Assembly (NCBI GenBank): GCA_965243025.1
Contig: CBDETY010000003.1
Location: 5,440,001-5,504,000 of the forward strand
From: Candidatus Latescibacterota bacterium
GTDB lineage: Bacteria > Latescibacterota > UBA2968 > UBA8231
Direction: 5' to 3'
DNA: 64,000 nucleotides
Position numbers and translations under genes: made by a program. How positions within the stretch are numbered: position 1 is the first letter of the stretch; every line of letters starts with the position of its first letter. The notes below the pieces were generated by a model, which saw only the letters and a list, made by a program, of their open reading frames with translations, ran no database searches and was not told the origin of the DNA. This document shows positions 1 to 64,000 of the stretch, in pieces.

Positions 1-2
1 TT

Positions 3-617
3 CCCATATCTCGCGGTGATGTGACGGTAACGGAGGTCACAGACGAAGACTTCACGCTGTCCTTCCCCCGCGTCGAGACCAGCGGGACCCTGTTGAAGGT
101 CGCGTTCAAGAACACGGTGCTGAGGGTGGGCACGCGCTTCGCCGGGCTGGCGCTGAATTCCGATGATCTCACCTTCGGCCAGCCGGTAGAAGCGGGGAAC
201 GCGGCGGATCTGAGCCTGCCGGAGCTGCAGGACCCGGACACCGAAGCGATAGGGACGACGATCACGAGCAACCTGTTCGTCGACGTACCGGTGATAGACG
301 CGCTGTTGATAAACGTCTCGGCGGGCTCGGGGATCTTCACGCCGAACGGAGACGGCATCAACGACATCGCGCAGATCGAGTACGACGTCACCAATATCGC
401 CCGCCTCACCGAGGTCACAGTCACGATATTCGATCTTTCCGGGAGAAGGGTGAGATCGTTCACCCAGTCCCAGGACAGCGGTCGTTACGCCCAGGAATGG
501 GACGGGCGCAACGCAGCCGGCACCACCGTGCCGCCGGGCACCTACCTGTACCTCGTAGCGCTCGACGCGGGAACCGGCTTCGAGAAGGTACCGGGGGTAA
601 TCAGCGTCGCGTACTAG
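3..617 (+). CDS. C-terminal part of a secreted protein with a FlgD Ig-like C-terminal domain (5' end outside window)
   Basis: Frame is open from the window edge; motifs FTPNGDGIND, IFDLSGRRVR and WDGRN..G..VPPGTY are typical of FlgD_ig-type CTDs. Confidence 0.8.
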   Translation, partial: PISRGDVTVTEVTDEDFTLSFPRVETSGTLLKVAFKNTVLRVGTRFAGLALNSDDLTFGQPVEAGNAADLSLPELQDPDTEAIGTTITSNLFVDVPVIDALLINVSAGSGIFTPNGDGINDIAQIEYDVTNIARLTEVTVTIFDLSGRRVRSFTQSQDSGRYAQEWDGRNAAGTTVPPGTYLYLVALDAGTGFEKVPGVISVAY

Positions 618-694
618 CACGCCGGCAAACCGCGCCACACGCCGAACCCGGCAGCCAGCCAGACCGGATTAGCCAAATACAGGGAGGGTCTGTC

Positions 695-3505
695 TTGCAC
701 AGCCATCGTAAAGGTCGAGGAGGCGAACTGTACCGCTCGCTCCTGGCCGCTTGCCTGGTGCAGTTCGCACTGAGCGCAACCGCATTCGCCCAGGACTACG
801 GCAGCCGCCTCGGGGTGCAGCGCGGAGGCAGTGTGAGCTTCGAGCCTACCGGGCCGGGAGTAATTTTCGGGGCACTGGACCCGACGGTGCGGCGATGGTA
901 CGTGCCGCAGGAGTTATACAATGAATATGGCTGGCGGCAGTGGGAATACTCCAACTACGCGCGTCAGCCGTACCAGCGGTACGTCAGCACCAATCTCGAG
1001 GGCGGCTACTTCTACGACCTCTTCGGCGATTTCGTCAGCCGCGGCTGGCTGATCTACGACTGGCGCCAGGACCAGCCCGTCAAAGAGGGCAGCAGCATCT
1101 TCAAAGGCTCGAACTTCAACGGCTTCTTCAGCAGCCTCACCGTGAGCAGCGACTCCCAGGGGCAGTACGCGTACGCCATCACCGTCGGCAACCGGATCCG
1201 CAGCACGCTGACGCCGATGACGTTCTCGAAGCCGAATTTCAACGGCGTGCAGATAGACTTTGCCGCAGACAAGTACTCGGCCACGGTCCTCGCTTCGCGA
1301 ATCAGCGACCCCGCCGAGGGCACGACCCTGACTCCGAGGCAGTGGACCAACTCGACGAGCCTCGTAGGGGGGCGGGCGACCATCCAGGTGGGCGACTTCA
1401 TAACCGTGGGTGGAACCCTGGTCGACGCCCGCAACGCCAACACCTCTCTCGACATGTTCTCGGGCAACTTCATCGCCGGCAACCTGACGTCGGGGCAGAG
1501 CAGCACCCCCGTATCGGCGATCGCCATCGTGCTCAGCGACGACTCTCCCGAAGACGGGGAGGGAGGCGCCGCTCTCTTCAGCCACGACATCCGCGTGCGC
1601 ACCAAAGACTTCGAGTCCGGTCTCGAGCAGGTGCTGACCCTCGAACAGGTCGTGCGGCCGGGCGCCGAGTGGCCGGCTATCTTCGGCGGATTCCAGCGCG
1701 AGGGGTTTCTCGCCGCTGACGGCAACGAACGCGTCATCCTCAACTACGACTTCACGGACCCCGCCTACATCGGGCCCGACCTCACGAGCATAATCGACGT
1801 CGAGTTCGAATACCTCGTCGCCAACGATTACAAGATTCAGATGTGGTCGAACCGGCAGACGGGCCGGCGCGACACGCCGCCGTCACCGCTGACGAGCGCC
1901 GTCATCGACGAGTCCGAGCCGGTGCTGCTGACCATCAAGCGCGCCGGCGGCAACATCAAGGACATTTCGAATGTGCGCGTCGTGAAGTTCAACTACGGAC
2001 TGCCGACGGCGAACCTGATCGGCGGTTTCACGATCGAGGGCAAGGACGTGCTGGGGTGGGACTTCTACGGCGAGTGGGACCGCAACAAGCGCTACTCGCA
2101 GTACCCGAACGCGGCCCTGTTCGCCGCCGACGAGGGACATGAGATCTCCTCTGAGACGTCCGAAGCGACCCTGTTCACCATCTCCAAGCAGGAGTACCCC
2201 TACTTCGCCTTCGGCGAGTTCTACTCGATCGACGGCGACTACTCGACCAGCGCCTTCGTCACCGACGCGGAAGGCCAGCTGCGCTACGACTTTCCCCTGC
2301 ATCACGTGTACGAGTTCGTCGAGGACAACGACGACCAGGACAGCCGGCCCGACTGGGCGCGCGTCGGCAACCAGTCGGTCGACAGGCAGGTGTTCCCCGG
2401 TTGGGACGAGAACAACGACTTCATTTCCGATTTCAACCAGAATGACAACGCGTCAGTGCCTAACATCGTACCCGACTACGACGAGCCGTTCCTCAGGCAC
2501 TACGTAGACCGCCCCGAGTTCCTGTTTGGCATCGACCTCAACAACAACGGTTGGATCGACCGCTTCGAGGACGACGAGCTGCCGGACTACCCGTACAAAG
2601 CCGACCGCCGGGGTTACAACGTCTTCGCCGGGTTTCATCTGACGCCGGAATCCCGCGTCTTCGCCGGCCGCGTAGACGAGCGCATGTTCACCGACGATCG
2701 CGACAACCGCACGACGTACGGCATGTTCACCTTCGACAAGGACTACGCCGGCCTCGGCAGGCTGCGGATCTTCGACATGCTGAAGCGCGTCGAAGACACG
2801 ATCCCCGAGGATCGCCGAGCTCCGGCGCCGTTCCGCACGGCGCCGGCCCAGCCGCTCGTCAACGACATCCTCCCGGCGCCCGACACCTGGGTCAACACCG
2901 CCTGGATCGGCTTCGACTACACGGCGATTCCTCGGCTCAAGCTGATCAACAAGCTCAAGTACGAATTCTACAATCACGCCCAGGACGATCCGCGCGACAT
3001 CGACGGACGCCAGCTCCAGGGCGTCACCAACTTCTTCGGCCTCATCAACAAGGTCGAATACAACTACGCGATCGGCGCTCTCGAGCTGCAGCCGAAGCTC
3101 AAGAGCGAGCTGCTGAGCCAGGAGTCGTTCGCCAAGGAGGACGACGATCGCCGTCACTGGACCGGGCTGGCGACGCTGCTGGCTCAAGTGCCCGTTTTGC
3201 GGCGCAGCTCCATCACCGCCGGTGTCGAGCTCGCGCAGTTCGCCGACAGGGAGATCGACGAGGACGAGCTCGTCGACACGGGTCAGGCAGGGGAGACGGG
3301 AGATCAGCGCTCGGCCATCTTCGCGCTGCAGCTGAACAACCTGTCACAATACCTCGGGTACCGGTTGACGACCCAGGTCGGTCTGCGCTTCGGCCGCATT
3401 TTCCGGGAGCTCGTCGAACAGACCGAGCCGGGTGAGTACAAGAAGAAGTTCGAGGGGCGGACGGAGACGACCAGCTTCATAACGATCTATGCGGGAATCG
3501 AGTGA
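695..3505 (+). CDS. Large exported acidic hypothetical protein (paralog 1)
   Basis: TTG at 695 after GGGAGG; signal peptide ending AFA|QDYGSRLG; Asp/Asn-rich motifs DNDDQD, DENNDFISDFNQN, DLNNNGWIDRFEDD. Confidence 0.8.
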   Translation: MHSHRKGRGGELYRSLLAACLVQFALSATAFAQDYGSRLGVQRGGSVSFEPTGPGVIFGALDPTVRRWYVPQELYNEYGWRQWEYSNYARQPYQRYVSTNLEGGYFYDLFGDFVSRGWLIYDWRQDQPVKEGSSIFKGSNFNGFFSSLTVSSDSQGQYAYAITVGNRIRSTLTPMTFSKPNFNGVQIDFAADKYSATVLASRISDPAEGTTLTPRQWTNSTSLVGGRATIQVGDFITVGGTLVDARNANTSLDMFSGNFIAGNLTSGQSSTPVSAIAIVLSDDSPEDGEGGAALFSHDIRVRTKDFESGLEQVLTLEQVVRPGAEWPAIFGGFQREGFLAADGNERVILNYDFTDPAYIGPDLTSIIDVEFEYLVANDYKIQMWSNRQTGRRDTPPSPLTSAVIDESEPVLLTIKRAGGNIKDISNVRVVKFNYGLPTANLIGGFTIEGKDVLGWDFYGEWDRNKRYSQYPNAALFAADEGHEISSETSEATLFTISKQEYPYFAFGEFYSIDGDYSTSAFVTDAEGQLRYDFPLHHVYEFVEDNDDQDSRPDWARVGNQSVDRQVFPGWDENNDFISDFNQNDNASVPNIVPDYDEPFLRHYVDRPEFLFGIDLNNNGWIDRFEDDELPDYPYKADRRGYNVFAGFHLTPESRVFAGRVDERMFTDDRDNRTTYGMFTFDKDYAGLGRLRIFDMLKRVEDTIPEDRRAPAPFRTAPAQPLVNDILPAPDTWVNTAWIGFDYTAIPRLKLINKLKYEFYNHAQDDPRDIDGRQLQGVTNFFGLINKVEYNYAIGALELQPKLKSELLSQESFAKEDDDRRHWTGLATLLAQVPVLRRSSITAGVELAQFADREIDEDELVDTGQAGETGDQRSAIFALQLNNLSQYLGYRLTTQVGLRFGRIFRELVEQTEPGEYKKKFEGRTETTSFITIYAGIE

Positions 3506-6456
3506 TGAGTAGCTGCGCGCGAATTCCTGGAGCAGTTGCCTTCGCGGCGCTGCTCCTCGGCACCGCCGAGATCGAAGCCCAGCAGGACTACGGGACCCGC
3601 CTGGGGTCCCGGGTAGGCGACCGCCAGTTGTACAGGGCGTCCGGCGTCTACAGCTACATGGATGCCCTTGATCCCACTGTCCAGCGCTGGTACCTCGCGC
3701 CCGTTCACTTCAGCCAGTGGGGCCGGCAACAGTGGGAGTACACCAACTGGGCGTCCCGCCGCCAGCGGCGTTACGTCGACGCCGGACTCGAGGGCGATAA
3801 CTACTACGACTTCTTCGGCGACAGGATCACCCAGGGATGGCTCGTCTACGACTGGCGCCAGACGCAGCCGGTCATCTCCGAGGCATCGCGGGTCCGCAAG
3901 GCGAGCCGCTACAACAACTGGTTCAATCGCCTGGTCATCGCCCAGGACCTGAGCGGCGGCCGCGGTTTCTCGTTCGTGCTGGGCGACGAGATCCGCACGA
4001 CGCTGACCCCGATGACCTTCAGCAAGGCCGGTTTCAACGGGCTGGTGACCGAGTACACAGGCGAGCGGTTTCACGCCACCGGTCTGTTCTCGCGCGTGTC
4101 GCGCCCCATGATCAGCGGCGGCACCGGCATTTTTCAGAGTTGGACGAACCTCGCTGCCGGGCGCGCCACCGCCGACGTCACCGACTTTCTCACTCTCGGT
4201 GTCACCTACATCAACGCCCATCACGGCACCGGCTCGGCCGAGGCCTTCGAAAGCAACGCCTTCAAGGGCATCCTGAACGCCGAGCAGCTGTCCGAGCGAC
4301 TCGGCCTGCTCGCGCTGCGCCTCGCCGACGACTCACCCGAAGACGACGAGGGCGGGGCCATTCTCTTCAGCGACGACATCGAGATCTCGACCACGCTGAC
4401 GCGGGAGACCGAGGTCGACGGCGAGATGGTGATGGTCGAAACGGACACGGTGTTTTCGGCCAACTCCGTCGAGTTTCGGCCTCTGATCGAAGGGGGAAAG
4501 CTGCAGCAGGGCTTCCTCACGGCTGACGGCGCCGAAGATATCGTGATGAAATACTTCTTCGCCCCCGAGGAAGGCCAGGACGAGTCGTCGACGCTCAGGG
4601 CCAAGCTGCAGCAGCACCTCGGCCTGACGCTCGACGAGGCGGAGAACGCGATATCGGCGATCGAGAACGTGCGCTTCCGCCTGGTGCTGGCGAACGACTA
4701 CCTGGTGGAGATGAGCTCGAACAGGCAGACCGACCTCTTCGGCGTGCCGCAGTTTCGCGTCGTAACGCGGGCCGACGGCAACATCAAGAACCAGCTGAAC
4801 CAGCGCGAAGTGGTTTTCGACTACGGTATCCCAACGGCAAACCAGATATTCGGATTTACTACCGAGATCCGCGATTTTCACGGGGTCGATTTTTACGGCG
4901 AGGTCAATGTCAACACCGAATACCGGCAGTACCCCGCCATCGGCCGCACCAAACACAAGGCCCTGTCGGGCATCGAGGGCGACCGCAACGCCCTCGGATG
5001 GATGGCCAATCTCTCCTGGAAAGAGGGGCCCTGGTCGGTGTTTGCCGAGGGTTTCGGCATGGACGACGGCTATTCGACGAGCATCAAGCCACTGCGCGAG
5101 AGGGGAACGACAGATTACTCGCCCGAAGCGACCAACCTGCTCTACGACTACGTCGACGACAACGACGACAACGACAGGCACCCCGATCAGCTGCGGGTCG
5201 GCGAGGGCAGCCTGATCCCGCAACGCATCTTTCAGCGGGCCTCGAGCATCGAACTGCGGGGTACCGCCGATCCCGAAGTGTTCCCCGGGTACGACGAAAA
5301 CGGAGACTTCATTTCCGACTTCAATCAGAACAACCTGTTCGACCGCAGGAACTTCTTCCCCGATTACGAAGAACCCTTCCTGCGCTACCGCAGCGACCGA
5401 CCCGAGTTCCTGTTCGGGATGGACCTGAACAACAACGGCTGGGTCGATCGCTTCGAGAACGACGACGAGCCCGACTACCCCTACAAGAAGGACCACTGGG
5501 GCTACAACGTATACGGCGGCGCCGAGATCACGCCGGCGGCGAGATTTCGCGTGGGTCAGCTGCGGCAGGAGATGGAAAAGAGCGAGCGCGAAAACAGGAC
5601 GACGTACGCCATGGTGAGCATGGATGAAGACTTGGCGCAGTGGGGCCGGCTGCGGGTGTTCGACATGCTCAAGAGGACTCAAGACGACATCCCCGATCAC
5701 CTGGTGCAATGGGTCATGCCCCGGGCCGAATTCGGCGCTGCTTCCGAGTCGAGCGGCCGCCTCGAGGCGATTCAAGACCCGCTCGCCGCAGAGGACACCT
5801 GGATCAACACGCTCTACGGCGATTGGAGATACGAAAGCCGCAGCGGGTGGTCGACGTTCCACCGTTTCAAGTGGGAGACCTGGCGGCAGCAGGATGTCGA
5901 CGTCGAGTACCAGCTCGACGATGCCGGAGAACGCGTACTCGACGCCGACGGCGAGCCCATCGTGCTGTTCGACCCACTCGGCCCCGAAGAGCGCAACGGT
6001 CGCAAGACCTCCGGTTTCTTCGGTATCATCAACAAACTCGACCACGTGTTCTTTCTCGGGTCAGTGCGCGTGGATCCGCGGTACAAGAGCGAGTACTTGA
6101 GGGAGACGCCGTTCAGCCTCGGTCTCGACAAGAGGAAGTCATGGGATAACCTGTTCATGCTGCTGACCAGCGTACCCGCGTTCCGGGCCACCGTGTTTCA
6201 AGTCGGCCTGGAACAGCGCTTCTTCGTCAACCTCAGGGGGGACGAAGACGATTTACCGGCGGGCGACTTCACCGGTGACTTCCGCGGCTCCGTGCTGGCC
6301 CTGCAGCTGACTAACAAGAGCCAGTACCTCGGCTACGACCTGACCACCCAGCTCGGCATCCGGCTCGACCGCCGTTCTCTCGAGGTAGTCGATGGCGACC
6401 GTGAAACTCAGACATCGGGACTCTCATTCCTGTCAATTTTCGCGGGGCTCCGATAG
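3505..6456 (+). CDS. Large exported acidic hypothetical protein (paralog 2)
   Basis: TGATG stop/start overlap with the upstream gene; signal peptide then QDYGTRLG; shares motifs with paralog 1 along its length. Confidence 0.85.
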   Translation: MSSCARIPGAVAFAALLLGTAEIEAQQDYGTRLGSRVGDRQLYRASGVYSYMDALDPTVQRWYLAPVHFSQWGRQQWEYTNWASRRQRRYVDAGLEGDNYYDFFGDRITQGWLVYDWRQTQPVISEASRVRKASRYNNWFNRLVIAQDLSGGRGFSFVLGDEIRTTLTPMTFSKAGFNGLVTEYTGERFHATGLFSRVSRPMISGGTGIFQSWTNLAAGRATADVTDFLTLGVTYINAHHGTGSAEAFESNAFKGILNAEQLSERLGLLALRLADDSPEDDEGGAILFSDDIEISTTLTRETEVDGEMVMVETDTVFSANSVEFRPLIEGGKLQQGFLTADGAEDIVMKYFFAPEEGQDESSTLRAKLQQHLGLTLDEAENAISAIENVRFRLVLANDYLVEMSSNRQTDLFGVPQFRVVTRADGNIKNQLNQREVVFDYGIPTANQIFGFTTEIRDFHGVDFYGEVNVNTEYRQYPAIGRTKHKALSGIEGDRNALGWMANLSWKEGPWSVFAEGFGMDDGYSTSIKPLRERGTTDYSPEATNLLYDYVDDNDDNDRHPDQLRVGEGSLIPQRIFQRASSIELRGTADPEVFPGYDENGDFISDFNQNNLFDRRNFFPDYEEPFLRYRSDRPEFLFGMDLNNNGWVDRFENDDEPDYPYKKDHWGYNVYGGAEITPAARFRVGQLRQEMEKSERENRTTYAMVSMDEDLAQWGRLRVFDMLKRTQDDIPDHLVQWVMPRAEFGAASESSGRLEAIQDPLAAEDTWINTLYGDWRYESRSGWSTFHRFKWETWRQQDVDVEYQLDDAGERVLDADGEPIVLFDPLGPEERNGRKTSGFFGIINKLDHVFFLGSVRVDPRYKSEYLRETPFSLGLDKRKSWDNLFMLLTSVPAFRATVFQVGLEQRFFVNLRGDEDDLPAGDFTGDFRGSVLALQLTNKSQYLGYDLTTQLGIRLDRRSLEVVDGDRETQTSGLSFLSIFAGLR

Positions 6457-6469
6457 GAGTCTTCTCTCC

Positions 6470-6482
6470 AAGTTATTGATTT
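6470..6482 (-). promoter_or_regulatory. IHF-like binding site
   Basis: AATCAATAACTTG matches WATCAANNNNTTR; conserved at the equivalent position of the second locus copy (21185-21197). Confidence 0.4.
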
Positions 6483-6597
6483 TGTTCAATTAATGTGTAA
6501 ACATTCAAAATGCACCACATCTTCGTTCAGGATCTGCTACATCGGTATTAGAAATTGCTTGACCTGCCGTGTATAAATCAGTACCTAGTAGCTCTCT

Positions 6598-7382
6598 ACG
6601 GGGATCTCAGCGAGTGGGACATCATTCCCCCCGAGCTGTGGATCACCGAGCAGGACGTCGTCAACAGCTCCGACAGGGTGACGGCCTACACCGGAGACAT
6701 CGATGTCTCCTCCATGTCCTTCCGCTGGGTGCTCAGCTGGAACGACGAGACCAATCGCATCTACTTCGGCTACGAGCGCTTCGACGACAAGCACTGGGGC
6801 GGCGGCGAGCACTACGAGGGCGCCATGGACGCCGACCATAGCGGCGGTACCTTCTGGGATATCGAAGGTATGACCGACGAGGAGGCCCAGCGCCAGCGCG
6901 GTCGCCATGCCCAGATTTTTGGCTGGCATTTCGACTGGGAGGAGAGATGGTCGAACAACTGGATGACGCAGGCCGACTGGTACGACGACCCGCTGTATAC
7001 CGACCACGTCCACCGCGTCGAGGGCGTTCCTGGATCGACTGACGAGACCCGCCTCTTCGCCGAGTGGTACCAGATCTACTGGGACGACTTCAACTGGGAA
7101 GATCCTGAGGGAAGCATCGTGCACGAATTCGAAGACGATCAGATCATCGGCTACAGTGCTCACGTGTACGATAAGGACGATGCTTACGAAGACGAAAACG
7201 GCGAAACCAGAGAAGACTGCAACTGCCACTCGCGCTGGACCCTCAGCCCGAACGTCGAGTCGTTCGGCAATGCCGACTACCTCGCCGACTTCCTCATTCT
7301 GCCGATCGACGACAGCGCCAATTTCGTCACGGCAGTCGAAGAAGACAGCTGGGGCAGAATCAAGGCTTCGCTGGCCAAATAA
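6598..7382 (+). pseudogene. 5'-truncated copy of the 21503-22420 secreted protein gene
   Basis: Identical from GDLSEW onward; RBS, start codon and signal peptide are missing. Confidence 0.85.
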
Positions 7383-7405
7383 TCAGGCTGGCACAGCCGA
7401 TCATG

Positions 7406-7442
7406 AGGGATGGATCCGATTACCGGGTCCATCCCTTTTTTT
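7406..7442 (+). terminator. Rho-independent terminator
   Basis: AGGGATGGATCCG-attac-CGGGTCCATCCCT followed by a T run. Confidence 0.85.
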
Positions 7443-7500
7443 CGTACATTTCGCGGTATCTCGGTGTCTACGCGAAGCACGAACGGAATCAGGTATTACT

Positions 7501-8291
7501 ATGGCTAAACTGACGATGGGGGCGTTCCTAACTAATAGCCTCATGGCTGGCTGGCTACAGTCAGGTCGACGCACTGACCATTTACCGCCTCGGCGGAGAG
7601 GATCTCCCCGCGCCGGAAAAGGCAGAAGAGGTCGGTGTCGACTTCGTTCAGCTGATGTGGGAGGACCTCGACGAGGACCAGTTCGGTAGCGCTCACCAGC
7701 TCGAATTGACGGGATTTGCCGAGCCGGTGCGACTCGACCCCACCGTCAACCTCACGCCGCTTCTCAGGGACCGGGGCGGCGTGGTCAAGTTGAACAACTC
7801 GTACTCCTTCCTCGATCACCCCTCACTGGACTTTCTGTTCGACGGCGACTACGACACCGCCTTCTCCGGGCTGCGGGGGGACCAGAGCGGGAGCGCCTTC
7901 GTCAAATCGATCTGGTTCGGCCTGGGCGGTCTCTTTCCCATCAGCCGGGTGGTGATTCAACCGACAACCGACCACCACCACGACCGGTTCATTCCCGAAT
8001 TCACGTTGGGAACCAACGACGGGGACGAAAAGGAAGAAGGGGACCCGCGAAGGGAGTTACTGGTTTCGCGGCCGCTTCGTCGACTTCGAGATCCGGTTTC
8101 ACCGCAAGGAAAACACCGAATCCGTCCTCGACCTGCACCTGCCCGACGAGCCGATCGAGAACATGTATTTTCTGGCACCGTCGGCAAACTGGGAGATCGC
8201 CGAGCTCGAGATCTACGGCGACGGCTTTGCCTCGCGGGCAAACTACATCTCCAACATCGTCGATCTCGGTGGGCGCTCGAGCCTGGGCAAT
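7501..8291 (+). pseudogene. N-terminal fragment of a secreted protein with two +1 frameshifts, 3'-truncated
   Basis: Removing one base near 7531 gives signal peptide MAKLTMGAFLLIASWLAGYSQVDA|LTIYRLGG; removing one near 8031 restores WEIAELEIYGDGF...YISNIVDLG. Confidence 0.7.
7552..7814 (+). repeat. 263 bp direct repeat, copy 1 (copy 2 at 18317-18579)
   Basis: Identical by eye; offset 10765. Confidence 0.95.
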
Positions 8292-8404
8292 CGACAACTC
8301 CGGTGACATCACAGCGATGCTGATCATTAACGGACGTTCGCTCAACAATGAATTCGCGAGAGTCAGAGATTGATGAGTTCCATTCCAGATGAGCTTCGAG
8401 ATGA
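8292..8404 (+). repeat. Diverged inverted copy of ~22762-22876 (serine hydrolase end / adenylyltransferase start)
   Basis: First ~50 nt match the reverse complement exactly, then scattered substitutions and indels. Confidence 0.85.
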
Positions 8405-8667
8405 TCCTGAGTAAAAGCCAGGCGGCAACCGCAAGAGCAGTCCCAACCAGATAGCCACCAGACAGATTCGAGATGGGATCTAGCAACATCGGCCTATCAC
8501 CCCCACCCGCCACAATACATAGTGCATAGTCCGGTTAAATGGATAGCCCCAACCTGTAGTATCCGAGGCGCGGTGCGCCATTGTAGAAATATCCGATTCC
8601 CGTCCAACATCTCCCACCATTGGCCATCCTTTAAGAGGCGGGTTGTCGCGCAGGGCCATGCGGGCAG

Positions 8668-8962
8668 ACGTATAGGACGTACAAAGGCCCTTTTTTCCTG
8701 AAAGCGCTGGAAGTGATCACGGCTGTCCATATCTCTCACAGGACAGGGGCACAGGTGCCGCTGCCGCTGGCCGAGGGGCTGGATCTGCTAGAAATCCGCC
8801 CGACGGGAGAGTGATCCCGCCGTCCGGAGGGCGTGCTCTCCAACACATCGCTTCGGCTGTCTGGCACGGCAGTTGCAATGTCCGTATGGTAACCGCACGG
8901 GCTGGGTATGCCATGACGACACGATCCATCTGGTGTCTCGCCGGGCTCCTGCCATCAACCCC
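8668..8962 (-). mobile_element. 295 bp non-coding element B, copy 1; IS91/ISCR oriIS-like end
   Basis: Near-identical to 11805-12099 (2 mismatches seen); minus strand ends AAAAAAGGGCCTTTGTACGTCCTATACG, resembling ISCR oriIS ends. Confidence 0.7.
8862..8877 (+). promoter_or_regulatory. Sigma-54 promoter consensus within element B
   Basis: TGGCACGGCAGTTGCA = TGGCACG-N4-TTGCW; also at 11999-12014. Confidence 0.55.
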
Positions 8963-9658
8963 ATGGGATGGGGCGGCATCGCTAAGACCATCGGCGCCTG
9001 GTATCCGCCGCACCGACACGGCACGGTCATGGGGTTCGTAAGCATCAATTTTCAGTTCGGCGGTGTGGCGGCAGCGCTGTTTGCGGGCTTCCTGGTTGCA
9101 CAGGGCGTCGGCTGGACCTGGATCACCAAGTTTCTGGTCGACATCGGCATGGTCAACGTGGATGCTCAGATCAGGACCGCCGTGATCGCGGCACTCGGTG
9201 TGCTCGGGACAGTGCTATTAGGTTGGTATACGGATAAGTACGCAAAAGACGGAGACCGGGCGCGGGCCATGTGGATTATGCTGTCGGGACTGGGATTTTG
9301 CCTTCTGGCGGTCGCATTTTTGGCTAACGCGGGAGAGCAGGCGCATATTACGATCGTGATATTGCTGGGGTTGAGCAGCTTCTGTCTGCTGGGACCTTAT
9401 TCCATGAGTTCCGGATGTATAACCCTCGATATTTCCGGGTCCGAAGGGGCCGGCAGTTGCACCGGCATGATCGACGGTGTCGGATACTTCGGCGCCTCCC
9501 TGGCCACCATCGGCGCGGGTGTGATCTCCGACAGCATGGGCTGGAGCCAGGTGTTTGTTATTCTCGCAATATTAGCATTCATAGCCACCGGTGCTGCTTA
9601 TCTGATGAGCCGGGATTACAGGAAAGAATTGGTTCATTTAAAAACAAACGACCAGTGA
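8963..9658 (+). pseudogene. MFS transporter fragment (GlpT/UhpT-like)
   Basis: WYP..RHG.VMG and G..DG.GY.G motifs with hydrophobic helices; 5' end replaced by element B; central region appears deleted near VGWTWITKF. Confidence 0.7.
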
Positions 9659-9677
9659 GCACTAAGCGTCTTCAACA

Positions 9678-11105
9678 ATGAATCAATGGAGAAATAGTTT
9701 GTCTAAACTGGATCGTCGCACATTTTTGCGTCATACGGTGATAGCAGCTGGAGCGGTAGCGTTACAGGGACTGGTAACGCGACAGGCGCTGGCAAGAATT
9801 AATACATATCAGAATCTCACGGCATCGTTAGGGGACGGCGGCTACGGACCGCTCTATCCGATGCATTCTGCCAATACGAATGAACTATGTCTGGAACTGC
9901 CTCAGGGATTCCGGTATACCGTCCTGGGTAAAACCGGCTCGATCATGTCCGACGGCAACCCTACGCCCCGGGCCCATGATGGGATGGCTGCGTTTTCGGA
10001 CGGAGACACCATCCGGCTTGTGAGAAATCATGAGATCAACAATCAGCGCGGCAAACCGGGCGTTGCGATCGGTGGCGATGCGCCGGGCTATGATCTCTCC
10101 GCAGGCGCTGGAACGACGACGCTGGTGATCGATCCTGAAAGCCGGGATCTTATCAAAGATTTCGTGAGCCTGAACGGTTCTCTTCACAATTGCGCCGGCG
10201 GCCCTACACCATGGGGAACCTGGATTACGTGCGAAGAGACGACCATGGGCAGAACGATTGTCATAAATAATCGAAATAAAACCCATTACGGCGGATTTAA
10301 CGAAGATCATGGATATTGTCTCGAAGTCTCCGCGCTGGAGAATGAGCCGGTAAAAACACAACCGTTGCGGGAAATGGGGCGGTTCATCCACGAAGCCATC
10401 GCAGTCGATCCCGCGACCAGCATAGTCTATGAGACCGAGGATAATTCGAGGGCGGCGGGTTTTTATCGCTATATCCCTAACGAATCACAAAAACTCGCGG
10501 CTGGTGGCCGGTTGCAGATGCTGGCGGTGAAGGATCAACCTGCCTACGATACCAGAGTAAACCAGACCATGGGCAACGTCCTGCCGGTCACATGGGTGGA
10601 CATCGATAACCCGGATCCTTTGACTGCGAGCACCGATTCATCTGCGGTATATAACCAGGGATACGAAAAGGGCGGCGCGAACTTCAGTCGCCTGGAGGGA
10701 TGCTGGTACAGCAACGGCAGCATCTTCTTTACCTCAACCAGCGGCGGAGATGAAAAACTCGGTCAGATATGGGAATACCGTCCAACGACTGACGGCAACG
10801 GCACGCTGAAGCTGGTTTTCGAGTCGCCGGCGGCGGCGTTGCTGCAATCCCCGGATACTATCTGCGTCAGCCCAAATGGCGGCCTGGTCATCTGTGAAGA
10901 CAGTCCGCCTGAGGTCTACATCCGCGGCCTCACCGTCGAAGGCCGTATATTCGACCTGGCCAAGGATATAGCCGGTATCGAAGCGCGAGGCGAATTTGCC
11001 GGCGCCACGTTCAGCCCCGACGGCCAGACGCTTTTCGTGAATATGCAGCGCCCCGGTATCACCTATGCTATCTGGGGACCGTGGTATAAAGGCGCGCTAC
11101 TGTAA
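9678..11105 (+). CDS. phoX: PhoX-family (DUF839) alkaline phosphatase, Tat-exported
   Basis: DRRTFL twin-arginine signal; NCAGGPTPWGTWITCEE, MGRFIHEA, EFAGATFSPDGQTLFVN. Confidence 0.85.
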   Translation: MNQWRNSLSKLDRRTFLRHTVIAAGAVALQGLVTRQALARINTYQNLTASLGDGGYGPLYPMHSANTNELCLELPQGFRYTVLGKTGSIMSDGNPTPRAHDGMAAFSDGDTIRLVRNHEINNQRGKPGVAIGGDAPGYDLSAGAGTTTLVIDPESRDLIKDFVSLNGSLHNCAGGPTPWGTWITCEETTMGRTIVINNRNKTHYGGFNEDHGYCLEVSALENEPVKTQPLREMGRFIHEAIAVDPATSIVYETEDNSRAAGFYRYIPNESQKLAAGGRLQMLAVKDQPAYDTRVNQTMGNVLPVTWVDIDNPDPLTASTDSSAVYNQGYEKGGANFSRLEGCWYSNGSIFFTSTSGGDEKLGQIWEYRPTTDGNGTLKLVFESPAAALLQSPDTICVSPNGGLVICEDSPPEVYIRGLTVEGRIFDLAKDIAGIEARGEFAGATFSPDGQTLFVNMQRPGITYAIWGPWYKGALL

Positions 11106-11176
11106 TGTGGAATGGGGAGTGCGGAACCACGAAGTGAATGCAAGCACTCCGCACTCCGCATTCTGAAAGGAATATC

Positions 11177-11804
11177 ATGACAACAGATCATCTCCCCTTA
11201 CGGCGTGTTGATCACATCAAATTCTTTGTCGGCAATGCCCGGCAGTCGGCTTATTTCTACCGCAATGCGTTCGGATTTGATGTGATCGGGTATGGAGGGC
11301 TGGAAACTGGAATGAAGAAGGAGGCGGGGTATGTACTCAAGCAGGGTAATATCACGTTTGTCCTTGTTTCACCGCTTCAGAGCGATCATCCGGACAGTGA
11401 ACGGTTGATGCTGCACGGCGACGGTGTTAAGGATGTGGCGCTGGAGGTGGATGATGTTGCAGCAGCATATGAGGCCACCGTCAGCCGCGGTGCGGTTGGA
11501 ATAACCGAACCGACGGTGATAGAGAACGAGGAGGGCATCTACGAGTTCGCCACGATCCGGACGTACGGCGATACCACGCATACGTTCGTGAACCACGACC
11601 GGTACGAAGGCGTATTAGCGCCCGGCTACCGGCCGATCGACCCGGCGCGGTACAGGGAGGACACGCGGAGACCAGTGGGACTGAGGGCGATTGATCACAT
11701 CGTCGGCAATGTGGAACTGGGTAAGATGGATGAGTGGGTGCATTTCTATGAGCATGTGATGGGGTTTACGCAGCTTATTCATTTCGACGACAACGACATC
11801 AGGA
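11177..11804 (+). pseudogene. hppD: 4-hydroxyphenylpyruvate dioxygenase, 3'-truncated
   Basis: HGDGVKDVALEV, IRTYGDTTHTFV, IDHIVGNVELGKM; cut at FDDNDI by element B. Confidence 0.9.
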
Positions 11805-12099
11805 ACGTATAGGACGTACAAAGGCCCTTTTTTCCTGAAAGCGCTGGAAGTGATCACGGCTGTCCATATCTCTCACAAGACAGGGGCACAGGTGCCGCTG
11901 CCGCTGGCCGAGGGGCTGGATCTGCTAGAAATCCGCTCGACGGGAGAGTGATCCCGCCGTCCGGAGGGCGTGCTCTCCAACACATCGCTTCGGCTGTCTG
12001 GCACGGCAGTTGCAATGTCCGTATGGTAACCGCACGGGCTGGGTATGCCATGACGACACGATCCATCTGGTGTCTCGCCGGGCTCCTGCCATCAACCCC
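11805..12099 (-). mobile_element. 295 bp element B, copy 2
   Basis: Direct repeat of 8668-8962; its ori end abuts the hppD breakpoint. Confidence 0.7.
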
Positions 12100-12132
12100 C
12101 AGATCGATATAGACTACCGATAAACGACTCTC

Positions 12133-12999
12133 ATGCCGGAAGACGACGGCACCACCGCCCACCCGTGGACGGCTGAAGAGATCCAGGCACGACTCGGCAC
12201 CTCGACCATCGTATTCGAGCGCGACCGGCTCTTGCGATCCGAGGACCTCGCGATGATCGCCGAGAGGGGCATCGAGTACGTCGAACTGTGCGGTCTCGGA
12301 AATCCGGGCCACATGGACATCGACGATCCCAAATACAACGCATGGCTCCGTTCGGAGTGCGAGAAGCAGGGCCTGTCGATCGTGGTGACCCACTGTCCCG
12401 GTTTCCTGTTCAACTCCGACGAAAAGGAGAACCGACGGAAGGCTGTCGCGCAGGGTGTGCAGACGGCGAAGATCTCGGAGGAGTTGGGCGCAGGTATCAT
12501 GGTTTGCCACTTCCGGACCGAGGAGCCCTCGGAGAGAAGCATCCACGAGATGCTCGACCAGCTCCAGGACTGCTCCATCAAGCTCACCATCGAGAACGGT
12601 CGTGACCTGTCAGACTTCACCGCCTTCGTGGACAAGGTGGGTTCCGACCGCTTGGGCATGGTCGTCGACATCGGCCACACGCGGGACGAGGACGAGGTGA
12701 ATCCCTTCACCAAGGCTGAGCGCGCCCGCGAGACTCTGGCGCAGTGTGGAGACCGTCTTCTGCATCTGCACCTTCACGACTGGGTCGACCACGACCACTA
12801 TTCCCCGCTGGACGGCGAGATACACTGGCCCGGCGTGTTCGATGCCCTCAGGGATATCGACTACAAGGGCTACTATATGTTCGAAGCGCTGTACGTACCG
12901 CACAAACGAGGCGAGGAGCTCGAGCCCGACTATGTCCTCGATAAGGTCGCTGCCTTCCCAAATGATTTCGTCGAGCGCTACACTCACCTGGCGAATTGA
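12133..12999 (+). CDS. Sugar phosphate isomerase/epimerase (xylose isomerase-like TIM barrel)
   Basis: IEN, DIGH, HLHD, DH and FE metal-ligand pattern. Confidence 0.85.
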   Translation: MPEDDGTTAHPWTAEEIQARLGTSTIVFERDRLLRSEDLAMIAERGIEYVELCGLGNPGHMDIDDPKYNAWLRSECEKQGLSIVVTHCPGFLFNSDEKENRRKAVAQGVQTAKISEELGAGIMVCHFRTEEPSERSIHEMLDQLQDCSIKLTIENGRDLSDFTAFVDKVGSDRLGMVVDIGHTRDEDEVNPFTKAERARETLAQCGDRLLHLHLHDWVDHDHYSPLDGEIHWPGVFDALRDIDYKGYYMFEALYVPHKRGEELEPDYVLDKVAAFPNDFVERYTHLAN

Positions 13000-13152
13000 A
13001 CCGGATGGATGGTCGATCGTCCGCGGGAGTTTGGATTTTTCGACTTCGACCGGGAAGCCTACATTGAGGAGTAACTGGCGCGTCAATAGCTGGAAATTTG
13101 GAGAATACTAATTGTTGGCAGTCGAACAATGGATCGCGGCCAAAACGGGTCA

Positions 13153-13770
13153 ATGACTGACGGCGCTTTGAAGATAACCGAGTCACAGCGGCAGCAGTTC
13201 GATGAAGACGGCTTCTTCCTGGTGGAAGAGGCCCTGGCCCCGGATGAGGTCGATGAACTCATCGAGCTCGTCGACGTGCTGTACGAGAAGTATCGACGTG
13301 AGCGCGACCTCGGTCCCCACAAGCGGTTTCAGATGCGCAACGTTGTAGCGGCCCATCCCCTGTTTCGGCGCCTCATAGACCATCCGGCCATTCTACCGCT
13401 TGTCGTCGACACCATCGGCTTCAACATCCAGCTTCGCACCTCGCACATGGACGTTCGCCCGCCGCAGGAGCTCGAGGACGGCGAAGCCGCCCTGGGGACG
13501 CCCGACAGCTTCTTCCCCTGGCATGCGGACGCCCCAGACTACGGCTGGGCACTGGTCGATGGCGTCATCCCCTTCATGGAGCTGAAGGTGGGCTACTACC
13601 TGACCGATCTCACTGCCCACAACAGCGGCGCCATCTGCGTGGTGCGCGGCAGCCACCGCCAGTCACCGTGGATGGAGAGCGACGGCGAGCGCGTGGCCGA
13701 TCCCGAGCGCATCGTCGAGGTCAACGTGAAGCCGGGAACGGCCATGATCTGGCACACCCAGCTCTACCAC
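13153..13770 (+). pseudogene. PhyH-family dioxygenase, 3'-truncated
   Basis: FDEDGF, WHAD, GSH, LYH; ends at the element A junction. Confidence 0.8.
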
Positions 13771-13840
13771 GCCGGAGGTCTCGACCTCACGTCCCAACCG
13801 ATATAGACTACCAAGAATGGCCGCTTATCAGTCCTATCCG
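13771..13840 (+). mobile_element. 70 bp oriIS-end module A, copy 1
   Basis: Identical to the terminal 70 bp downstream of the ISCR transposase remnant (19375-19444); ends TCCTATCCG. Confidence 0.85.
13781..13809 (+). promoter_or_regulatory. Outward-facing sigma-70-like promoter in module A
   Basis: TCGACC-N17-TAGACT; also at 19385-19413(+), 29730-29758(-) and 30972-31000(-). Confidence 0.55.
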
Positions 13841-14489
13841 TAAGCAGCGGCTGTTTGCCGCGACGGAAGACCTGCTGGACGACCGTCTCCCGCTCGTCGT
13901 AATCAAAATTCTCAGGCAGGGGCGGGAGCGCGTCGGGAGAAAACCCTTGCGCTTCCGGGCCGGGGATCGCTTTGAACTCGTGGGTGTGCTCGTACTCGCA
14001 GATGTCGTGGGGGTTGACGAGGCCGATCTGGAGATAGAACGGCTTCGACGAATTACGGCTGTCGAGGAAGTCGATCAGAGCGTGGGTGGAGACGCGATCG
14101 TAGTATTCCGCTCCTCCCGCAGCGATGTCCCTGTTGCCCGTGTAGAGGTTTTGGAAGCTGTCTCTCATCGACCGACCGCGTATGTGCCACTTCCCACAGT
14201 GGACGGCGTCGTAGCCGTTCCCGTTCAGGATCTGTCCCAGATCGGGAATGTCCTCGTGCATCAGGCCGGGGTTGAAGCAGACGCCGTTCTCCGATGTGTA
14301 CCGTCCGGTCATCCAACTGGCCCGTGAGGCTGAGCAGACCGGATCGGCACAATAGCTCCGCATGAAGGAGGTCCCGTTGTGGTGCAGGCGATCCATGTGG
14401 GGCGTGCGGACGTGCGGATTGCCGTACGCCGAGACGACATTCCACGTCTGCTGGTCGGTGTTGATGAAGAGGATGTTCGGCCGGTCCAT
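13841..14489 (-). pseudogene. Sulfatase, 3'-truncated
   Basis: RPNILFINTDQQ, CSASRASWMTG (CxAxR), GKWH, NPHD; cut by the ori end of module A. Confidence 0.85.
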
Positions 14490-15253
14490 CACGTCCCTCG
14501 CTCGCAGAGGACGTAGGTGGAGAGGATCGTGGAAACGAGGGCTACGTCGCCGGACTCGGTCAGCCACCAGTACGAGGGGGGCAGGCCTTCGCCGGAAAGC
14601 ACGTGTCCAGTCAGCTTGTGTGATGCGAAGGTCCACGTCTCGAGGGGATGGATCCGGCAGCCGAGTTTGAGCGTTTCGAGGTCTTCGAGGATGGAGAATC
14701 CATCACCCCCGCCGGTCAGTGTCGGGAGGACGTCGAGGAGGGCCCAGATGGTCGTCAGCGGCGTGCCGGGCGGCACCTCACCTGCTTCGAACGAGAGTCC
14801 ACGCGAGGTGGTGAGCGAGATCGTCGCCCCCTCGATCGATCCCTTCCAGTCGACTTCGCTGTACACGCCGTCGGCGACGTTATGTGCCAGAATCCGCCAG
14901 GGGCTGCGGAGTGGACGGAGCGGTTCGTCGCCGCAGGTGAAGTCGAGGGTGAGGCGCTCGCCGCTCGGCGCGTTGTCGTGGATGACGCGATAACGCCATC
15001 CGGATTCGGCCAGTGTTCGCTCGACGAGGAGTGATCCGATGCTGAACTGGGCGCTGTGCGTCGCGTCCTCATTGTAACCACACCAGAAGTTGGGGAGGAT
15101 CGTGTAGCTGTGCGTCTTGGCGGATGCGTTTGGATCGACAGATGGGGAGGAGAGGGCTTCGGATAAAGGCTGTGAGAGCTCGGAGCGGACGTCCCAGTGA
15201 TCCGTCTGGGCCGTGTAGTCGACGCTCCAGTGCAGGTCGCTCACGTCGCGCAT
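14489..15253 (-). CDS. Hypothetical protein (start uncertain)
   Basis: 254 aa ORF whose stop overlaps the sulfatase start. Confidence 0.55.
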   Translation of the reverse strand: MRDVSDLHWSVDYTAQTDHWDVRSELSQPLSEALSSPSVDPNASAKTHSYTILPNFWCGYNEDATHSAQFSIGSLLVERTLAESGWRYRVIHDNAPSGERLTLDFTCGDEPLRPLRSPWRILAHNVADGVYSEVDWKGSIEGATISLTTSRGLSFEAGEVPPGTPLTTIWALLDVLPTLTGGGDGFSILEDLETLKLGCRIHPLETWTFASHKLTGHVLSGEGLPPSYWWLTESGDVALVSTILSTYVLCERGT

Positions 15254-15551
15254 CTCAGATTGAGGCGACTGTCAGAAAGAGAAATCGAAAAGGTGTAGGA
15301 CCGACGTGAAATCGGCTCTCCCGTAGAATGCAATAGCACCCATATCTGCTGAGTGTACTCCACCCGGCAAGATGATGCGAGATCGGTAGAAATGGCGAGC
15401 AGCCAACTATTCTGAACGACCATTCGTCATCTGCACAGATCGTGTTGACGTGGTTCTGGCGGCGCCATAGTATACCGAGCGGATACGGATAGCTCGCTGA
15501 GAGACTGTGCTCGTGAGTTCCTCGTGCATTTCAAGCAAGCGGAGGGAAACC

Positions 15552-18212
15552 ATGGCAGACGCCCTGAGAAGCGTCAACACATTGTTGAGAAGGCCACCGT
15601 CGAGGTCTGCAACAGCGCTGATGCCGCTCGCAATCGTCGGTGTATTGGTACTGTCTCCCCTTGTCACGCCAGCCGCCGCTCGAACGGAGGCATTTGAAGT
15701 CGGTGATGCCAACAAAGACCAGCTGCCAACCGGCAAGGAGGCTGACGGCATACTCGGCGACTTCGTGATGCGGAATGACCTGATCGAAGCGACTATCTCA
15801 GGCGATCTGCCAAGACGCAAGGCGAATATTGCCGCGTTTTACGCTGCCATCACACCGGGCTGCGTGTATGATCTCTCCGTACGAGGTTCCAGAAACGACC
15901 AACTCACCCTGTTTTCCCCGTCTTTCCAGCACGGGGATGTCAATTATGTCCGAATCCTGGATGGTGGGAAGTCGGGCAAAGCGAGCATTGAGACGGTCGT
16001 ATCTGCGGCCAGGAACAGTGGTCTCTACAAGCGCCATCTCTATCACCTCCAGGATGGCTGGCGAGGCCTTCTCATCGAGACGACCCTGCGCAACGAAGCC
16101 GATTCGACCCACCGAGTCGGCACGGAGGACCGGCTCGAAGATCAGGCCGATGCCCGCAACGTGGGTGAGAATACGGTCATCTACATTACTGATCCGGCGG
16201 ACAAGGCGGGGTACGCATTCGGTTGGGTCGGTGAAGCGCCGGCCGATACACTGGAGCTGCTGCCCGGTCAGGAGGTCACCTACAAGCGCTTTCTGGCTGT
16301 CGGCACATCTCCCGCAGAGGCATACGGACTGGTGGTCCAGCGCCAGGGCGAATTCGGCACTGTTTCGGGTGTGATTGTCGGTCCCAGCGGGAAAGGCGTA
16401 CCGACGGCACACATCGAGATAACAAGCGACGACGATACACTGGCAACCTATCCCGATGCTGACGGCAGGTTCAATTTTGCACTGCGACCGGGATCGTACG
16501 ATTTCCTAGTGACGGACGTGGGACGAGCAGAGGTACGTCAATCGTTGGCGCTAGTCTCCGGTGAGGTCCGATCGCTGAGTTTTGAGATGGACCGGGCCTC
16601 CACCGTCGCCCTGGACATTCGCGATGAGGACAGCGGGAGCATCCCCTGTAAGGTCCAATTCATTGGCATTGAGGGCAGCGAGTCACCCGATCTGGGACCC
16701 AGAACAAGGGCGCACGGGTGTCTCGACCAGTATCACTCGGAGACTGGTCAGTTCGAAGTGCAGGTTCCGCCGGGAGATTACCGCGTTGTGGTAACCCGCG
16801 GCATCGAGTTCGGCCATCTCGAGAAGGAGATACAACTGCGTCCGGGTCGTACCGAGAAAATTCGGGGTGTACTCCGCCGGCTCGTGGACACAGAGGGTTG
16901 GGTCAGTACCGACTTCCACAACCACTCGACGCCCAGCGGCGACAATGTGACCAACTCCCGCGACCGCGTAATCAACCTGGCGGCAGAGCACATAGAATTC
17001 GCGCCAACAACCGAGCACAATCGGCTCTACGATTGGCAGCCGTTCATCGACGAGCTGGGTCTGGCCGACGAGGTTGTGACGATCCCTGGCCTCGAGTTGA
17101 CCGTGAAGGGTCCCCACCTCAACGCCTTCCCATTTGTTCCGGACCCGTACGCTCAGGATGGGGGAGCTCCGCAACGACAGCTGAGGTATCTCTGGCCAGC
17201 TGCCCCGAGATACACCGATCCTCGGATCAACGCCATCCTGCTGCGCGATTTTCAGCGTTCGTCGGAAGACCTCATGCCGGAGCGATGGGTCCACCTCAAC
17301 CACCCGAACATGTCGTTGAATTTTGTCGACCGGGACAAGGACGGTCGAGAAGATGGCGGCTACCGCGGGTTGGCTGCGTTGATTGACGGGTCCGAGTTGT
17401 GTGGGTTTTGGACCTGTACGGAGAGGGGTGAGGACATACTGGCTCGTTCACCGTGGCGGATCGTGACTCGAGACGAGGAGGAGTTAGTGCGGCATCGTCG
17501 CGAGTTCATCTGGCTGCAGTTGCTCAATCGCGGTCATCGTTATACCGCCATCGCAGTATCCGACGCACATACGATCCACGGTAACGGCGTCGGCGGCTGG
17601 AGAACATACATTACTAGCAGCAGCGATCGACCGGCCGATATCGACTGGAAAGAGGTCGTAGGCAATGCCAAAGCCGGTCAGGCTCTGATCACCAACGGTC
17701 CCTTCCTCAGGGTCGAGACGGTCGACGGTACGTTGCCGGGAGGCAGTGCGCGAGCGCAGGGATCAATCGCACTGCGTATCGAGGTACAGTGCACTGACTG
17801 GATCGACATCGACCGCGTCCAGATCCTCGTCAACGGCCGGCAGCAGCCGGATCTCAACTTCACGAAGGAATCTCATCGCGACTGGTTCAGCGATGGCGTG
17901 GTGAAATTCAGCCGAGTCATCGACGTACCCCTAAGTCAGGACAGTCATATAATCATTGCCGCTATAGGCGAAAACTCGGATCTGTCGGTTGGGTACGGCA
18001 GCAGTTGGCAGGCACGGATGAAGCCGGTGGCCTACACGAATCCGATCTGGGTCGATGTGGACGGAGGCGGATTCGTGCCTAACGGGGATGATCTCGGTTG
18101 GGACTTGCCCGTAATGGAGAAGGCTCCATCTTGGCGCGGTCGTCCCAGTAAGACGGTGGAGGAAGTACGCAAGATGCTTCTAGCCGCCGGGCTGGACGAT
18201 TCTGGCGTCTAG
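15552..18212 (+). CDS. Secreted CehA/McbA-type PHP metallohydrolase with carboxypeptidase-regulatory-like domains
   Basis: Signal peptide; DFHNHS, TEHN, HLNAFP, NHP, SDAH, TNGP, YTNPIWVD. Confidence 0.8.
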   Translation: MADALRSVNTLLRRPPSRSATALMPLAIVGVLVLSPLVTPAAARTEAFEVGDANKDQLPTGKEADGILGDFVMRNDLIEATISGDLPRRKANIAAFYAAITPGCVYDLSVRGSRNDQLTLFSPSFQHGDVNYVRILDGGKSGKASIETVVSAARNSGLYKRHLYHLQDGWRGLLIETTLRNEADSTHRVGTEDRLEDQADARNVGENTVIYITDPADKAGYAFGWVGEAPADTLELLPGQEVTYKRFLAVGTSPAEAYGLVVQRQGEFGTVSGVIVGPSGKGVPTAHIEITSDDDTLATYPDADGRFNFALRPGSYDFLVTDVGRAEVRQSLALVSGEVRSLSFEMDRASTVALDIRDEDSGSIPCKVQFIGIEGSESPDLGPRTRAHGCLDQYHSETGQFEVQVPPGDYRVVVTRGIEFGHLEKEIQLRPGRTEKIRGVLRRLVDTEGWVSTDFHNHSTPSGDNVTNSRDRVINLAAEHIEFAPTTEHNRLYDWQPFIDELGLADEVVTIPGLELTVKGPHLNAFPFVPDPYAQDGGAPQRQLRYLWPAAPRYTDPRINAILLRDFQRSSEDLMPERWVHLNHPNMSLNFVDRDKDGREDGGYRGLAALIDGSELCGFWTCTERGEDILARSPWRIVTRDEEELVRHRREFIWLQLLNRGHRYTAIAVSDAHTIHGNGVGGWRTYITSSSDRPADIDWKEVVGNAKAGQALITNGPFLRVETVDGTLPGGSARAQGSIALRIEVQCTDWIDIDRVQILVNGRQQPDLNFTKESHRDWFSDGVVKFSRVIDVPLSQDSHIIIAAIGENSDLSVGYGSSWQARMKPVAYTNPIWVDVDGGGFVPNGDDLGWDLPVMEKAPSWRGRPSKTVEEVRKMLLAAGLDDSGV

Positions 18213-18316
18213 CAGCAACGCGCGCAATCACCGCGGATAGGGGAACCCTCCTCCCCATGCAAGATCACTTGTTGCTCTTGCCCACGACTACCCAAATGAG
18301 CCACTGCACTCACATT

Positions 18317-18579
18317 TGGCTACAGTCAGGTCGACGCACTGACCATTTACCGCCTCGGCGGAGAGGATCTCCCCGCGCCGGAAAAGGCAGAAGAGGTCGG
18401 TGTCGACTTCGTTCAGCTGATGTGGGAGGACCTCGACGAGGACCAGTTCGGTAGCGCTCACCAGCTCGAATTGACGGGATTTGCCGAGCCGGTGCGACTC
18501 GACCCCACCGTCAACCTCACGCCGCTTCTCAGGGACCGGGGCGGCGTGGTCAAGTTGAACAACTCGTACTCCTTCCTCG
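18317..18579 (+). repeat. 263 bp direct repeat, copy 2
   Basis: Identical to 7552-7814. Confidence 0.95.
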
Positions 18580-18607
18580 GGAGCGCGCTGGCCAACGTCT
18601 TCGACGG

Positions 18608-19228
18608 GTGCTCCGGGATCCCGCCACTGGGGTGCGCACCGCGCCCCTGTGCTTTGCGTCGCGCGGCTTCTCCCTGCATGCGGCGACCCGGATCGCGGCC
18701 GATGACCGGTTGGGGCTTGAGAAGTTGTGCCGCTATGTCGCCAGACTCGCCCTGGCGGCGGGACGATTGTGCATCATCAACACCGACCAGCTTTCCTTCG
18801 AGCTCAAAACGCCCTGGTCAAACGGCACCACCCATCTCGTGCTCTCGCCCCACGAATTGCTCGAGAAACTGGCCGCCCTCGTACCCCCACCACGGCTCAA
18901 CCTGATACGATATCATGGCATCCTGGCGCCCAGTGCCCGAGACCGCGCCCACATCGTTCCGGGCACCGAAAACCAGTCCGAGGCTACGTCCGGGTCGGCC
19001 CACCCGCCTTGCCCTCATCGGCTCTCCTGGTGCCAATTGCTCGCACGCGTGTTCGCCCTCGACGTCACTGAATGCCCGCGTTGTGGAGGACCCATGCGCA
19101 TCATCGCGGCCCTGACGGAGCCCGCCTCGATTCGCTCCTACCTCACAGGCGTCGGCCTGTCGGCACGGCCCCCACCGATCGCACCGGCACGACCGCCCCT
19201 GCAGCCCGAGCTCGAATACGCGGCCTGA
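18608..19228 (+). pseudogene. ISCR/IS91 rolling-circle transposase, C-terminal fragment
   Basis: GFSLHA, LEKLCRYVAR (single Tyr, ISCR-like), LVPPPRLNLIRYHG, W..LL.RVF..D...CPRCGG; the HUH-containing N-terminus is absent. Confidence 0.9.
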
Positions 19229-19444
19229 TCCGGACGCACCGCCGTAGGATCCGTACGCCTGAATCGTCCTTTCGGGCCTGAAAACTCCCAAGAATTTGTC
19301 GCTCAACCCAACCCCGCCCGCAATCCATGCTCACCATCGGCCGGTGAGCCTCGCGCAGCATCCATCCCCGTCGAGCCGGAGGTCTCGACCTCACGTCCCA
19401 ACCGATATAGACTACCAAGAATGGCCGCTTATCAGTCCTATCCG
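18608..19444 (+). mobile_element. Truncated IS91/ISCR-family element: transposase 3' part plus oriIS end
   Basis: Transposase homology followed by ~216 bp non-coding end terminating in TCCTATCCG. Confidence 0.85.
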
Positions 19445-19446
19445 TC

Positions 19447-21174
19447 ACCGATCTGTTCGGGGTGCCGCAGTTCAGACTGGTCACCAGGGCGGATGGCAAC
19501 ATCAAAAACCAGCTGAATCAGCGCGAGGTCGTCTTCGACTACGGCATTCCCACGGCCAACCAGATCGTCGGACTGACGACCGAGATCCGCGATTTTCACG
19601 GCTTCGATCTCTACGGCGAGGTCAACGTCAATACGGAGTACCGAAAATACCCCGCCATCGGCCACAAGAAACACAAGGCATTGTCGGGTATTAGGGGAGA
19701 CCGCAACGCCCTGGGCTGGATGGCGAACCTTTCCTGGAAGGAAGGGCCGTGGTCGCTGTTCGCCGAGGGTTTCGGCATGGAAGACGGGTATTCGACCAGC
19801 ATCAAGCCGCTGCGCCAGAGAGGAACGACGGATTACTCGCCGGAAGCCACCAACCTGCTGTACGATTACGTCGACGACAACGACGACAACGACAGGCACC
19901 CGGATCAGCTGCGCGTCGGCGAGGGAAGCCTCATCCCGCAGCGCGGTTTCCAACGTCAGTCCACCATCGAGCCACGGGGTACCGCCGATCCCGAAGTGTT
20001 CCCAGGGTACGACGAAAACGGCGACTTCATCTCCGACTTCAACCAGAACAACCTTTTCGATCGCCGGAACTTCTTCCCCGACTACGACGAGCCCTTCCTG
20101 CGTTACCGCAGCGACCGTCCCGAATTTCTGTTCGGGATGGACCTCAACAACAACGGCTGGATCGACCGCTTCGAAAACGACGACGAGCCGGACTACCCCT
20201 ACAAGAAGGACCACTGGGGGTACAACATATACGGCGGCGCCGAGATCACTCCCGCAGCCAGGTTTCGCGTAGGGCAGCTGCGGCAGGAAATGGAGAAGAG
20301 CGCGCGCGCGAGCACCACCTCATATGCCATGATCGCCTTCGACAACGACTGGGCGGACTGGGGTCGAGTGCGCGCCTTCGATATGCTCAAGCGAGCTAAG
20401 GACGACATCCCCGATCACCTGGTGCAATGGGTCATACCTCGCGCCGAGTTCGGCTCCTCGTCCGCATCCAGCGGCCGCCTGGAAGCGGTGGAAGATCTGC
20501 TCGGCGCGGAGGACACCTGGATCAACACACTCTACGGAGACTGGAAATACGAGAGCCGCTGGGGATGGTCGACGTTTCACCGTTTCAAGTGGGAGACCTG
20601 GCGGCAGCAGGATGTCGACGTCGAGTACCAGCTCGACGATGCCGGAGAACGCGTACTCGACGCCGACGGCGAGCCCATCGTGCTGTTCGACCCACTCGGC
20701 CCCGAAGAGCGCAACGGTCGCAAGCAGTCCGGTTTCTTCGGTATCATCAACAAACTGGACCACGTGTTCTTTCTCGGGTCGGTGCGCGTGGATCCGCGGT
20801 ACAAGAGCGAGTACTTGAGGGAGACGCCGTTCAGCCTCGGTCTCGACAAGAGGAAGTCATGGGATAACCTGTTCATGCTGCTGACCAGCGTACCCGCGTT
20901 CCGGGCAACCGTGTTTCAAGTCGGCGTGGAACAGCGCTTCTTCGTCAACCTGAGGGGGGACGAGGACGATATTGCGGCCGGCGAGTTCACGGGTGATTTC
21001 CGCGGCTCCGTGCTGGCCCTGCAGCTCACCAACAAGAGCAAGTACCTCGGCTACGACCTGACCACCCAGCTCGGCATCCGGCTCGACCGCCGTTCTCTCG
21101 AAGTAGTCGACGGCGACCGGGAATCCCAGACATCGGGACTGTCGTTCCTGTCGATCTTCGCGGGCCTCCGCTAG
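19447..21174 (+). pseudogene. 5'-truncated allelic variant of the 3505-6456 gene
   Basis: Collinear with 4729-6456 (offset 14718, no net indel), many synonymous changes; begins at the ori end. Confidence 0.9.
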
Positions 21175-21502
21175 GAGTCATCGTAAGTTATTGATTTTTT
21201 TCGATTAATGAGTAAACCTTCAGAATGTATCACAGCTCCGTTCTGAATCTCCTACATGGAATCAGAATTTTCCTTGACCTGCCGCGTTTAAATCAGTACT
21301 TACTAGCATTAGCATTCTCAGAGTGCCGCTCTGTGCTTGAACGAAGCGCGCGAAGGGGGTGAGCTCGGGTACCAGAACGCAACAGCTAACATCTGAACTT
21401 TATTTCATCTCAATCCACCCTTTCACATCACATCCTTAGCTAAGGAGTAGTATCATGGTTGGTCCAGTATCGGCCTTGGGGGAACGGGAGGAAGTAGTTT
21501 TC

Positions 21503-22420
21503 GTGAAGAAGATTTCCCTGCTGTTGGCTGCCGGCGCCTTGGTGTTCGCACTGAGCACGGCGGTCACAGCGCACGATCCACCCGATTTCCTCGGCGCCGT
21601 GTGGGCATGGCCTGAAAACGCCCTGCCCGTGCTCGACGGGGATCTCAGCGAGTGGGACATCATTCCCCCCGAGCTGTGGATCACCGAGCAGGACGTCGTC
21701 AACAGCTCCGACAGGGTGACGGCCTACACCGGAGACATCGATGTCTCCTCCATGTCCTTCCGCTGGGTGCTCAGCTGGAACGACGAGACCAATCGCATCT
21801 ACTTCGGCTACGAGCGCTTCGACGACAAGCACTGGGGCGGCGGCGAGCACTACGAGGGCGCCATGGACGCCGACCATAGCGGCGGTACCTTCTGGGATAT
21901 CGAAGGTATGACCGACGAGGAGGCCCAGCGCCAGCGCGGTCGCCATGCCCAGATTTTTGGCTGGCATTTCGACTGGGAGGAGAGATGGTCGAACAACTGG
22001 ATGACGCAGGCCGACTGGTACGACGACCCGCTGTATACCGACCACGTCCACCGCGTCGAGGGCGTTCCTGGATCGACTGACGAGACCCGCCTCTTCGCCG
22101 AGTGGTACCAGATCTACTGGGACGACTTCAACTGGGAAGATCCTGAGGGAAGCATCGTGCACGAATTCGAAGACGATCAGATCATCGGCTACAGTGCTCA
22201 CGTGTACGATAAGGACGATGCTTACGAAGACGAAAACGGCGAAACCAGAGAAGACTGCAACTGCCACTCGCGCTGGACCCTCAGCCCGAACGTCGAGTCG
22301 TTCGGCAATGCCGACTACCTCGCCGACTTCCTCATTCTGCCGATCGACGACAGCGCCAATTTCGTCACGGCAGTCGAAGAAGACAGCTGGGGCAGAATCA
22401 AGGCTTCGCTGGCCAAATAA
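21503..22420 (+). CDS. Secreted acidic protein, CBM9/DOMON-like, with C-terminal AVE..SWGRIK motif
   Basis: GTG after GGGAGG; signal peptide; PVLDGDLSEW; ends TAVEEDSWGRIKASLAK. Confidence 0.8.
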   Translation: MKKISLLLAAGALVFALSTAVTAHDPPDFLGAVWAWPENALPVLDGDLSEWDIIPPELWITEQDVVNSSDRVTAYTGDIDVSSMSFRWVLSWNDETNRIYFGYERFDDKHWGGGEHYEGAMDADHSGGTFWDIEGMTDEEAQRQRGRHAQIFGWHFDWEERWSNNWMTQADWYDDPLYTDHVHRVEGVPGSTDETRLFAEWYQIYWDDFNWEDPEGSIVHEFEDDQIIGYSAHVYDKDDAYEDENGETREDCNCHSRWTLSPNVESFGNADYLADFLILPIDDSANFVTAVEEDSWGRIKASLAK

Positions 22421-22525
22421 TCAGGCTGGCACAGCCGATCATGAGGGATGGATCCGATTACCGGGTCCATCCCTTTTTTTCGTACATTTCGCGGTATCTC
22501 GGTGTCTACGCGAAGCACGAACGGA
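21636..22525 (+). repeat. 890 bp direct repeat, copy 2
   Basis: Identical to 6598-7487. Confidence 0.95.
22444..22480 (+). terminator. Rho-independent terminator
   Basis: Same hairpin and T run as 7406-7442. Confidence 0.85.
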
Positions 22526-22793
22526 GTCTCGCGCGATTTGTATATCGGATCCCAGTAAGTGGCCAATGCAATGCGTCACCAAAATCAGCGATCCAACTTC
22601 GCTCCCGATGGTATGGCTGGATATCGGGAACCACCAGGATGACATCATAATCCGACAACGCATCGACGTCCGAGTTGGGGTAGGCTCGCGTGCTGGTCAA
22701 TAACATGGCCCTGACGGCAGGCCGGGCATGTGCCCATTCCAACAATTTCGCAACCACCGAATCATCGCGAAGCTCATCTGGTAAGGAACTCAT
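22526..22793 (-). pseudogene. Aminoglycoside 6-adenylyltransferase-like N-terminal fragment
   Basis: VRAMLLTSTRA.P...D.LSDYDV nucleotidyltransferase motif; frameshift near 22570, then truncated. Confidence 0.7.
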
Positions 22794-24406
22794 GCAACTC
22801 TCTTACTCTCGCGAACTCGTTGTCGAGCGAACGTCCGTTAATGATCAGCATCGCTGTGATGTCACCGGAGTTGTCGCGGACGAACTGGACAACCGATGCG
22901 AACCAGAGACTGCCTCTGAACTCGTCGCGCTCCAGGGGACACAGCTCGATCGCCTGGTGACGACGATGCTTGGCGATGAGCGTTTCACCGCGCAATTCGA
23001 CCGAATAGACAGCATCGAGCTCCTCGCTGTAATACCGGCCTTCGAATGCGCGCAATTCCTCGGCGGACGGATTCCACGCTTCCACCCGCTTCCTCTCGAT
23101 ATCACGGTAGTCGAGGTGTGTTACCTGGCCACTGGCATTCCGGCGGAATCTCATGGCGGCGTTATATGCCGGTACGTAGAACTCCTCTTGCGATATCGCG
23201 ACCATCGGAAATCGGGACTCACGTGTCGCCTGAGTCATCAGTTGATCTCCATCGCGTGTAATCTCCAGTAACAAACCGGGGTCGAGCCTGTAAGTGCCGA
23301 CATAGCTGTCAAGCGTTGCCGCATCAACCGGCACTGAGTCTTCCGGTCCTGGCTTATCGTCTCGTTCTCGACCGTGAGAACATCGGCAAGATACATATCC
23401 GCGATCTGATAGGCCGAGCGCGAGGGATTGAAACTCGAAGAATTCCCCAGGACAACAATGCCCAATCGCTGCTCCGGGAAGTGGAGCAGCGTCGTACTAA
23501 ACCCGGCCCAGGAGCCGTCATGGGATGCAGTTGGTTGTCCGCGGTACTCACCGATGTTTAGACCATATGCATAGGAAATCGTGTCTCCGTTGTTGAGCAC
23601 ACCACGGGTTCTCATCCGTTCGATTACAGCGGGACCGCCGACAACAGCCGCATCGAAGTTCGTCACCCACTTGCCAAGATCGTCTACAGTAGAGAACAGA
23701 GAGCTCGAGCCGAGGGCCGTGAGGCCGTTCATGACAGCCTCGTAGTGGCCGTCATTCCCGCCATACCCGTACACCCTGCGGGGGACGACTTCTGAATGGT
23801 CATCGTGGAAGTGGGTATCATTCATCCCGAGCGGTGCGAAGAGGTTTTCGTGTGTCCACTCACGAAAGCTCTTGCCCGTGACTCGTGAGACCAGCTCAGC
23901 TAGAAGATTGTATCCCGTGTTCGAGTACAGATGGCGCTCGCCAGGAGTGAAGTTCAACGTCTTCTGGTGATACGCCATGGTCAGGATCTGACTGAAAGAG
24001 ATCACGTCGTCCATTTGCCATCCGGCTATGGCAAGTGTTCCCACCCAGTCTCGTACCCCGCTTATGTGGTGGAGAAGATGGCGAACAGTGATGGTCTTAC
24101 CGAAGTCGGAAAGCTCATGGATGTAGTCCCTGATATCATCGTCGGGATGCAACTTGCCCCCTCGACAAGCATGCTGATCGCCATACCGGCGAACTGCTTC
24201 GACACCGAGGCGATGTCAAACACCGACTCGGGCGTGATCGAGATCTGGTGCTCAATATTGGCGCTTCCATATCCCTTTCGGTGGAGCACCACTCCATCCT
24301 TTATGACAAGAACGGCCGCGCCGGGCTTATCAGGTTGGTCCATCTCTACAAACAAGGCGTCGATCTGAGCCGAAAGAGAGTCGCCCTGCGTCGAAGTACG
24401 ATTCAC
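22774..24406 (-). pseudogene. Beta-lactamase-family serine hydrolase with DUF3471-like tail, split by two frameshifts
   Basis: ASVSK (SxxK), YSNTGY and HDG motifs spread over three consecutive frames; shifts near 24155 and 23335. Confidence 0.85.
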
Positions 24407-24511
24407 GGATGCATCTCCGGTCTGTAGCTAGTTATTGAGCGCCGAATTGTCGCCTTCTAGCCAGGACCTGGATGTTGGTCGACGAATCGGCCCTCACTCA
24501 CCCGTCTTCAT

Positions 24512-24892
24512 TTGCCTTCAGACCGGGGACGAACACGTGAGGAGGGAGAACATGTTCGACAGAAGGAAATCAACATAGTCCTTTCTCTTCAGCCTCAGGT
24601 GATCATTGGCGATTTTAACGTTCGACCTGGTGAACCAGTCTATCAGAGGATGAAAAAAATGGGATATATAGATGCAGCGGTTAAGGTGGGAAAAGATAAA
24701 ACTCCTACAACTGGCAACGTTCGTGTTGATTACGTATGGATCCAGAGTGCAGTTAACTTGGAATTGATAGACTATACTGTGCTTGGTCAGAGGGAGTTCA
24801 ATCACACGATTGGAGATGAAATTCATATCTTAAGCGATCATTTACCGGTTAAAGTAACGTTTAGCACGGAAAAGGGAAATACCCAAATATGA
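24512..24892 (+). pseudogene. Endonuclease/exonuclease/phosphatase family, C-terminal fragment
   Basis: GDFN, RVDYVW, SDHLPV; N-terminus missing; AT-rich. Confidence 0.75.
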
Positions 24893-25014
24893 AATTTGAT
24901 GCTATTTTCTTTGATTCTGGTGGAACTCTGTTTGATTTTTCAAATCCATTGTTAAGAAGGAATCGGTACTATGAGAAACAGAAAAAGATGTCCCGCCCAT
25001 CCAGGACAGTGTAA
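24889..25014 (+). pseudogene. HAD hydrolase N-terminal stub
   Basis: MKFDAIFFDSGGTLFD (motif I) overlapping the upstream stop; terminates after 41 codons. Confidence 0.55.
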
Positions 25015-25072
25015 ATTTGGATGACTCCCTTAAGACTATGAGGTTGATGGAGAAAATAGGGGAGATCTCTAG

Positions 25073-26629
25073 CAGGCCGTTGAAAATCCGGGTTATTCCG
25101 GAAACCCCGGACGTCGCGGATGTATGATTTCCTTTCCCAAGAAAATCGGTTATCAGGCTAAACATTCCCATTTATAGAAATGGTCCCGAAAAGGACAGCT
25201 CAACAATCGCAAATAACCGAAAATTCGACCCAAAAGAGCGTTTGCGCGATCGGCAAAAGTCGAGAAAACCGATGCCAATCCATACAACCCTTTCGGCGTT
25301 CCCTTTCCGGTGAGCTTGCGCATCACCAGCCCGAGATTGAAGGCGCCGCCATGAATACACAGACGCTTGTAGATGTTGGTGTGGCCGCGCAGGTGAGTGC
25401 GGCGCATGCCTCCCGTTTCGTAGGTATGAGCGAAACTGCGCTCCACGTGCTCGGCGCGAAGCCGCTGCAGCCTCTTGCCGCGGTCTCCCCGTATACGCCG
25501 ACGATTCGCATACACCGCCGTCTTGGCCGGCGCATCCTTCTTCCAGTTGCGCCGACCGCGATCCGGTTCGGCCACGTAGCTGCGGATCTCCGCCGTCCTC
25601 AGCATCTTCATCGTGTCATTGCTGTGATACCCCCGGTCCGCCACCACTTCGCTCAGCCTGATCTGCTCATCGACACCGACCTCTTTCAGGCTGCGGTCCG
25701 CCTGCACCAGACTCCACAGCAGCGACGCGGTATCCCCTTCATCGGCGCCGCACACCTGCAGGGCCACCAGCGCCTGCGTGTCCAGATCGACCGTATGTTC
25801 GGCCTTGTGGGCCATATGCGTGCGGCCGTCTTTCATCCTGGTTATGCGGGCCTCCCGATCATGGGGATGCGCCCAGTCCCGGTTGGACGCCTTGTTGGCC
25901 CGCTTGCGGTCGAGCCGGGCCACCTCCTGCCGGGTCGGCTCCGGAATGCCTTCGGCCCGGGCCAACCCTTCCAGATACTCGCGGTAGCCCTGGCCCGTAT
26001 CCCGGCGCACGATGCTGCGCATCGCCGCGTTGGCCTCCAGCGTGGTGGCGTCCACCGCCACCGTCTTTCCCTGCAGCAGGTCCCGGTCGGACAACACCTT
26101 CAGCACCCAGTCGAAGACCGCTTCGTGCACCGCTTCGGGCAGGCGCTGACGAATACGCGACAGGCTCGAATGATCCGGGGTGGACTCGGTCAGGGCGTAG
26201 CCGAGAAAGCGACGCAGAGCCAACGAATCGGCGACCCGCCAGGCAATGGCCCGCTCCGATCCCAGGCCTTCGAAATAGCCGATCATGAGCATGCGGAAAT
26301 ACACCCCGGGAGCAATACTGGGACGGCCCAACCTCTGGGCGTAATACGGGGCGCACTGCTCTTCTACAAAGGAATCAAACCCATGCTCTTCCAGCAGCCG
26401 GTTGAGTTGGGTGTAAAACGGATGGCTCGGGGTCTCGGGGAGGGTATGGGTCGGCACCCAGATCTCCTGCTGCTGACTTTTCCGACGTTTGCTCATCGAC
26501 ATCACCGGCCTCCTTGGGGCATCGGCTCGTTTTTCTTGGATCTTTCATAAATCTAGAAAAGGGCGGGTACGACGGGCAATCGTCTGAGGCTATGTTTTTA
26601 TTAGGAAATAGGACTTTTTCAACAGCCTG
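25073..26629 (-). mobile_element. Insertion sequence, IS1182/IS5-type, apparently intact
   Basis: Terminal inverted repeats CAGGC(C/T)GTTGAAAA; CTAG on both flanks (25069-25072, 26630-26633). Confidence 0.9.
25153..26505 (-). CDS. DDE transposase (DUF772 N-terminus)
   Basis: GRPSI.P....RML, SER, PDHSSLSR.R, VDAT, ADRGY, VERSF. Confidence 0.9.
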   Translation of the reverse strand: MMSMSKRRKSQQQEIWVPTHTLPETPSHPFYTQLNRLLEEHGFDSFVEEQCAPYYAQRLGRPSIAPGVYFRMLMIGYFEGLGSERAIAWRVADSLALRRFLGYALTESTPDHSSLSRIRQRLPEAVHEAVFDWVLKVLSDRDLLQGKTVAVDATTLEANAAMRSIVRRDTGQGYREYLEGLARAEGIPEPTRQEVARLDRKRANKASNRDWAHPHDREARITRMKDGRTHMAHKAEHTVDLDTQALVALQVCGADEGDTASLLWSLVQADRSLKEVGVDEQIRLSEVVADRGYHSNDTMKMLRTAEIRSYVAEPDRGRRNWKKDAPAKTAVYANRRRIRGDRGKRLQRLRAEHVERSFAHTYETGGMRRTHLRGHTNIYKRLCIHGGAFNLGLVMRKLTGKGTPKGLYGLASVFSTFADRANALLGRIFGYLRLLSCPFRDHFYKWECLA

Positions 26630-26850
26630 CTAGTGTTTAGTAGAGGATCGTCTTATTAAGAGAATTAGCCCAGATTAAGACAAGTATATATTAGTAACGG
26701 ACCACCAAAGTGTGGGGTAAATCGAGGAAAGGAACAAAAAACATCCCCAACCGTAGTTCAGGCACCCCTGCCTAAACGCTTCGGCAAGGGCCGAAGCTAC
26801 GAGTGGTTCGTTGTAAGATCATGTTTGGAAGAGCACTTGAGGAGGTTCGG

Positions 26851-27654
26851 ATGGACAAGGATAGAATAGTTTTACCCACATGCGAAGTCAGCATGGACCC
26901 TGAGACAGCCATTGAGATGGGGAGAAGCTGGGGAATAAAACACTTTGAGATAAAGACCCTATGGGAAAATAGAAGAATACCCTTTATAACGGAGGAGCAG
27001 AAAGATCATCTGAAACGCGTGGTAAAGGACTACGGCGTAGATATAACCGCTATCTCTCCGGGGTTGTTTATCGGCAGCGAAGCAAGGGAAGATTTAGCAA
27101 AGAAAGAGCTTGATGAGAAGTTACCCCTCAGCATAGATCTTGCAAAAGAACTTGATGTTAAGATAATGGTCATATTCAGTTTCAGGAAGGCCGAGAGGGT
27201 GGAGGAAAGTTGGGTAATAGACAAACTTGGAAAAGTAGTTGACGCCGCTAAGGACGCCGAAATAACTCTCGTAATAGAGCCTTTGATTGGCAACTACTGC
27301 GATAGTGGGGGGGCTCTAAGCAGAGTTATTAGAGGGGTGGGCAGCGATACTCTTCGTGTAAACTGGGACGCCGGAAACGTTGCTAAAGCCGGTTATAAAG
27401 CTTTTCCAGATGAGTATGACCAAGTAAAAGACCTGGTGTCGTATGTTCACCTAAAAAACTATTCATCCACCGGTGACAAGTGGGCTGTCTTTGACGAAGG
27501 AGATATTGACCTTAAAGCCCAACTGGATGCTTTAGGTAAAGATGGTTACAATGGTTATTTGTCGATTGAAACACACACCAGATATAACAAGAGCTTCCAG
27601 CCGGTTTTGGAGGCGAGTAAGTGGAATTTCGATATTTTAACCAAGTGGAGATAA
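26851..27654 (+). CDS. Sugar phosphate isomerase/epimerase, AT-rich foreign gene
   Basis: GAGGAGG RBS; IEP, WDAGN, VHLKN, SIETH. Confidence 0.85.
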   Translation: MDKDRIVLPTCEVSMDPETAIEMGRSWGIKHFEIKTLWENRRIPFITEEQKDHLKRVVKDYGVDITAISPGLFIGSEAREDLAKKELDEKLPLSIDLAKELDVKIMVIFSFRKAERVEESWVIDKLGKVVDAAKDAEITLVIEPLIGNYCDSGGALSRVIRGVGSDTLRVNWDAGNVAKAGYKAFPDEYDQVKDLVSYVHLKNYSSTGDKWAVFDEGDIDLKAQLDALGKDGYNGYLSIETHTRYNKSFQPVLEASKWNFDILTKWR

Positions 27655-27881
27655 TTTCTCAGACCCGGGATGGGTTTCATTTTGGTAGAAATGGATAATA
27701 TCAGTTTGCGAAGTTAACATTTGGTAGGAATTGAGCCTTCAGGCGGGTGTTTTGGGGGTAAAAACCGACTAAAGTCTCTATTCCAGAGAGCCGCATGAAG
27801 CTCGGTCTGGGCTTGGCACCGAGACAGATTACCCTGGATTTCCGAAGAGAGAGACAGAACGGAAGGACGGCTGGCTGAAGG

Positions 27882-29660
27882 TCACTTCCTTCCGCCGATG
27901 GTGGTCCCGTGGGTGCGCTCGGGTGCGTCGGGCGCTCGATCGATCATGCGGTTGGGTCGCCCGTCCTGCTTGACGAGATCGAAGGCGTCGTAGAGCTCTC
28001 CGGTGGCGGTCATCGCGCGGTATTCGAGCGTGTCTCCATTGACGGAGATGACCTGGTAGAGCTGCGTGTTCTCCGCCGCGCGGTCCCACCATTTGTTCGG
28101 GGTGAGCTTGTACTGCTTGGGTCCGCTCACGGAGACGACGTACACGGTGCCGATGTCCGCGTCGGTGGCACTGACCCCGGTGGGCAGGTTCCGGCCGCGA
28201 CCGTACGCGTGGTCATGTCCCGTGAAGACGAGGTCGACGCGATACTTGTCGAAGATGGGCTTCCACAGCTCGCGCAGGCCTTTATTGTCCCGGCCCTCCG
28301 CTGTGGAGTAGATGGGATGGTGGAAGGTGATGAAGGTCCACCGGTTCGGGTTGTCGCTCAGGACGTGTTCGAGCCAGGGCGCCTGGGCGTCGCGCTTCTC
28401 GTTGGAGTTGAGGGAGATGATACGGACGCCCTGGTAGTCGACGTAGTAGACGGATTCCTCGAGTCCCTCGATGCCTCCCTCGGGAAGGGTGAAGTGAGGG
28501 CGCCAGAGCCGGGAGAGACGCCGGGGTAGATTCGTGTGGGTAACGGAACCGTGATCCCAATGTCCAGAGGTATTATTATCGACCGCTCTTTGGGGACCTC
28601 CTCCAGGATATGTACTGGACTGTCTCGCTATCTTGCCGAGGGCTACATTTGTGAGTGTAGCTTCTGCGGATTCTTCGTCTTTACCCCCCATCACCTGGAC
28701 TTCAGCTAAGGAGAGATAGTCCTTTCCCGCTAATTCTATGCGAACATAGCGACCCTTTTTGTTGTTGAGGGGAATAGTCACGGAGGGATTTGGAGGATTC
28801 TTGATATGCGCAACTCTCGACCCTGATACCGTTACGTAAAAATTGGCCAATCGCTCCCCGCAGCAGTCCGTCCGATTCCAGATAACAATAGAATCGATGA
28901 GGTATTCTTCCCCGAGATCGACTTCCCACCATACACTCTGTACGCTTGTGGTGTCCGTGGCGTACTCGTGGTTCCCGGGTGACGGAATGCCGGGAACTGT
29001 CGCGTGGATCCAGCCCCCGGATTCGAACCATTCGCCCCACTCGATGTCCCGGTTGGGGCGATTGACGAGGTCTCCCGCGTGGAGCAGAAAGGCAGCGTCC
29101 GGCGCATCGGAGTAGGCTTCGCGGATGGTGCGCGACCAGAGGGACAGGAGGTTGTTCTGGGCGTCTCCGAAGTAGACGAACGAAAACGGTTCCGCCTTGT
29201 TACTGGCGGTCTCGAACTGAAGCCACTCGCTCCAGAAGTCGCCGCCGCCGACCCGGTAGCCGTAGGTCGTGGCCGGAGTCAGACCGGTCACGACAGCGGA
29301 GTGGTAGAGGGCGACGCCGTTCTCGGTCTCCACTCGCTCGGACTTCGCCGACACTTTGCTCGCATTCAGAAAGAACTTGGGCGAGGCCGTGGCAGGAGCG
29401 ATCTCGACGACAGGCTCGGCCATCGTCGTGTCCGTCCGCCAGGTGACCGCAATCGAGGTGGCCGGATCGCCCTTGAAGTTGAGAACGATGCGATCGGGCA
29501 GGGGCGACGGCCGGGGATCGTGAGCCGCCGTTCCGTATGAGGCGTTGAGCTGGGCTTTGTGATCGGGGGCGGGCTGCTTCACCGCGCAGGATACCGCCAG
29601 GGCCATAACCGACAGACCTGCAACGAGTTGCCGGATCGTGAGGAAGGGAGATCGGGCCAT
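27882..29660 (-). CDS. Purple acid phosphatase-type metallophosphoesterase lipoprotein with an inserted F-type lectin segment
   Basis: Lipobox LAVSC; FN3-like N-domain; GDAQ, GDLV, GNHE, HHP, GHDH; AT-rich in-frame insert at ~28527-28950. Confidence 0.85.
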   Translation of the reverse strand: MARSPFLTIRQLVAGLSVMALAVSCAVKQPAPDHKAQLNASYGTAAHDPRPSPLPDRIVLNFKGDPATSIAVTWRTDTTMAEPVVEIAPATASPKFFLNASKVSAKSERVETENGVALYHSAVVTGLTPATTYGYRVGGGDFWSEWLQFETASNKAEPFSFVYFGDAQNNLLSLWSRTIREAYSDAPDAAFLLHAGDLVNRPNRDIEWGEWFESGGWIHATVPGIPSPGNHEYATDTTSVQSVWWEVDLGEEYLIDSIVIWNRTDCCGERLANFYVTVSGSRVAHIKNPPNPSVTIPLNNKKGRYVRIELAGKDYLSLAEVQVMGGKDEESAEATLTNVALGKIARQSSTYPGGGPQRAVDNNTSGHWDHGSVTHTNLPRRLSRLWRPHFTLPEGGIEGLEESVYYVDYQGVRIISLNSNEKRDAQAPWLEHVLSDNPNRWTFITFHHPIYSTAEGRDNKGLRELWKPIFDKYRVDLVFTGHDHAYGRGRNLPTGVSATDADIGTVYVVSVSGPKQYKLTPNKWWDRAAENTQLYQVISVNGDTLEYRAMTATGELYDAFDLVKQDGRPNRMIDRAPDAPERTHGTTIGGRK

Positions 29661-29698
29661 TTCTAGAGACTCCTGAAAGGGTGACACCCGGTGTGGAA

Positions 29699-29770
29699 CG
29701 GATAGGACTGATAAGCGGCCATTCTTGGTAGTCTATATCGGTTGGGACGTGAGGTCGAGACCTCCGGCTC
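29699..29770 (-). mobile_element. 72 bp oriIS-end module A, copy 3
   Basis: Reverse complement of 19373-19444. Confidence 0.85.
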
Positions 29771-29836
29771 AACCCGCGTAGCGGGTTGGCGAAGTCCAAG
29801 CGGCGAATGCCGCGCTGCATTAACCCGCTGTTAGAG
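29771..29836 (+). other. Possible 3' half of an integron attC site
   Basis: Palindrome AACCCGCGTAGCGGGTT, hairpin GCGGC-GAAT-GCCGC, then GTTAGAG (GTTRRR core) and a switch to AT-rich DNA; left half absent. Confidence 0.4.
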
Positions 29837-29928
29837 GTGCGTTGGATTTTTGCTCTCCAAACTCAAATACTAAGAGCCTATTCGGAGATTTCTATACTCG
29901 AAACTCATCTGAATACGGGTGTTCAGAA

Positions 29929-30879
29929 TCAATGGGGGGCAGTCGGATAGGTCCCGTCCAGAGCCCGCTCCCGATCGCGGCGCACCCTGGCCAGATAATC
30001 GCACATCGGCTCGATCTCAAACTCCGCGATTAACTCATCGGTGCTCTTATGCGGCAAGTGTGAGCGCAGCGTCAACAGACACTCGTCACCGAGATGCTCC
30101 GCCGTTGCAGCGTCCGGACCGTAGCGTTCAAACAAGGACCGCACGCGCTGGATGTTGCCGTCGTGATGCACCACCCGCATATCGAGATCGAGGTCGGCAC
30201 TGATCAGCGGCGCCATGCCGGTCTCATCGCTGGTTCGGCGCGGCACACTGCGAATGAGCCGCCCGGCCGGATCAATAAACGAGCTGCCGCCGGCAAATAC
30301 CCCCGCCATATAAAAACCAAACTCAATAGCCCAGCGGCTCATCATCCGTACGCCCGTCCACATGGATGACCAGACGACCAGCTCGGGGCGGTTAGCGCAG
30401 GTTGCATGTCCTACTTCCCAGTAGTTGATATCAAAGCAGATGGTCAAAGCAATGCGGCCAAAGTCGGTTTCAAAAACAGGGGTTTCCGTGCCGGGGATAA
30501 TGCCCAGGTCCAGCTCTGGATGGGTCGGCATGTTTTTGTGATGCACGCCAACCACTTGGCCCGCACGGTCGATGAGGATGGAACTGTTGCGGCGCTTGTC
30601 ACCTTCCATAATTGCCTGCGGAATTACAACATACACCGAATGGGTGCGGGCGGCAGCAGCCATGGCCGTAACCGTGGGGCCGTCGAGTTCTTCAAAGACC
30701 CATGCGTCGGGCGCGCCCAGATAAGAGCAGATCTCCGGAAAGACAACGAGGTCGGCCTTTTGTGAGGCGGCCTGGGTTATGTGCATCCCCATCTTGTCAA
30801 GGGTTTTGGATAGCCGGTCAGGGTCATCGCCTGCAACCGGGCTGTAGCTGACCAGAGAAACAGTCGCGTTCCGATTCAT
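29929..30879 (-). CDS. Carbon-nitrogen hydrolase (nitrilase superfamily)
   Basis: E-K-C triad in FPE, HHK, ICFD. Confidence 0.85.
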   Translation of the reverse strand: MNRNATVSLVSYSPVAGDDPDRLSKTLDKMGMHITQAASQKADLVVFPEICSYLGAPDAWVFEELDGPTVTAMAAAARTHSVYVVIPQAIMEGDKRRNSSILIDRAGQVVGVHHKNMPTHPELDLGIIPGTETPVFETDFGRIALTICFDINYWEVGHATCANRPELVVWSSMWTGVRMMSRWAIEFGFYMAGVFAGGSSFIDPAGRLIRSVPRRTSDETGMAPLISADLDLDMRVVHHDGNIQRVRSLFERYGPDAATAEHLGDECLLTLRSHLPHKSTDELIAEFEIEPMCDYLARVRRDRERALDGTYPTAPH

Positions 30880-30940
30880 TATGCTTCCCGTTTTATTCCC
30901 ATTACTCCTAACGTTTTGCCGCTTTGCGAATCGCTCTGAG

Positions 30941-31138
30941 CGTATAGGACTGATAAGCGGCCATTCTTGGTAGTCTATATCGGTTGGGACGTGAGGTCGA
31001 GACCTCCGGCTCGACGGGGATGGATGCTGCGCGAGGCTCACCGGCCGATGGTGAGCATGGATTGCGGGCGGGGTTGGGTTGAGCGACAAATTCTTGGGAG
31101 TTTTCAGGCCCGAAAGGACGATTCAGGCGTACGGATCC
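30941..31138 (-). mobile_element. 198 bp oriIS-end module A, copy 4
   Basis: Reverse complement of 19247-19444 with one terminal variant (TCCTATACG). Confidence 0.85.
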
Positions 31139-31470
31139 GCAGGCCATTTTTCCCAAAACCGGCCTATATCCTACCCGGCGATCAGCTTCCCTACCCGACT
31201 CGAGTCTATGGACCGCGGGTCTATGACAAGCTGATCGCGAAGGGCTTCAACCTCATCGTGACCAATCTGTTTCCGGTCTGGAACTGGACCACACACCAGG
31301 TGAAACCGGCGAACGGACCGGCCGATATCAACCTGATGCTGTGGCACCAGCGTGGCAACTACCGCTCGGAGGATCGCGACGAGACGCCCGATACGCGTAT
31401 CTACGATACCGACCGAATGAACCTGTTTACCTGGAAGCGCATCGAGGACCACATCGGATACCTTGCCCGG
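31139..31470 (+). pseudogene. Internal gene fragment, possibly DUF4038/glycoside hydrolase-like
   Basis: KGFNLI...N...W..IEDHI.YL pattern; lacks its own start and end. Confidence 0.35.
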
Positions 31471-31512
31471 CGTGCTGTTCTTGAAGGCGCGATAGCGGCG
31501 GCCGACCCGTCG

Positions 31513-32097
31513 CTAACGGAAGGCCCAGCCAAACGCCCCGACGGCGAACGGATAGAGCAGTGTCGATCCGGACAGCACCGCGGCGAATGCCACCAGATGG
31601 CGGATCCCGGCGGGCCGCGACGATATCCGATCCAGTGCAAACCACCCCGCGACGGCCAGCGCCAAGGGGGCGTAGACCCATGAGCGCGACGCCGTATCCG
31701 GGTCGACCGAAAGCGCGATCAGTAACACCGCCAGGCCGCACAGCATTGCCGCCAGACCGGTGATCGATATCGTGGTCCACCCCGACAGGCCGCGGTCTTG
31801 GCCGGCGGGCAGGCCGAACGCATGGGTTAGAATTGCACCGGCCGTCGCCCCGCACGCGTTGCTTGCCATGTCCACCAGACCGTAGGTCCGCACGGGGTGC
31901 AGACCTTGAATGAGCTCGTCATGGACGCCGTACAGGCTGGCGATCAGGGCCGCTCCCACGGTCAAGGACCAGCCGTTCAGATAGTGCCGAAGGCCGGCGC
32001 GAACGAGCCATGCCACCGCGATATATTCCGGAACGTGGATGCGTTTTGCGGGAAATCGGGGGTCGGTTAGCACGAGCCCGAGAACGGCCCGCCGCAC
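31513..32097 (-). pseudogene. VanZ-family membrane protein, probably 5'-truncated
   Basis: RIHVPEY, YGVHDELIQG.HP.R, D...N..G. Confidence 0.65.
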
Positions 32098-32099
32098 GA

Positions 32100-32232
32100 G
32101 TTCGTCGAGATGATCCTGGGGTTAGCCGATCACAACAGCGCGCCCATCGAAATTGGCGTTAAGGCCGTCGAACTGGTCGCCGGTGCCTACGAATCCGCGC
32201 GCGCTAACGCGCCGGTCAAAGTCGCCCCATGA
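32100..32232 (+). pseudogene. C-terminal stub of a Gfo/Idh/MocA oxidoreductase
   Basis: FVEMILG...AP...G.KAVELVAGAYESAR..APV*. Confidence 0.5.
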
Positions 32233-32305
32233 GTATATAGCTCCACACTCAAGGCGGTCGTAGACGCGGCCCGCCGCGTCCCATCACATACATGCGGATA
32301 TATCT

Positions 32306-33115
32306 ATGGCCCACGGCAGTAGCATACAAGCGCGCCTCAAAGACCGCGCCTACATCGTGACCGGCGCGGCCAGCGGCATCGGGCAAGGCGTGGCCATCCG
32401 CGTCGCGGCCGAAGGCGGCGATGTCGTGCTGGCCGACCTGAACGAAGACGGGTTACGGGAAACCGCCGCCACCATCGAGAAGGACGGTGGCCGGTGCACC
32501 GTGCTGGCCGGCGACGTCACGGAAACGGAATTCTCCGAGCGCGCCGTAGCATTTGCGCAGTCGGAATTCGGACGCATCGACGGCTGCGTGCCTTGTGCCG
32601 GCATCATCAAGATCCGGTCGATTGCCGAGGTAACCCGTGAGGAATGGGAGGCCGTGCTGGGGTTGAACCTCACCGCCGTGTTTTTCCTGGACCAGGCCGT
32701 TGCCGAAGCCGCGAAAGCCGCCGGTCAAGGCGGCGCCATCGTCAACCTGTCCTCCACCTCGGCTCACGGCGCGCGGCCGAATAACGTCGATTACGGCGTC
32801 AGCAAGATTGGCATCGACCATATGACGCGAACCCTGGCGCTGGAGTACGGGCCGTCTAATATCCGGGTCAATGCCGTGAGCCCCGGGGTAATCGACACAC
32901 CCATGTGGCGCGCCGTGGACCGCGACCGCGGGGCCCATCTCGGCCTCAAATCCGGCGAACTGACAAAAAAAATGATTGATGCGGTGCCCATGCACCGCGT
33001 CGCCCAGGCGTCTGAAATCGCGGCCCTCGTAGCCTTCCTGCTCTCCGATGAGGCCGAATACATAACGGGTCAGATCATCGAAATGGATGGAGGGTTCAAA
33101 CTCGCCAACCCGTAG
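32306..33115 (+). CDS. SDR family oxidoreductase
   Basis: TGAASGIG, YGVSK, IRVNAVSPG, ITGQ...DGG. Confidence 0.95.
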   Translation: MAHGSSIQARLKDRAYIVTGAASGIGQGVAIRVAAEGGDVVLADLNEDGLRETAATIEKDGGRCTVLAGDVTETEFSERAVAFAQSEFGRIDGCVPCAGIIKIRSIAEVTREEWEAVLGLNLTAVFFLDQAVAEAAKAAGQGGAIVNLSSTSAHGARPNNVDYGVSKIGIDHMTRTLALEYGPSNIRVNAVSPGVIDTPMWRAVDRDRGAHLGLKSGELTKKMIDAVPMHRVAQASEIAALVAFLLSDEAEYITGQIIEMDGGFKLANP

Positions 33116-33194
33116 AACCGGCAACTCGCCGTTTTGATCCGGCAGGGTGCCGGATCTACAGGGATCACGAAGACAAGACAGCGTGGATCGCGGG

Positions 33195-34058
33195 ATGGAA
33201 AACGTGACAGAGCTTGCGATAAGTCCCGACGCTCGCAGCTTGAGCGAAGAGGAAGTCGATCAATACAAAGAGCTAGGCTACGTCAAGAACCTGCCCGTGT
33301 TTTCCCCGGAGAGTGTCCCGGAACTGCAGTCCCGGTTCATGGACCTGATCGATGGAATTCCCGACAACGTGGACATCTACAGGGTCAACAACTGGCACAA
33401 GGCCAATCGCTGGATCTACGAACTGTCCCGGACGCCGGCCATCCTGGATTGCGTGGAGGCTGTGCTGGGACCCGATTTCCACCTGTGGGCGGGCGCCATG
33501 TTCATCAAGCGTCCGCATGACGGCAAGGTTGTTCCCTTCCACCAGGACGCCGGCTACTGGCCGCTGGAGCCCAGGGTCAACGCAACGGCCTGGCTGGCAG
33601 TCTTCGATACGGATTCTGAAAATGGCTGCATGCGCTTCGTACCGGGCAGTCATCGACAGGGCCCCATCGCCCATGAGGAACTCCCCGATTCGCCCGACTG
33701 GTCAAAAACGTCCGCCGAGGAGCAGGCCAACAGCAAGTACGTGCTCTGGCAACAGGTGGACCCGAACAGTTTCACGGAAGACCAGGTCATGGACATGGAC
33801 CTGAAGGCCGGAGAGATGTCACTGCATGATGACGACCTGATCCACGGATCCAAGGCCAACGAATCTGACCGCATGCGCGCCGGTATCGTGTTTCGCTACA
33901 TACCCGCCGAAGTGAAATGCGATTTGAGTGTCTGGCCCACCTTTGAAGTCTACCCGTGTCGGGGAACAGACCGCTTCGATCACAACCCGGTGGGCAAGGT
34001 CCCGGTGGGATACAGCTACCCGACAACGTTTAATCAACATTCAAGAGAATTTGAATGA
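33195..34058 (+). CDS. PhyH-family Fe(II)/2OG dioxygenase
   Basis: FHQDAGYW, NGCM..VPGSH, HGS..N.S...R. Confidence 0.9.
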   Translation: MENVTELAISPDARSLSEEEVDQYKELGYVKNLPVFSPESVPELQSRFMDLIDGIPDNVDIYRVNNWHKANRWIYELSRTPAILDCVEAVLGPDFHLWAGAMFIKRPHDGKVVPFHQDAGYWPLEPRVNATAWLAVFDTDSENGCMRFVPGSHRQGPIAHEELPDSPDWSKTSAEEQANSKYVLWQQVDPNSFTEDQVMDMDLKAGEMSLHDDDLIHGSKANESDRMRAGIVFRYIPAEVKCDLSVWPTFEVYPCRGTDRFDHNPVGKVPVGYSYPTTFNQHSREFE

Positions 34059-34182
34059 AGAGGAGTGCTGGCGTATTGTCGTTTCAGATTACCAATGCTC
34101 CATCACTCCAGTAATGCAACGACAGCGCGGCAAGTATTCGAATCATTTACGGCAGTCTCAGAATTCAAACAGGAACAGACAT

Positions 34183-35037
34183 ATGAAGAACCCGAAACTC
34201 GCCTGTGCCGACTTCACCTTCCCGCTCGTGTCGCATGATGAGGCGCTCGACATCATCGCCCTGCTCGGAATAAAGGGTGTGGACATCGGGCTCTTTGCCG
34301 GACGGTCGCACGTTCAACCGAGAGACATCTTTCCAAATATCCCCGCGGCCGCGCGGCGCATGAAGAAGAAACTGTCTGACCGGGGACTCAAGTTCGCCGA
34401 CATCTTCCTGATCCCGGCGCCGTCCGTGGCCGACATCGCACCGAACGACCCCAACCCCAGGGTCCGCCGCCGCTTCCGCGATATGTTCCAGCGCACACTG
34501 GAGTTTGTCGCCCGTTGCGATGCGCCGCATATGACAGGAGTGCCCGGCGTGACCTTCGATTCGGAGTCGCAGGGTGATTCCCTCAAGCGTGCCGCCGAAG
34601 AACTGACGTGGTGTGTCGAGCGGGCCAAGGAAGCCAAGGTGACCTTCTCCGTCGAGGCCCACATGTGGTCGGTCGCCCCCAACCCCAGGCTGGCCGCGAA
34701 GCTCGTCGCGATGACGCCGGGGCTGACGCTCACGCTGGATTACGGCCACTACACGACACAGGGCATGCCCGACCGCAGGATCGAGCCGCTCATGGAACAC
34801 GCGAGCCATTTCCACGCGCGCGCCACGTGCAAGGGGCTGTTGCAGACGACACTGAAGCAGAACACGGTCGATTACCGCCGGGTCGTTCGAACCATGAAGA
34901 AATGCAACTATCGCGGCTACATCGGGCTGGAATACGTCCGCATGGATGCCGATATAGTCCCGGACGTGGACAACCTGGCCGAGACCGTTCTCCTGCGCGA
35001 CCTGATAACCGGGGCGTGGAAGGGGCGGCAACGTTGA
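34183..35037 (+). CDS. Sugar phosphate isomerase/epimerase
   Basis: VEAH, LDYGH, HFHAR, YRGYIGLEY. Confidence 0.85.
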   Translation: MKNPKLACADFTFPLVSHDEALDIIALLGIKGVDIGLFAGRSHVQPRDIFPNIPAAARRMKKKLSDRGLKFADIFLIPAPSVADIAPNDPNPRVRRRFRDMFQRTLEFVARCDAPHMTGVPGVTFDSESQGDSLKRAAEELTWCVERAKEAKVTFSVEAHMWSVAPNPRLAAKLVAMTPGLTLTLDYGHYTTQGMPDRRIEPLMEHASHFHARATCKGLLQTTLKQNTVDYRRVVRTMKKCNYRGYIGLEYVRMDADIVPDVDNLAETVLLRDLITGAWKGRQR

Positions 35038-35219
35038 ACACGGCAGGCACCGCGGCGGTTGCGAATCCCGGCGCAACGGCTGAATGCTGCACGCAGGACA
35101 AACGCCACGAAATATCATGAATGCGGCGGCTCCATGCGCATCGTCGCCTGTGATGGTCGCCTCCCCGGTCGTTTCGCTACCACGCGAGAGTACAGAGAAC
35201 GGGATTCACCCCGGAGTCC

Positions 35220-35704
35220 ATGCGGGAGGAGGTCGCGGCGGCGGTTGATGACTTTCCGGGCCTGCGGCGAACGCAATGTCCACTACGTCGATGGCTGCGA
35301 CTTCCCGGCCGGGAGCACGCTCATCTTCTTCCCGACGAGCACCACCCGACGGTTACAAGGTTATGGTCCGTAACTTCCTCCGCGAGGTGGCCGGCAGAAT
35401 ACTCGTCGGCGGACCGGTCGCAACGGAGCAGCGGACTTTGCAGGAGGTCTCCAGATGGCTGTTTTCGAAGGCGCTGGCCCTGAGACCTGACTACGTCGAG
35501 GCCCAGATCGGGATCGGCGTAACCCACTTCAAGCTCGGCCGCTTCGAGGAGGCCGCGGCGGCATACGAACGAGCACTCGAGCTGGATCCGCGCAACCATC
35601 GCGTCCATCTCTACCTGGGGGATGTGTACGGAAAACTCGGCAGGGCCGATGACAGCAGGAGGCATTTCGATCGGGCGCGCAAGCTCGGGCAAGAGCAGCT
35701 GTAA
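35220..35704 (+). pseudogene. Frameshifted SGNH-hydrolase C-terminal remnant joined to TPR repeats
   Basis: NVHYVDG...LLPD..HP...GY..M across shifted frames, followed by two TPR-like repeats. Confidence 0.5.
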
Positions 35705-35793
35705 TCAATCACCGAGGCGGTCGCCGCGTCGGGCCTGACGATGGCGCATTTCCTCGTTTGCGGCGGCAGGGTACTACATCGAGGAGCACCCGA

Positions 35794-36972
35794 ATGAGAA
35801 TCACAAACGTCGAAATCGTTCAAGTCAGCGGCGTCTGGAGGGAGGAGGACTACAAGCCGAAATGGCGTCAGGTGCAGCCAATCGACATCTATCCCGATCT
35901 CGATCAGTTCGAACTGCGCACCTTCACGAGTGATCCTCATGAGATTCGCGCCTTGTATGTCGAAGTGCAGAGTGACGATGGTGTTTCCGGACTCTTCGGA
36001 CCTGTCCAGCGCAGCCAGGCCTTCATCGTCGCCCACGAGCTGCGTCCCTTTCTGATCGGGCGTGATCCTCTGGCGACGGAGCTGTTGCTCGACCAGATGA
36101 TGCGCCTGAACCGGCACGGTCGCTCGGGGATGTTCATGACCGGCGTCAGCGCTGTCGATTGCGCCCTGTGGGATCTCAAGGGGAAGGCCTGGGACAAGCC
36201 CGTTTACCGCCTGCTCGGAGGCCCGACTCGTCCGGCCGTTCCGGCTTACGCAAGCATGCTGGGCTATTCCTCTGAGCCCGAAGATGCGGCGAAGACCGCG
36301 CAGACGCTCAAAGAGAATGGCTATCAGGCCCAGAAGTGGTTCTTCGCCTGCGGGCCGGGCAGGGGAATGGAAGGGTTGGAAAAGAACATCGCCATGGCTC
36401 AGGCTGTACGAACGGCGGTTGGGCCGCACTACATGTTGATGTTTGACGCGTTCATGAGCTGGACTGTCCAGTACGCCGTGAAAATGGTGCAGGCTCTGGA
36501 GCCCATGAACCCGACGTGGGTGGAGGAACCAGTCCCTCCGGAGCGGGTTGGCGAACTCCGAAAGCTGCGGCAGGCGTCCCGGGTGCCGATTGCAACCGGC
36601 GAGCACGTTTTCACCCGCTGGCAGACCAAGGAGCTGCTGGTCAATGAAGCTGTGGATTGGCTGCAGAATGATCCGGATTGGACCGGCGGCGTGACAGAGT
36701 TGATGAAAATTTGCAGCCTGGCTTCGTCGTTTGACGTCCCGTTGGTTTCCCACGGGCACTCTCTGCTGCCCGCGTTACACATCGCGGGGGCGCAGTCGCC
36801 CACTGCTGTACCAATGGTGGAGTACCTACTCGCCTATCAGCCCATCAAGCAGTTTTTTCACAGGCCTTGCTACGAACCCGAACACGGATCGGTCGCCCTG
36901 CCCGATTTACCCGGGCTGGGCCTGGTGCTAGACGACGACAAGGTCGTGAGCCGGGAAGCTGTCCGTTTTTGA
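35794..36972 (+). CDS. Mandelate racemase/enolase superfamily dehydratase
   Basis: SAVDCALWDLKGK, MFDA, WVEEP, IATGEH, PGLG. Confidence 0.9.
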   Translation: MRITNVEIVQVSGVWREEDYKPKWRQVQPIDIYPDLDQFELRTFTSDPHEIRALYVEVQSDDGVSGLFGPVQRSQAFIVAHELRPFLIGRDPLATELLLDQMMRLNRHGRSGMFMTGVSAVDCALWDLKGKAWDKPVYRLLGGPTRPAVPAYASMLGYSSEPEDAAKTAQTLKENGYQAQKWFFACGPGRGMEGLEKNIAMAQAVRTAVGPHYMLMFDAFMSWTVQYAVKMVQALEPMNPTWVEEPVPPERVGELRKLRQASRVPIATGEHVFTRWQTKELLVNEAVDWLQNDPDWTGGVTELMKICSLASSFDVPLVSHGHSLLPALHIAGAQSPTAVPMVEYLLAYQPIKQFFHRPCYEPEHGSVALPDLPGLGLVLDDDKVVSREAVRF

Positions 36973-37148
36973 AGTTCACCGCGATGGCCACCCGATGCTG
37001 GCCAGATCCATGGGGTTCACTCCTCCCGGCCGGCGCGTCGCTCGGAGATGTCATCGTATACCATGCGCATTCGCGCACCTCCTCGCGCGCGCCATGTTTT
37101 CGTCGGGCCTGGCGCATCGCGGCGGTAATCGGAGGAGGATTGTCGTAA

Positions 37149-38054
37149 ATGACGGGCTTGAGCAAGAACCGGATCGACCAGTTCCTCGAAGATGGGTACC
37201 TGCAGCTCGATGGCCTGCTGCAGATGGATGACCTCAACCCGGTCATCTGGGAATTCGAAGGTGTGATCGACCGGGAAGCCCGGGGGCTGAAAGCCCGGGG
37301 CGACCTGACGAACCTCCACGAGTGCGAACCGTTCGACCGGCGCATCGCACTGCTCGCGGCCCAGGTTCCCGGCATCGCCCACTACCTGAGCCCCCACCGG
37401 GTCCTGGGGCCGGCCATGTTCAACCTGATGCGCAACGGGAAGCTGCTCGATGCGCTCGAGTCGCTGCTCGGCCCCGAGATCCTCTGCCATCCCACCCACG
37501 TGGTGCGGCCGCGGATGCGGGACCGGCCCAGGGGCGAGGAACGCTGGCGCCCCACCGACATCGTGCCCTGGCACCAGGACGCCGGGGTGCTGCGGCCGGA
37601 AGTTGACGATACCCTGTTGATAACGGCCTGGATTCCCCTGACCCGGGCGGATCGCGAGAACGGGTGCCTGATGGTGATTCCCGGCAGCCACCGCTACGGC
37701 GTGCGCCTGCACGAGGCGGCCACCAACTACGGCATCCCGGAACCGGAGGTGCCGCCGGGCGAGCCCATGGCCCTGCCCATCGGGCCGGGGGGCGTGATCC
37801 TGTTCAGCAGCCTGGTCTGCCACAGCGGCCTTCCGAGCGCTTCGGACCGCGTTCGCTGGAGCATCGACCTGCGCTACCAGGACCTCGCCCAGCCGACCGG
37901 CCATCCGTATTTCAGCGGCCACGTCGTCCGCAGCCGCCGGAACCCGGACAGTCCGCTGACCTACCCGGAATGGGTCACCATGTGGGAGAAGCAGCTCGTT
38001 CACGACGAGCCCTGGCCGCCGATTCCCCGCTGGCCGGGGTCACACTCCGTCTGA
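37149..38054 (+). CDS. PhyH-family dioxygenase
   Basis: PWHQD, WIPL, NGCL..IPGSH, RWSIDLRY. Confidence 0.9.
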   Translation: MTGLSKNRIDQFLEDGYLQLDGLLQMDDLNPVIWEFEGVIDREARGLKARGDLTNLHECEPFDRRIALLAAQVPGIAHYLSPHRVLGPAMFNLMRNGKLLDALESLLGPEILCHPTHVVRPRMRDRPRGEERWRPTDIVPWHQDAGVLRPEVDDTLLITAWIPLTRADRENGCLMVIPGSHRYGVRLHEAATNYGIPEPEVPPGEPMALPIGPGGVILFSSLVCHSGLPSASDRVRWSIDLRYQDLAQPTGHPYFSGHVVRSRRNPDSPLTYPEWVTMWEKQLVHDEPWPPIPRWPGSHSV

Positions 38055-38097
38055 TACGGAAACTGTCTGTCTACCAGGCCGGACCTCGAGAAGCAAA

Positions 38098-39771
38098 ATG
38101 GAATCGGTTCCCATGAGTCCGTTCGAGCTTTCGCCGGAGCACACGGCGGCAGCGGCGCGCAAGCGGCGCATCGTGGTAAACCACCAGGTCGACGGGCTGC
38201 TCAAGGCGGTCGACGCAGGCATGAGCATACCCGAGATCATGGAGTACGAGTTCGCCTTCGCCGACGAGGCGGGCACCCACATCGACGCCGAGTGGTGGTC
38301 GTGGGACAACGTGTTTCCGCTGGACGGGCACAAGCTGATCGACGCCGACAGCCTCGCCGTGCCGAAGTACCTGTCGGAGGAGAAGGTCGAGACGTTCCGG
38401 CGCTGGGCGGACGACGGCGTCAACATCGCCGAGGCCTACATCGAGGAGACCCGGCGCCGCGGGCTCGAGTGCTTCAATTCGTACCGCCTCAACGAAAGCC
38501 TGGTCAAGAACGGCGAAGAGGCCGGCGCCCGTCCCGACTGGATCATCCGGGGGGAATGGGACCAGCCGCTGGTCAACTTCGCGGTGCCGCAGGTCCGCGC
38601 CCGCAAGGTCGCCTACTTCCGCGAGCTGGTGGAGCGGTACGACTTCGACGGCCTCGAAGTGGACTTCGCGCGCGGCACGATCCTGACGCCTCCGGGCCGT
38701 CAGTGGGAGATGCGCCATCACGTCACGCGGTTTCTGCACGAGGTCAGGCAGGCCACCCTGGAGGTCGAGGCGCGGCGCGGCCGTCCCGTCCTGCTGGCGG
38801 TGCGCGTCCCGGACTGTCTGGCGGGATGCCACTTCGACGGACTGGACGTGGCGGCGTGGTTCGAGCTCAACCTGATGGACATGGTAGTCCTCGGCGTGCG
38901 CACGCTGGAGCTGGACGTCGCCGCGTTCCGTCACCTCGCGGGCGACAGGCCGGTCCAGATCCTGGCAACACTCGACGACCACCACTGTTCGGACGGGTAC
39001 TCGTGGCCGCCGATCGAGGTCTGGCGGGGGGTGGTCTGCAACTGGTGGATGCAGGGGATCGACGCCCTGCAAACCTTCAACTGGGGCGTCGCCCCGCCCC
39101 CGCTGGCGGAGCGGTTCGGGCTGAAGTTCCGCGGCGCCTACGACGAAGGGGGACGGCAGATCCCGGTGTACCGGCAGGCATACCGCGAACTGGGCGACCC
39201 CTCAGAGCTGCGCTTCAGGGACAAGCAGTTCGTCGTTCAGCGGCGCGGCGGGGGCGGCTCGGGGGGAGCGGAGGTCGACGAGTGGACGACCCCGCGCCAC
39301 AACTACCAGAACACCAACATGCTCGCCCAGCTGCCGGCGGCCATCGACCCGGGCGGCCGCGTCGATGCGATGGTCCGCCTCCGGGTCGGACAGGATCTCC
39401 GCGCCGACGCCAACCGCCTTTCCCACCTGTCGCTGAGACTGCTGCTGTCGGATGGAGCGCCAACGAGGGAACGCCGGGAGGCAACCCCTGACGACGGCCG
39501 CGTCGACCCGGTCTCGATCAATCCCTTCTGGGACATCGATCAGCTGTTCACAAGGCCGCCGCAAGCCGGCGTCGCCGACCGGCTCCGGGTGCGGATCAAC
39601 AACATTCCCCTGAGCCAGTGCCGCGCCGAGACGGGGTGGTTCGTCTTCGAGGTGGACCCGGCGGCGCTGGCGGTTGGGGAGAACCTGGTCGGCGTATCGA
39701 TCGAGTACGGACCGGAAACGGACCCGGTCAGTCTCGAGAAGCTCGAACTGCACGCGAGGTTCGCCGCATGA
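38098..39771 (+). CDS. GHL10-like TIM-barrel protein
   Basis: SYRLNE, NFA.P.VR, YDFDGLEVDFAR, VRVP, FNW. Confidence 0.7.
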   Translation: MESVPMSPFELSPEHTAAAARKRRIVVNHQVDGLLKAVDAGMSIPEIMEYEFAFADEAGTHIDAEWWSWDNVFPLDGHKLIDADSLAVPKYLSEEKVETFRRWADDGVNIAEAYIEETRRRGLECFNSYRLNESLVKNGEEAGARPDWIIRGEWDQPLVNFAVPQVRARKVAYFRELVERYDFDGLEVDFARGTILTPPGRQWEMRHHVTRFLHEVRQATLEVEARRGRPVLLAVRVPDCLAGCHFDGLDVAAWFELNLMDMVVLGVRTLELDVAAFRHLAGDRPVQILATLDDHHCSDGYSWPPIEVWRGVVCNWWMQGIDALQTFNWGVAPPPLAERFGLKFRGAYDEGGRQIPVYRQAYRELGDPSELRFRDKQFVVQRRGGGGSGGAEVDEWTTPRHNYQNTNMLAQLPAAIDPGGRVDAMVRLRVGQDLRADANRLSHLSLRLLLSDGAPTRERREATPDDGRVDPVSINPFWDIDQLFTRPPQAGVADRLRVRINNIPLSQCRAETGWFVFEVDPAALAVGENLVGVSIEYGPETDPVSLEKLELHARFAA

Positions 39772-39819
39772 AACTCGAGGAACAACCGGACGTGATTGAC
39801 GGCGGAGCAGGAGGCTGAG

Positions 39820-40596
39820 ATGGTGGTTACCGTCGGAGCGGCCTGCGTGGAAAACCGGGTGGGCGACCTCGACCACAACCTGGAGGCGGCGGTTTCGCTC
39901 GTACACCGCCTGGCCGAACGCGGGGCGCAGATCGCAGTTCTGCCCGAGGGCTGTCTTCAGGGATACCCTGTCGAGGGCGGTTTCAACGCGGAGCAGGCGC
40001 GGGAACTGGCCGAGCCCTTCGACGGCCCCTACGCCCGGGCTTTCCGCGACGCGGCGAAAGCCGCCGGCATCTACCTGGTTTCGGCCTACGACCGCCGCCA
40101 CGGCGACAGGATATTCAACACCGCGGAGCTGATCTCCCCCGACGGGGAGACCGTCGGCATCTACGACAAGACCCACACCGTAAACCGGGCAACCGGCGAT
40201 TACTACACCCCCGGCGCCGGGCTGCCGGTGTTCGACACCCGGTTCGGGAAGGTCGGCATTCTGATCTGCGTCGACCGCACCTACGCGGAGAACTGGCGCG
40301 TGCTCATGCTGCGGGGAGCCCGCCTCGTTCTCATCCCCTCCAACGGCGGCTGCAGCGAAAGGAACACCCACCGCCTGCAGGCCATGTGCTTCGATCAATG
40401 CCTCTGCTGCGCCTTCGCGCATCCCCGGCGGGGCCTGGTGATCGACGTGCAGGGGGACCTGCTCGACCGCGACGGGGACGAGGAAAAGCCCTTCGCACTG
40501 GGCGAGGTCGACCTGCGGGCGGCAGGCGACCGGCAGCTCGATCTGCGCCGCCGCCGCCGCCCCGAGCTCTACGGACCGGTGGTTCAGCCGCGGTAG
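39820..40596 (+). CDS. Carbon-nitrogen hydrolase
   Basis: AGGAGG RBS; LPE, YDKTH, ICVD. Confidence 0.9.
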   Translation: MVVTVGAACVENRVGDLDHNLEAAVSLVHRLAERGAQIAVLPEGCLQGYPVEGGFNAEQARELAEPFDGPYARAFRDAAKAAGIYLVSAYDRRHGDRIFNTAELISPDGETVGIYDKTHTVNRATGDYYTPGAGLPVFDTRFGKVGILICVDRTYAENWRVLMLRGARLVLIPSNGGCSERNTHRLQAMCFDQCLCCAFAHPRRGLVIDVQGDLLDRDGDEEKPFALGEVDLRAAGDRQLDLRRRRRPELYGPVVQPR

Positions 40597-40614
40597 AAGA
40601 GACAAGGGAGAAAA

Positions 40615-41805
40615 ATGGCGATGGTAAAGTTTCCGGAGATGGGCACCGGCGTGCTGGGGGGCGTCGATCCACCGGGCGAAGAGGAGCTCTCCCGGATGCA
40701 GGCCGGCTCCTACGTCCTTCACGCCCGCGACGGGGAGATCGGGCGCGTACCGGCCGAACGCATCAGGTTGCCCCACGATCCCGGAGGCCACCCCCAGGGG
40801 GCTAACGTTGCAATGGCCGCCGACGGCACCGTCTACGTGGCCATGTCGGACAAGATCTGCAAGTCCACCGACGGCGGGCGCAGCTGGCAGGCCGTCGAGC
40901 ACCGGGAGCCGCGTCTCGGCCATTTCAACACCCACTGCGGCTCGGCCCCGGCGGTCCTGGAAAACGGCGCCCTTCTGGCCGTATCCGAAAAGGGGGAGGC
41001 GGCCGACCCGCTGATCGTCCTCCGGTCCGAGGACGAGGGGCGGAGCTGGGATGAAGCATCGAGGATCGAGATCGGATTCAACCAGACCAGCAGGTCGGTC
41101 TACAAGCTGTTCCATCTCGGCGGCGACGCCGTCCTCTGTCCGGTCCAGTGCAGCGACGTCACCTACGCCGACGACCGGAACAGTGTGTACGCCGCCGGCA
41201 AGGCCAGGCTTCTGGTCTACCGCTCGGAAGACGGCGGCAGCACGTGGCAGGAGCCGGCGCAGGTCTGTCTGTGGAGCGGGGAACCCGGCCTCGGCCGCAT
41301 GGCTTCCGGAAGGATTCTGGCCGTGGTCCGGCACCAGCGGGCCAGGCTGCCGGAGGACCCGGAGGGCCTCGAAGACATCACGGGAGCGACCCGCATCGAT
41401 CCCACCCGGCCTTACAAGCACATCTTCCTGGCCGACTCCGACGACGACGGGCACACCTGGAAACGGTTCCGGCAGCTGACAACCGGGTTCGGGCAGTGTT
41501 ACGGCTTCCCTGCCGGCCTCAGCGACGGACGGGTCGCCGTCATGCACGACACCCGCTACGGCCCCGGGCCCCAGGGCGGCAGGGCGATGATCAGTCTGGA
41601 CGAAGGAGCCAGCTGGGAGAACGAGACCTACTACGTGTGGCGCGGAGCGGCGGCCAGCGGCTACAGCCAGAGCGTCGTCTTCGACGACGACACGATCCTG
41701 ACGGTGGCCGGCTCCAGCGACCGCCGGGATGCGGACAGGAGAAACTGGAACACTTGGTCGGGGCACAGCTGCGTCACGGCCATCCGCTGGCGGCTGGAAG
41801 ACTGA
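40615..41805 (+). CDS. BNR/Asp-box (sialidase-like) beta-propeller protein
   Basis: Five SxDxGxxW Asp-boxes. Confidence 0.85.
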   Translation: MAMVKFPEMGTGVLGGVDPPGEEELSRMQAGSYVLHARDGEIGRVPAERIRLPHDPGGHPQGANVAMAADGTVYVAMSDKICKSTDGGRSWQAVEHREPRLGHFNTHCGSAPAVLENGALLAVSEKGEAADPLIVLRSEDEGRSWDEASRIEIGFNQTSRSVYKLFHLGGDAVLCPVQCSDVTYADDRNSVYAAGKARLLVYRSEDGGSTWQEPAQVCLWSGEPGLGRMASGRILAVVRHQRARLPEDPEGLEDITGATRIDPTRPYKHIFLADSDDDGHTWKRFRQLTTGFGQCYGFPAGLSDGRVAVMHDTRYGPGPQGGRAMISLDEGASWENETYYVWRGAAASGYSQSVVFDDDTILTVAGSSDRRDADRRNWNTWSGHSCVTAIRWRLED

Positions 41806-41834
41806 CGACTCACGGCGCGGAGGCGACTGGATAA

Positions 41835-43442
41835 ATGAGCTATCAGGCGAAAGACCCGGAGCAGTACCGCATCATCTTCCACCAGGATGCCGTCGGTCCC
41901 CTGCGTTGCGCCGACGGGGCGGAGATTACGCCCGAACTGTTGCGCGAGTTTTCGGTCGCGCAGTTCGAACATCTTCCCGTCGACGTGTACGCCTGTTGCG
42001 CCAATCACGCCAGCGGCGTCGACTACCGCAGCAAGGTGGCCCCCTGGAAGCTGAGCACACCCGGCCATTTCCGGGGTCAGGTCGACGTGCGCGTCATGGA
42101 CCGGCTGAAGGCTCTCTCCGCCGCCGGCACCGATCCGCAGGAGATCTACTGCGAGGCCGCCCACGAAGCCGGGATCGACTACATGGCCCGGCTGCGCATG
42201 AACGACCTGCACGATGCGGTGGGCATGGCGCTGGGCGTGGACAAACCCAACCACCGCCCCACCGACAGCACGGGGCACGTGGTATTCTACACCAACCAGT
42301 GGAAGCTCGATCACCCGGAATACCTCATCGGCGATCCGGGCGACGACACCCCGGTCAACAGTTTCAACTTCTATCAGCGCTGCGCCATGAACTACGCCCT
42401 GGGGCCGGTCCGCGAGCACATCTTCGACATGGCCGCGGAGCTGGCGACAGGGTACGACCTGGACATTCTCGAGCTGGACTTCATCCGCTTCACCTTCTGC
42501 TTTCACCAGTCGGAAGCCTGGGCCCAGCGCCACGTCCTGACCGGACTGATTCGCCGGATCCGCGAGCTCTGCGACAGCCAGGGGCAGTCCCGGGGCCGCC
42601 CGCTGCGGCTTTCGGCCCGGGTGCCCGATACGCTGGAGCTGGGATTGCGCGCCGGAATCGACACGGAGACCTGGCTGGCCGAGGGACTGCTGGACATGAT
42701 CTCCATCGGCGGCGGGTACTCCGAGTTCGGCACGCCGTGGGAAGAGATCACCGACCTGGCGCGGGCATCCGGAGTACCGGCCTTCGCCTGCCTCAACAGG
42801 GTCGGCGCCGCCAGCAGGCGGAACATCCCGAGAATCAGGGCGGCGGCCCATCGCGCCCACGCAGCAGGGGTGACGGGTCTGAAGCTGTGGAACTTCTTCT
42901 ACCACCTGCCGTACTACAACCCGCCCGATGCGGCGGATGCGAACGTCGATTTCTTCGCGGACCTCGCCGACCCGGCGACCCTTCCGCAGAAGGAGTTGAC
43001 CTACTCGGCGGATCCCTGCTTGGACCCCGACTCGCTGGTGGGACCAGCCCATTTTCACAACGCCTGGAGCGGTCAGCTGCCGATGACGATCGGCCTCTCG
43101 AGGGACGGAATCGGCCAGACCGTCACTTTCGACATCCCGGACGAGGGCGCGGGACGCCGGCCCGACGACCGGGCGAAGTTGACGCTGCTGGTCTCGAACT
43201 TCTGGGTCCACGACGACCGGCTCGAGCTGCGCTGGAACGGGCAACCCATCGACGGCGTCGAGTACGAACTCAGGCGCACCTCCGAAGCGGAGATGTACCG
43301 GCTGACCTGCACCGTCGACTGCGGGTCCATAAGGGCCGGCGAAAACGCGTTGGAAATCCGTCTGGTGGAACGCGATTCCCGCCTCGACCCGTTCATCGCT
43401 CTTCGCGAGGCTGACCTGACGATACCAGAAGCCGGGGCATAG
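41835..43442 (+). CDS. GHL10-like TIM-barrel protein
   Basis: LRMNDLH, HPEY, YDLDILELDFIR, ARVP. Confidence 0.7.
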   Translation: MSYQAKDPEQYRIIFHQDAVGPLRCADGAEITPELLREFSVAQFEHLPVDVYACCANHASGVDYRSKVAPWKLSTPGHFRGQVDVRVMDRLKALSAAGTDPQEIYCEAAHEAGIDYMARLRMNDLHDAVGMALGVDKPNHRPTDSTGHVVFYTNQWKLDHPEYLIGDPGDDTPVNSFNFYQRCAMNYALGPVREHIFDMAAELATGYDLDILELDFIRFTFCFHQSEAWAQRHVLTGLIRRIRELCDSQGQSRGRPLRLSARVPDTLELGLRAGIDTETWLAEGLLDMISIGGGYSEFGTPWEEITDLARASGVPAFACLNRVGAASRRNIPRIRAAAHRAHAAGVTGLKLWNFFYHLPYYNPPDAADANVDFFADLADPATLPQKELTYSADPCLDPDSLVGPAHFHNAWSGQLPMTIGLSRDGIGQTVTFDIPDEGAGRRPDDRAKLTLLVSNFWVHDDRLELRWNGQPIDGVEYELRRTSEAEMYRLTCTVDCGSIRAGENALEIRLVERDSRLDPFIALREADLTIPEAGA

Positions 43443-43640
43443 GCTCAGCCGACCCTGGTCCGCACCGGGGCTGAGGCCGCGGCCGCCACCCCGAGTAGAG
43501 CCTGAGCGGTAAAGCGAGCGTACGAACCAGGGCGTCGATTCCCCCGTCTCGCAAGGCGCCTGAGTGAGTCGTACCGGGGGTGCAGCGGCGATTCGACTCG
43601 CGCGGATTGCGCGCGCAGGCACCCGCAGCGTCAAGTCGCC

Positions 43641-45188
43641 TCAGCGCTGTGCGTCGGCGTGGGAGACGGTGATCTCCACGTTCCTGAGTCGGGGGATGCT
43701 GCCGTCAGAAGGGTCGCCGGAGCGGTGGCGGATCTCCAGTTCGTTGCGGCCGCTTTTCAGAGGCGGCGCCTCGAGGTCGTGCTGCAGTCCGACGTCCGCA
43801 TGCATCGTCGGCCACTTCGGTCCGCCCCCTGTCGTGAAGGTTCGTCCGCTCGACCAGGAAAGCACCGTGCCGTTCAGAACGACGTCGATCTCGTCGTTCG
43901 GGCCGTTCCCCTCGATCGTCAGCGAGAAAACGCACTTTCCCAGAGTCCCGGCCGCAGCTGCGGTCTCGACCTTGTCCGGGACGTCGATGAAGACGGCGGG
44001 CCAGGACTGTCCCGGGGTCTGACGGAGGGCAACCGGAAGTTGCGCCGGCGGCACGGCGTTGCGGAAGGCCCCGCCGTGCCCCGGGTACGCAATGCGGTCG
44101 GCGTGGTCGGCTTCGTACCGTTTCGTCGCGGTCGCCAGCCCCTCCCTGTCGGCAAGCTGCGGCAGCATCCGCCTGATCCACTGCGGCGGCATGGTGTAGT
44201 AGTTGTAGAGGTATATCCCGTCGACGCCGGCCTGCCAGTGCCTGTAGGCCGCTCCCTTCAGCGGTTCGTCCTCGAAGAGCGGCCGCAGCGCCTCCAGGCA
44301 GCCGTAGACCTGGCACCCGGTTCCTTGAGCAGCGACGACGAACTCGCGAATCGGAATCTCGAAGGGTATCCATCCGACTCCTGCCACGACCGTATCGACG
44401 AGCCCCTCCGACATCCAGCAGCGCACGTCGAGCCCGAGGTTCTCGCTTCTGCTCAGCGTCGGGGGAACGCGTACGGCGAGCTGCAGGCGACGCCCTCGCT
44501 CGGCGCCGATTTCGTCCAGCCGCCCCCGCACGCGGCGGACGAGGTCGGTCATGAGATGCCGGTTCTCGCAGGCCTCCTCCCGCCGGAACACCCCGGGGTG
44601 GCGGTTGAAGTCCATCTCCACGCCGTCCACGTCGAAGCGCTCGAAGGTCTCGGCAATTATCGAGTACATGTACTCCCGGACTTCCGGGTGGGCGAAGTCC
44701 TTGCCGGTCCTGATGTCCCATTCGATCGTGCCTTCCGGAATCTCCTCGCCGGGCCGCCCGATCAGGAGATGGGGGTTGTCCTGCCGGTAGCGCCCGTACT
44801 CGGGCGCATAGTGGTCGATGTCCGGCGGCCCGAGGTAGGCGTAATGGCTGTTCATGCGGACCCGCGGCAGAAACTCGATACCCGCTTCCCTGCAAAGACT
44901 CGAGAGCACCGTCAGCGGGCCCCCGTGATTCGCGGTCAGGTAGCGGAGGTTTTCCGCCTTCCGGCGGGAGCCCTCCAGGAGCTCGGACGGGTCGTAGCCG
45001 TCACCCATGCGCTCGCCGATTGCGGTCTCGTGGTGATAGACCTCGTGGTCGCCGACAGACCACCAGAGCGCGGCGGACATGCCCTTCAGCGGCTCGATCA
45101 TCCTTTCCCGGATGATCTCCGGGGTGACCGGCGGCTCGACGCCCATGATCCACGCATCGTCGGTGAAGATGATCGGACGGTCGGTCAT
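43641..45188 (-). CDS. GHL10-like TIM-barrel protein
   Basis: VRMNSH, DFAHPEVR, FDVDGVEMDFNR, GVDGIYLYN. Confidence 0.7.
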   Translation of the reverse strand: MTDRPIIFTDDAWIMGVEPPVTPEIIRERMIEPLKGMSAALWWSVGDHEVYHHETAIGERMGDGYDPSELLEGSRRKAENLRYLTANHGGPLTVLSSLCREAGIEFLPRVRMNSHYAYLGPPDIDHYAPEYGRYRQDNPHLLIGRPGEEIPEGTIEWDIRTGKDFAHPEVREYMYSIIAETFERFDVDGVEMDFNRHPGVFRREEACENRHLMTDLVRRVRGRLDEIGAERGRRLQLAVRVPPTLSRSENLGLDVRCWMSEGLVDTVVAGVGWIPFEIPIREFVVAAQGTGCQVYGCLEALRPLFEDEPLKGAAYRHWQAGVDGIYLYNYYTMPPQWIRRMLPQLADREGLATATKRYEADHADRIAYPGHGGAFRNAVPPAQLPVALRQTPGQSWPAVFIDVPDKVETAAAAGTLGKCVFSLTIEGNGPNDEIDVVLNGTVLSWSSGRTFTTGGGPKWPTMHADVGLQHDLEAPPLKSGRNELEIRHRSGDPSDGSIPRLRNVEITVSHADAQR

Positions 45189-45472
45189 TCCCGGCTCCCC
45201 GGGTCGGCTCGGTGCTGTTCCGGAGAGATTCCTGCAGAACAGCGGATGTCTGCGAAAACAGGCTCCACATCTGCGGCCATTTCAAACCTCCCTCAAGGAC
45301 TCTGGTTCACTGTTTGTTCTTTTACCTATTGTCTGGGCATGCAGTCAAGGAGCGACTCCGGTCCGCTTGATGGTTCAGGGTTTTGACTCGCCATCCACCT
45401 GCTCGTCTTCGTCGGCAAGTATCTCCGGGGTCGAACCCTGGCGTTGATTGTCCGTGAACTGATGCTCGCTCG

Positions 45473-46972
45473 ATGGCCCGGCTCGCCAACGTAAATACCA
45501 CCGACATCGCCTCCGCGGTCACCCTGGCCTGTCGCCGCATGCACCGGGCGGAGGTGACCGACCTCCACAACGGCGGCCGCTACCTCAACGCCCTGCTTCA
45601 CGCCGAGGATCTGCTCGGCGTGGAGGTCGACGAGGAATACGTCGACCGGCTCGCGGTGGTGATGTTCGATGCCTACAGCGCTTCCCTGCCGCTGCCGGCC
45701 AGCCGTCCGCGCGGCGATACCTCGCCGACGCCGTCGCTGTTCGATCCTCACAACACGCGGGAGGGGTTGCACGGACTGTACGCCCTGGTCCGCTACCGCG
45801 GCAGCGCCCGCGCCCTGGAGCTGGCCGAGGCCTCGATCGCCGCGGTGTTCGAGTACTGGGACGCGGACTCGGGATGGGACGGCGAACGAATGCTGCGCGA
45901 ACACGGGATGGAGCTGGGATTTGCCGACACCTGCATCCGCGGCGCCGCCCGCGCCATCGGGCCGCTGGTAAAACTGTATCGGGCTTCGGGCAGCGCCCCC
46001 GCTCTCGATCTGGCGATCGCCCTGAAGGAGAAGGCGGTTGCACAGTTCTACACGGAAGATGGGGAATTCGACGGCGCCCTGTTCGGCCATCACGTCCATT
46101 CGACGACGTCGACGCTGTCGGGGTTGGCCCTGCTCGCGGACCTGACCGGCGACTCCACCCTGATGAGCCGGGTGAAAGCTTTCTACGACCATGGCCTGTG
46201 GGCGCTCCGGGACGAAGTCGGATGGGCGATCGAGACCGTGATGCCGGAAGACAACCCGGACAGCGGCGAAACCAACAGCTCGGGCGACATCCTCGAAACC
46301 GCCCTGATCCTGGCGAAACGTGGTCACTCCGAATACTACCACGACGCCGAACGGATCCTGCGCTGCCACCTGTTGCCGTCGCAGCTCAGGGACGCGCGCT
46401 TTCTCGTCGAACGCGCCGCGCCGGACAAGGTCGAGGAGACCCGCCGGTGGGCGGACTCGCTGCTCGGCGCTTACGGCTTCCCGGCGCCGTACGGACACGA
46501 TCCGGTGGGCAACAGACTGGGCATCCGCTTCAACCTCGACGTGGTGGGGGGCACCGCCGATTCCCTCTGTTTCGCCTGTTCCCACCTGTCGACACCGGGT
46601 GATTCCGGATGCCGGGTCAACCTGCTGTTCGATTGCGAAACCGACTTCGTGCGCGTCGAATCCGCTTATTCCGGAAAGGGGCTGAAGGTCACCCCAAAGC
46701 GGCCGGGCCCGCTTTCCGTCCGCCTGCCGCCTTGGGCCAACGCCGGGGAGATCGGGTTCGACGGACCGGATGACGTGGAATGGAACGATGGATACCTGGT
46801 CTTCGCGAAGCCGGCCGTCGACCGCCCCATCCCGATCGGCTACACCCTGGTCCGCAGCGAGATCGCCATGCGCCACCGCACGCGTACGATCCGCGTCCGT
46901 CTGCGCGGCGATGCGGTGGAGGCCATGGACAACTTTGGCCAGGACCTCACTTACTTCGAGCCGATCGCATGA
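45473..46972 (+). CDS. GH127/beta-L-arabinofuranosidase-like alpha-barrel protein
   Basis: GE.N...D..E.AL, AERILRCHL, VNLLF, VRLPPWA. Confidence 0.55.
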   Translation: MARLANVNTTDIASAVTLACRRMHRAEVTDLHNGGRYLNALLHAEDLLGVEVDEEYVDRLAVVMFDAYSASLPLPASRPRGDTSPTPSLFDPHNTREGLHGLYALVRYRGSARALELAEASIAAVFEYWDADSGWDGERMLREHGMELGFADTCIRGAARAIGPLVKLYRASGSAPALDLAIALKEKAVAQFYTEDGEFDGALFGHHVHSTTSTLSGLALLADLTGDSTLMSRVKAFYDHGLWALRDEVGWAIETVMPEDNPDSGETNSSGDILETALILAKRGHSEYYHDAERILRCHLLPSQLRDARFLVERAAPDKVEETRRWADSLLGAYGFPAPYGHDPVGNRLGIRFNLDVVGGTADSLCFACSHLSTPGDSGCRVNLLFDCETDFVRVESAYSGKGLKVTPKRPGPLSVRLPPWANAGEIGFDGPDDVEWNDGYLVFAKPAVDRPIPIGYTLVRSEIAMRHRTRTIRVRLRGDAVEAMDNFGQDLTYFEPIA

Positions 46973-47239
46973 CGATGCGGTCGCCCCTCCGTCGAACCCG
47001 GCATCGGCTTTGCGATCCTCGTGGGCGAAAGCGATGACGAATACAGCTGGGGCACCCTGACGCCTGAAGCAGTCCAGACTGAAGACCCGGAACTGGACAT
47101 ACTGTCCCATTACCGGGCGGATGTCTACCTGGACGGGCTGCTGCTGCCGGCCACCGCGGCCGAACCGATAGAAGATACTGCGGTCGAGTCGGTTTCCTGG
47201 GGGCGGATCAAGGCCGCCCTGGAGATGGAGCAGCCGTAA
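46973..47239 (+). pseudogene. C-terminal remnant of a secreted protein ending in AVE..SWGRIK
   Basis: IGFAILV..SD...AD..LD.LLLP...TAVESVSWGRIKAAL, similar to the end of 21503-22420. Confidence 0.7.
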
Positions 47240-47401
47240 CCGCCATTCTCCATTCGTCCAGAACTCCGGGTATCGTCAACCAACCCTTGACGTCGAGAGG
47301 TTTTTCTGCTCCGGGGTCAGCAGGATCACCGGATCCCCGTCGGCATTGGTGTGCGGCGCAGGTCGCCTGGATCGTCATCCGTCGGCGGTCCGGTTCAGGT
47401 C

Positions 47402-48139
47402 TCAACCTTGCGGGCTCAGGTACTTGAACCCGTACACGCGACTGAAGCCCAGCCGCTCGTACAGTCTTCTGGCGCCCGGGTTCGACTCGGCGACCGGAAT
47501 GAAAGGGGTGCGAGCCCCTGCGCGCCTGCCCAGAGCAAGCAGCCCCTGGATCAGCCGCGTCCCGAGGCCCCGGCTCCGGAGTTCCGGCGTCGTCCACAGT
47601 TCCGCAAGCTGATAGAGATCTCCCTGCTGGACCGCCCGGCCGTAGCTGGACGGCGCGCCTTGGTGTTCGACATAGCCGTACCAGGCCGGCAGCGCAATGC
47701 GTGAAAGGGGTCCGCGCTTCATCGCGATCGCCTCGTCATCCTGGTCGGGATCGACATCGTGGATCGCCGCCAGCCACCCTTCGAGGTCGACCTCCGTAAT
47801 CCTTGTCTCGACGTCCGAAAACGTGTCCATCGCCAGGAGATGGTTCGGGTTGTCGACGGCGTAGCCGCGGTGCAACAGCGCGTCTTCGATCGCGGCGCAC
47901 GACTCCCCGTCGGTGAGCCTGAAATGGCACACGAGCCCTCGATCGGCATACTGCTTCTCACAGAACGCAACCTTGGCTTCTACGGGATCGGTGCCGGGAT
48001 AAAGCGGCCAGACGGCGTTGGGATTCCTGCTCTTGCCGGGGTTGAAGCGGAGCAGCCACCCGTCGTAAAGCATACTGTCTTCCGGGGGAAGCATGTTGGC
48101 CATGGCCTCCTCCAGCTTCAGGGGGTTTGGCTCTGACAT
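47402..48139 (-). CDS. GNAT N-acetyltransferase
   Basis: DGWLLRF, RSRGLG, N..ARRLYERLGF. Confidence 0.9.
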   Translation of the reverse strand: MSEPNPLKLEEAMANMLPPEDSMLYDGWLLRFNPGKSRNPNAVWPLYPGTDPVEAKVAFCEKQYADRGLVCHFRLTDGESCAAIEDALLHRGYAVDNPNHLLAMDTFSDVETRITEVDLEGWLAAIHDVDPDQDDEAIAMKRGPLSRIALPAWYGYVEHQGAPSSYGRAVQQGDLYQLAELWTTPELRSRGLGTRLIQGLLALGRRAGARTPFIPVAESNPGARRLYERLGFSRVYGFKYLSPQG

Positions 48140-48344
48140 TCTCGCACTCGCGGGAGTCGGGCTGAAGGTCGGAGCGGCGTTTCACCATGACGGAATTCGT
48201 CGCGACGATGAAGTCGGAGTCCAATTCCCAACACGCTGCTCAACCCTTCCGGTACTGCGGCGCCGTTGCCCGCCGCGCCGGCAACCTCCCCGTAAATGTC
48301 CCGGCGGCGGCCCGGGCTGATCCGGTCCGGGCATCGGGCCGGCA

Positions 48345-49091
48345 TCAGGGGTTGTCCGAGGTGGCGTTGGCGGCGTTTGCGTGGGAATTCCAGCCGCGCA
48401 GCACGAGGTTTTCGAAGGGCTGGTTGTGGTTCTCGCGGCGGTCCCGGCCCGAGAACATCCTGACGTGGACGATCTTCCTGGGCTCGTCAACCTCGTTGGA
48501 CTTCGAGCCGTGGACGAGGCGGTAGTGGAAGAAGAGGACGTCGCCGGCCTCTCCTTCGATCACCAGCCCGTCTTCGAGGGGGAATCTCCGGTTGAAGTCT
48601 TCGTCCGAGGTGCGGGCGTTCTCGATCCGCGTGCGATGACTGCCCGGGTAGATGCGCAGGGCGCCCATAGAGGCGGTGACCCTGGCGACGTGGATCATCC
48701 CGGCGACCATGGTGTCCTTCTCCATCGGCCCGTAGATCCAGTCCTGGTGCATTCGGAAGGGGCCGACGACGTCGGCCTTTCTCTTTTCGTACAGGCTCGT
48801 GCGCTGCAGGACGATATCAGGCCCGATGAACTGTTCGGCGAGATCGAGGAACGGCTTGTGCAGCAATCCGTGGGTAAGCCAGAAGGCCGAGTATTTCTGG
48901 ACGTTGTATGTCGAGACGATGCCGTTGTCCTCTGCCGCATTGGGTCCCGCGCCGGGCCCGCCGCTCCCGGCGACCTGATGGACAATGCGGTCGAACTCCT
49001 CCCGGAGCGGGCCGATTTCCCGTTGTGAATAGACGCCGCGCGCCAGGTAGTATCCGTTTTCCTCGAAGAAGCCGCGGGCATCGGTTTCCAT
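48345..49091 (-). CDS. PhyH-family dioxygenase
   Basis: FEENGY, MHQD, PGSH, VHGS..N. Confidence 0.9.
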   Translation of the reverse strand: METDARGFFEENGYYLARGVYSQREIGPLREEFDRIVHQVAGSGGPGAGPNAAEDNGIVSTYNVQKYSAFWLTHGLLHKPFLDLAEQFIGPDIVLQRTSLYEKRKADVVGPFRMHQDWIYGPMEKDTMVAGMIHVARVTASMGALRIYPGSHRTRIENARTSDEDFNRRFPLEDGLVIEGEAGDVLFFHYRLVHGSKSNEVDEPRKIVHVRMFSGRDRRENHNQPFENLVLRGWNSHANAANATSDNP

Positions 49092-49109
49092 TTCAAGGTG
49101 CTCCCGTTG

Positions 49110-50579
49110 TCATCGGTTTGAAGGAACCCGGTCGTAGCGAATGCTCAGCATGAGGTCGTGAATCGTAACAGATGCGGCCATCCCCGCTGCCAGGGTCATC
49201 GCAACCTTGTTCATCCCCCGGCGTATCAGCTGGCAGGGAACCTCGATTTGCAGTCCCTCGCGCAAAATGCCGCCGCTCAGGGGCGTGCCATTGAGAGCCA
49301 CATGGACGTCCCCAACGTCCGAGAGGTTCTCCACAAGGAGTTGCAGTCGGGCATGCGGGCGACTGCCGGGAGCGGTTCCACCCTGGAAGTTTTCTCCGGC
49401 GGCAAAGGGGATTTCAAGTGTCTGCCCGGTTCCGAGCACTTCCGGCCGGTCCGGGGAGAGCGTCGGCAGACGCAGAAAGCGCTCCCCGTCCTTCAGCGAC
49501 AGGCGCGGCCGGGAGACGCCCCAGAATCCCAATACGTTGGCGTAGAAGTCCTTGTCGAGACCTTCCAGGGTTTCCCGGTCCCCGACTTCCCTCCAGAGCG
49601 AAAGATGGGGATCGAAAAAGTTGAACATATAGACGCCGTCTACGCCGGAATTCCAGGCAACGACCGCACGGCCCCGGTAGGACTCGATGCTGTTGCGGTC
49701 CTTCGCCTCGTGCCTTCCCTCGCCGTTACTCTGTATCGCCCCCAGCCCGTTGGTCCACGAGTTGTTCAGGCAGGCGTGGACGGGCACGTCGTACTCGTGG
49801 CCGAGTTCTGCCATGTGCTCCCAGGGCGCCAGGGGAAAATCGCCCCCGGCCACCAGCAGGTCGACAAGATCCTCGGACAACCACCTCTCCAGGTCCACAC
49901 CGATCGCCCGGCAATACCCGAGGGACTCGGGCACGCGGACCGCCAGGAGCATGGGTCGGGCACGGTCCGTGCCTGTCATGTCGGCCATCGCGCGAATCCG
50001 CCGGAGCAGTCCGGTCATCGCATCCAGCTGCGCCTGCTCCAGGGGTTGGCCCCAGGCATGCCGCCTGAAGAACACCGGGTGCCGGAAGAAGTCCAGCTCG
50101 ATGCCGTCCAGGTCATAGCGCTGGCAGATCTCCCGGACTTCACCGAAGGCTCGTTCCGGCGCCACCGGCTGACTGTAATCGACTCCGAACCAGGCGCCGT
50201 ACGGAGGCTCGTTCTCCCGGGTGCCGAACAGGCATTCGGGATGGTCCCGATGGAACCTCGACGGGTTGTGGATGTCGTTCATCCGGAACGAGCAGAAAAT
50301 CTCGATCCCGGCGCCGCGACAGAACTCCACCATCGTTTCCAGGGGATCGATTCGAAACCCGCGTCCGGCCCATCGCACTCCGTGGAACAGTTTCACTGCG
50401 TTGTAGAAGACCGCATCCACCTGCGACCCGGCAAGCGCCGACGTACGCAAATCGAGCAAGGCCTCTCGCGTCTGCGCTGCGGCCCGGTCGATATCTCCGC
50501 CGTCATTGTTGAAAATGATGCGCCGCTTCCGGTGCCTGGCCTGCTTTCGCTGTTGTCGGATATGCGCTGCCCCGGGCAT
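49110..50579 (-). CDS. GHL10-like TIM-barrel protein
   Basis: RRIIFNNDG, FRMNDIH, YDLDGIELDFFRH, GVDGVYMFN. Confidence 0.75.
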   Translation of the reverse strand: MPGAAHIRQQRKQARHRKRRIIFNNDGGDIDRAAAQTREALLDLRTSALAGSQVDAVFYNAVKLFHGVRWAGRGFRIDPLETMVEFCRGAGIEIFCSFRMNDIHNPSRFHRDHPECLFGTRENEPPYGAWFGVDYSQPVAPERAFGEVREICQRYDLDGIELDFFRHPVFFRRHAWGQPLEQAQLDAMTGLLRRIRAMADMTGTDRARPMLLAVRVPESLGYCRAIGVDLERWLSEDLVDLLVAGGDFPLAPWEHMAELGHEYDVPVHACLNNSWTNGLGAIQSNGEGRHEAKDRNSIESYRGRAVVAWNSGVDGVYMFNFFDPHLSLWREVGDRETLEGLDKDFYANVLGFWGVSRPRLSLKDGERFLRLPTLSPDRPEVLGTGQTLEIPFAAGENFQGGTAPGSRPHARLQLLVENLSDVGDVHVALNGTPLSGGILREGLQIEVPCQLIRRGMNKVAMTLAAGMAASVTIHDLMLSIRYDRVPSNR

Positions 50580-50650
50580 TTCAGGTCTCCACAACGCGGG
50601 CACTCAGTGGCAGTCGAAGGTGAACACTGGTGCGAGCAATTGGACTATCC

Positions 50651-51553
50651 TCATGATCGACAGGCGTCCCGCTTGCGTTCGAGTCGCTCGAGGAATTCCT
50701 CCAGCCACTCCTCCTCGCCGTGATGCCGGGCGAGCCTGGTCTGCAGATCGCGCTCGTCGTGGGCGTCCGATCCCCCCGTGGAAAAGAGGCCGTGCCCGAT
50801 GCAGTACTGCCGGTAGCGCGGGGTAAGCTCGGGCGGGACGGAACCGTGGGCGCATTCCATGCCGTCGGCCTGACAGGTGTCGACATAGGCATCGATCTTC
50901 GCTTCGTCATCTCCGACGTACCGGTAGGGATGTGCCAGGGTGACAAGGGCTCCGGATTGTTTCAGGGGAGGGACGACGCTGTCCACGCCGGGAAAGGGAG
51001 GAACGCTCACTTCCTCCTCCATTCTTTCCATCAGGGGACGCAGTTCGTCCGGACTGGAAATCAGGCCGCGGCCCCTGAGGTATCCCAGCCAGACGTCGAT
51101 CTGGCAGTCGGTGACGCCCTGAACGTCGACGACGGTCGCGGGACGGTACGAGCGAAGGAGCTGCAGGTAGTCCTCCCCGGTGACCTCGAGACCCAGGGCA
51201 TTGAGCCCCTTCCATCTTGCCTCGCCGGTTTCACGCTGAAAGTCCCGGTAGGTCTCGAGGACACCTGCCAGAAGCCCGGAATCGTCCCGTTGAAGCCCGA
51301 AGCAGAGGAGATCGACGCGGCTGCGGTGAGGTGTGGATACGGTGAACTCGGCGGCTGGGATGGCTCGCACATCCGGATAGCCGCGGCCCGCTTCTTCGAT
51401 CCGGTCTGCCCCGTCCAGGACCATGTGGTCGGTAATGGCGATGCAGCGCACGCCCCTCGACCGGGCGTGCTGAAAGCAGCTTTCCAGGGAGTTGAAGGCG
51501 TCGTAGCTCCAGTGCGTGTGCAGATGAAGGTCGTATGAGAGGTTCCGGAGCAT
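50651..51553 (-). CDS. PHP domain metal-dependent phosphoesterase
   Basis: DLHLHT, ITDH, AHP, GGSDAH. Confidence 0.9.
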   Translation of the reverse strand: MLRNLSYDLHLHTHWSYDAFNSLESCFQHARSRGVRCIAITDHMVLDGADRIEEAGRGYPDVRAIPAAEFTVSTPHRSRVDLLCFGLQRDDSGLLAGVLETYRDFQRETGEARWKGLNALGLEVTGEDYLQLLRSYRPATVVDVQGVTDCQIDVWLGYLRGRGLISSPDELRPLMERMEEEVSVPPFPGVDSVVPPLKQSGALVTLAHPYRYVGDDEAKIDAYVDTCQADGMECAHGSVPPELTPRYRQYCIGHGLFSTGGSDAHDERDLQTRLARHHGEEEWLEEFLERLERKRDACRS

Positions 51554-51789
51554 CCGGCGCGCTTATTTTGTCCGACTACGGGAATTACAGGAAACTCGAA
51601 ATCCTCAGTTGTCCGGTCCGCCAGGGCTCTGCCGCGCGGGAAACACCCCTCCGCCCGCGGCTGCCCGGTTTCCCCGGGCGCGACCGTGGAAGTTCAAACC
51701 CCGGCGGCTTGTTCCCGGCCTGATGAGCAGCTAAGATAGCTCCTCCTCGCCAATCACTTCGCAACTCTACAACAGCAAGGGAAAGTTCC

Positions 51790-53421
51790 ATGGCCATATC
51801 CAAGCACGGACTCAGGCATCGACCCACCGTAATGGGCAGGCGCGGCATGGTCGCCGCCGCCAACCCCCTCGGCTCGCTGGCCGGGCTGCGCATCCTCATG
51901 CAGGGCGGCAACGCCGTCGACGCCGCAGTGGCGACCGCCGCCGCCCTCAACGTTGCCGAGCCCTACATGTCGGGGATCGGGGGGGTCGGGTACATGCACA
52001 TTTACAGCGCCCGGGACCGGGAGCACAAGGTGCTCGACTACATCGGGCTGACTCCCGCCGCCGCGGACCTTTCCCTGTTCGACGCGGAGAAGCAGGGGAG
52101 CGGTCCCCTGTCCCCCGTCGTTCCCGGCGCCTGCGGAGGCTGGCTCGAGGCCCTGCGCAAGTACGGGACCATGGATCCCGAGACGGTGTTCGCCCCGGCG
52201 ATCGAGCACGCCGAGCAGGGGATCGCCCTGACGGTCAGCAACAACTTCTTCTTCGAAGCCTGCGAACCGGCCCTGTCGCAGTACCCCTCCTCGGCTTCCA
52301 ACTACCTGGTGAACGGGCGCCCCCCCCTGCCGGGAGACGTGCTCGTGCAGAGGGATCTCGCCGAGACCTTCCGCGCCGTCTGCCGGTCGGGGCCCGAGGT
52401 GTTCTACAAGGGGGAGATCGGCGAGATGACCGCCGCCTTCCTCGCCGAGGTCGGGGGGGTGATCACCAGGGAGGACCTCGCCGGCTTCGAGCCGGTCTGG
52501 GTCGACCCGGTATGCATCGACTACCGCGGCTACAGGGTCTGGGCGCCCCCGCCCCCCTGCCAGGCGGTGCAGTACCTCGAGACCCTCAACATCATGGAGG
52601 GGTACGACGTCGCCGCCATGGGGCACAACACCCCCGAAACCCTACACACCTTCCTCGAAGCGGTGAAGCTGGCGATCGCCGACCGGGCCGAGTACACGGC
52701 CATCGAAAACCCGCCGACCTCGGGCCTGTTGTCCAAGGAGTTCGCGGCGAAGCGCAGGGAGCTGATCGGCGACCGGGCGCAGCCCTGCGGGGGCGATCTC
52801 TACACTGCGGAGAAGATGGAGAACGAGGTTGTCGCAGGGGATCCCTACCCCTATGTGCTCAACGAGTGCACGACCCACTTCGACACCGTCGACGCCGACG
52901 GCAACGCCGTCGCCTGCACGCAGAGTCTGGGCAGCGGGTTCGGCTCGTCGATGGTGGTGCCGGGCACCGGGGTGACGCTCAACAACTTCATGAACTGGTT
53001 CGACCTCGAGCCGAAGAGCCCGAACGCCATCGGTCCGTTGAAGAAGAACGAGATGTGCATGTCCCCGGTTCAGGTCTGGGACGACGGCGGCCTGCGCCTG
53101 CTGATCGGTACTCCGGGAAGCCACGGGATCCTGCAGACGACGCCGCAGATGATCATGAACGTCCTCGACCACGACATGAACGTGCAGGCGGCGATCGAGG
53201 CGCCGCGCGCCAAGACCCAGAGTGGCTACCAGATCGGCGCCGAGGACCGCATCGGCGAGGAGGTCTTCGCCCGGCTCGAGGAGCGGGGGCACGAGATCGA
53301 ACGCCTGGGAGACTGGACCGTCGGCGTGGGAGGGGGGCAGGGGATCATGATCGACCCCGACAGCGGCTCCTTCACGGGCGGGGCCGACCCCAGGCGGGAC
53401 GGCTATGCGCTGGGGTGGTGA
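51790..53421 (+). CDS. ggt: Gamma-glutamyltransferase family protein
   Basis: GGNAVDAAVA, catalytic TTHF, GFGS, LNN, GADPRRDG. Confidence 0.95.
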   Translation: MAISKHGLRHRPTVMGRRGMVAAANPLGSLAGLRILMQGGNAVDAAVATAAALNVAEPYMSGIGGVGYMHIYSARDREHKVLDYIGLTPAAADLSLFDAEKQGSGPLSPVVPGACGGWLEALRKYGTMDPETVFAPAIEHAEQGIALTVSNNFFFEACEPALSQYPSSASNYLVNGRPPLPGDVLVQRDLAETFRAVCRSGPEVFYKGEIGEMTAAFLAEVGGVITREDLAGFEPVWVDPVCIDYRGYRVWAPPPPCQAVQYLETLNIMEGYDVAAMGHNTPETLHTFLEAVKLAIADRAEYTAIENPPTSGLLSKEFAAKRRELIGDRAQPCGGDLYTAEKMENEVVAGDPYPYVLNECTTHFDTVDADGNAVACTQSLGSGFGSSMVVPGTGVTLNNFMNWFDLEPKSPNAIGPLKKNEMCMSPVQVWDDGGLRLLIGTPGSHGILQTTPQMIMNVLDHDMNVQAAIEAPRAKTQSGYQIGAEDRIGEEVFARLEERGHEIERLGDWTVGVGGGQGIMIDPDSGSFTGGADPRRDGYALGW

Positions 53422-53426
53422 GCCGC

Positions 53427-54149
53427 TCACCCGCGCCGTTGCCCCGGGGCCCCGCAGGCGGCGGCGAACTCGGCGGAGGTGCTGGTGTAGCCGATGATGT
53501 GCTCGAAGTTGCGGAACACGATCCTGCGCAGCCATCCCCCCTCCTCGAGGCGGTCGTCCGCGGTGTCGGCGTACTCTCCCGAGTGCGTGCAGTCCCGCAG
53601 CACGATCACCCGGTAGTTGTGCTCGACCGCTCCGGCGGCGGTCTGGTAGAGGCAGGCCCGCTGGCTGAACCCTACGGCGATCAGGGTCGCGATGCCGCGG
53701 CAGCGCAGGTGGTAGTCGGTGTGGGTCTCGTGGAACCCCGACCACTCCCGCTTGGGGAAATCCGGTTCGTGCGGCAGCGGCCGGATCGAAGGTGAGTAAT
53801 CCGGCTTGACGGGGGTGCGGACCGGGGCCGGCCGCTCCGCAGCCCCGGGAATGCCCCAGCGCGTTCCGTGCAGCTCGCGCTTGATGCTGCCAGGCTCGTC
53901 GACGAGCGAGAAGTCGTTGTGGATGAAGAAGACGTGCATTCCGGCCCTGCGCGCCGCTGCCAGGGCCGGGGCGATCCCCTCCTCCACGTGCGGGTTCCCC
54001 GAGCCGCAGTCGCTGTCGACGATCATGAAAGCCGTGCGCTCCAGCTCGAGATCGAGGGCGGCGAAGCGGTGCCCTTCCTCCTCGTACCGCTGTCCGTTGT
54101 AGTTGCCCGGCGGGCCGAACCAGCGCACCGGCAGTTTCAGGGTCGTCAT
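53427..54149 (-). CDS. Isochorismatase-family cysteine hydrolase
   Basis: AFMIVD, K..WSGF, GFSQRAC, V.VLRDCT. Confidence 0.85.
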   Translation of the reverse strand: MTTLKLPVRWFGPPGNYNGQRYEEEGHRFAALDLELERTAFMIVDSDCGSGNPHVEEGIAPALAAARRAGMHVFFIHNDFSLVDEPGSIKRELHGTRWGIPGAAERPAPVRTPVKPDYSPSIRPLPHEPDFPKREWSGFHETHTDYHLRCRGIATLIAVGFSQRACLYQTAAGAVEHNYRVIVLRDCTHSGEYADTADDRLEEGGWLRRIVFRNFEHIIGYTSTSAEFAAACGAPGQRRG

Positions 54150-54159
54150 GGGGCTGTTC

Positions 54160-55506
54160 CTATCGGAACCATGAGGGTTTGGGTGTCGCCGGCGGCCAGT
54201 AGCCGCCTGGGTTTTCGTCCCACTCACGGCCGCACATTCGCGAGATGACCACCCATTCCGCGGCGGTCAGGTGGCCGTGGTTGTGGAAGAGGAAGCGCTT
54301 CAGCCCGGCTTCCTCGGAGGCGGCGAGAATGCGCTGCAGGTCGCCGGCGGTCATCGGATCTCCGGCGTGCGGCATGCGCCCGGTGTCCACCCAGGGCATG
54401 ATTTTTGCGGGGTCCTCGACCGCGGCGAGGGCGCGCCGGGTTTCCCGCTGCACCACATCGTCGAAGAAGGCCTGGGGAAACCCGAGCTCGAGGTCGGCGA
54501 GGCTCTCCACCTCGGGCAGCTCGATCCCCATCCAGGCGCGCAGGACGGTCCAGCAGTCCTCCTCGGCCAGCTCCGGATTCCATTCGGCGATCTGCCTGAT
54601 CCAGCGCGCGACGGTTCCGTACATGCCGTCGAAGCCGCGGTGCCAGAAGTAGTGCTTCACCAGCAGGATGTCGACGATCCCGTCCCAGGCGTGGAAGTCG
54701 AGGGCGGTCATCCCCGAGAACATCGCCGAGCGCGGACCGTTTCCGAGCAACAGCTTGCGCGGCATGCCGTCGAGCTCCTCGCGGAACGCCCGGCCCTCGC
54801 GAAGGCCGTCCTCGCGGCGCCAGCGCAGCCAGTAGAGGGCGTCCTCGTCGATGTCGAACAGGTTCATCCCCGACAGGACCCCGCCGTCGGCGCAGTAGCG
54901 GACCTGGGACCGGGTGAAGCTGCCGAAGCGCCGGTGCAGGTGCCCGCGGCCGCGCTCGAGACGCGCTGAATCGTAGCCCCGCACCTCGGCCGCTTCCTTC
55001 TGCGACTCGTTCATCTCGCGGAACACGGCGTTGCCGTGGTGGTAGACGAGCTCGTACGCCGATTCCGTCCAGCCGTCCATGATGCCGCCGTCCGCTTCCG
55101 GAAAGGCGGCGAACACGTCCTCCCAGACCGCCCCGTGCATGCGGGCGCGGTAGGGGTCTTCGGCCGGGGGCAGGGCGGCCGCCTCGGCGGTTCCGAAGCC
55201 CGGGCAGAAGATCATCACCCCCCAGCCGCGGCGCCTTGCATCCTCGAGCATCGCGTGCAGGAGGCGTTCCTTTCCCGGGTCGCATGCGACGTCGCGGCGG
55301 GAGACATCGAGCCCGCGCGCGCGGTACGGCTCGAGGCTGCTCTCGAATGCGGGGACCGTGAAGTTCCCGTCGTCGTCGGCGAACAGCAGGCGCCCGAAGA
55401 CCAGGCCGCGGATGCCGCCCGCTTCCCAGGCGTCGAAGACGCGCTGGTAATCCTCCATCACCGCTTCCAGCGGCTGGCCGATCCGGATCCAGGGTATCAG
55501 TGCCAT
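54160..55506 (-). CDS. Hypothetical protein (possible TIM barrel)
   Basis: 448 aa ORF with GGAGG RBS and host-like codon usage; overlaps upstream of the isochorismatase gene. Confidence 0.7.
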   Translation of the reverse strand: MALIPWIRIGQPLEAVMEDYQRVFDAWEAGGIRGLVFGRLLFADDDGNFTVPAFESSLEPYRARGLDVSRRDVACDPGKERLLHAMLEDARRRGWGVMIFCPGFGTAEAAALPPAEDPYRARMHGAVWEDVFAAFPEADGGIMDGWTESAYELVYHHGNAVFREMNESQKEAAEVRGYDSARLERGRGHLHRRFGSFTRSQVRYCADGGVLSGMNLFDIDEDALYWLRWRREDGLREGRAFREELDGMPRKLLLGNGPRSAMFSGMTALDFHAWDGIVDILLVKHYFWHRGFDGMYGTVARWIRQIAEWNPELAEEDCWTVLRAWMGIELPEVESLADLELGFPQAFFDDVVQRETRRALAAVEDPAKIMPWVDTGRMPHAGDPMTAGDLQRILAASEEAGLKRFLFHNHGHLTAAEWVVISRMCGREWDENPGGYWPPATPKPSWFR

Positions 55507-55596
55507 GAGGGGGCCTCCTGTCGTCCCATGTCCCGCGGCAAATGAAAAAGCCGCTCCATGAGAAGAAGCGGCTTCCGGTGCCGGCCCGGGGAGGCG

Positions 55597-56319
55597 TCAG
55601 TCGCCGCCCCGGTCTCCGGCCGTCTCGTATTCTTCGTCCCAGCTCTCCTCATCGCCGGCAATGGGGGGATCGTCGACCTCCACCGTGTCGACCGCGGTGG
55701 TATCGGCCGCATCCGCCTCGCCGTGCCAGCCGGCGCGAATCCTTTCAAGCTCCAGCCGCTGCTCGACCGTCAGCATGGCTTCGAAGGCCCTCCGGTGTTC
55801 CTCGAGCAGGCCGATGGCGTCTGCGAAACCGGATTCCTCCTCCTCGGCGGCGTAGCGGGCCCGCTGCCGCTGCAGGAGGTCGAGCCAGCGGCGCTGCTGC
55901 TCTTCCGTGAGCTCCAGGGCGTCGATCAGGTAACCCGGCTTCATCCCCCCCGGGGGAGCGGGGATCATGCGCTCCTCGATGAACTCCCGGGCCCGCTCCA
56001 GGAACAGGCGCTGGTCCTCCGACAGAATGCGGTCCCGTTCGGCGGTATGCGCCCCAAGCGCCCGGCGAAACCGCTCCCGCCCCTGTTCAGGGGAAAGCAC
56101 TCCTGCGTCGACCAGCCGTCTCACCGCCTCCACCTCACGCTCGAGGGCGGAGCGCAGATTCCGCAGGCCGGTTTCCTGGGTCTCCGTCAGGTTGAGAGCG
56201 TGCCGCACCCGCTGGCGGAAGCGCTCCGGGTCGAAGCCCTCACCCCCGTCCTCTCCAGGCTGCGGACGGGCCGGGGAGAAACCGGCGAGCAGCAGCAGCG
56301 GGATCAGTATGCGTGTCAT
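55597..56319 (-). CDS. Exported helical protein, Spy/CpxP (LTxxQ)-like
   Basis: Signal peptide; four LTxxQ/LSxxQ motifs. Confidence 0.65.
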   Translation of the reverse strand: MTRILIPLLLLAGFSPARPQPGEDGGEGFDPERFRQRVRHALNLTETQETGLRNLRSALEREVEAVRRLVDAGVLSPEQGRERFRRALGAHTAERDRILSEDQRLFLERAREFIEERMIPAPPGGMKPGYLIDALELTEEQQRRWLDLLQRQRARYAAEEEESGFADAIGLLEEHRRAFEAMLTVEQRLELERIRAGWHGEADAADTTAVDTVEVDDPPIAGDEESWDEEYETAGDRGGD

Positions 56320-56485
56320 TTTTCGCGAGTCAAAATCGCCGCGAAAGCAGCGGGAGGCGCGCCGCCCGGATTCGGGCTGTGCGTCGTTTTGGACCGTTGC
56401 CCGGGCGACGTCGATGAATATACGCAGGGGGGTGAAACTTGAACGAGTCCCATGCAGCACTGACATTCTGGCCCAGGGTTTTTCG

Positions 56486-58153
56486 ATGAATGAACACCTC
56501 CCGGCGCTGGGGCGCCTCTGTTTTCGCCTTCCCCCGGAGCGCATGTCCGAGTTCGAGAGCGCCTTCGAGAGCAGGCTGCTGCCGCGGTTGAAAGACCGCG
56601 GTCTCACCCCCGCAGCGGATCTCGGCCGCCCCACCGTTTCCGGGATCTTTCACCGGCTTTTCTCTCTCGGTGGGACCCGTGAGGTAGCGCGGGTCCGCCG
56701 CGATCTTGAAGGAGACGCGGACTGGACCGCGGCGCTCGACGACATCGGGGGGGATCTCGGGGCGGCGATTTCCTGCACTTTCCACAGCTACCGGGCCGTC
56801 GGGGTGGAGGGGCGCCCCGTCGATGTCGACGAATCGACCGAGGGCCGCTGGACGACCTACACCACCGCCAACCTCGTTTCCGGCGACCTCGTCACCTGTA
56901 TCCTGCGCGACAGCCGGCAGCGGTTCTGGTTTACGACCGCCCACGCCGGCACCACCCTGTTCGACGGCAACCAGTGGCAGGACTTCGAACCGGAGACCGG
57001 GCTGCCGATCGACCGCTGCTGGGCCCTGTTCGAGGACAGCGAGGGAGGGATCTGGTTCGGATCTCACCGCAGCGGGGTTACCCGGTTCCACGGCGACAGC
57101 TGGATGTCGTTCACGCAGGAGGACGGGTTGCCCAGCAACAGCGTGATTTCGGGGTACCAGGACAGGCAGGGCAGGCTCTGGTTCGGATCGGACGTGTCGG
57201 AAACCGGGGAGGGGATCGCCTGCCTGGACGGCACGGACTGGACCCATATCACGGTCGCCGACGGTCTCGCCGACAACCGCGTCAAGTGGATCACGCAGGA
57301 CCGCGACAACCGCCACTGGATCGGCACCGCCGGAGGGGTCTCGACCTGTGACGGATCCCGGTGGCAGACCTACGATACCGGGGACGGGCTGCCCGGGAAC
57401 TGGGTCGAGTCGATTCTGCAGGATCGCGAAGGAGACATGTGGGTCGCCACCGACCGCGGCCTGGCCCATTTCGACGGCGTCGGGTGGACGGGGTACACCG
57501 CCCAGGACGGACTCCCCGGAAGCTGGGTGACGGCGGCCTTCCAGGACAGCCGCGACATCCTCTGGTTCGGGACCCTGAACGCCGGCGTCTGCTGCTTCGA
57601 CGGGGAGACCTTCCAGACCCTCGATCACGAGGACGGTCTTTCCGGCGACGCCGTCTGGTGGATCTACGAGGACGAACTCGGGGATCTCTGGTTCGCCACC
57701 GACGGCGGGGTGTCGCGCTACCGTCCGCCGGAGCCGGATCCCCCGGCGGTGAAGCTGATCGCGGTCACCGCCGACCGGCGCTACGAGCAGTTCGACAACC
57801 TCGTGCTGCCGACGTCGGCCGACCTCGTTGCCTTCGAGTTCGACGGGGAGAGCGCGCACACCCGTCACAGCGGCCTGGTGTACCGCCACCGACTCATCGG
57901 CCGCGACGAGGCCTGGCGCACCACGTACCGGCGCCGGGCCGAGTACACCTACCTCGAGCCGGGCACCTACAAGTTCCAGGTTCAGGTCGTGGACCAGCTC
58001 CTCGACTACTCTCCCATACTCGAGACCGGGTTCACCGTGCAGGATCCCCAGGAGGACCGCATCGGCGAGCTCGAGGCCAGCGTGACCGAGCTGTCGCGCC
58101 GGCTCGATGAGGCGAACCGCCGCCTGGGAGAGGCCGGTCTGCCCCAGGTCTGA
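56486..58153 (+). CDS. Two-component-regulator beta-propeller protein with Y_Y_Y domain and no output domain
   Basis: Repeated QDxxGxLWFGT / DGL motifs; YRHRL.G.D..W...YTYLEPGTYKFQV; ends in a short coiled coil. Confidence 0.8.
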   Translation: MNEHLPALGRLCFRLPPERMSEFESAFESRLLPRLKDRGLTPAADLGRPTVSGIFHRLFSLGGTREVARVRRDLEGDADWTAALDDIGGDLGAAISCTFHSYRAVGVEGRPVDVDESTEGRWTTYTTANLVSGDLVTCILRDSRQRFWFTTAHAGTTLFDGNQWQDFEPETGLPIDRCWALFEDSEGGIWFGSHRSGVTRFHGDSWMSFTQEDGLPSNSVISGYQDRQGRLWFGSDVSETGEGIACLDGTDWTHITVADGLADNRVKWITQDRDNRHWIGTAGGVSTCDGSRWQTYDTGDGLPGNWVESILQDREGDMWVATDRGLAHFDGVGWTGYTAQDGLPGSWVTAAFQDSRDILWFGTLNAGVCCFDGETFQTLDHEDGLSGDAVWWIYEDELGDLWFATDGGVSRYRPPEPDPPAVKLIAVTADRRYEQFDNLVLPTSADLVAFEFDGESAHTRHSGLVYRHRLIGRDEAWRTTYRRRAEYTYLEPGTYKFQVQVVDQLLDYSPILETGFTVQDPQEDRIGELEASVTELSRRLDEANRRLGEAGLPQV

Positions 58154-58168
58154 CAACCCGCAGCAAAC

Positions 58169-58204
58169 AAAAAAAAACCGGACGCGCCGCTGCGACGCGC
58201 CCGG
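58169..58204 (-). terminator. Rho-independent terminator
   Basis: CCGGGCGCG-N9-CGCGTCCGG followed by T9 on the minus strand. Confidence 0.8.
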
Positions 58205-58465
58205 GATACCTCGGGAACCGGCGGGTAAGGCCGGTTCCGTCCAGGTGGTCGACCACCTGGTGAATCGAAGGTCAGGTGGTCGACCTCCTTAAGGGTATAC
58301 TACTACTCACAGACCACCTCCTTTCTTCTCGGCTCCGGGCCTTTGGCGGTTTACGGTGCCTCGAACCCGTGCTCGTTCAGGTCGGCCGGCGCAGCGTCAC
58401 GAGTTGAAAGACCGGCCTTTCGGCGGGATGCCAGAACGGAAACGGCCCTCGTTCCCGTTTGTGTA
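58169..58465 (-). ncRNA. Candidate structured small RNA or micro-peptide transcript
   Basis: Bounded by its own promoter and terminator; several hairpins; strong SD before a 12-codon ORF. Confidence 0.5.
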
Positions 58466-58471
58466 TTCCCC

Positions 58472-58501
58472 AATATACACAGGGCGGAAAAACAGAGTCA
58501 A
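58472..58501 (-). promoter_or_regulatory. Sigma-70 promoter
   Basis: TTGACT-N18-TATATT with TG upstream of the -10. Confidence 0.65.
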
Positions 58502-58565
58502 CCGCTTTTAACCAGCCCCTGACCACATCGCTGCAAATCCTCGCAACTCAAAGTCCCGCAATTCG

Positions 58566-59456
58566 TTACCGGTTCCACGCCTCGACGTTGGCCGAGAGCC
58601 CGAGCGCGAACTGGCGGCCGGCGGGAAAGTTTCTCCCCCCGAGGCTCTGGCGGACCGCCAGCTCGAGGACTGAGTTTCCGGGCAGCGACAGGGACAGCGC
58701 CGGCGCCAGGTAGGTGATCCGCTTCACCTGTGTCCTGCTGGGAAAGCCGAAGTCCGTACCGGTGAGGCCGCGCAGCACCTGCAGCTTGAGCGCCAGGCCG
58801 ATCCGGCTCCCGGCCTTTCCCCCGGCTTCGAGGTCGATCATCCACTCGTCCCCGGGATCGCGCAGGATCTCCTCGTTTTCGGTACGCACCCGGTAGCCCA
58901 CGCCGGCGTTCGCGTACAGCGGCAGCGGCCAGAAGGAACGGCCCGCCTGCAGGATGAAGTCGAAGTCCCACTGGCCTTCGCCGACCGGTATCAGTCCGTC
59001 CTCGTTGCGGAACTCCCCTGTCGGCATTTTGACGGCGGCCTTCACAGTTACGACAGCCGGGGCCTGAAGCGCCCGCCACTTCGCCAGCAGCCGCAGGTCG
59101 CTGAAACCGCTGTCTCCCACCGGATCGAGGTGCGTGTCGTCGTCGAACTGCTGGTCGAACCAGGGCACCTGCAGGCCGAGGTCGAGACGGTCGCTGGCGC
59201 CGAGAAATCCCTCGACGAACACCGCCCTCGAGTCGTACTCGCCGTTGAAGCGGTACGGCCGCCGGCTCCCGGCATCGTGCATTGTTCCCGTGAATTCCGG
59301 GGCGTTGATGTACCACTCCCGGGCGTGCTGCCGGAACCAGGTGATCTTGCCCCAGGCGCTGCCGGCGGGGAGGGTCCAGGCGCCGGCAGCGGCCGCGTCG
59401 GGAACGAGAATCCCCGCCGCGGCAGCCAACATTACCGCCCACTGCTTCCCATGCAT
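58566..59456 (-). CDS. Putative outer-membrane beta-barrel (MetA-pathway transporter-like)
   Basis: Signal peptide; GFSDL.L..K, KMPTG, GEGQWD; alternating amphipathic strands. Confidence 0.65.
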   Translation of the reverse strand: MHGKQWAVMLAAAAGILVPDAAAAGAWTLPAGSAWGKITWFRQHAREWYINAPEFTGTMHDAGSRRPYRFNGEYDSRAVFVEGFLGASDRLDLGLQVPWFDQQFDDDTHLDPVGDSGFSDLRLLAKWRALQAPAVVTVKAAVKMPTGEFRNEDGLIPVGEGQWDFDFILQAGRSFWPLPLYANAGVGYRVRTENEEILRDPGDEWMIDLEAGGKAGSRIGLALKLQVLRGLTGTDFGFPSRTQVKRITYLAPALSLSLPGNSVLELAVRQSLGGRNFPAGRQFALGLSANVEAWNR

Positions 59457-59635
59457 CGATCCGCGACCTCTCGAGCGTTCGTTTCCAGGACCGAAGAGCC
59501 GGCCTGAAAGAACTCCGGCCCTTCGTTCCGTTTCGCCGCCCGGCCGGGGAACGGGTAAATTGCCCGACCCCGCCGGCACGGCGACTTTCTTGTTACCGCA
59601 GGCAACCTCCCCGGAAACAACATACCTCCTTTCCC

Positions 59636-60934
59636 ATGCACCTGCTGACCCTCGGACTCAACCACGCCACCGCCCCTGTGGAGACGCGCGAACAGCTCGC
59701 TTTTTCCCCCGAGGCCCAGACCGAGGTGATGAAGCGGCTCGTCAGCGGGTACGGCGTCGAGGAGGCGGCGGTGCTGTGCACCTGCAACCGCTCCGAGATC
59801 TACGCGGTCAGCGGCGACCTCCACGGCCTCGACGGGGTGCGCCGCTATCTGTCGAGCGAGCAGGACGTCGACCTGGCGGCGCTTTCACCCTGCCTCTACG
59901 AGTTCGCCGACGCCGACGCCGCCATGCACCTGTTCCGGGTCGCCTGCGGCATCGACTCCCTGGTCACCGGGGAGTCGCAGATTCTCGGGCAGGTGCGCGA
60001 GGCCCTGGAGCGGGCGCAGCGGACGCGGACGGCGCGGCGCTTCATCAACGAGGTGTTTCAGCGCGCCCTCAGGGCGGGGAAGCGGGCGCGCAGCGAGACC
60101 GACATCGGCCGCGGCCGCCTGTCGGTCAGCAGCGCCGCGGTCGAGCTGGCGGGGCAGATCTTCGACCGCCTCGAAGGCCGCTCGGCGCTGCTCCTCGGAG
60201 CGGGAGAGATGATCGAGCTCACCGTCCGCTACCTCGTCGCCAGCGGCATCGAGCGTTTCCTGGTCGCCAACAGGACCTTCGAGCGGGCAAGGGAGCTCTC
60301 GGGCCGCTTCGGCGGCGAGGCGGTTCCGTTCGCCGAAGTCGGCGCCCGCCTCGAGCAGGTCGACATCGTCATCTCCTCGACCGCCGCTCCCGGTTTCGTC
60401 ATCACCCCGGAGATGATCCACGAGGCGATGCACCGCCGCCGCGGGCGGCCGCTGTTCCTGATCGACATCGCCGTGCCGCGCGACGTCGACCCGGCCGTGC
60501 GCGACGTCGACAACCTGTTCCTGTTCGACATCGACGACCTCGAGGGGGTCGTAGAGGCCAACCGCAGCGAGCGCGAGCGGGAGATCTGCCAGGTGCAGGA
60601 AGTCATCGACAGCGAGCACCGCGAATTCGTGCACTGGCTCAACGCCCTCGAAACCGGCCCCCTGGTCAAGTCGCTGCGGCGCCACGCCGACGACCTGCGC
60701 CGCCAGGAGCTCGACCGCTGGATGGCCAGGCTCTCCCACCTGTCCGACGAGGACCGCGAAACCATGGAAGCGGCGCTGCGAGGGTACGCCAACAAGCTGC
60801 TTCACCACCCCCTCGTGGAGATCCGCAACCTCGCCGGGGAGGAAGACGGGCACGTCCGTCTGGAAACGGTGCGGCGGCTGTTCGGGCTCGACCGCCTCGA
60901 AGGGGACGACGCCGGCGGAGAGAAAGACCGGTGA
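59636..60934 (+). CDS. hemA: Glutamyl-tRNA reductase
   Basis: GLNH.TAPV..RE, TCNR.EIY, GESQILGQV, GAGEM, DIAVPRD. Confidence 0.97.
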   Translation: MHLLTLGLNHATAPVETREQLAFSPEAQTEVMKRLVSGYGVEEAAVLCTCNRSEIYAVSGDLHGLDGVRRYLSSEQDVDLAALSPCLYEFADADAAMHLFRVACGIDSLVTGESQILGQVREALERAQRTRTARRFINEVFQRALRAGKRARSETDIGRGRLSVSSAAVELAGQIFDRLEGRSALLLGAGEMIELTVRYLVASGIERFLVANRTFERARELSGRFGGEAVPFAEVGARLEQVDIVISSTAAPGFVITPEMIHEAMHRRRGRPLFLIDIAVPRDVDPAVRDVDNLFLFDIDDLEGVVEANRSEREREICQVQEVIDSEHREFVHWLNALETGPLVKSLRRHADDLRRQELDRWMARLSHLSDEDRETMEAALRGYANKLLHHPLVEIRNLAGEEDGHVRLETVRRLFGLDRLEGDDAGGEKDR

Positions 60935-61749
60935 CCGCCGCCTGTCTCGTTTTTCTCGGGGTGTCGCTGTGCTGCTACCTGGCGGCGGCCTTCCTGTATC
61001 ACGTGCGGCTGTTCTTCAACAAGCCGCAGCTCGACCGCTGGGGGCGAAATGTCCTGCTGGCGGGGGTGGCCGTCCACGCCGGGGGGGTGATTCTGCACCT
61101 GCTGCTTTCGGGCCAGCCCCCCTTCTCCAGCATGCTGCTGGTGATTTCCCTGCTGATCGTTCCCTTCGTGGGAGCCGGAATGGCGGTCGAGCAGTTCACG
61201 GGCGTTCGCCACCTCGGCCTGCTGCTGGCGCCGCTGGCGTTTCTCGGGCTGCTCTACCCGCTGCTGATGCCGGTGCAGTTCGACGGCGCCGAGTCGATGC
61301 TCCTGCGCTTTCCCTGGCTCGGTGTGCACGTCCTCGTCACCCTGCTGGGGGACGCCGGCTTCGCCCTGGCATTCTGCACCGCGGCGATCTACCTCGTCCA
61401 GTCCCGGCAGCTGAAAAGGGGCCGTCTCAATCGCTACCTGCCGGCCCTGGACACCGCCGGCAGGATCACGGACTACGCGGTTGGGTACGGCTTCTTCCTG
61501 TTTTCGGCGGGGCTTGCCATGGGCCTTGTCTGGCTGCTGGGAGCTCCGGGGGAGTTCCTCGGGCGGGGAGACCCCAAGATACTGATGGCGGTGCCGACGT
61601 GGCTTTCGTATGCCGCCTACCTGTACCTGCGCGGTGTTCGCCACCAGTACGGGAGCCGCCTGAAGTGGCTGGTGATCGCCGGCTTCCTGTTCGTGGTCGC
61701 CAATCTTCTCGGCGTGCGCCACGACTTCGCGGAGTCCCCGGACCTGTAA
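60931..61749 (+). CDS. ccsA: Cytochrome c assembly protein (CcsA/HemX-like)
   Basis: GTG overlapping the hemA stop; ~8 TM helices; W..VH, LPALD, DPK. Confidence 0.75.
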   Translation: MTAACLVFLGVSLCCYLAAAFLYHVRLFFNKPQLDRWGRNVLLAGVAVHAGGVILHLLLSGQPPFSSMLLVISLLIVPFVGAGMAVEQFTGVRHLGLLLAPLAFLGLLYPLLMPVQFDGAESMLLRFPWLGVHVLVTLLGDAGFALAFCTAAIYLVQSRQLKRGRLNRYLPALDTAGRITDYAVGYGFFLFSAGLAMGLVWLLGAPGEFLGRGDPKILMAVPTWLSYAAYLYLRGVRHQYGSRLKWLVIAGFLFVVANLLGVRHDFAESPDL

Positions 61750-61923
61750 GCGGGCCAACGGCACCCGGAAGGCCGGGTGACGACTTCCATGCCCACGAAA
61801 TAGCGGACGGGCGTCCGAAATGCCGTGGATCTCCGATATTTCGTAGTCCTGCCTTCAAGACCCGGCTTTCTCTGAAAATTGCAACCTGTTGTTAATTAGT
61901 GGTTTTTATGATTTTTCATCGAT

Positions 61924-61939
61924 GGGCACGGAAGTTGCG
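61924..61939 (+). promoter_or_regulatory. Possible sigma-54 promoter
   Basis: GGGCACGGAAGTTGC (GG-N10-GC) preceded by an AT-rich tract. Confidence 0.45.
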
Positions 61940-62093
61940 TTCCCCCGAGGAAGGGCTGTCGCCGCACCGCTGCGTAAATCGAAACTTCGACGCTCGATGG
62001 CAAGCGTTCGGACAATGAACGACTACCGCGATCTCTCCGAGTAGAGGAGATGGAACCACGAGAGAAGCAGGGCCCGGCCCTGGGGAGTCATCC

Positions 62094-64000
62094 GTGAATC
62101 AGAAGATCCGCAGGGACCTTGCCCTCCTGGCAACCGCCTTCGCCCTGGCCGGGGCGGCCGGCGCCAGCCCCCACCACGTCCTCGAGGTCGAGCGCTTCGC
62201 GGCCCCGCCCGTGCTTGACGGGGAGTTCACGGACTGGAGCGGCGCCCACTGGACCCGGTTCTATCCCGGCGCCCCGCAGATGTCGGGGTTCAACGAGCTG
62301 AAGGACGACGGCGTGCCGGAACCGCCCGGCACCGCCGCAACCGCGGCCGACCTGTCGGGCCGCTTCTCGATCCGCTGGGACGAAGACTGGATCTATCTCG
62401 CCGCCGACGTGACCGACAACGTCCACGACGTCTCCGGCGGCACCAGCCTGACCTGGTACCTGAAGGACGGGATAGCCCTGTACCTCGACGTCCCGGACGA
62501 CGGCGACGGCGGCGAGTGGATACCGGGAGACCATGCCTTCGCCTTCGTCGCCGATCCCTCCGGTCCTCAGGACGGGCGCTGGTGGCGGCGCGGGGAAGCG
62601 CGAGGAAGCGAGGAGTCCCCTGCTCCTCCGGAGACGCGCCTGGCGGTCGCCCTCAGCGAGACGGGATACCGCATCGAGGCGGCGGTTCCGATGGGGCCGC
62701 TGACGGAACGCACCCCGGAGTGGAGGCCCCCGTTCGCCGGGCGCTCGGCCGGTTTCTTCCTGCTCGCCGCCGACCCGGACGGAGGTGCGGAGAGGGTCAG
62801 CCAGATCCTGTACGGCGGGGACGACGACAACGACGCCAACTGGGCGACCCTGCGGTTCGTCGAGGAGCGCCGCCCTTCCCCGGAAAGCACCGGTCCGGGA
62901 CCCGTGCTCGGTCGCCTTGCCGTTCCCCTGTCGCCGGAACGCGCCGGGGAGTTCCCCGGGGAGTTCGACGCCGCCCTGCTTCCGCTCCTCGAGCGGCGCG
63001 GTTTTCAGGCGGTGGAGGGCCCGGCCGCCACCGGCGCGGATTCATGGTTCACCTGTTTCTTCACGGCTCCCGGCACCACCCAACTGCGGCAATGGTGGGC
63101 GGACCTCGAGACCGATCCGGCATGGATCGCCGCGAAGGTCGCCCTGGCACGGTACGGCGCCCGCGGAAACGGGCAGGATTCCTCTGCCGCCCCGCGGGCG
63201 CTGACCGCCTGGATGCACCTCTACTCCTCCCCCGCCGGCGAGGGGACCCTCAGGGAGCTGGGGCCGGGCAACCCCCGGAACATCGAGCCGGTCACCGTGC
63301 GCGCCGGCGCCGGCGTCCGCAGCGGAAACTGGTGGAACCTCTCAGTGCCGGACGGAGTTTCGCAGACCGGGGAGATCCTTCAGGACGAGGAGGGGGCCCT
63401 GTGGCTGGCGACGGATCTCGGGGTCAGCCGCTTCGACGGCGTCCACGTCACCGGATACGAGGTCTCGGAAATGCTGCACGACGGATTCGTCAACGGGATC
63501 CACCGCGACCGGAGGGGGAACCTCTGGGTGGCGCGCGGCATGCGGACCTCCGATGGAAAGGGGGGCGGGCTGAGCCGCTTCGACGGCGTCAGCTGGCGCG
63601 ACTTCCACGTCGAGGACGGGCTGCCGTACAACTACCACAGCGCCGTCGCCGAGGACGCGGCCGGCCGCCTGTGGTTCGCGGCCGGGCGGGGCGTGAGCAG
63701 CCTCGCGGGGAACCGCCTGACCAGCTATACCCCGGAACATGGGTTGCCCGCCCCGTTTGTGCTCGACCTGCTGTGCACCAGGGACGGGGCGGTGTGGTTG
63801 GCGACCGCCGGCGGGGTGTCCCGTTTCGACGGCTCCACCTTCACCAACTACACCGGGGCGGACGGCCTGCCCGGCGGCGTCCAGGCCATCGCCGAGGACA
63901 GCTCCGGCAGGTTGTGGGTGGCCGGGGACGGGGGGGTCGCATACCGGGACGGGGATGGGTTCCGCCGCTTCGAAACAGGCGGCCTCGAATGGGTCACCGC
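62094..64000 (+). CDS. Large exported sensor-type protein: CBM9-like domain plus beta-propeller repeats (runs off the window)
   Basis: GTG after GGGGAG; MNQKIRRDLALLATAFALAGAAGA signal; PVLDGEFTDW, WDEDWIYLAADVTD; later DxxGxLW propeller repeats; absent from the ORF track, consistent with no stop before the edge. Confidence 0.8.
   Translation, partial: MNQKIRRDLALLATAFALAGAAGASPHHVLEVERFAAPPVLDGEFTDWSGAHWTRFYPGAPQMSGFNELKDDGVPEPPGTAATAADLSGRFSIRWDEDWIYLAADVTDNVHDVSGGTSLTWYLKDGIALYLDVPDDGDGGEWIPGDHAFAFVADPSGPQDGRWWRRGEARGSEESPAPPETRLAVALSETGYRIEAAVPMGPLTERTPEWRPPFAGRSAGFFLLAADPDGGAERVSQILYGGDDDNDANWATLRFVEERRPSPESTGPGPVLGRLAVPLSPERAGEFPGEFDAALLPLLERRGFQAVEGPAATGADSWFTCFFTAPGTTQLRQWWADLETDPAWIAAKVALARYGARGNGQDSSAAPRALTAWMHLYSSPAGEGTLRELGPGNPRNIEPVTVRAGAGVRSGNWWNLSVPDGVSQTGEILQDEEGALWLATDLGVSRFDGVHVTGYEVSEMLHDGFVNGIHRDRRGNLWVARGMRTSDGKGGGLSRFDGVSWRDFHVEDGLPYNYHSAVAEDAAGRLWFAAGRGVSSLAGNRLTSYTPEHGLPAPFVLDLLCTRDGAVWLATAGGVSRFDGSTFTNYTGADGLPGGVQAIAEDSSGRLWVAGDGGVAYRDGDGFRRFETGGLEWVT

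Follow-up and report, generated by a model that had tools for sequence, protein, structure and literature searches.

Organization of the locus

The window, a 64,000-nucleotide stretch of contig CBDETY010000003.1 (forward-strand positions 5,440,001 to 5,504,000; assembly GCA_965243025.1), belongs to a Latescibacterota bacterium, an uncultured organism from sponge and marine samples, whose genome is a metagenome-type assembly (96% complete, 6% estimated contamination). In this window, six leftover IS91-type 'start' ends link complete and broken genes over about 25 kb of the chromosome (Table 1). In 1-kb steps the GC content is 0.48-0.63 inside this region versus 0.62-0.71 outside, which bears out the abrupt compositional shifts proposed in an earlier sequence-only reading. 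Self-comparison of the window likewise recovered the re-used blocks of that reading as three repeat pairs: those entered in Table 1 for gene X copy 1 and the Y' piece, and 4729-6592 with 19447-21307 (87% identity). Its figure of more than 15 truncated genes was too high: judged by profile or paralog coverage there are only 11, namely X copy 1, Y, the MFS transporter, hppD, PhyH, the sulfatase, the Y' piece, the transposase, big3, the beta-lactamase-fold gene and a fragment at 35462-35692.

Table 1. Positions in the window of the ends, modules and genes of the mosaic
Feature	Position	Strand	Description
Gene X copy 1	6594-7490	+	About the first 44 codons missing; 99.8% copy of 21632-22528
Gene Y fragment	7552-8291	+	aa 66-307 of a 684-aa paralog ORF; first 263 bp (7552-7814) repeated at 18317-18579
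End B1	8668-8962	-	Ori-type terminus at 8668, inner edge 8962
B1 module cargo	8963-11804	+	MFS half, PhoX, hppD part; GC ~0.55
MFS transporter, GlpT/PgtP-type	to 9658	+	C-terminal half; B1 module
PhoX	9678-11105	+	B1 module
hppD	11138-11804	+	N-terminal 54%; B1 module
End B2	11805-12099	-	99% identical to B1; terminus 11805 abuts hppD break
A-like ori relic	12104-12127	+	Inner part only (GATATAGACTACC...), terminal ~20 nt gone
AP_endonuc_2 gene	12133-12999	+	In block 12133-13770
PhyH-family gene	13129-13770	+	3'-truncated
End A1	13771-13841	+	Last 71 nt of A end
Sulfatase block	13842-15304	-	95.6% copy of C3:2633460-2634922
Metallohydrolase block	15305-18316	+	901-aa CehA/McbA-type gene at 15507-18212
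Y' piece	18317-18579	+	100% identical to 7552-7814, fused to transposase remnant
Transposase remnant	18580-19228	+	IS91-family (Y2_Tnp PF04986), aa 265-480 of 480
End A2	19229/19247-19445	+	Terminus 217 bp downstream (3') of the stop codon of the transposase remnant; closes with ori terminus
big3 + X' block	19447-22528	+	big3, then gene X'
big3	19447-21174	+	5'-truncated paralog, 984-aa family
Gene X'	21455-22420	+	Complete
Beta-lactamase-fold, D-aminopeptidase-like gene fragment	23238-24152	-	Pfam positions 75-318 of 329
IS5/IS1182-like IS	25068-26637	-	Intact, DUF772 + DDE
End A3	29698-29773	-	71-76 nt, terminus at 29698
A3 module cargo	29774-30940	-	154-bp hairpin-bearing spacer, then nitrilase
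Nitrilase	29929-30887	-	Complete; 91.7% identical to native gene at C3:6.557 Mb
End A4	30941-31138	-	198 nt, terminus at 30941 (TCCTATACGC)

Besides a complete 254-aa gene, the sulfatase block contains the sulfatase that is interrupted at the A1 terminus. The cargo includes diverged copies of distant native loci (sulfatase 95.6%, nitrilase 91.7%). The metallohydrolase block shows 94-96% identity to G002, the genome of another species, versus 87-88% for the core sequence. The stretch 18317-22528 can be read as a circularly permuted big3-X'-Y'-transposase remnant-oriA unit: its opening lies in the 61-bp X-Y spacer, and its ori terminus now runs into the truncated big3. The junction at 6592/6594 comes directly after the tail of the 87%-identical paralog. 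The IS5/IS1182-like element, with 10 genome copies at 97-100% identity, is unrelated to the ori ends.

The nitrilase unit, whose homology to the native gene is confined to the coding sequence, brings to mind an integron cassette: homology ending at the coding-sequence limits, and the spacer after the stop codon with its imperfect hairpin and a GTTGAGC at its edge, might be explained if this unit (and perhaps others) had been moved by an integron integrase via attC, the A ends being bystanders. We regard this as extremely improbable, as the hairpin energy is ordinary (z -0.64), there is one such unit only, bracketed by A ends rather than attC sites, and a search of the genome for the integron integrase (TIGR02249) gave a top score of 95 bits, well below the cut-off of 265. 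The 'attC-like' site of the sequence-only reading accordingly reduces to a hairpin.

The main seams are ori ends of IS91-family elements

Four type A and two type B ends form three pairs (B1/B2, A1/A2 and A3/A4), each of one orientation, as previously proposed, and the terminus TCCTAT(A/C)CG is common to all six; in the type B ends the terminus lies on the left and the ori strand is the minus strand. The copies of each end are 96-100% identical, which excludes chance matches. Across the whole genome type A occurs at these four sites only, and type B at these two sites plus a 72% partial match at C3:612809.

The main seams are oriIS-side ends standing alone, derived from two rolling-circle elements (A and B) of the IS91 family. 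First, A2 lies 3' of a Y2_Tnp remnant, which covers positions 88-178 of 183 in the Pfam model, equivalent to aa 265-480 of the intact 480-aa protein of the relative G001, and lacks the part with the HUH motif. Second, a G016 element (80% identical) carries the homologous end 3' of its transposase gene, and a G001 element has this end at the corresponding position. Third, intact 480-aa transposases with ...CCTATAC ends exist in the same genus. In the full-length relatives the left end is ~100-125 nt upstream of the transposase start and the right end ~227 bp after the stop codon, and the two differ in sequence. As in IS91, the two ends are different, oriIS lies 3' of the transposase gene, and terminal inverted repeats are lacking. 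IS91 members also have a terIS with a GC-rich stem-loop at the other end, and the full copies in relatives carry one (CCTCCCC...GGGGAGG). No terIS-like sequence was found in the window; the ends here are therefore ori-only remnants rather than whole IS91 members.

A profile search of the genome (96% complete) recovered no intact IS91-family transposase, only two partial Y2_Tnp matches. This supports the view that the ends are non-autonomous. As for the suggestion that they are driven in trans, this genome holds no cognate transposase that could so act; intact genes are found in relatives. Candidate subterminal palindromes are AAAGGGCCTTT in B and AAGGGCCCTT in relatives. Folding gave z-scores of -1.69 (B), -2.22 (L028) and -0.01 (A), the predicted hairpins of the A end being no better than those of shuffles.

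The flanks of all six ends are unrelated DNA on both sides, so that none is a simple insertion. Six different outer flanks adjoin the A terminus: those of its four copies in the window and two more from metagenome contigs, one of these two being a CRISPR array. The earlier reading placed three ori termini exactly at gene breakpoints, which we confirm: hppD breaks off at 11804 (TIGR01263 positions 2-191 of 353), its missing half having no partner anywhere in the genome; the sulfatase breaks off at 13842, where the native copy at C3:2.63 Mb continues; and the 984-aa family paralog begins at 19447 (aa 481 of 1054). At the A1 joint, GTAA in the window corresponds to TGAA in the native sulfatase, and the CCGT following TCCTAT is absent from the native gene. 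Members of the IS91 family have beside oriIS a target tetranucleotide of the CTTG/GTTC type, with T in second place, and make no target duplication. If the element ends with ...CCTAT(A/C)C, the words following the A and B termini are GTAA, GTCA, GTTC, GCTC, GTCT, GTTC, GTCG and GTTT, with T second in seven of eight and GTTC occurring twice.

Support for the arrangement and its variation

The chromosome here contains a genuine accessory mosaic. In an assembly of metagenome type, with contamination estimated at 6%, segments of different strains or genomes could in principle have been joined at short repeats, and an independent sponge metagenome from another study (run X1) has a differing arrangement at B. 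Moreover, the contigs listed end 30 letters into each repeat, so that among them the joints 8962/3, 11804/5, 13770/1, 13841/2, 18579/80 and 19445/6 are unbridged. Nevertheless, such a chimera is very improbable: the window lies within a 6.78-Mb contig and its repeats measure only 71-300 bp; contigs bridge 15304/5 (X1, X15 and X18) and 18316/7 (X2), and those of X1 also 21307/8, 21631/2 and the junction flank|B|12100; the X15 and X18 contigs each reach from one repeat edge to another, in exact agreement with the window; and a like architecture is present in single-contig genomes of relatives.

The X1 contig joins 8667 to 11805 and so lacks exactly one unit of B plus cargo, 3137 bp. The relatives carry head-to-tail arrays of 5 to 17 such ends, in which neighbouring ends up to 25 kb apart lie on the same strand in 65 of 66 cases; strand is near uniform within clusters and switches between them. 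All 40 units examined retain their ori end; in 38 of them the ori-proximal remnant is all that is left of the IS, and few ter-proximal pieces survive. In G001, pairs of 213-bp and ~375-bp ends bracket cargo; G004 and G020 have arrays at one locus that are distinguished by blocks of modules, and the arrays of G020 and G001 contain tandem duplications. We found no description of stacked arrays of 5-17 IS91-type ends in the literature searched.

Assembly of the modules

We posit, with moderate confidence, that modules consisting of cargo and an ori end were made and stacked by one-ended rolling-circle transposition together with recombination between ends, and were then scrambled by ordinary recombination. 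Each same-orientation pair would bracket one module, namely cargo plus one ori end, with the far end of the cargo joined straight to the next ori terminus, a joint resembling a one-ended rolling-circle product closed into a circle. Initiation would occur at the ori nick and termination at an arbitrary or ter-like point, often within a gene; the product might then re-enter beside or within a resident ori copy, by transposase or by homologous recombination, and repeated rounds would build up a head-to-tail series of modules. The remainder was probably scrambled afterwards by deletions, duplications and the IS5-type insertion. We infer that a transposase supplied in trans, now absent from the genome, made and moved the modules.

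The idea of capture and stacking is supported in part: the data establish what the ends are, how they are arranged, that cargo-separated, same-orientation stacks recur in relatives and that one module is present or absent between samples, whereas a transposase would have to be assumed as the mover of the cargo. At least nine junctions (6592/4, 7490/1, 7551/2, 7814/5, 8291/2, 15304/5, 18316/7, 18579/80 and 22528/9) have no ori motif, implying that other recombination shaped much of the mosaic.

These junctions also agree with a plain IS graveyard, where ordinary IS91-family insertions were followed by adjacent deletions, illegitimate joining and homologous recombination among the ends left behind, the DNA between them being resident or separately acquired with no rolling-circle read-through capture. 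The genome without an intact transposase, the window without terIS and the tandem duplications in G020 and G001 agree with this; recombination of the 295-bp direct repeats gives the X1 form and explains the module polymorphism equally well, and the module differences between relatives might likewise arise from direct-repeat recombination alone. The retrospective analysis of IS801 also points this way, its authors attributing most genomic fragments to reorganization rather than one-ended transposition (PMC3189936). We consider this history possible if rather doubtful, because it sits poorly with the unrelated DNA on both sides of every end, with the lack nearby of the missing parts of hppD and of the truncated sulfatase copy, and with the discrete inner edges that the short ends have in common despite different neighbours. 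Nor does it readily explain why the ori end is kept in every unit with the ter-proximal half mostly gone, or why strand is so uniform within clusters while switching between them.

A bolder extension of the rolling-circle reading, unlikely in our judgment, is that the IS91 lineage in this Latescibacterota family might constitute a cassette-like system, in which an ori core of 34-170 nt ends each module, and a transposase acting in trans would nick one ori, stop at the next and free a one-module circle able to enter any resident ori. This would yield one-directional arrays, made up of complete genes as well as gene fragments and turning over between strains, integron-like but with HUH chemistry. 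Rolling-circle replicons with two origins show initiation at one and termination at the next.

Relationship to known systems

The region represents known biology, that of IS801 miniature right-end fragments and ISCR capture, in a new host and in a stacked form. Evidence for IS91-type carriage of neighbouring DNA comes mostly from the resistance islands of clinical bacteria. The Helraiser study of Helitrons still calls the evidence for such carriage in nature circumstantial (PMC4778049). What is useful here is an uncultured sponge-associated host with ordinary metabolic cargo, one terminus with six flanks, one module present or absent as a block between samples, and long one-directional arrays in relatives. 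If driven by a transposase, this would be a natural system for the rolling-circle building of accessory arrays and gene-fragment shuffling, and would account for some of the genome variation in these symbionts; if recombination among dead ends is all that took place, it would be an ordinary IS graveyard.

Among the closest counterparts are IS801, IS91 and IS1294. IS801 is described as giving rise to miniature fragments of its right end (229, 360 and 679 nt) and as carrying upstream DNA by one-ended transposition (PMC3189936), and for IS91 one-ended transposition reaches ~50% when the transposase is expressed alone (PMC13181058). In Sphingobium herbicidovorans MH, IS91-mediated catabolic clusters are reported along with an 11-kb cargo-carrying circle, cIS91sdpA; as described, this case shares the environmental host, non-resistance cargo, repeated IS91 copies and tandem duplications, but has full-length IS91 with transposase genes and an observed circle, where our locus has ori-side remnants (PMC5737581). 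With IS801, IS91 and IS1294 the elements share an ori end ~200 bp downstream of the gene, the lack of inverted repeats, a fixed ori end with a variable other end, to judge by the C-terminal remnant probably a Y2/HUH-type transposase and, if they end with ...CCTAT(A/C)C, perhaps also the T in second place, seen in seven of the eight A/B flank words; with IS801 they further share ori-only miniature pieces with discrete inner edges. They differ in having no active copy in this genome, in end sequences unlike those described, and in their head-to-tail stacking, in which kilobases of unrelated cargo separate successive ends.

In its workings the region is like ISCR remnants, a likeness of architecture. 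ISCR elements such as ISCR1 and ISCR2 are IS91-like, known by their oriIS, usually without terIS, beside varied captured genes; their truncated ori-side remnants punctuate resistance-island mosaics, and the proposed route is via circles and homologous recombination. Here, too, ori ends without terIS lie next to varied genes in a mosaic punctuated by remnants. However, the cargo is metabolic (phosphatases, sulfatase, nitrilase and dioxygenase fragments) rather than clinical resistance genes, and the host belongs to an uncultured environmental phylum. The ends, at 71-295 bp, are far shorter and without a transposase gene: whereas ISCR elements pair such a gene with oriIS, five of the six ends lack one and the sixth has a remnant.

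Integron cassette arrays consist of one-directional modules, each ending in a short structured site, and vary in content at a conserved locus. The arrays described here resemble them in their one-directional modules and in variable content at a conserved locus (G004 versus G020), but have neither a tyrosine integrase nor attC, the site being an HUH-type ori end, and many of their modules carry more than one gene or gene fragment.

That IS91 resembles Helitrons, which have 5'-TC...CTRR-3' ends and insert at AT, has long been recognized, and IS91/ISCR capture as a bacterial counterpart of Helitron capture is already in print. Helitrons have eukaryotic hosts and a Rep-helicase protein, in contrast to the bacterial host and Y2_Tnp-type transposase here. 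They are described as using rolling-circle HUH chemistry with one essential initiating end, as making new termini and picking up gene fragments through end bypass or premature ends, and as inserting next to truncated copies and forming circles with head-to-tail joints (PMC4778049). The chemistry, the single initiating end and the pick-up of gene fragments would be what the two have in common, an analogy of mechanism only.

Terminal sequences and their identity

Comparison of the window with itself and with the whole 6.8-Mb genome bore out the six rolling-circle ends proposed by the sequence-only reading: four copies (A1-A4) of an IS91-type end, A, and two (B1 and B2) of a second end, B, with the same orientation within each of the three neighboring pairs B1/B2, A1/A2 and A3/A4. 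The A copies and the B copies are 96-100% identical and, save for one 72% partial B match, the genome holds no further copy of either. On two metagenome contigs the final 59-69 nt of A recur at 100% identity, next to new flanks. When these are aligned with the four A copies, all are identical through ...CAGTCCTAT(C/A)CG(T/C) and then pass into six unrelated flanks, i.e. a fixed terminus with variable flanks. On one of these metagenome contigs (L045:1537-1833) the flank is a CRISPR array of four repeats (period 60-61 nt): 14 nt separate its last repeat from the A terminus, so that the element end falls within the array or at its border.

The ORF at 18608-19228 matches Y2_Tnp, the Pfam family of IS91 transposases (positions 88-178 of 183), and corresponds to aa 265-480 of a 480-aa transposase that is intact in a genome of the same genus (L007:709-2151). 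The A terminus is situated 217 bp past the stop codon of this remnant, and homologous ends occur at the same distance from the transposase stop in elements of two relatives, G016 (80% identical) and G001. The commonest element type in the relatives' genomes G001, G002, G019 and G020 terminates in ...AAAAAGG(T/G)GCCTCATTTT(A/T)CCTATAC; its full-length copies are ~1.85 kb and its left ends vary between subfamilies. End B (...AAAAAAGGGCCTTTGTACGTCCTATAC) is a variant of this commonest end: its last 34 nt recur in G001 and G016 at 97% identity, and a pattern survey of the relatives recovered intermediates between the two. Judged by their position and sequence, A and B are identified as oriIS-side ends, i.e. 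those that initiate rolling-circle transposition. A degenerate A-end pattern gave no match in a scan of the genome contig collection, and the predicted DNA fold of the A end gave no signal (z = -0.01).

The search for an intact cognate transposase came out negative: an intact IS91 transposase is missing from the genome, whose traces of such enzymes are two partial Y2_Tnp matches and scattered fragments. At 50587-50643 the transposase remnant has a nucleotide match (57 nt, 88%) that is unsupported at the protein level. Using left ends from relatives as queries, we found no terIS-like sequence, i.e. no terminating end, in the window. Elsewhere in the genome, a second cluster of IS91 remnants (L001) comprises two transposase fragments, a ter end that retains the first 47 codons, and two ori ends on one strand (3433210 and 3440511), with IS5-like copies interspersed.

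Architecture of the mosaic

Features of the mosaic and of comparable loci (window coordinates unless prefixed; G000 is the genome of the window, C3 its 6.78-Mb contig, G004 and G020 genomes of relatives)
Feature	Coordinates	Strand	Remarks
Native paralog genes	up to 6592		
Gene X	6594-7490		5'-cut; then 61-bp spacer
Gene Y	cut at 8291		then B1
B1, B2	8668-8962; 11805-12099		
B1 cargo			C-terminal half of GlpT-type MFS transporter, PhoX, N-terminal half of hppD; then B2
Relic of A-like ori	12104-12127		24 nt
After B2			A-like relic, AP_endonuc_2 gene, 3'-cut PhyH gene; then A1
A1, A2	13771-13841; 19229/19247-19445	+	
After A1			cut sulfatase and 254-aa gene, copy of the 2.63-Mb locus
CehA/McbA-type hydrolase block			901 aa; after the 254-aa gene; 94-96% identical in G002 versus 87-88% for the core
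Y' piece (repeat of part of Y)			263 bp; joined to transposase remnant and A2
After A2			cut paralog big3, complete X' (second copy of X), then beta-lactamase-fold fragment
IS5/IS1182-like IS	25068-26637		intact; DUF772 + DDE_Tnp_1; follows beta-lactamase-fold fragment
After the IS5-type IS			AP_endonuc_2 and purple acid phosphatase; then A3
A3, A4	29698-29773; 30941-31138	-	A4 is the last of the series
After A3	29774-30940		spacer and complete nitrilase
Inverted repeat	8292-8405; 22761-22876		116 bp, 92% identical
~1000-aa family	~600-6456; 19447-21174; C3:3.696-3.703 Mb (L004)		
Second IS91-remnant cluster (L001)	G000:C3:3428202-3440536		
Array	G020:C1:1736113-1803789	one	17 ends
Array	G020:C1:3718756-3760097	one	12 ends
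Array	G004:C1:2492750-2546712	one	10 ends within 54 kb

All six ends have unrelated DNA on both sides. Three termini fall at gene breakpoints, as had been claimed: hppD stops at 11804 (TIGR01263 positions 2-191 of 353); the sulfatase copy stops at 13842, its 95.6% twin at C3:2.63 Mb continuing in a 521-aa ORF; and the 984-aa family paralog begins at 19447, at about aa 481. The reported re-use of blocks (99.8% over 897 bp and 100% over 263 bp) and the composition steps (GC 0.48-0.63 within the region versus 0.62-0.71 outside) likewise hold, but the count of more than 15 truncated genes comes down to 11. Moreover, window positions 1-51698 show no nucleotide synteny with two genomes of the same genus, synteny (87-88%) being present from 51699 on; the variable region is thus much larger than the ~29 kb (6598-35704) originally flagged.

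Within every pair the cargo runs, at its far side, straight into the next terminus, yielding modules (cargo plus one ori end) of 3137, 5604 and 1243 bp, each thus bounded by two identical nick-type sites. The boldest interpretation compatible with the data is an HUH-based, cassette-like, ori-to-ori system, which we regard as rather doubtful. That the modules are integron cassettes is scarcely credible: the attC-like label given to the spacer is unsupported (hairpin fold z -0.64) and a search of the genome found no integron integrase above the cut-off. The nitrilase between A3 and A4 is 91.7% identical to the native gene at C3:6556475-6557435 across the coding sequence only, and has a 154-bp hairpin-bearing spacer downstream. 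Relative to the usual order big-X-Y, the stretch 18317-22528 is circularly permuted: the opening lies exactly within the 61-bp X-Y spacer, and the IS remnant sits between Y' and big3. This is the look to be expected if a one-ended product had started at oriA, stopped inside big3 and closed into a circle.

Several further features were observed. The ~1000-aa proteins form a family that matches nothing in Pfam or NCBIfam and is represented by dozens of partial copies across the genome; its genes belong to triads whose other members are X (~300 aa) and Y (~650 aa). One arm of the inverted repeat lies just beyond the point where gene Y is cut, the other downstream of X'. The A-like relic, which retains the inner part of an ori and lacks the terminus, sits at the inner edge of B2 and is directed towards the AP_endonuc_2 gene. 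The IS5/IS1182-like IS has 10 genome copies of 97-100% identity and, unlike the IS91 remnants, is evidently the IS that is active here at present. Rfam (gathering thresholds) and ARAGORN found nothing in the window, and the island is thus not marked by a tRNA or known RNA.

Assembly and metagenome haplotypes

An assembly chimera is a very improbable source of the mosaic. The window sits within a 6.78-Mb contig, and we compared Logan contigs of four sequencing runs (X1, X2, X15 and X18) with 6500-26499 of the 29-kb region, counting a joint as bridged if a contig has 31 letters on both sides. By this rule 15304/5 is bridged in X1, X15 and X18, 18316/7 in X2, and 21307/8, 21631/2, flank|B and B|12100 in X1; X15 and X18, in which 96-97% of the sampled words are present, may represent the source itself and are hence not independent. 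For 8962/3, 11804/5, 13770/1, 13841/2, 18579/80 and 19445/6 there is no bridge among the matches listed. The X15/X18 contigs 8933-11834, 12070-13800 and 15212-18346 reach 30 letters inside successive repeats and agree with the window; being one letter below the rule, they are left out of the count for repeat-edge joints. Also left out are weak joints whose shorter side spans 20-25 letters (6913/7075, 8263/21047, 13788/19598, 16744/16895, 20049/20160 and 21951/22113) and a contig record that 'goes back', which is an 87% paralog; no inference is drawn from low- or zero-depth bins in X2, nor any on habitat from runs X3-X14.

In X1, a sponge metagenome from another study, a 1618-nt contig fuses 8314-8667 directly with 11805-13038, omitting 3137 bp, i.e. 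exactly one unit of B and cargo; samples therefore differ in having or lacking the B module as a block. The PhoX cargo is found on a different X1 contig. A MITE-like simple insertion was considered for the window and rejected: none of the ends has contiguous flanks, and X1 is without B plus cargo, not B alone.

Arrays of ends in related genomes

The architecture recurs among relatives. A 26-nt degenerate end pattern with at most two mismatches, whose reversed control gave zero in every genome, matches 6 times in the genome of the window and 22, 16, 6 and 53 times in G001, G002, G016 and G020, respectively. At no more than one mismatch, matches occur in nine of 61 genomes, mostly few-contig assemblies and all from the family of the window (its own genome and 8 of 36 others), and in none of 24 genomes of three other families. 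By our own count, 65 of 66 neighboring end pairs (same contig, within 25 kb) share a strand, counts that kinship and tandem duplicates render non-independent. A replichore-wide strand bias was considered as the cause of the common orientation and appears unlikely: in G020 the strand flips four times between clusters, unlike a simple two-arm replichore pattern.

G020 and G004 hold head-to-tail arrays of IS91-like ori ends (loci L035-L041 and L047-L050). In G001, five same-strand ends lie within 15 kb; cargo of 1.95 kb is enclosed there by a 213-bp end pair, and cargo of 1.76 kb by a ~375-bp pair. Across four arrays, 2 of 40 units retain a near-full-length IS and the other 38 the ori-proximal remnant alone (145-1317 bp); the ends are 0.4-9 kb apart, and the mostly unique DNA separating them carries whole genes and also gene fragments adjoining termini. 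The G004 and G020 arrays occupy one locus (flank 90.6% identical); they have some modules in common at 97-99% identity and differ by blocks of modules. Some array units are plain tandem duplicates. A1 and A3, like B1 and B2, have a common discrete inner edge with different upstream DNA, and some short ends in the relatives likewise share a discrete inner edge of their own with different DNA upstream.

The main rival explanation takes the ends to be dead IS remnants and attributes the mosaic to deletions, illegitimate joining and recombination among the repeats. At least nine junctions are without any ori motif, no transposase is present, and the IS801 authors ascribe most genomic IS801 fragments to reorganization (PMC3189936). 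Nevertheless, the ori end is retained in all 40 units while few ter-proximal pieces are left, the inner edges are discrete and the cut genes lack partner halves; we hold this explanation to be unlikely, though the most serious of the alternatives. We cautiously favor instead an origin of each module by one-ended rolling-circle transposition from the ori nick. The product would end at an arbitrary or ter-like point, close to a circle and re-enter at or in a resident ori copy; successive rounds would stack modules head to tail, and ordinary recombination would subsequently reshuffle them. What the ends are, that their terminus is fixed against varying flanks, that a module-sized polymorphism exists and that the architecture recurs is shown; the transposase action, the circles and the order of events are what we infer.

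Comparison with known systems

The general kind of system is already known. Capture of DNA by ISCR elements is textbook material. So is the Helitron analogy (PMC4778049). The oriIS is the starting end of IS91-family rolling-circle transposition and one-ended transposition requires it alone (PMC13181058, PMC3189936); one-ended transposition is established in IS91, IS801 and IS1294, as are the target word adjoining oriIS and single-stranded circles, and for IS91 the terminal ~82 bp are known to suffice (PMC13181058). Likewise, miniature right-end fragments of IS801 (229, 360 and 679 nt) account for 26% of events, and IS801 sometimes takes along 290-1431 nt of upstream DNA (PMC3189936), while the catabolic clusters of Sphingobium were shaped by IS91 copies, circles and tandem duplications (PMC5737581). 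In the open-access literature we did not find the combination seen here: ori-only ends stacked in one direction and holding kilobases of unrelated cargo, long arrays whose modules turn over at one locus, and a Latescibacterota host. Lacking both an intact transposase and a terIS, the ends in the window do not qualify as whole IS91 or ISCR elements; they are ori-side derivatives of IS91/ISCR-type elements.
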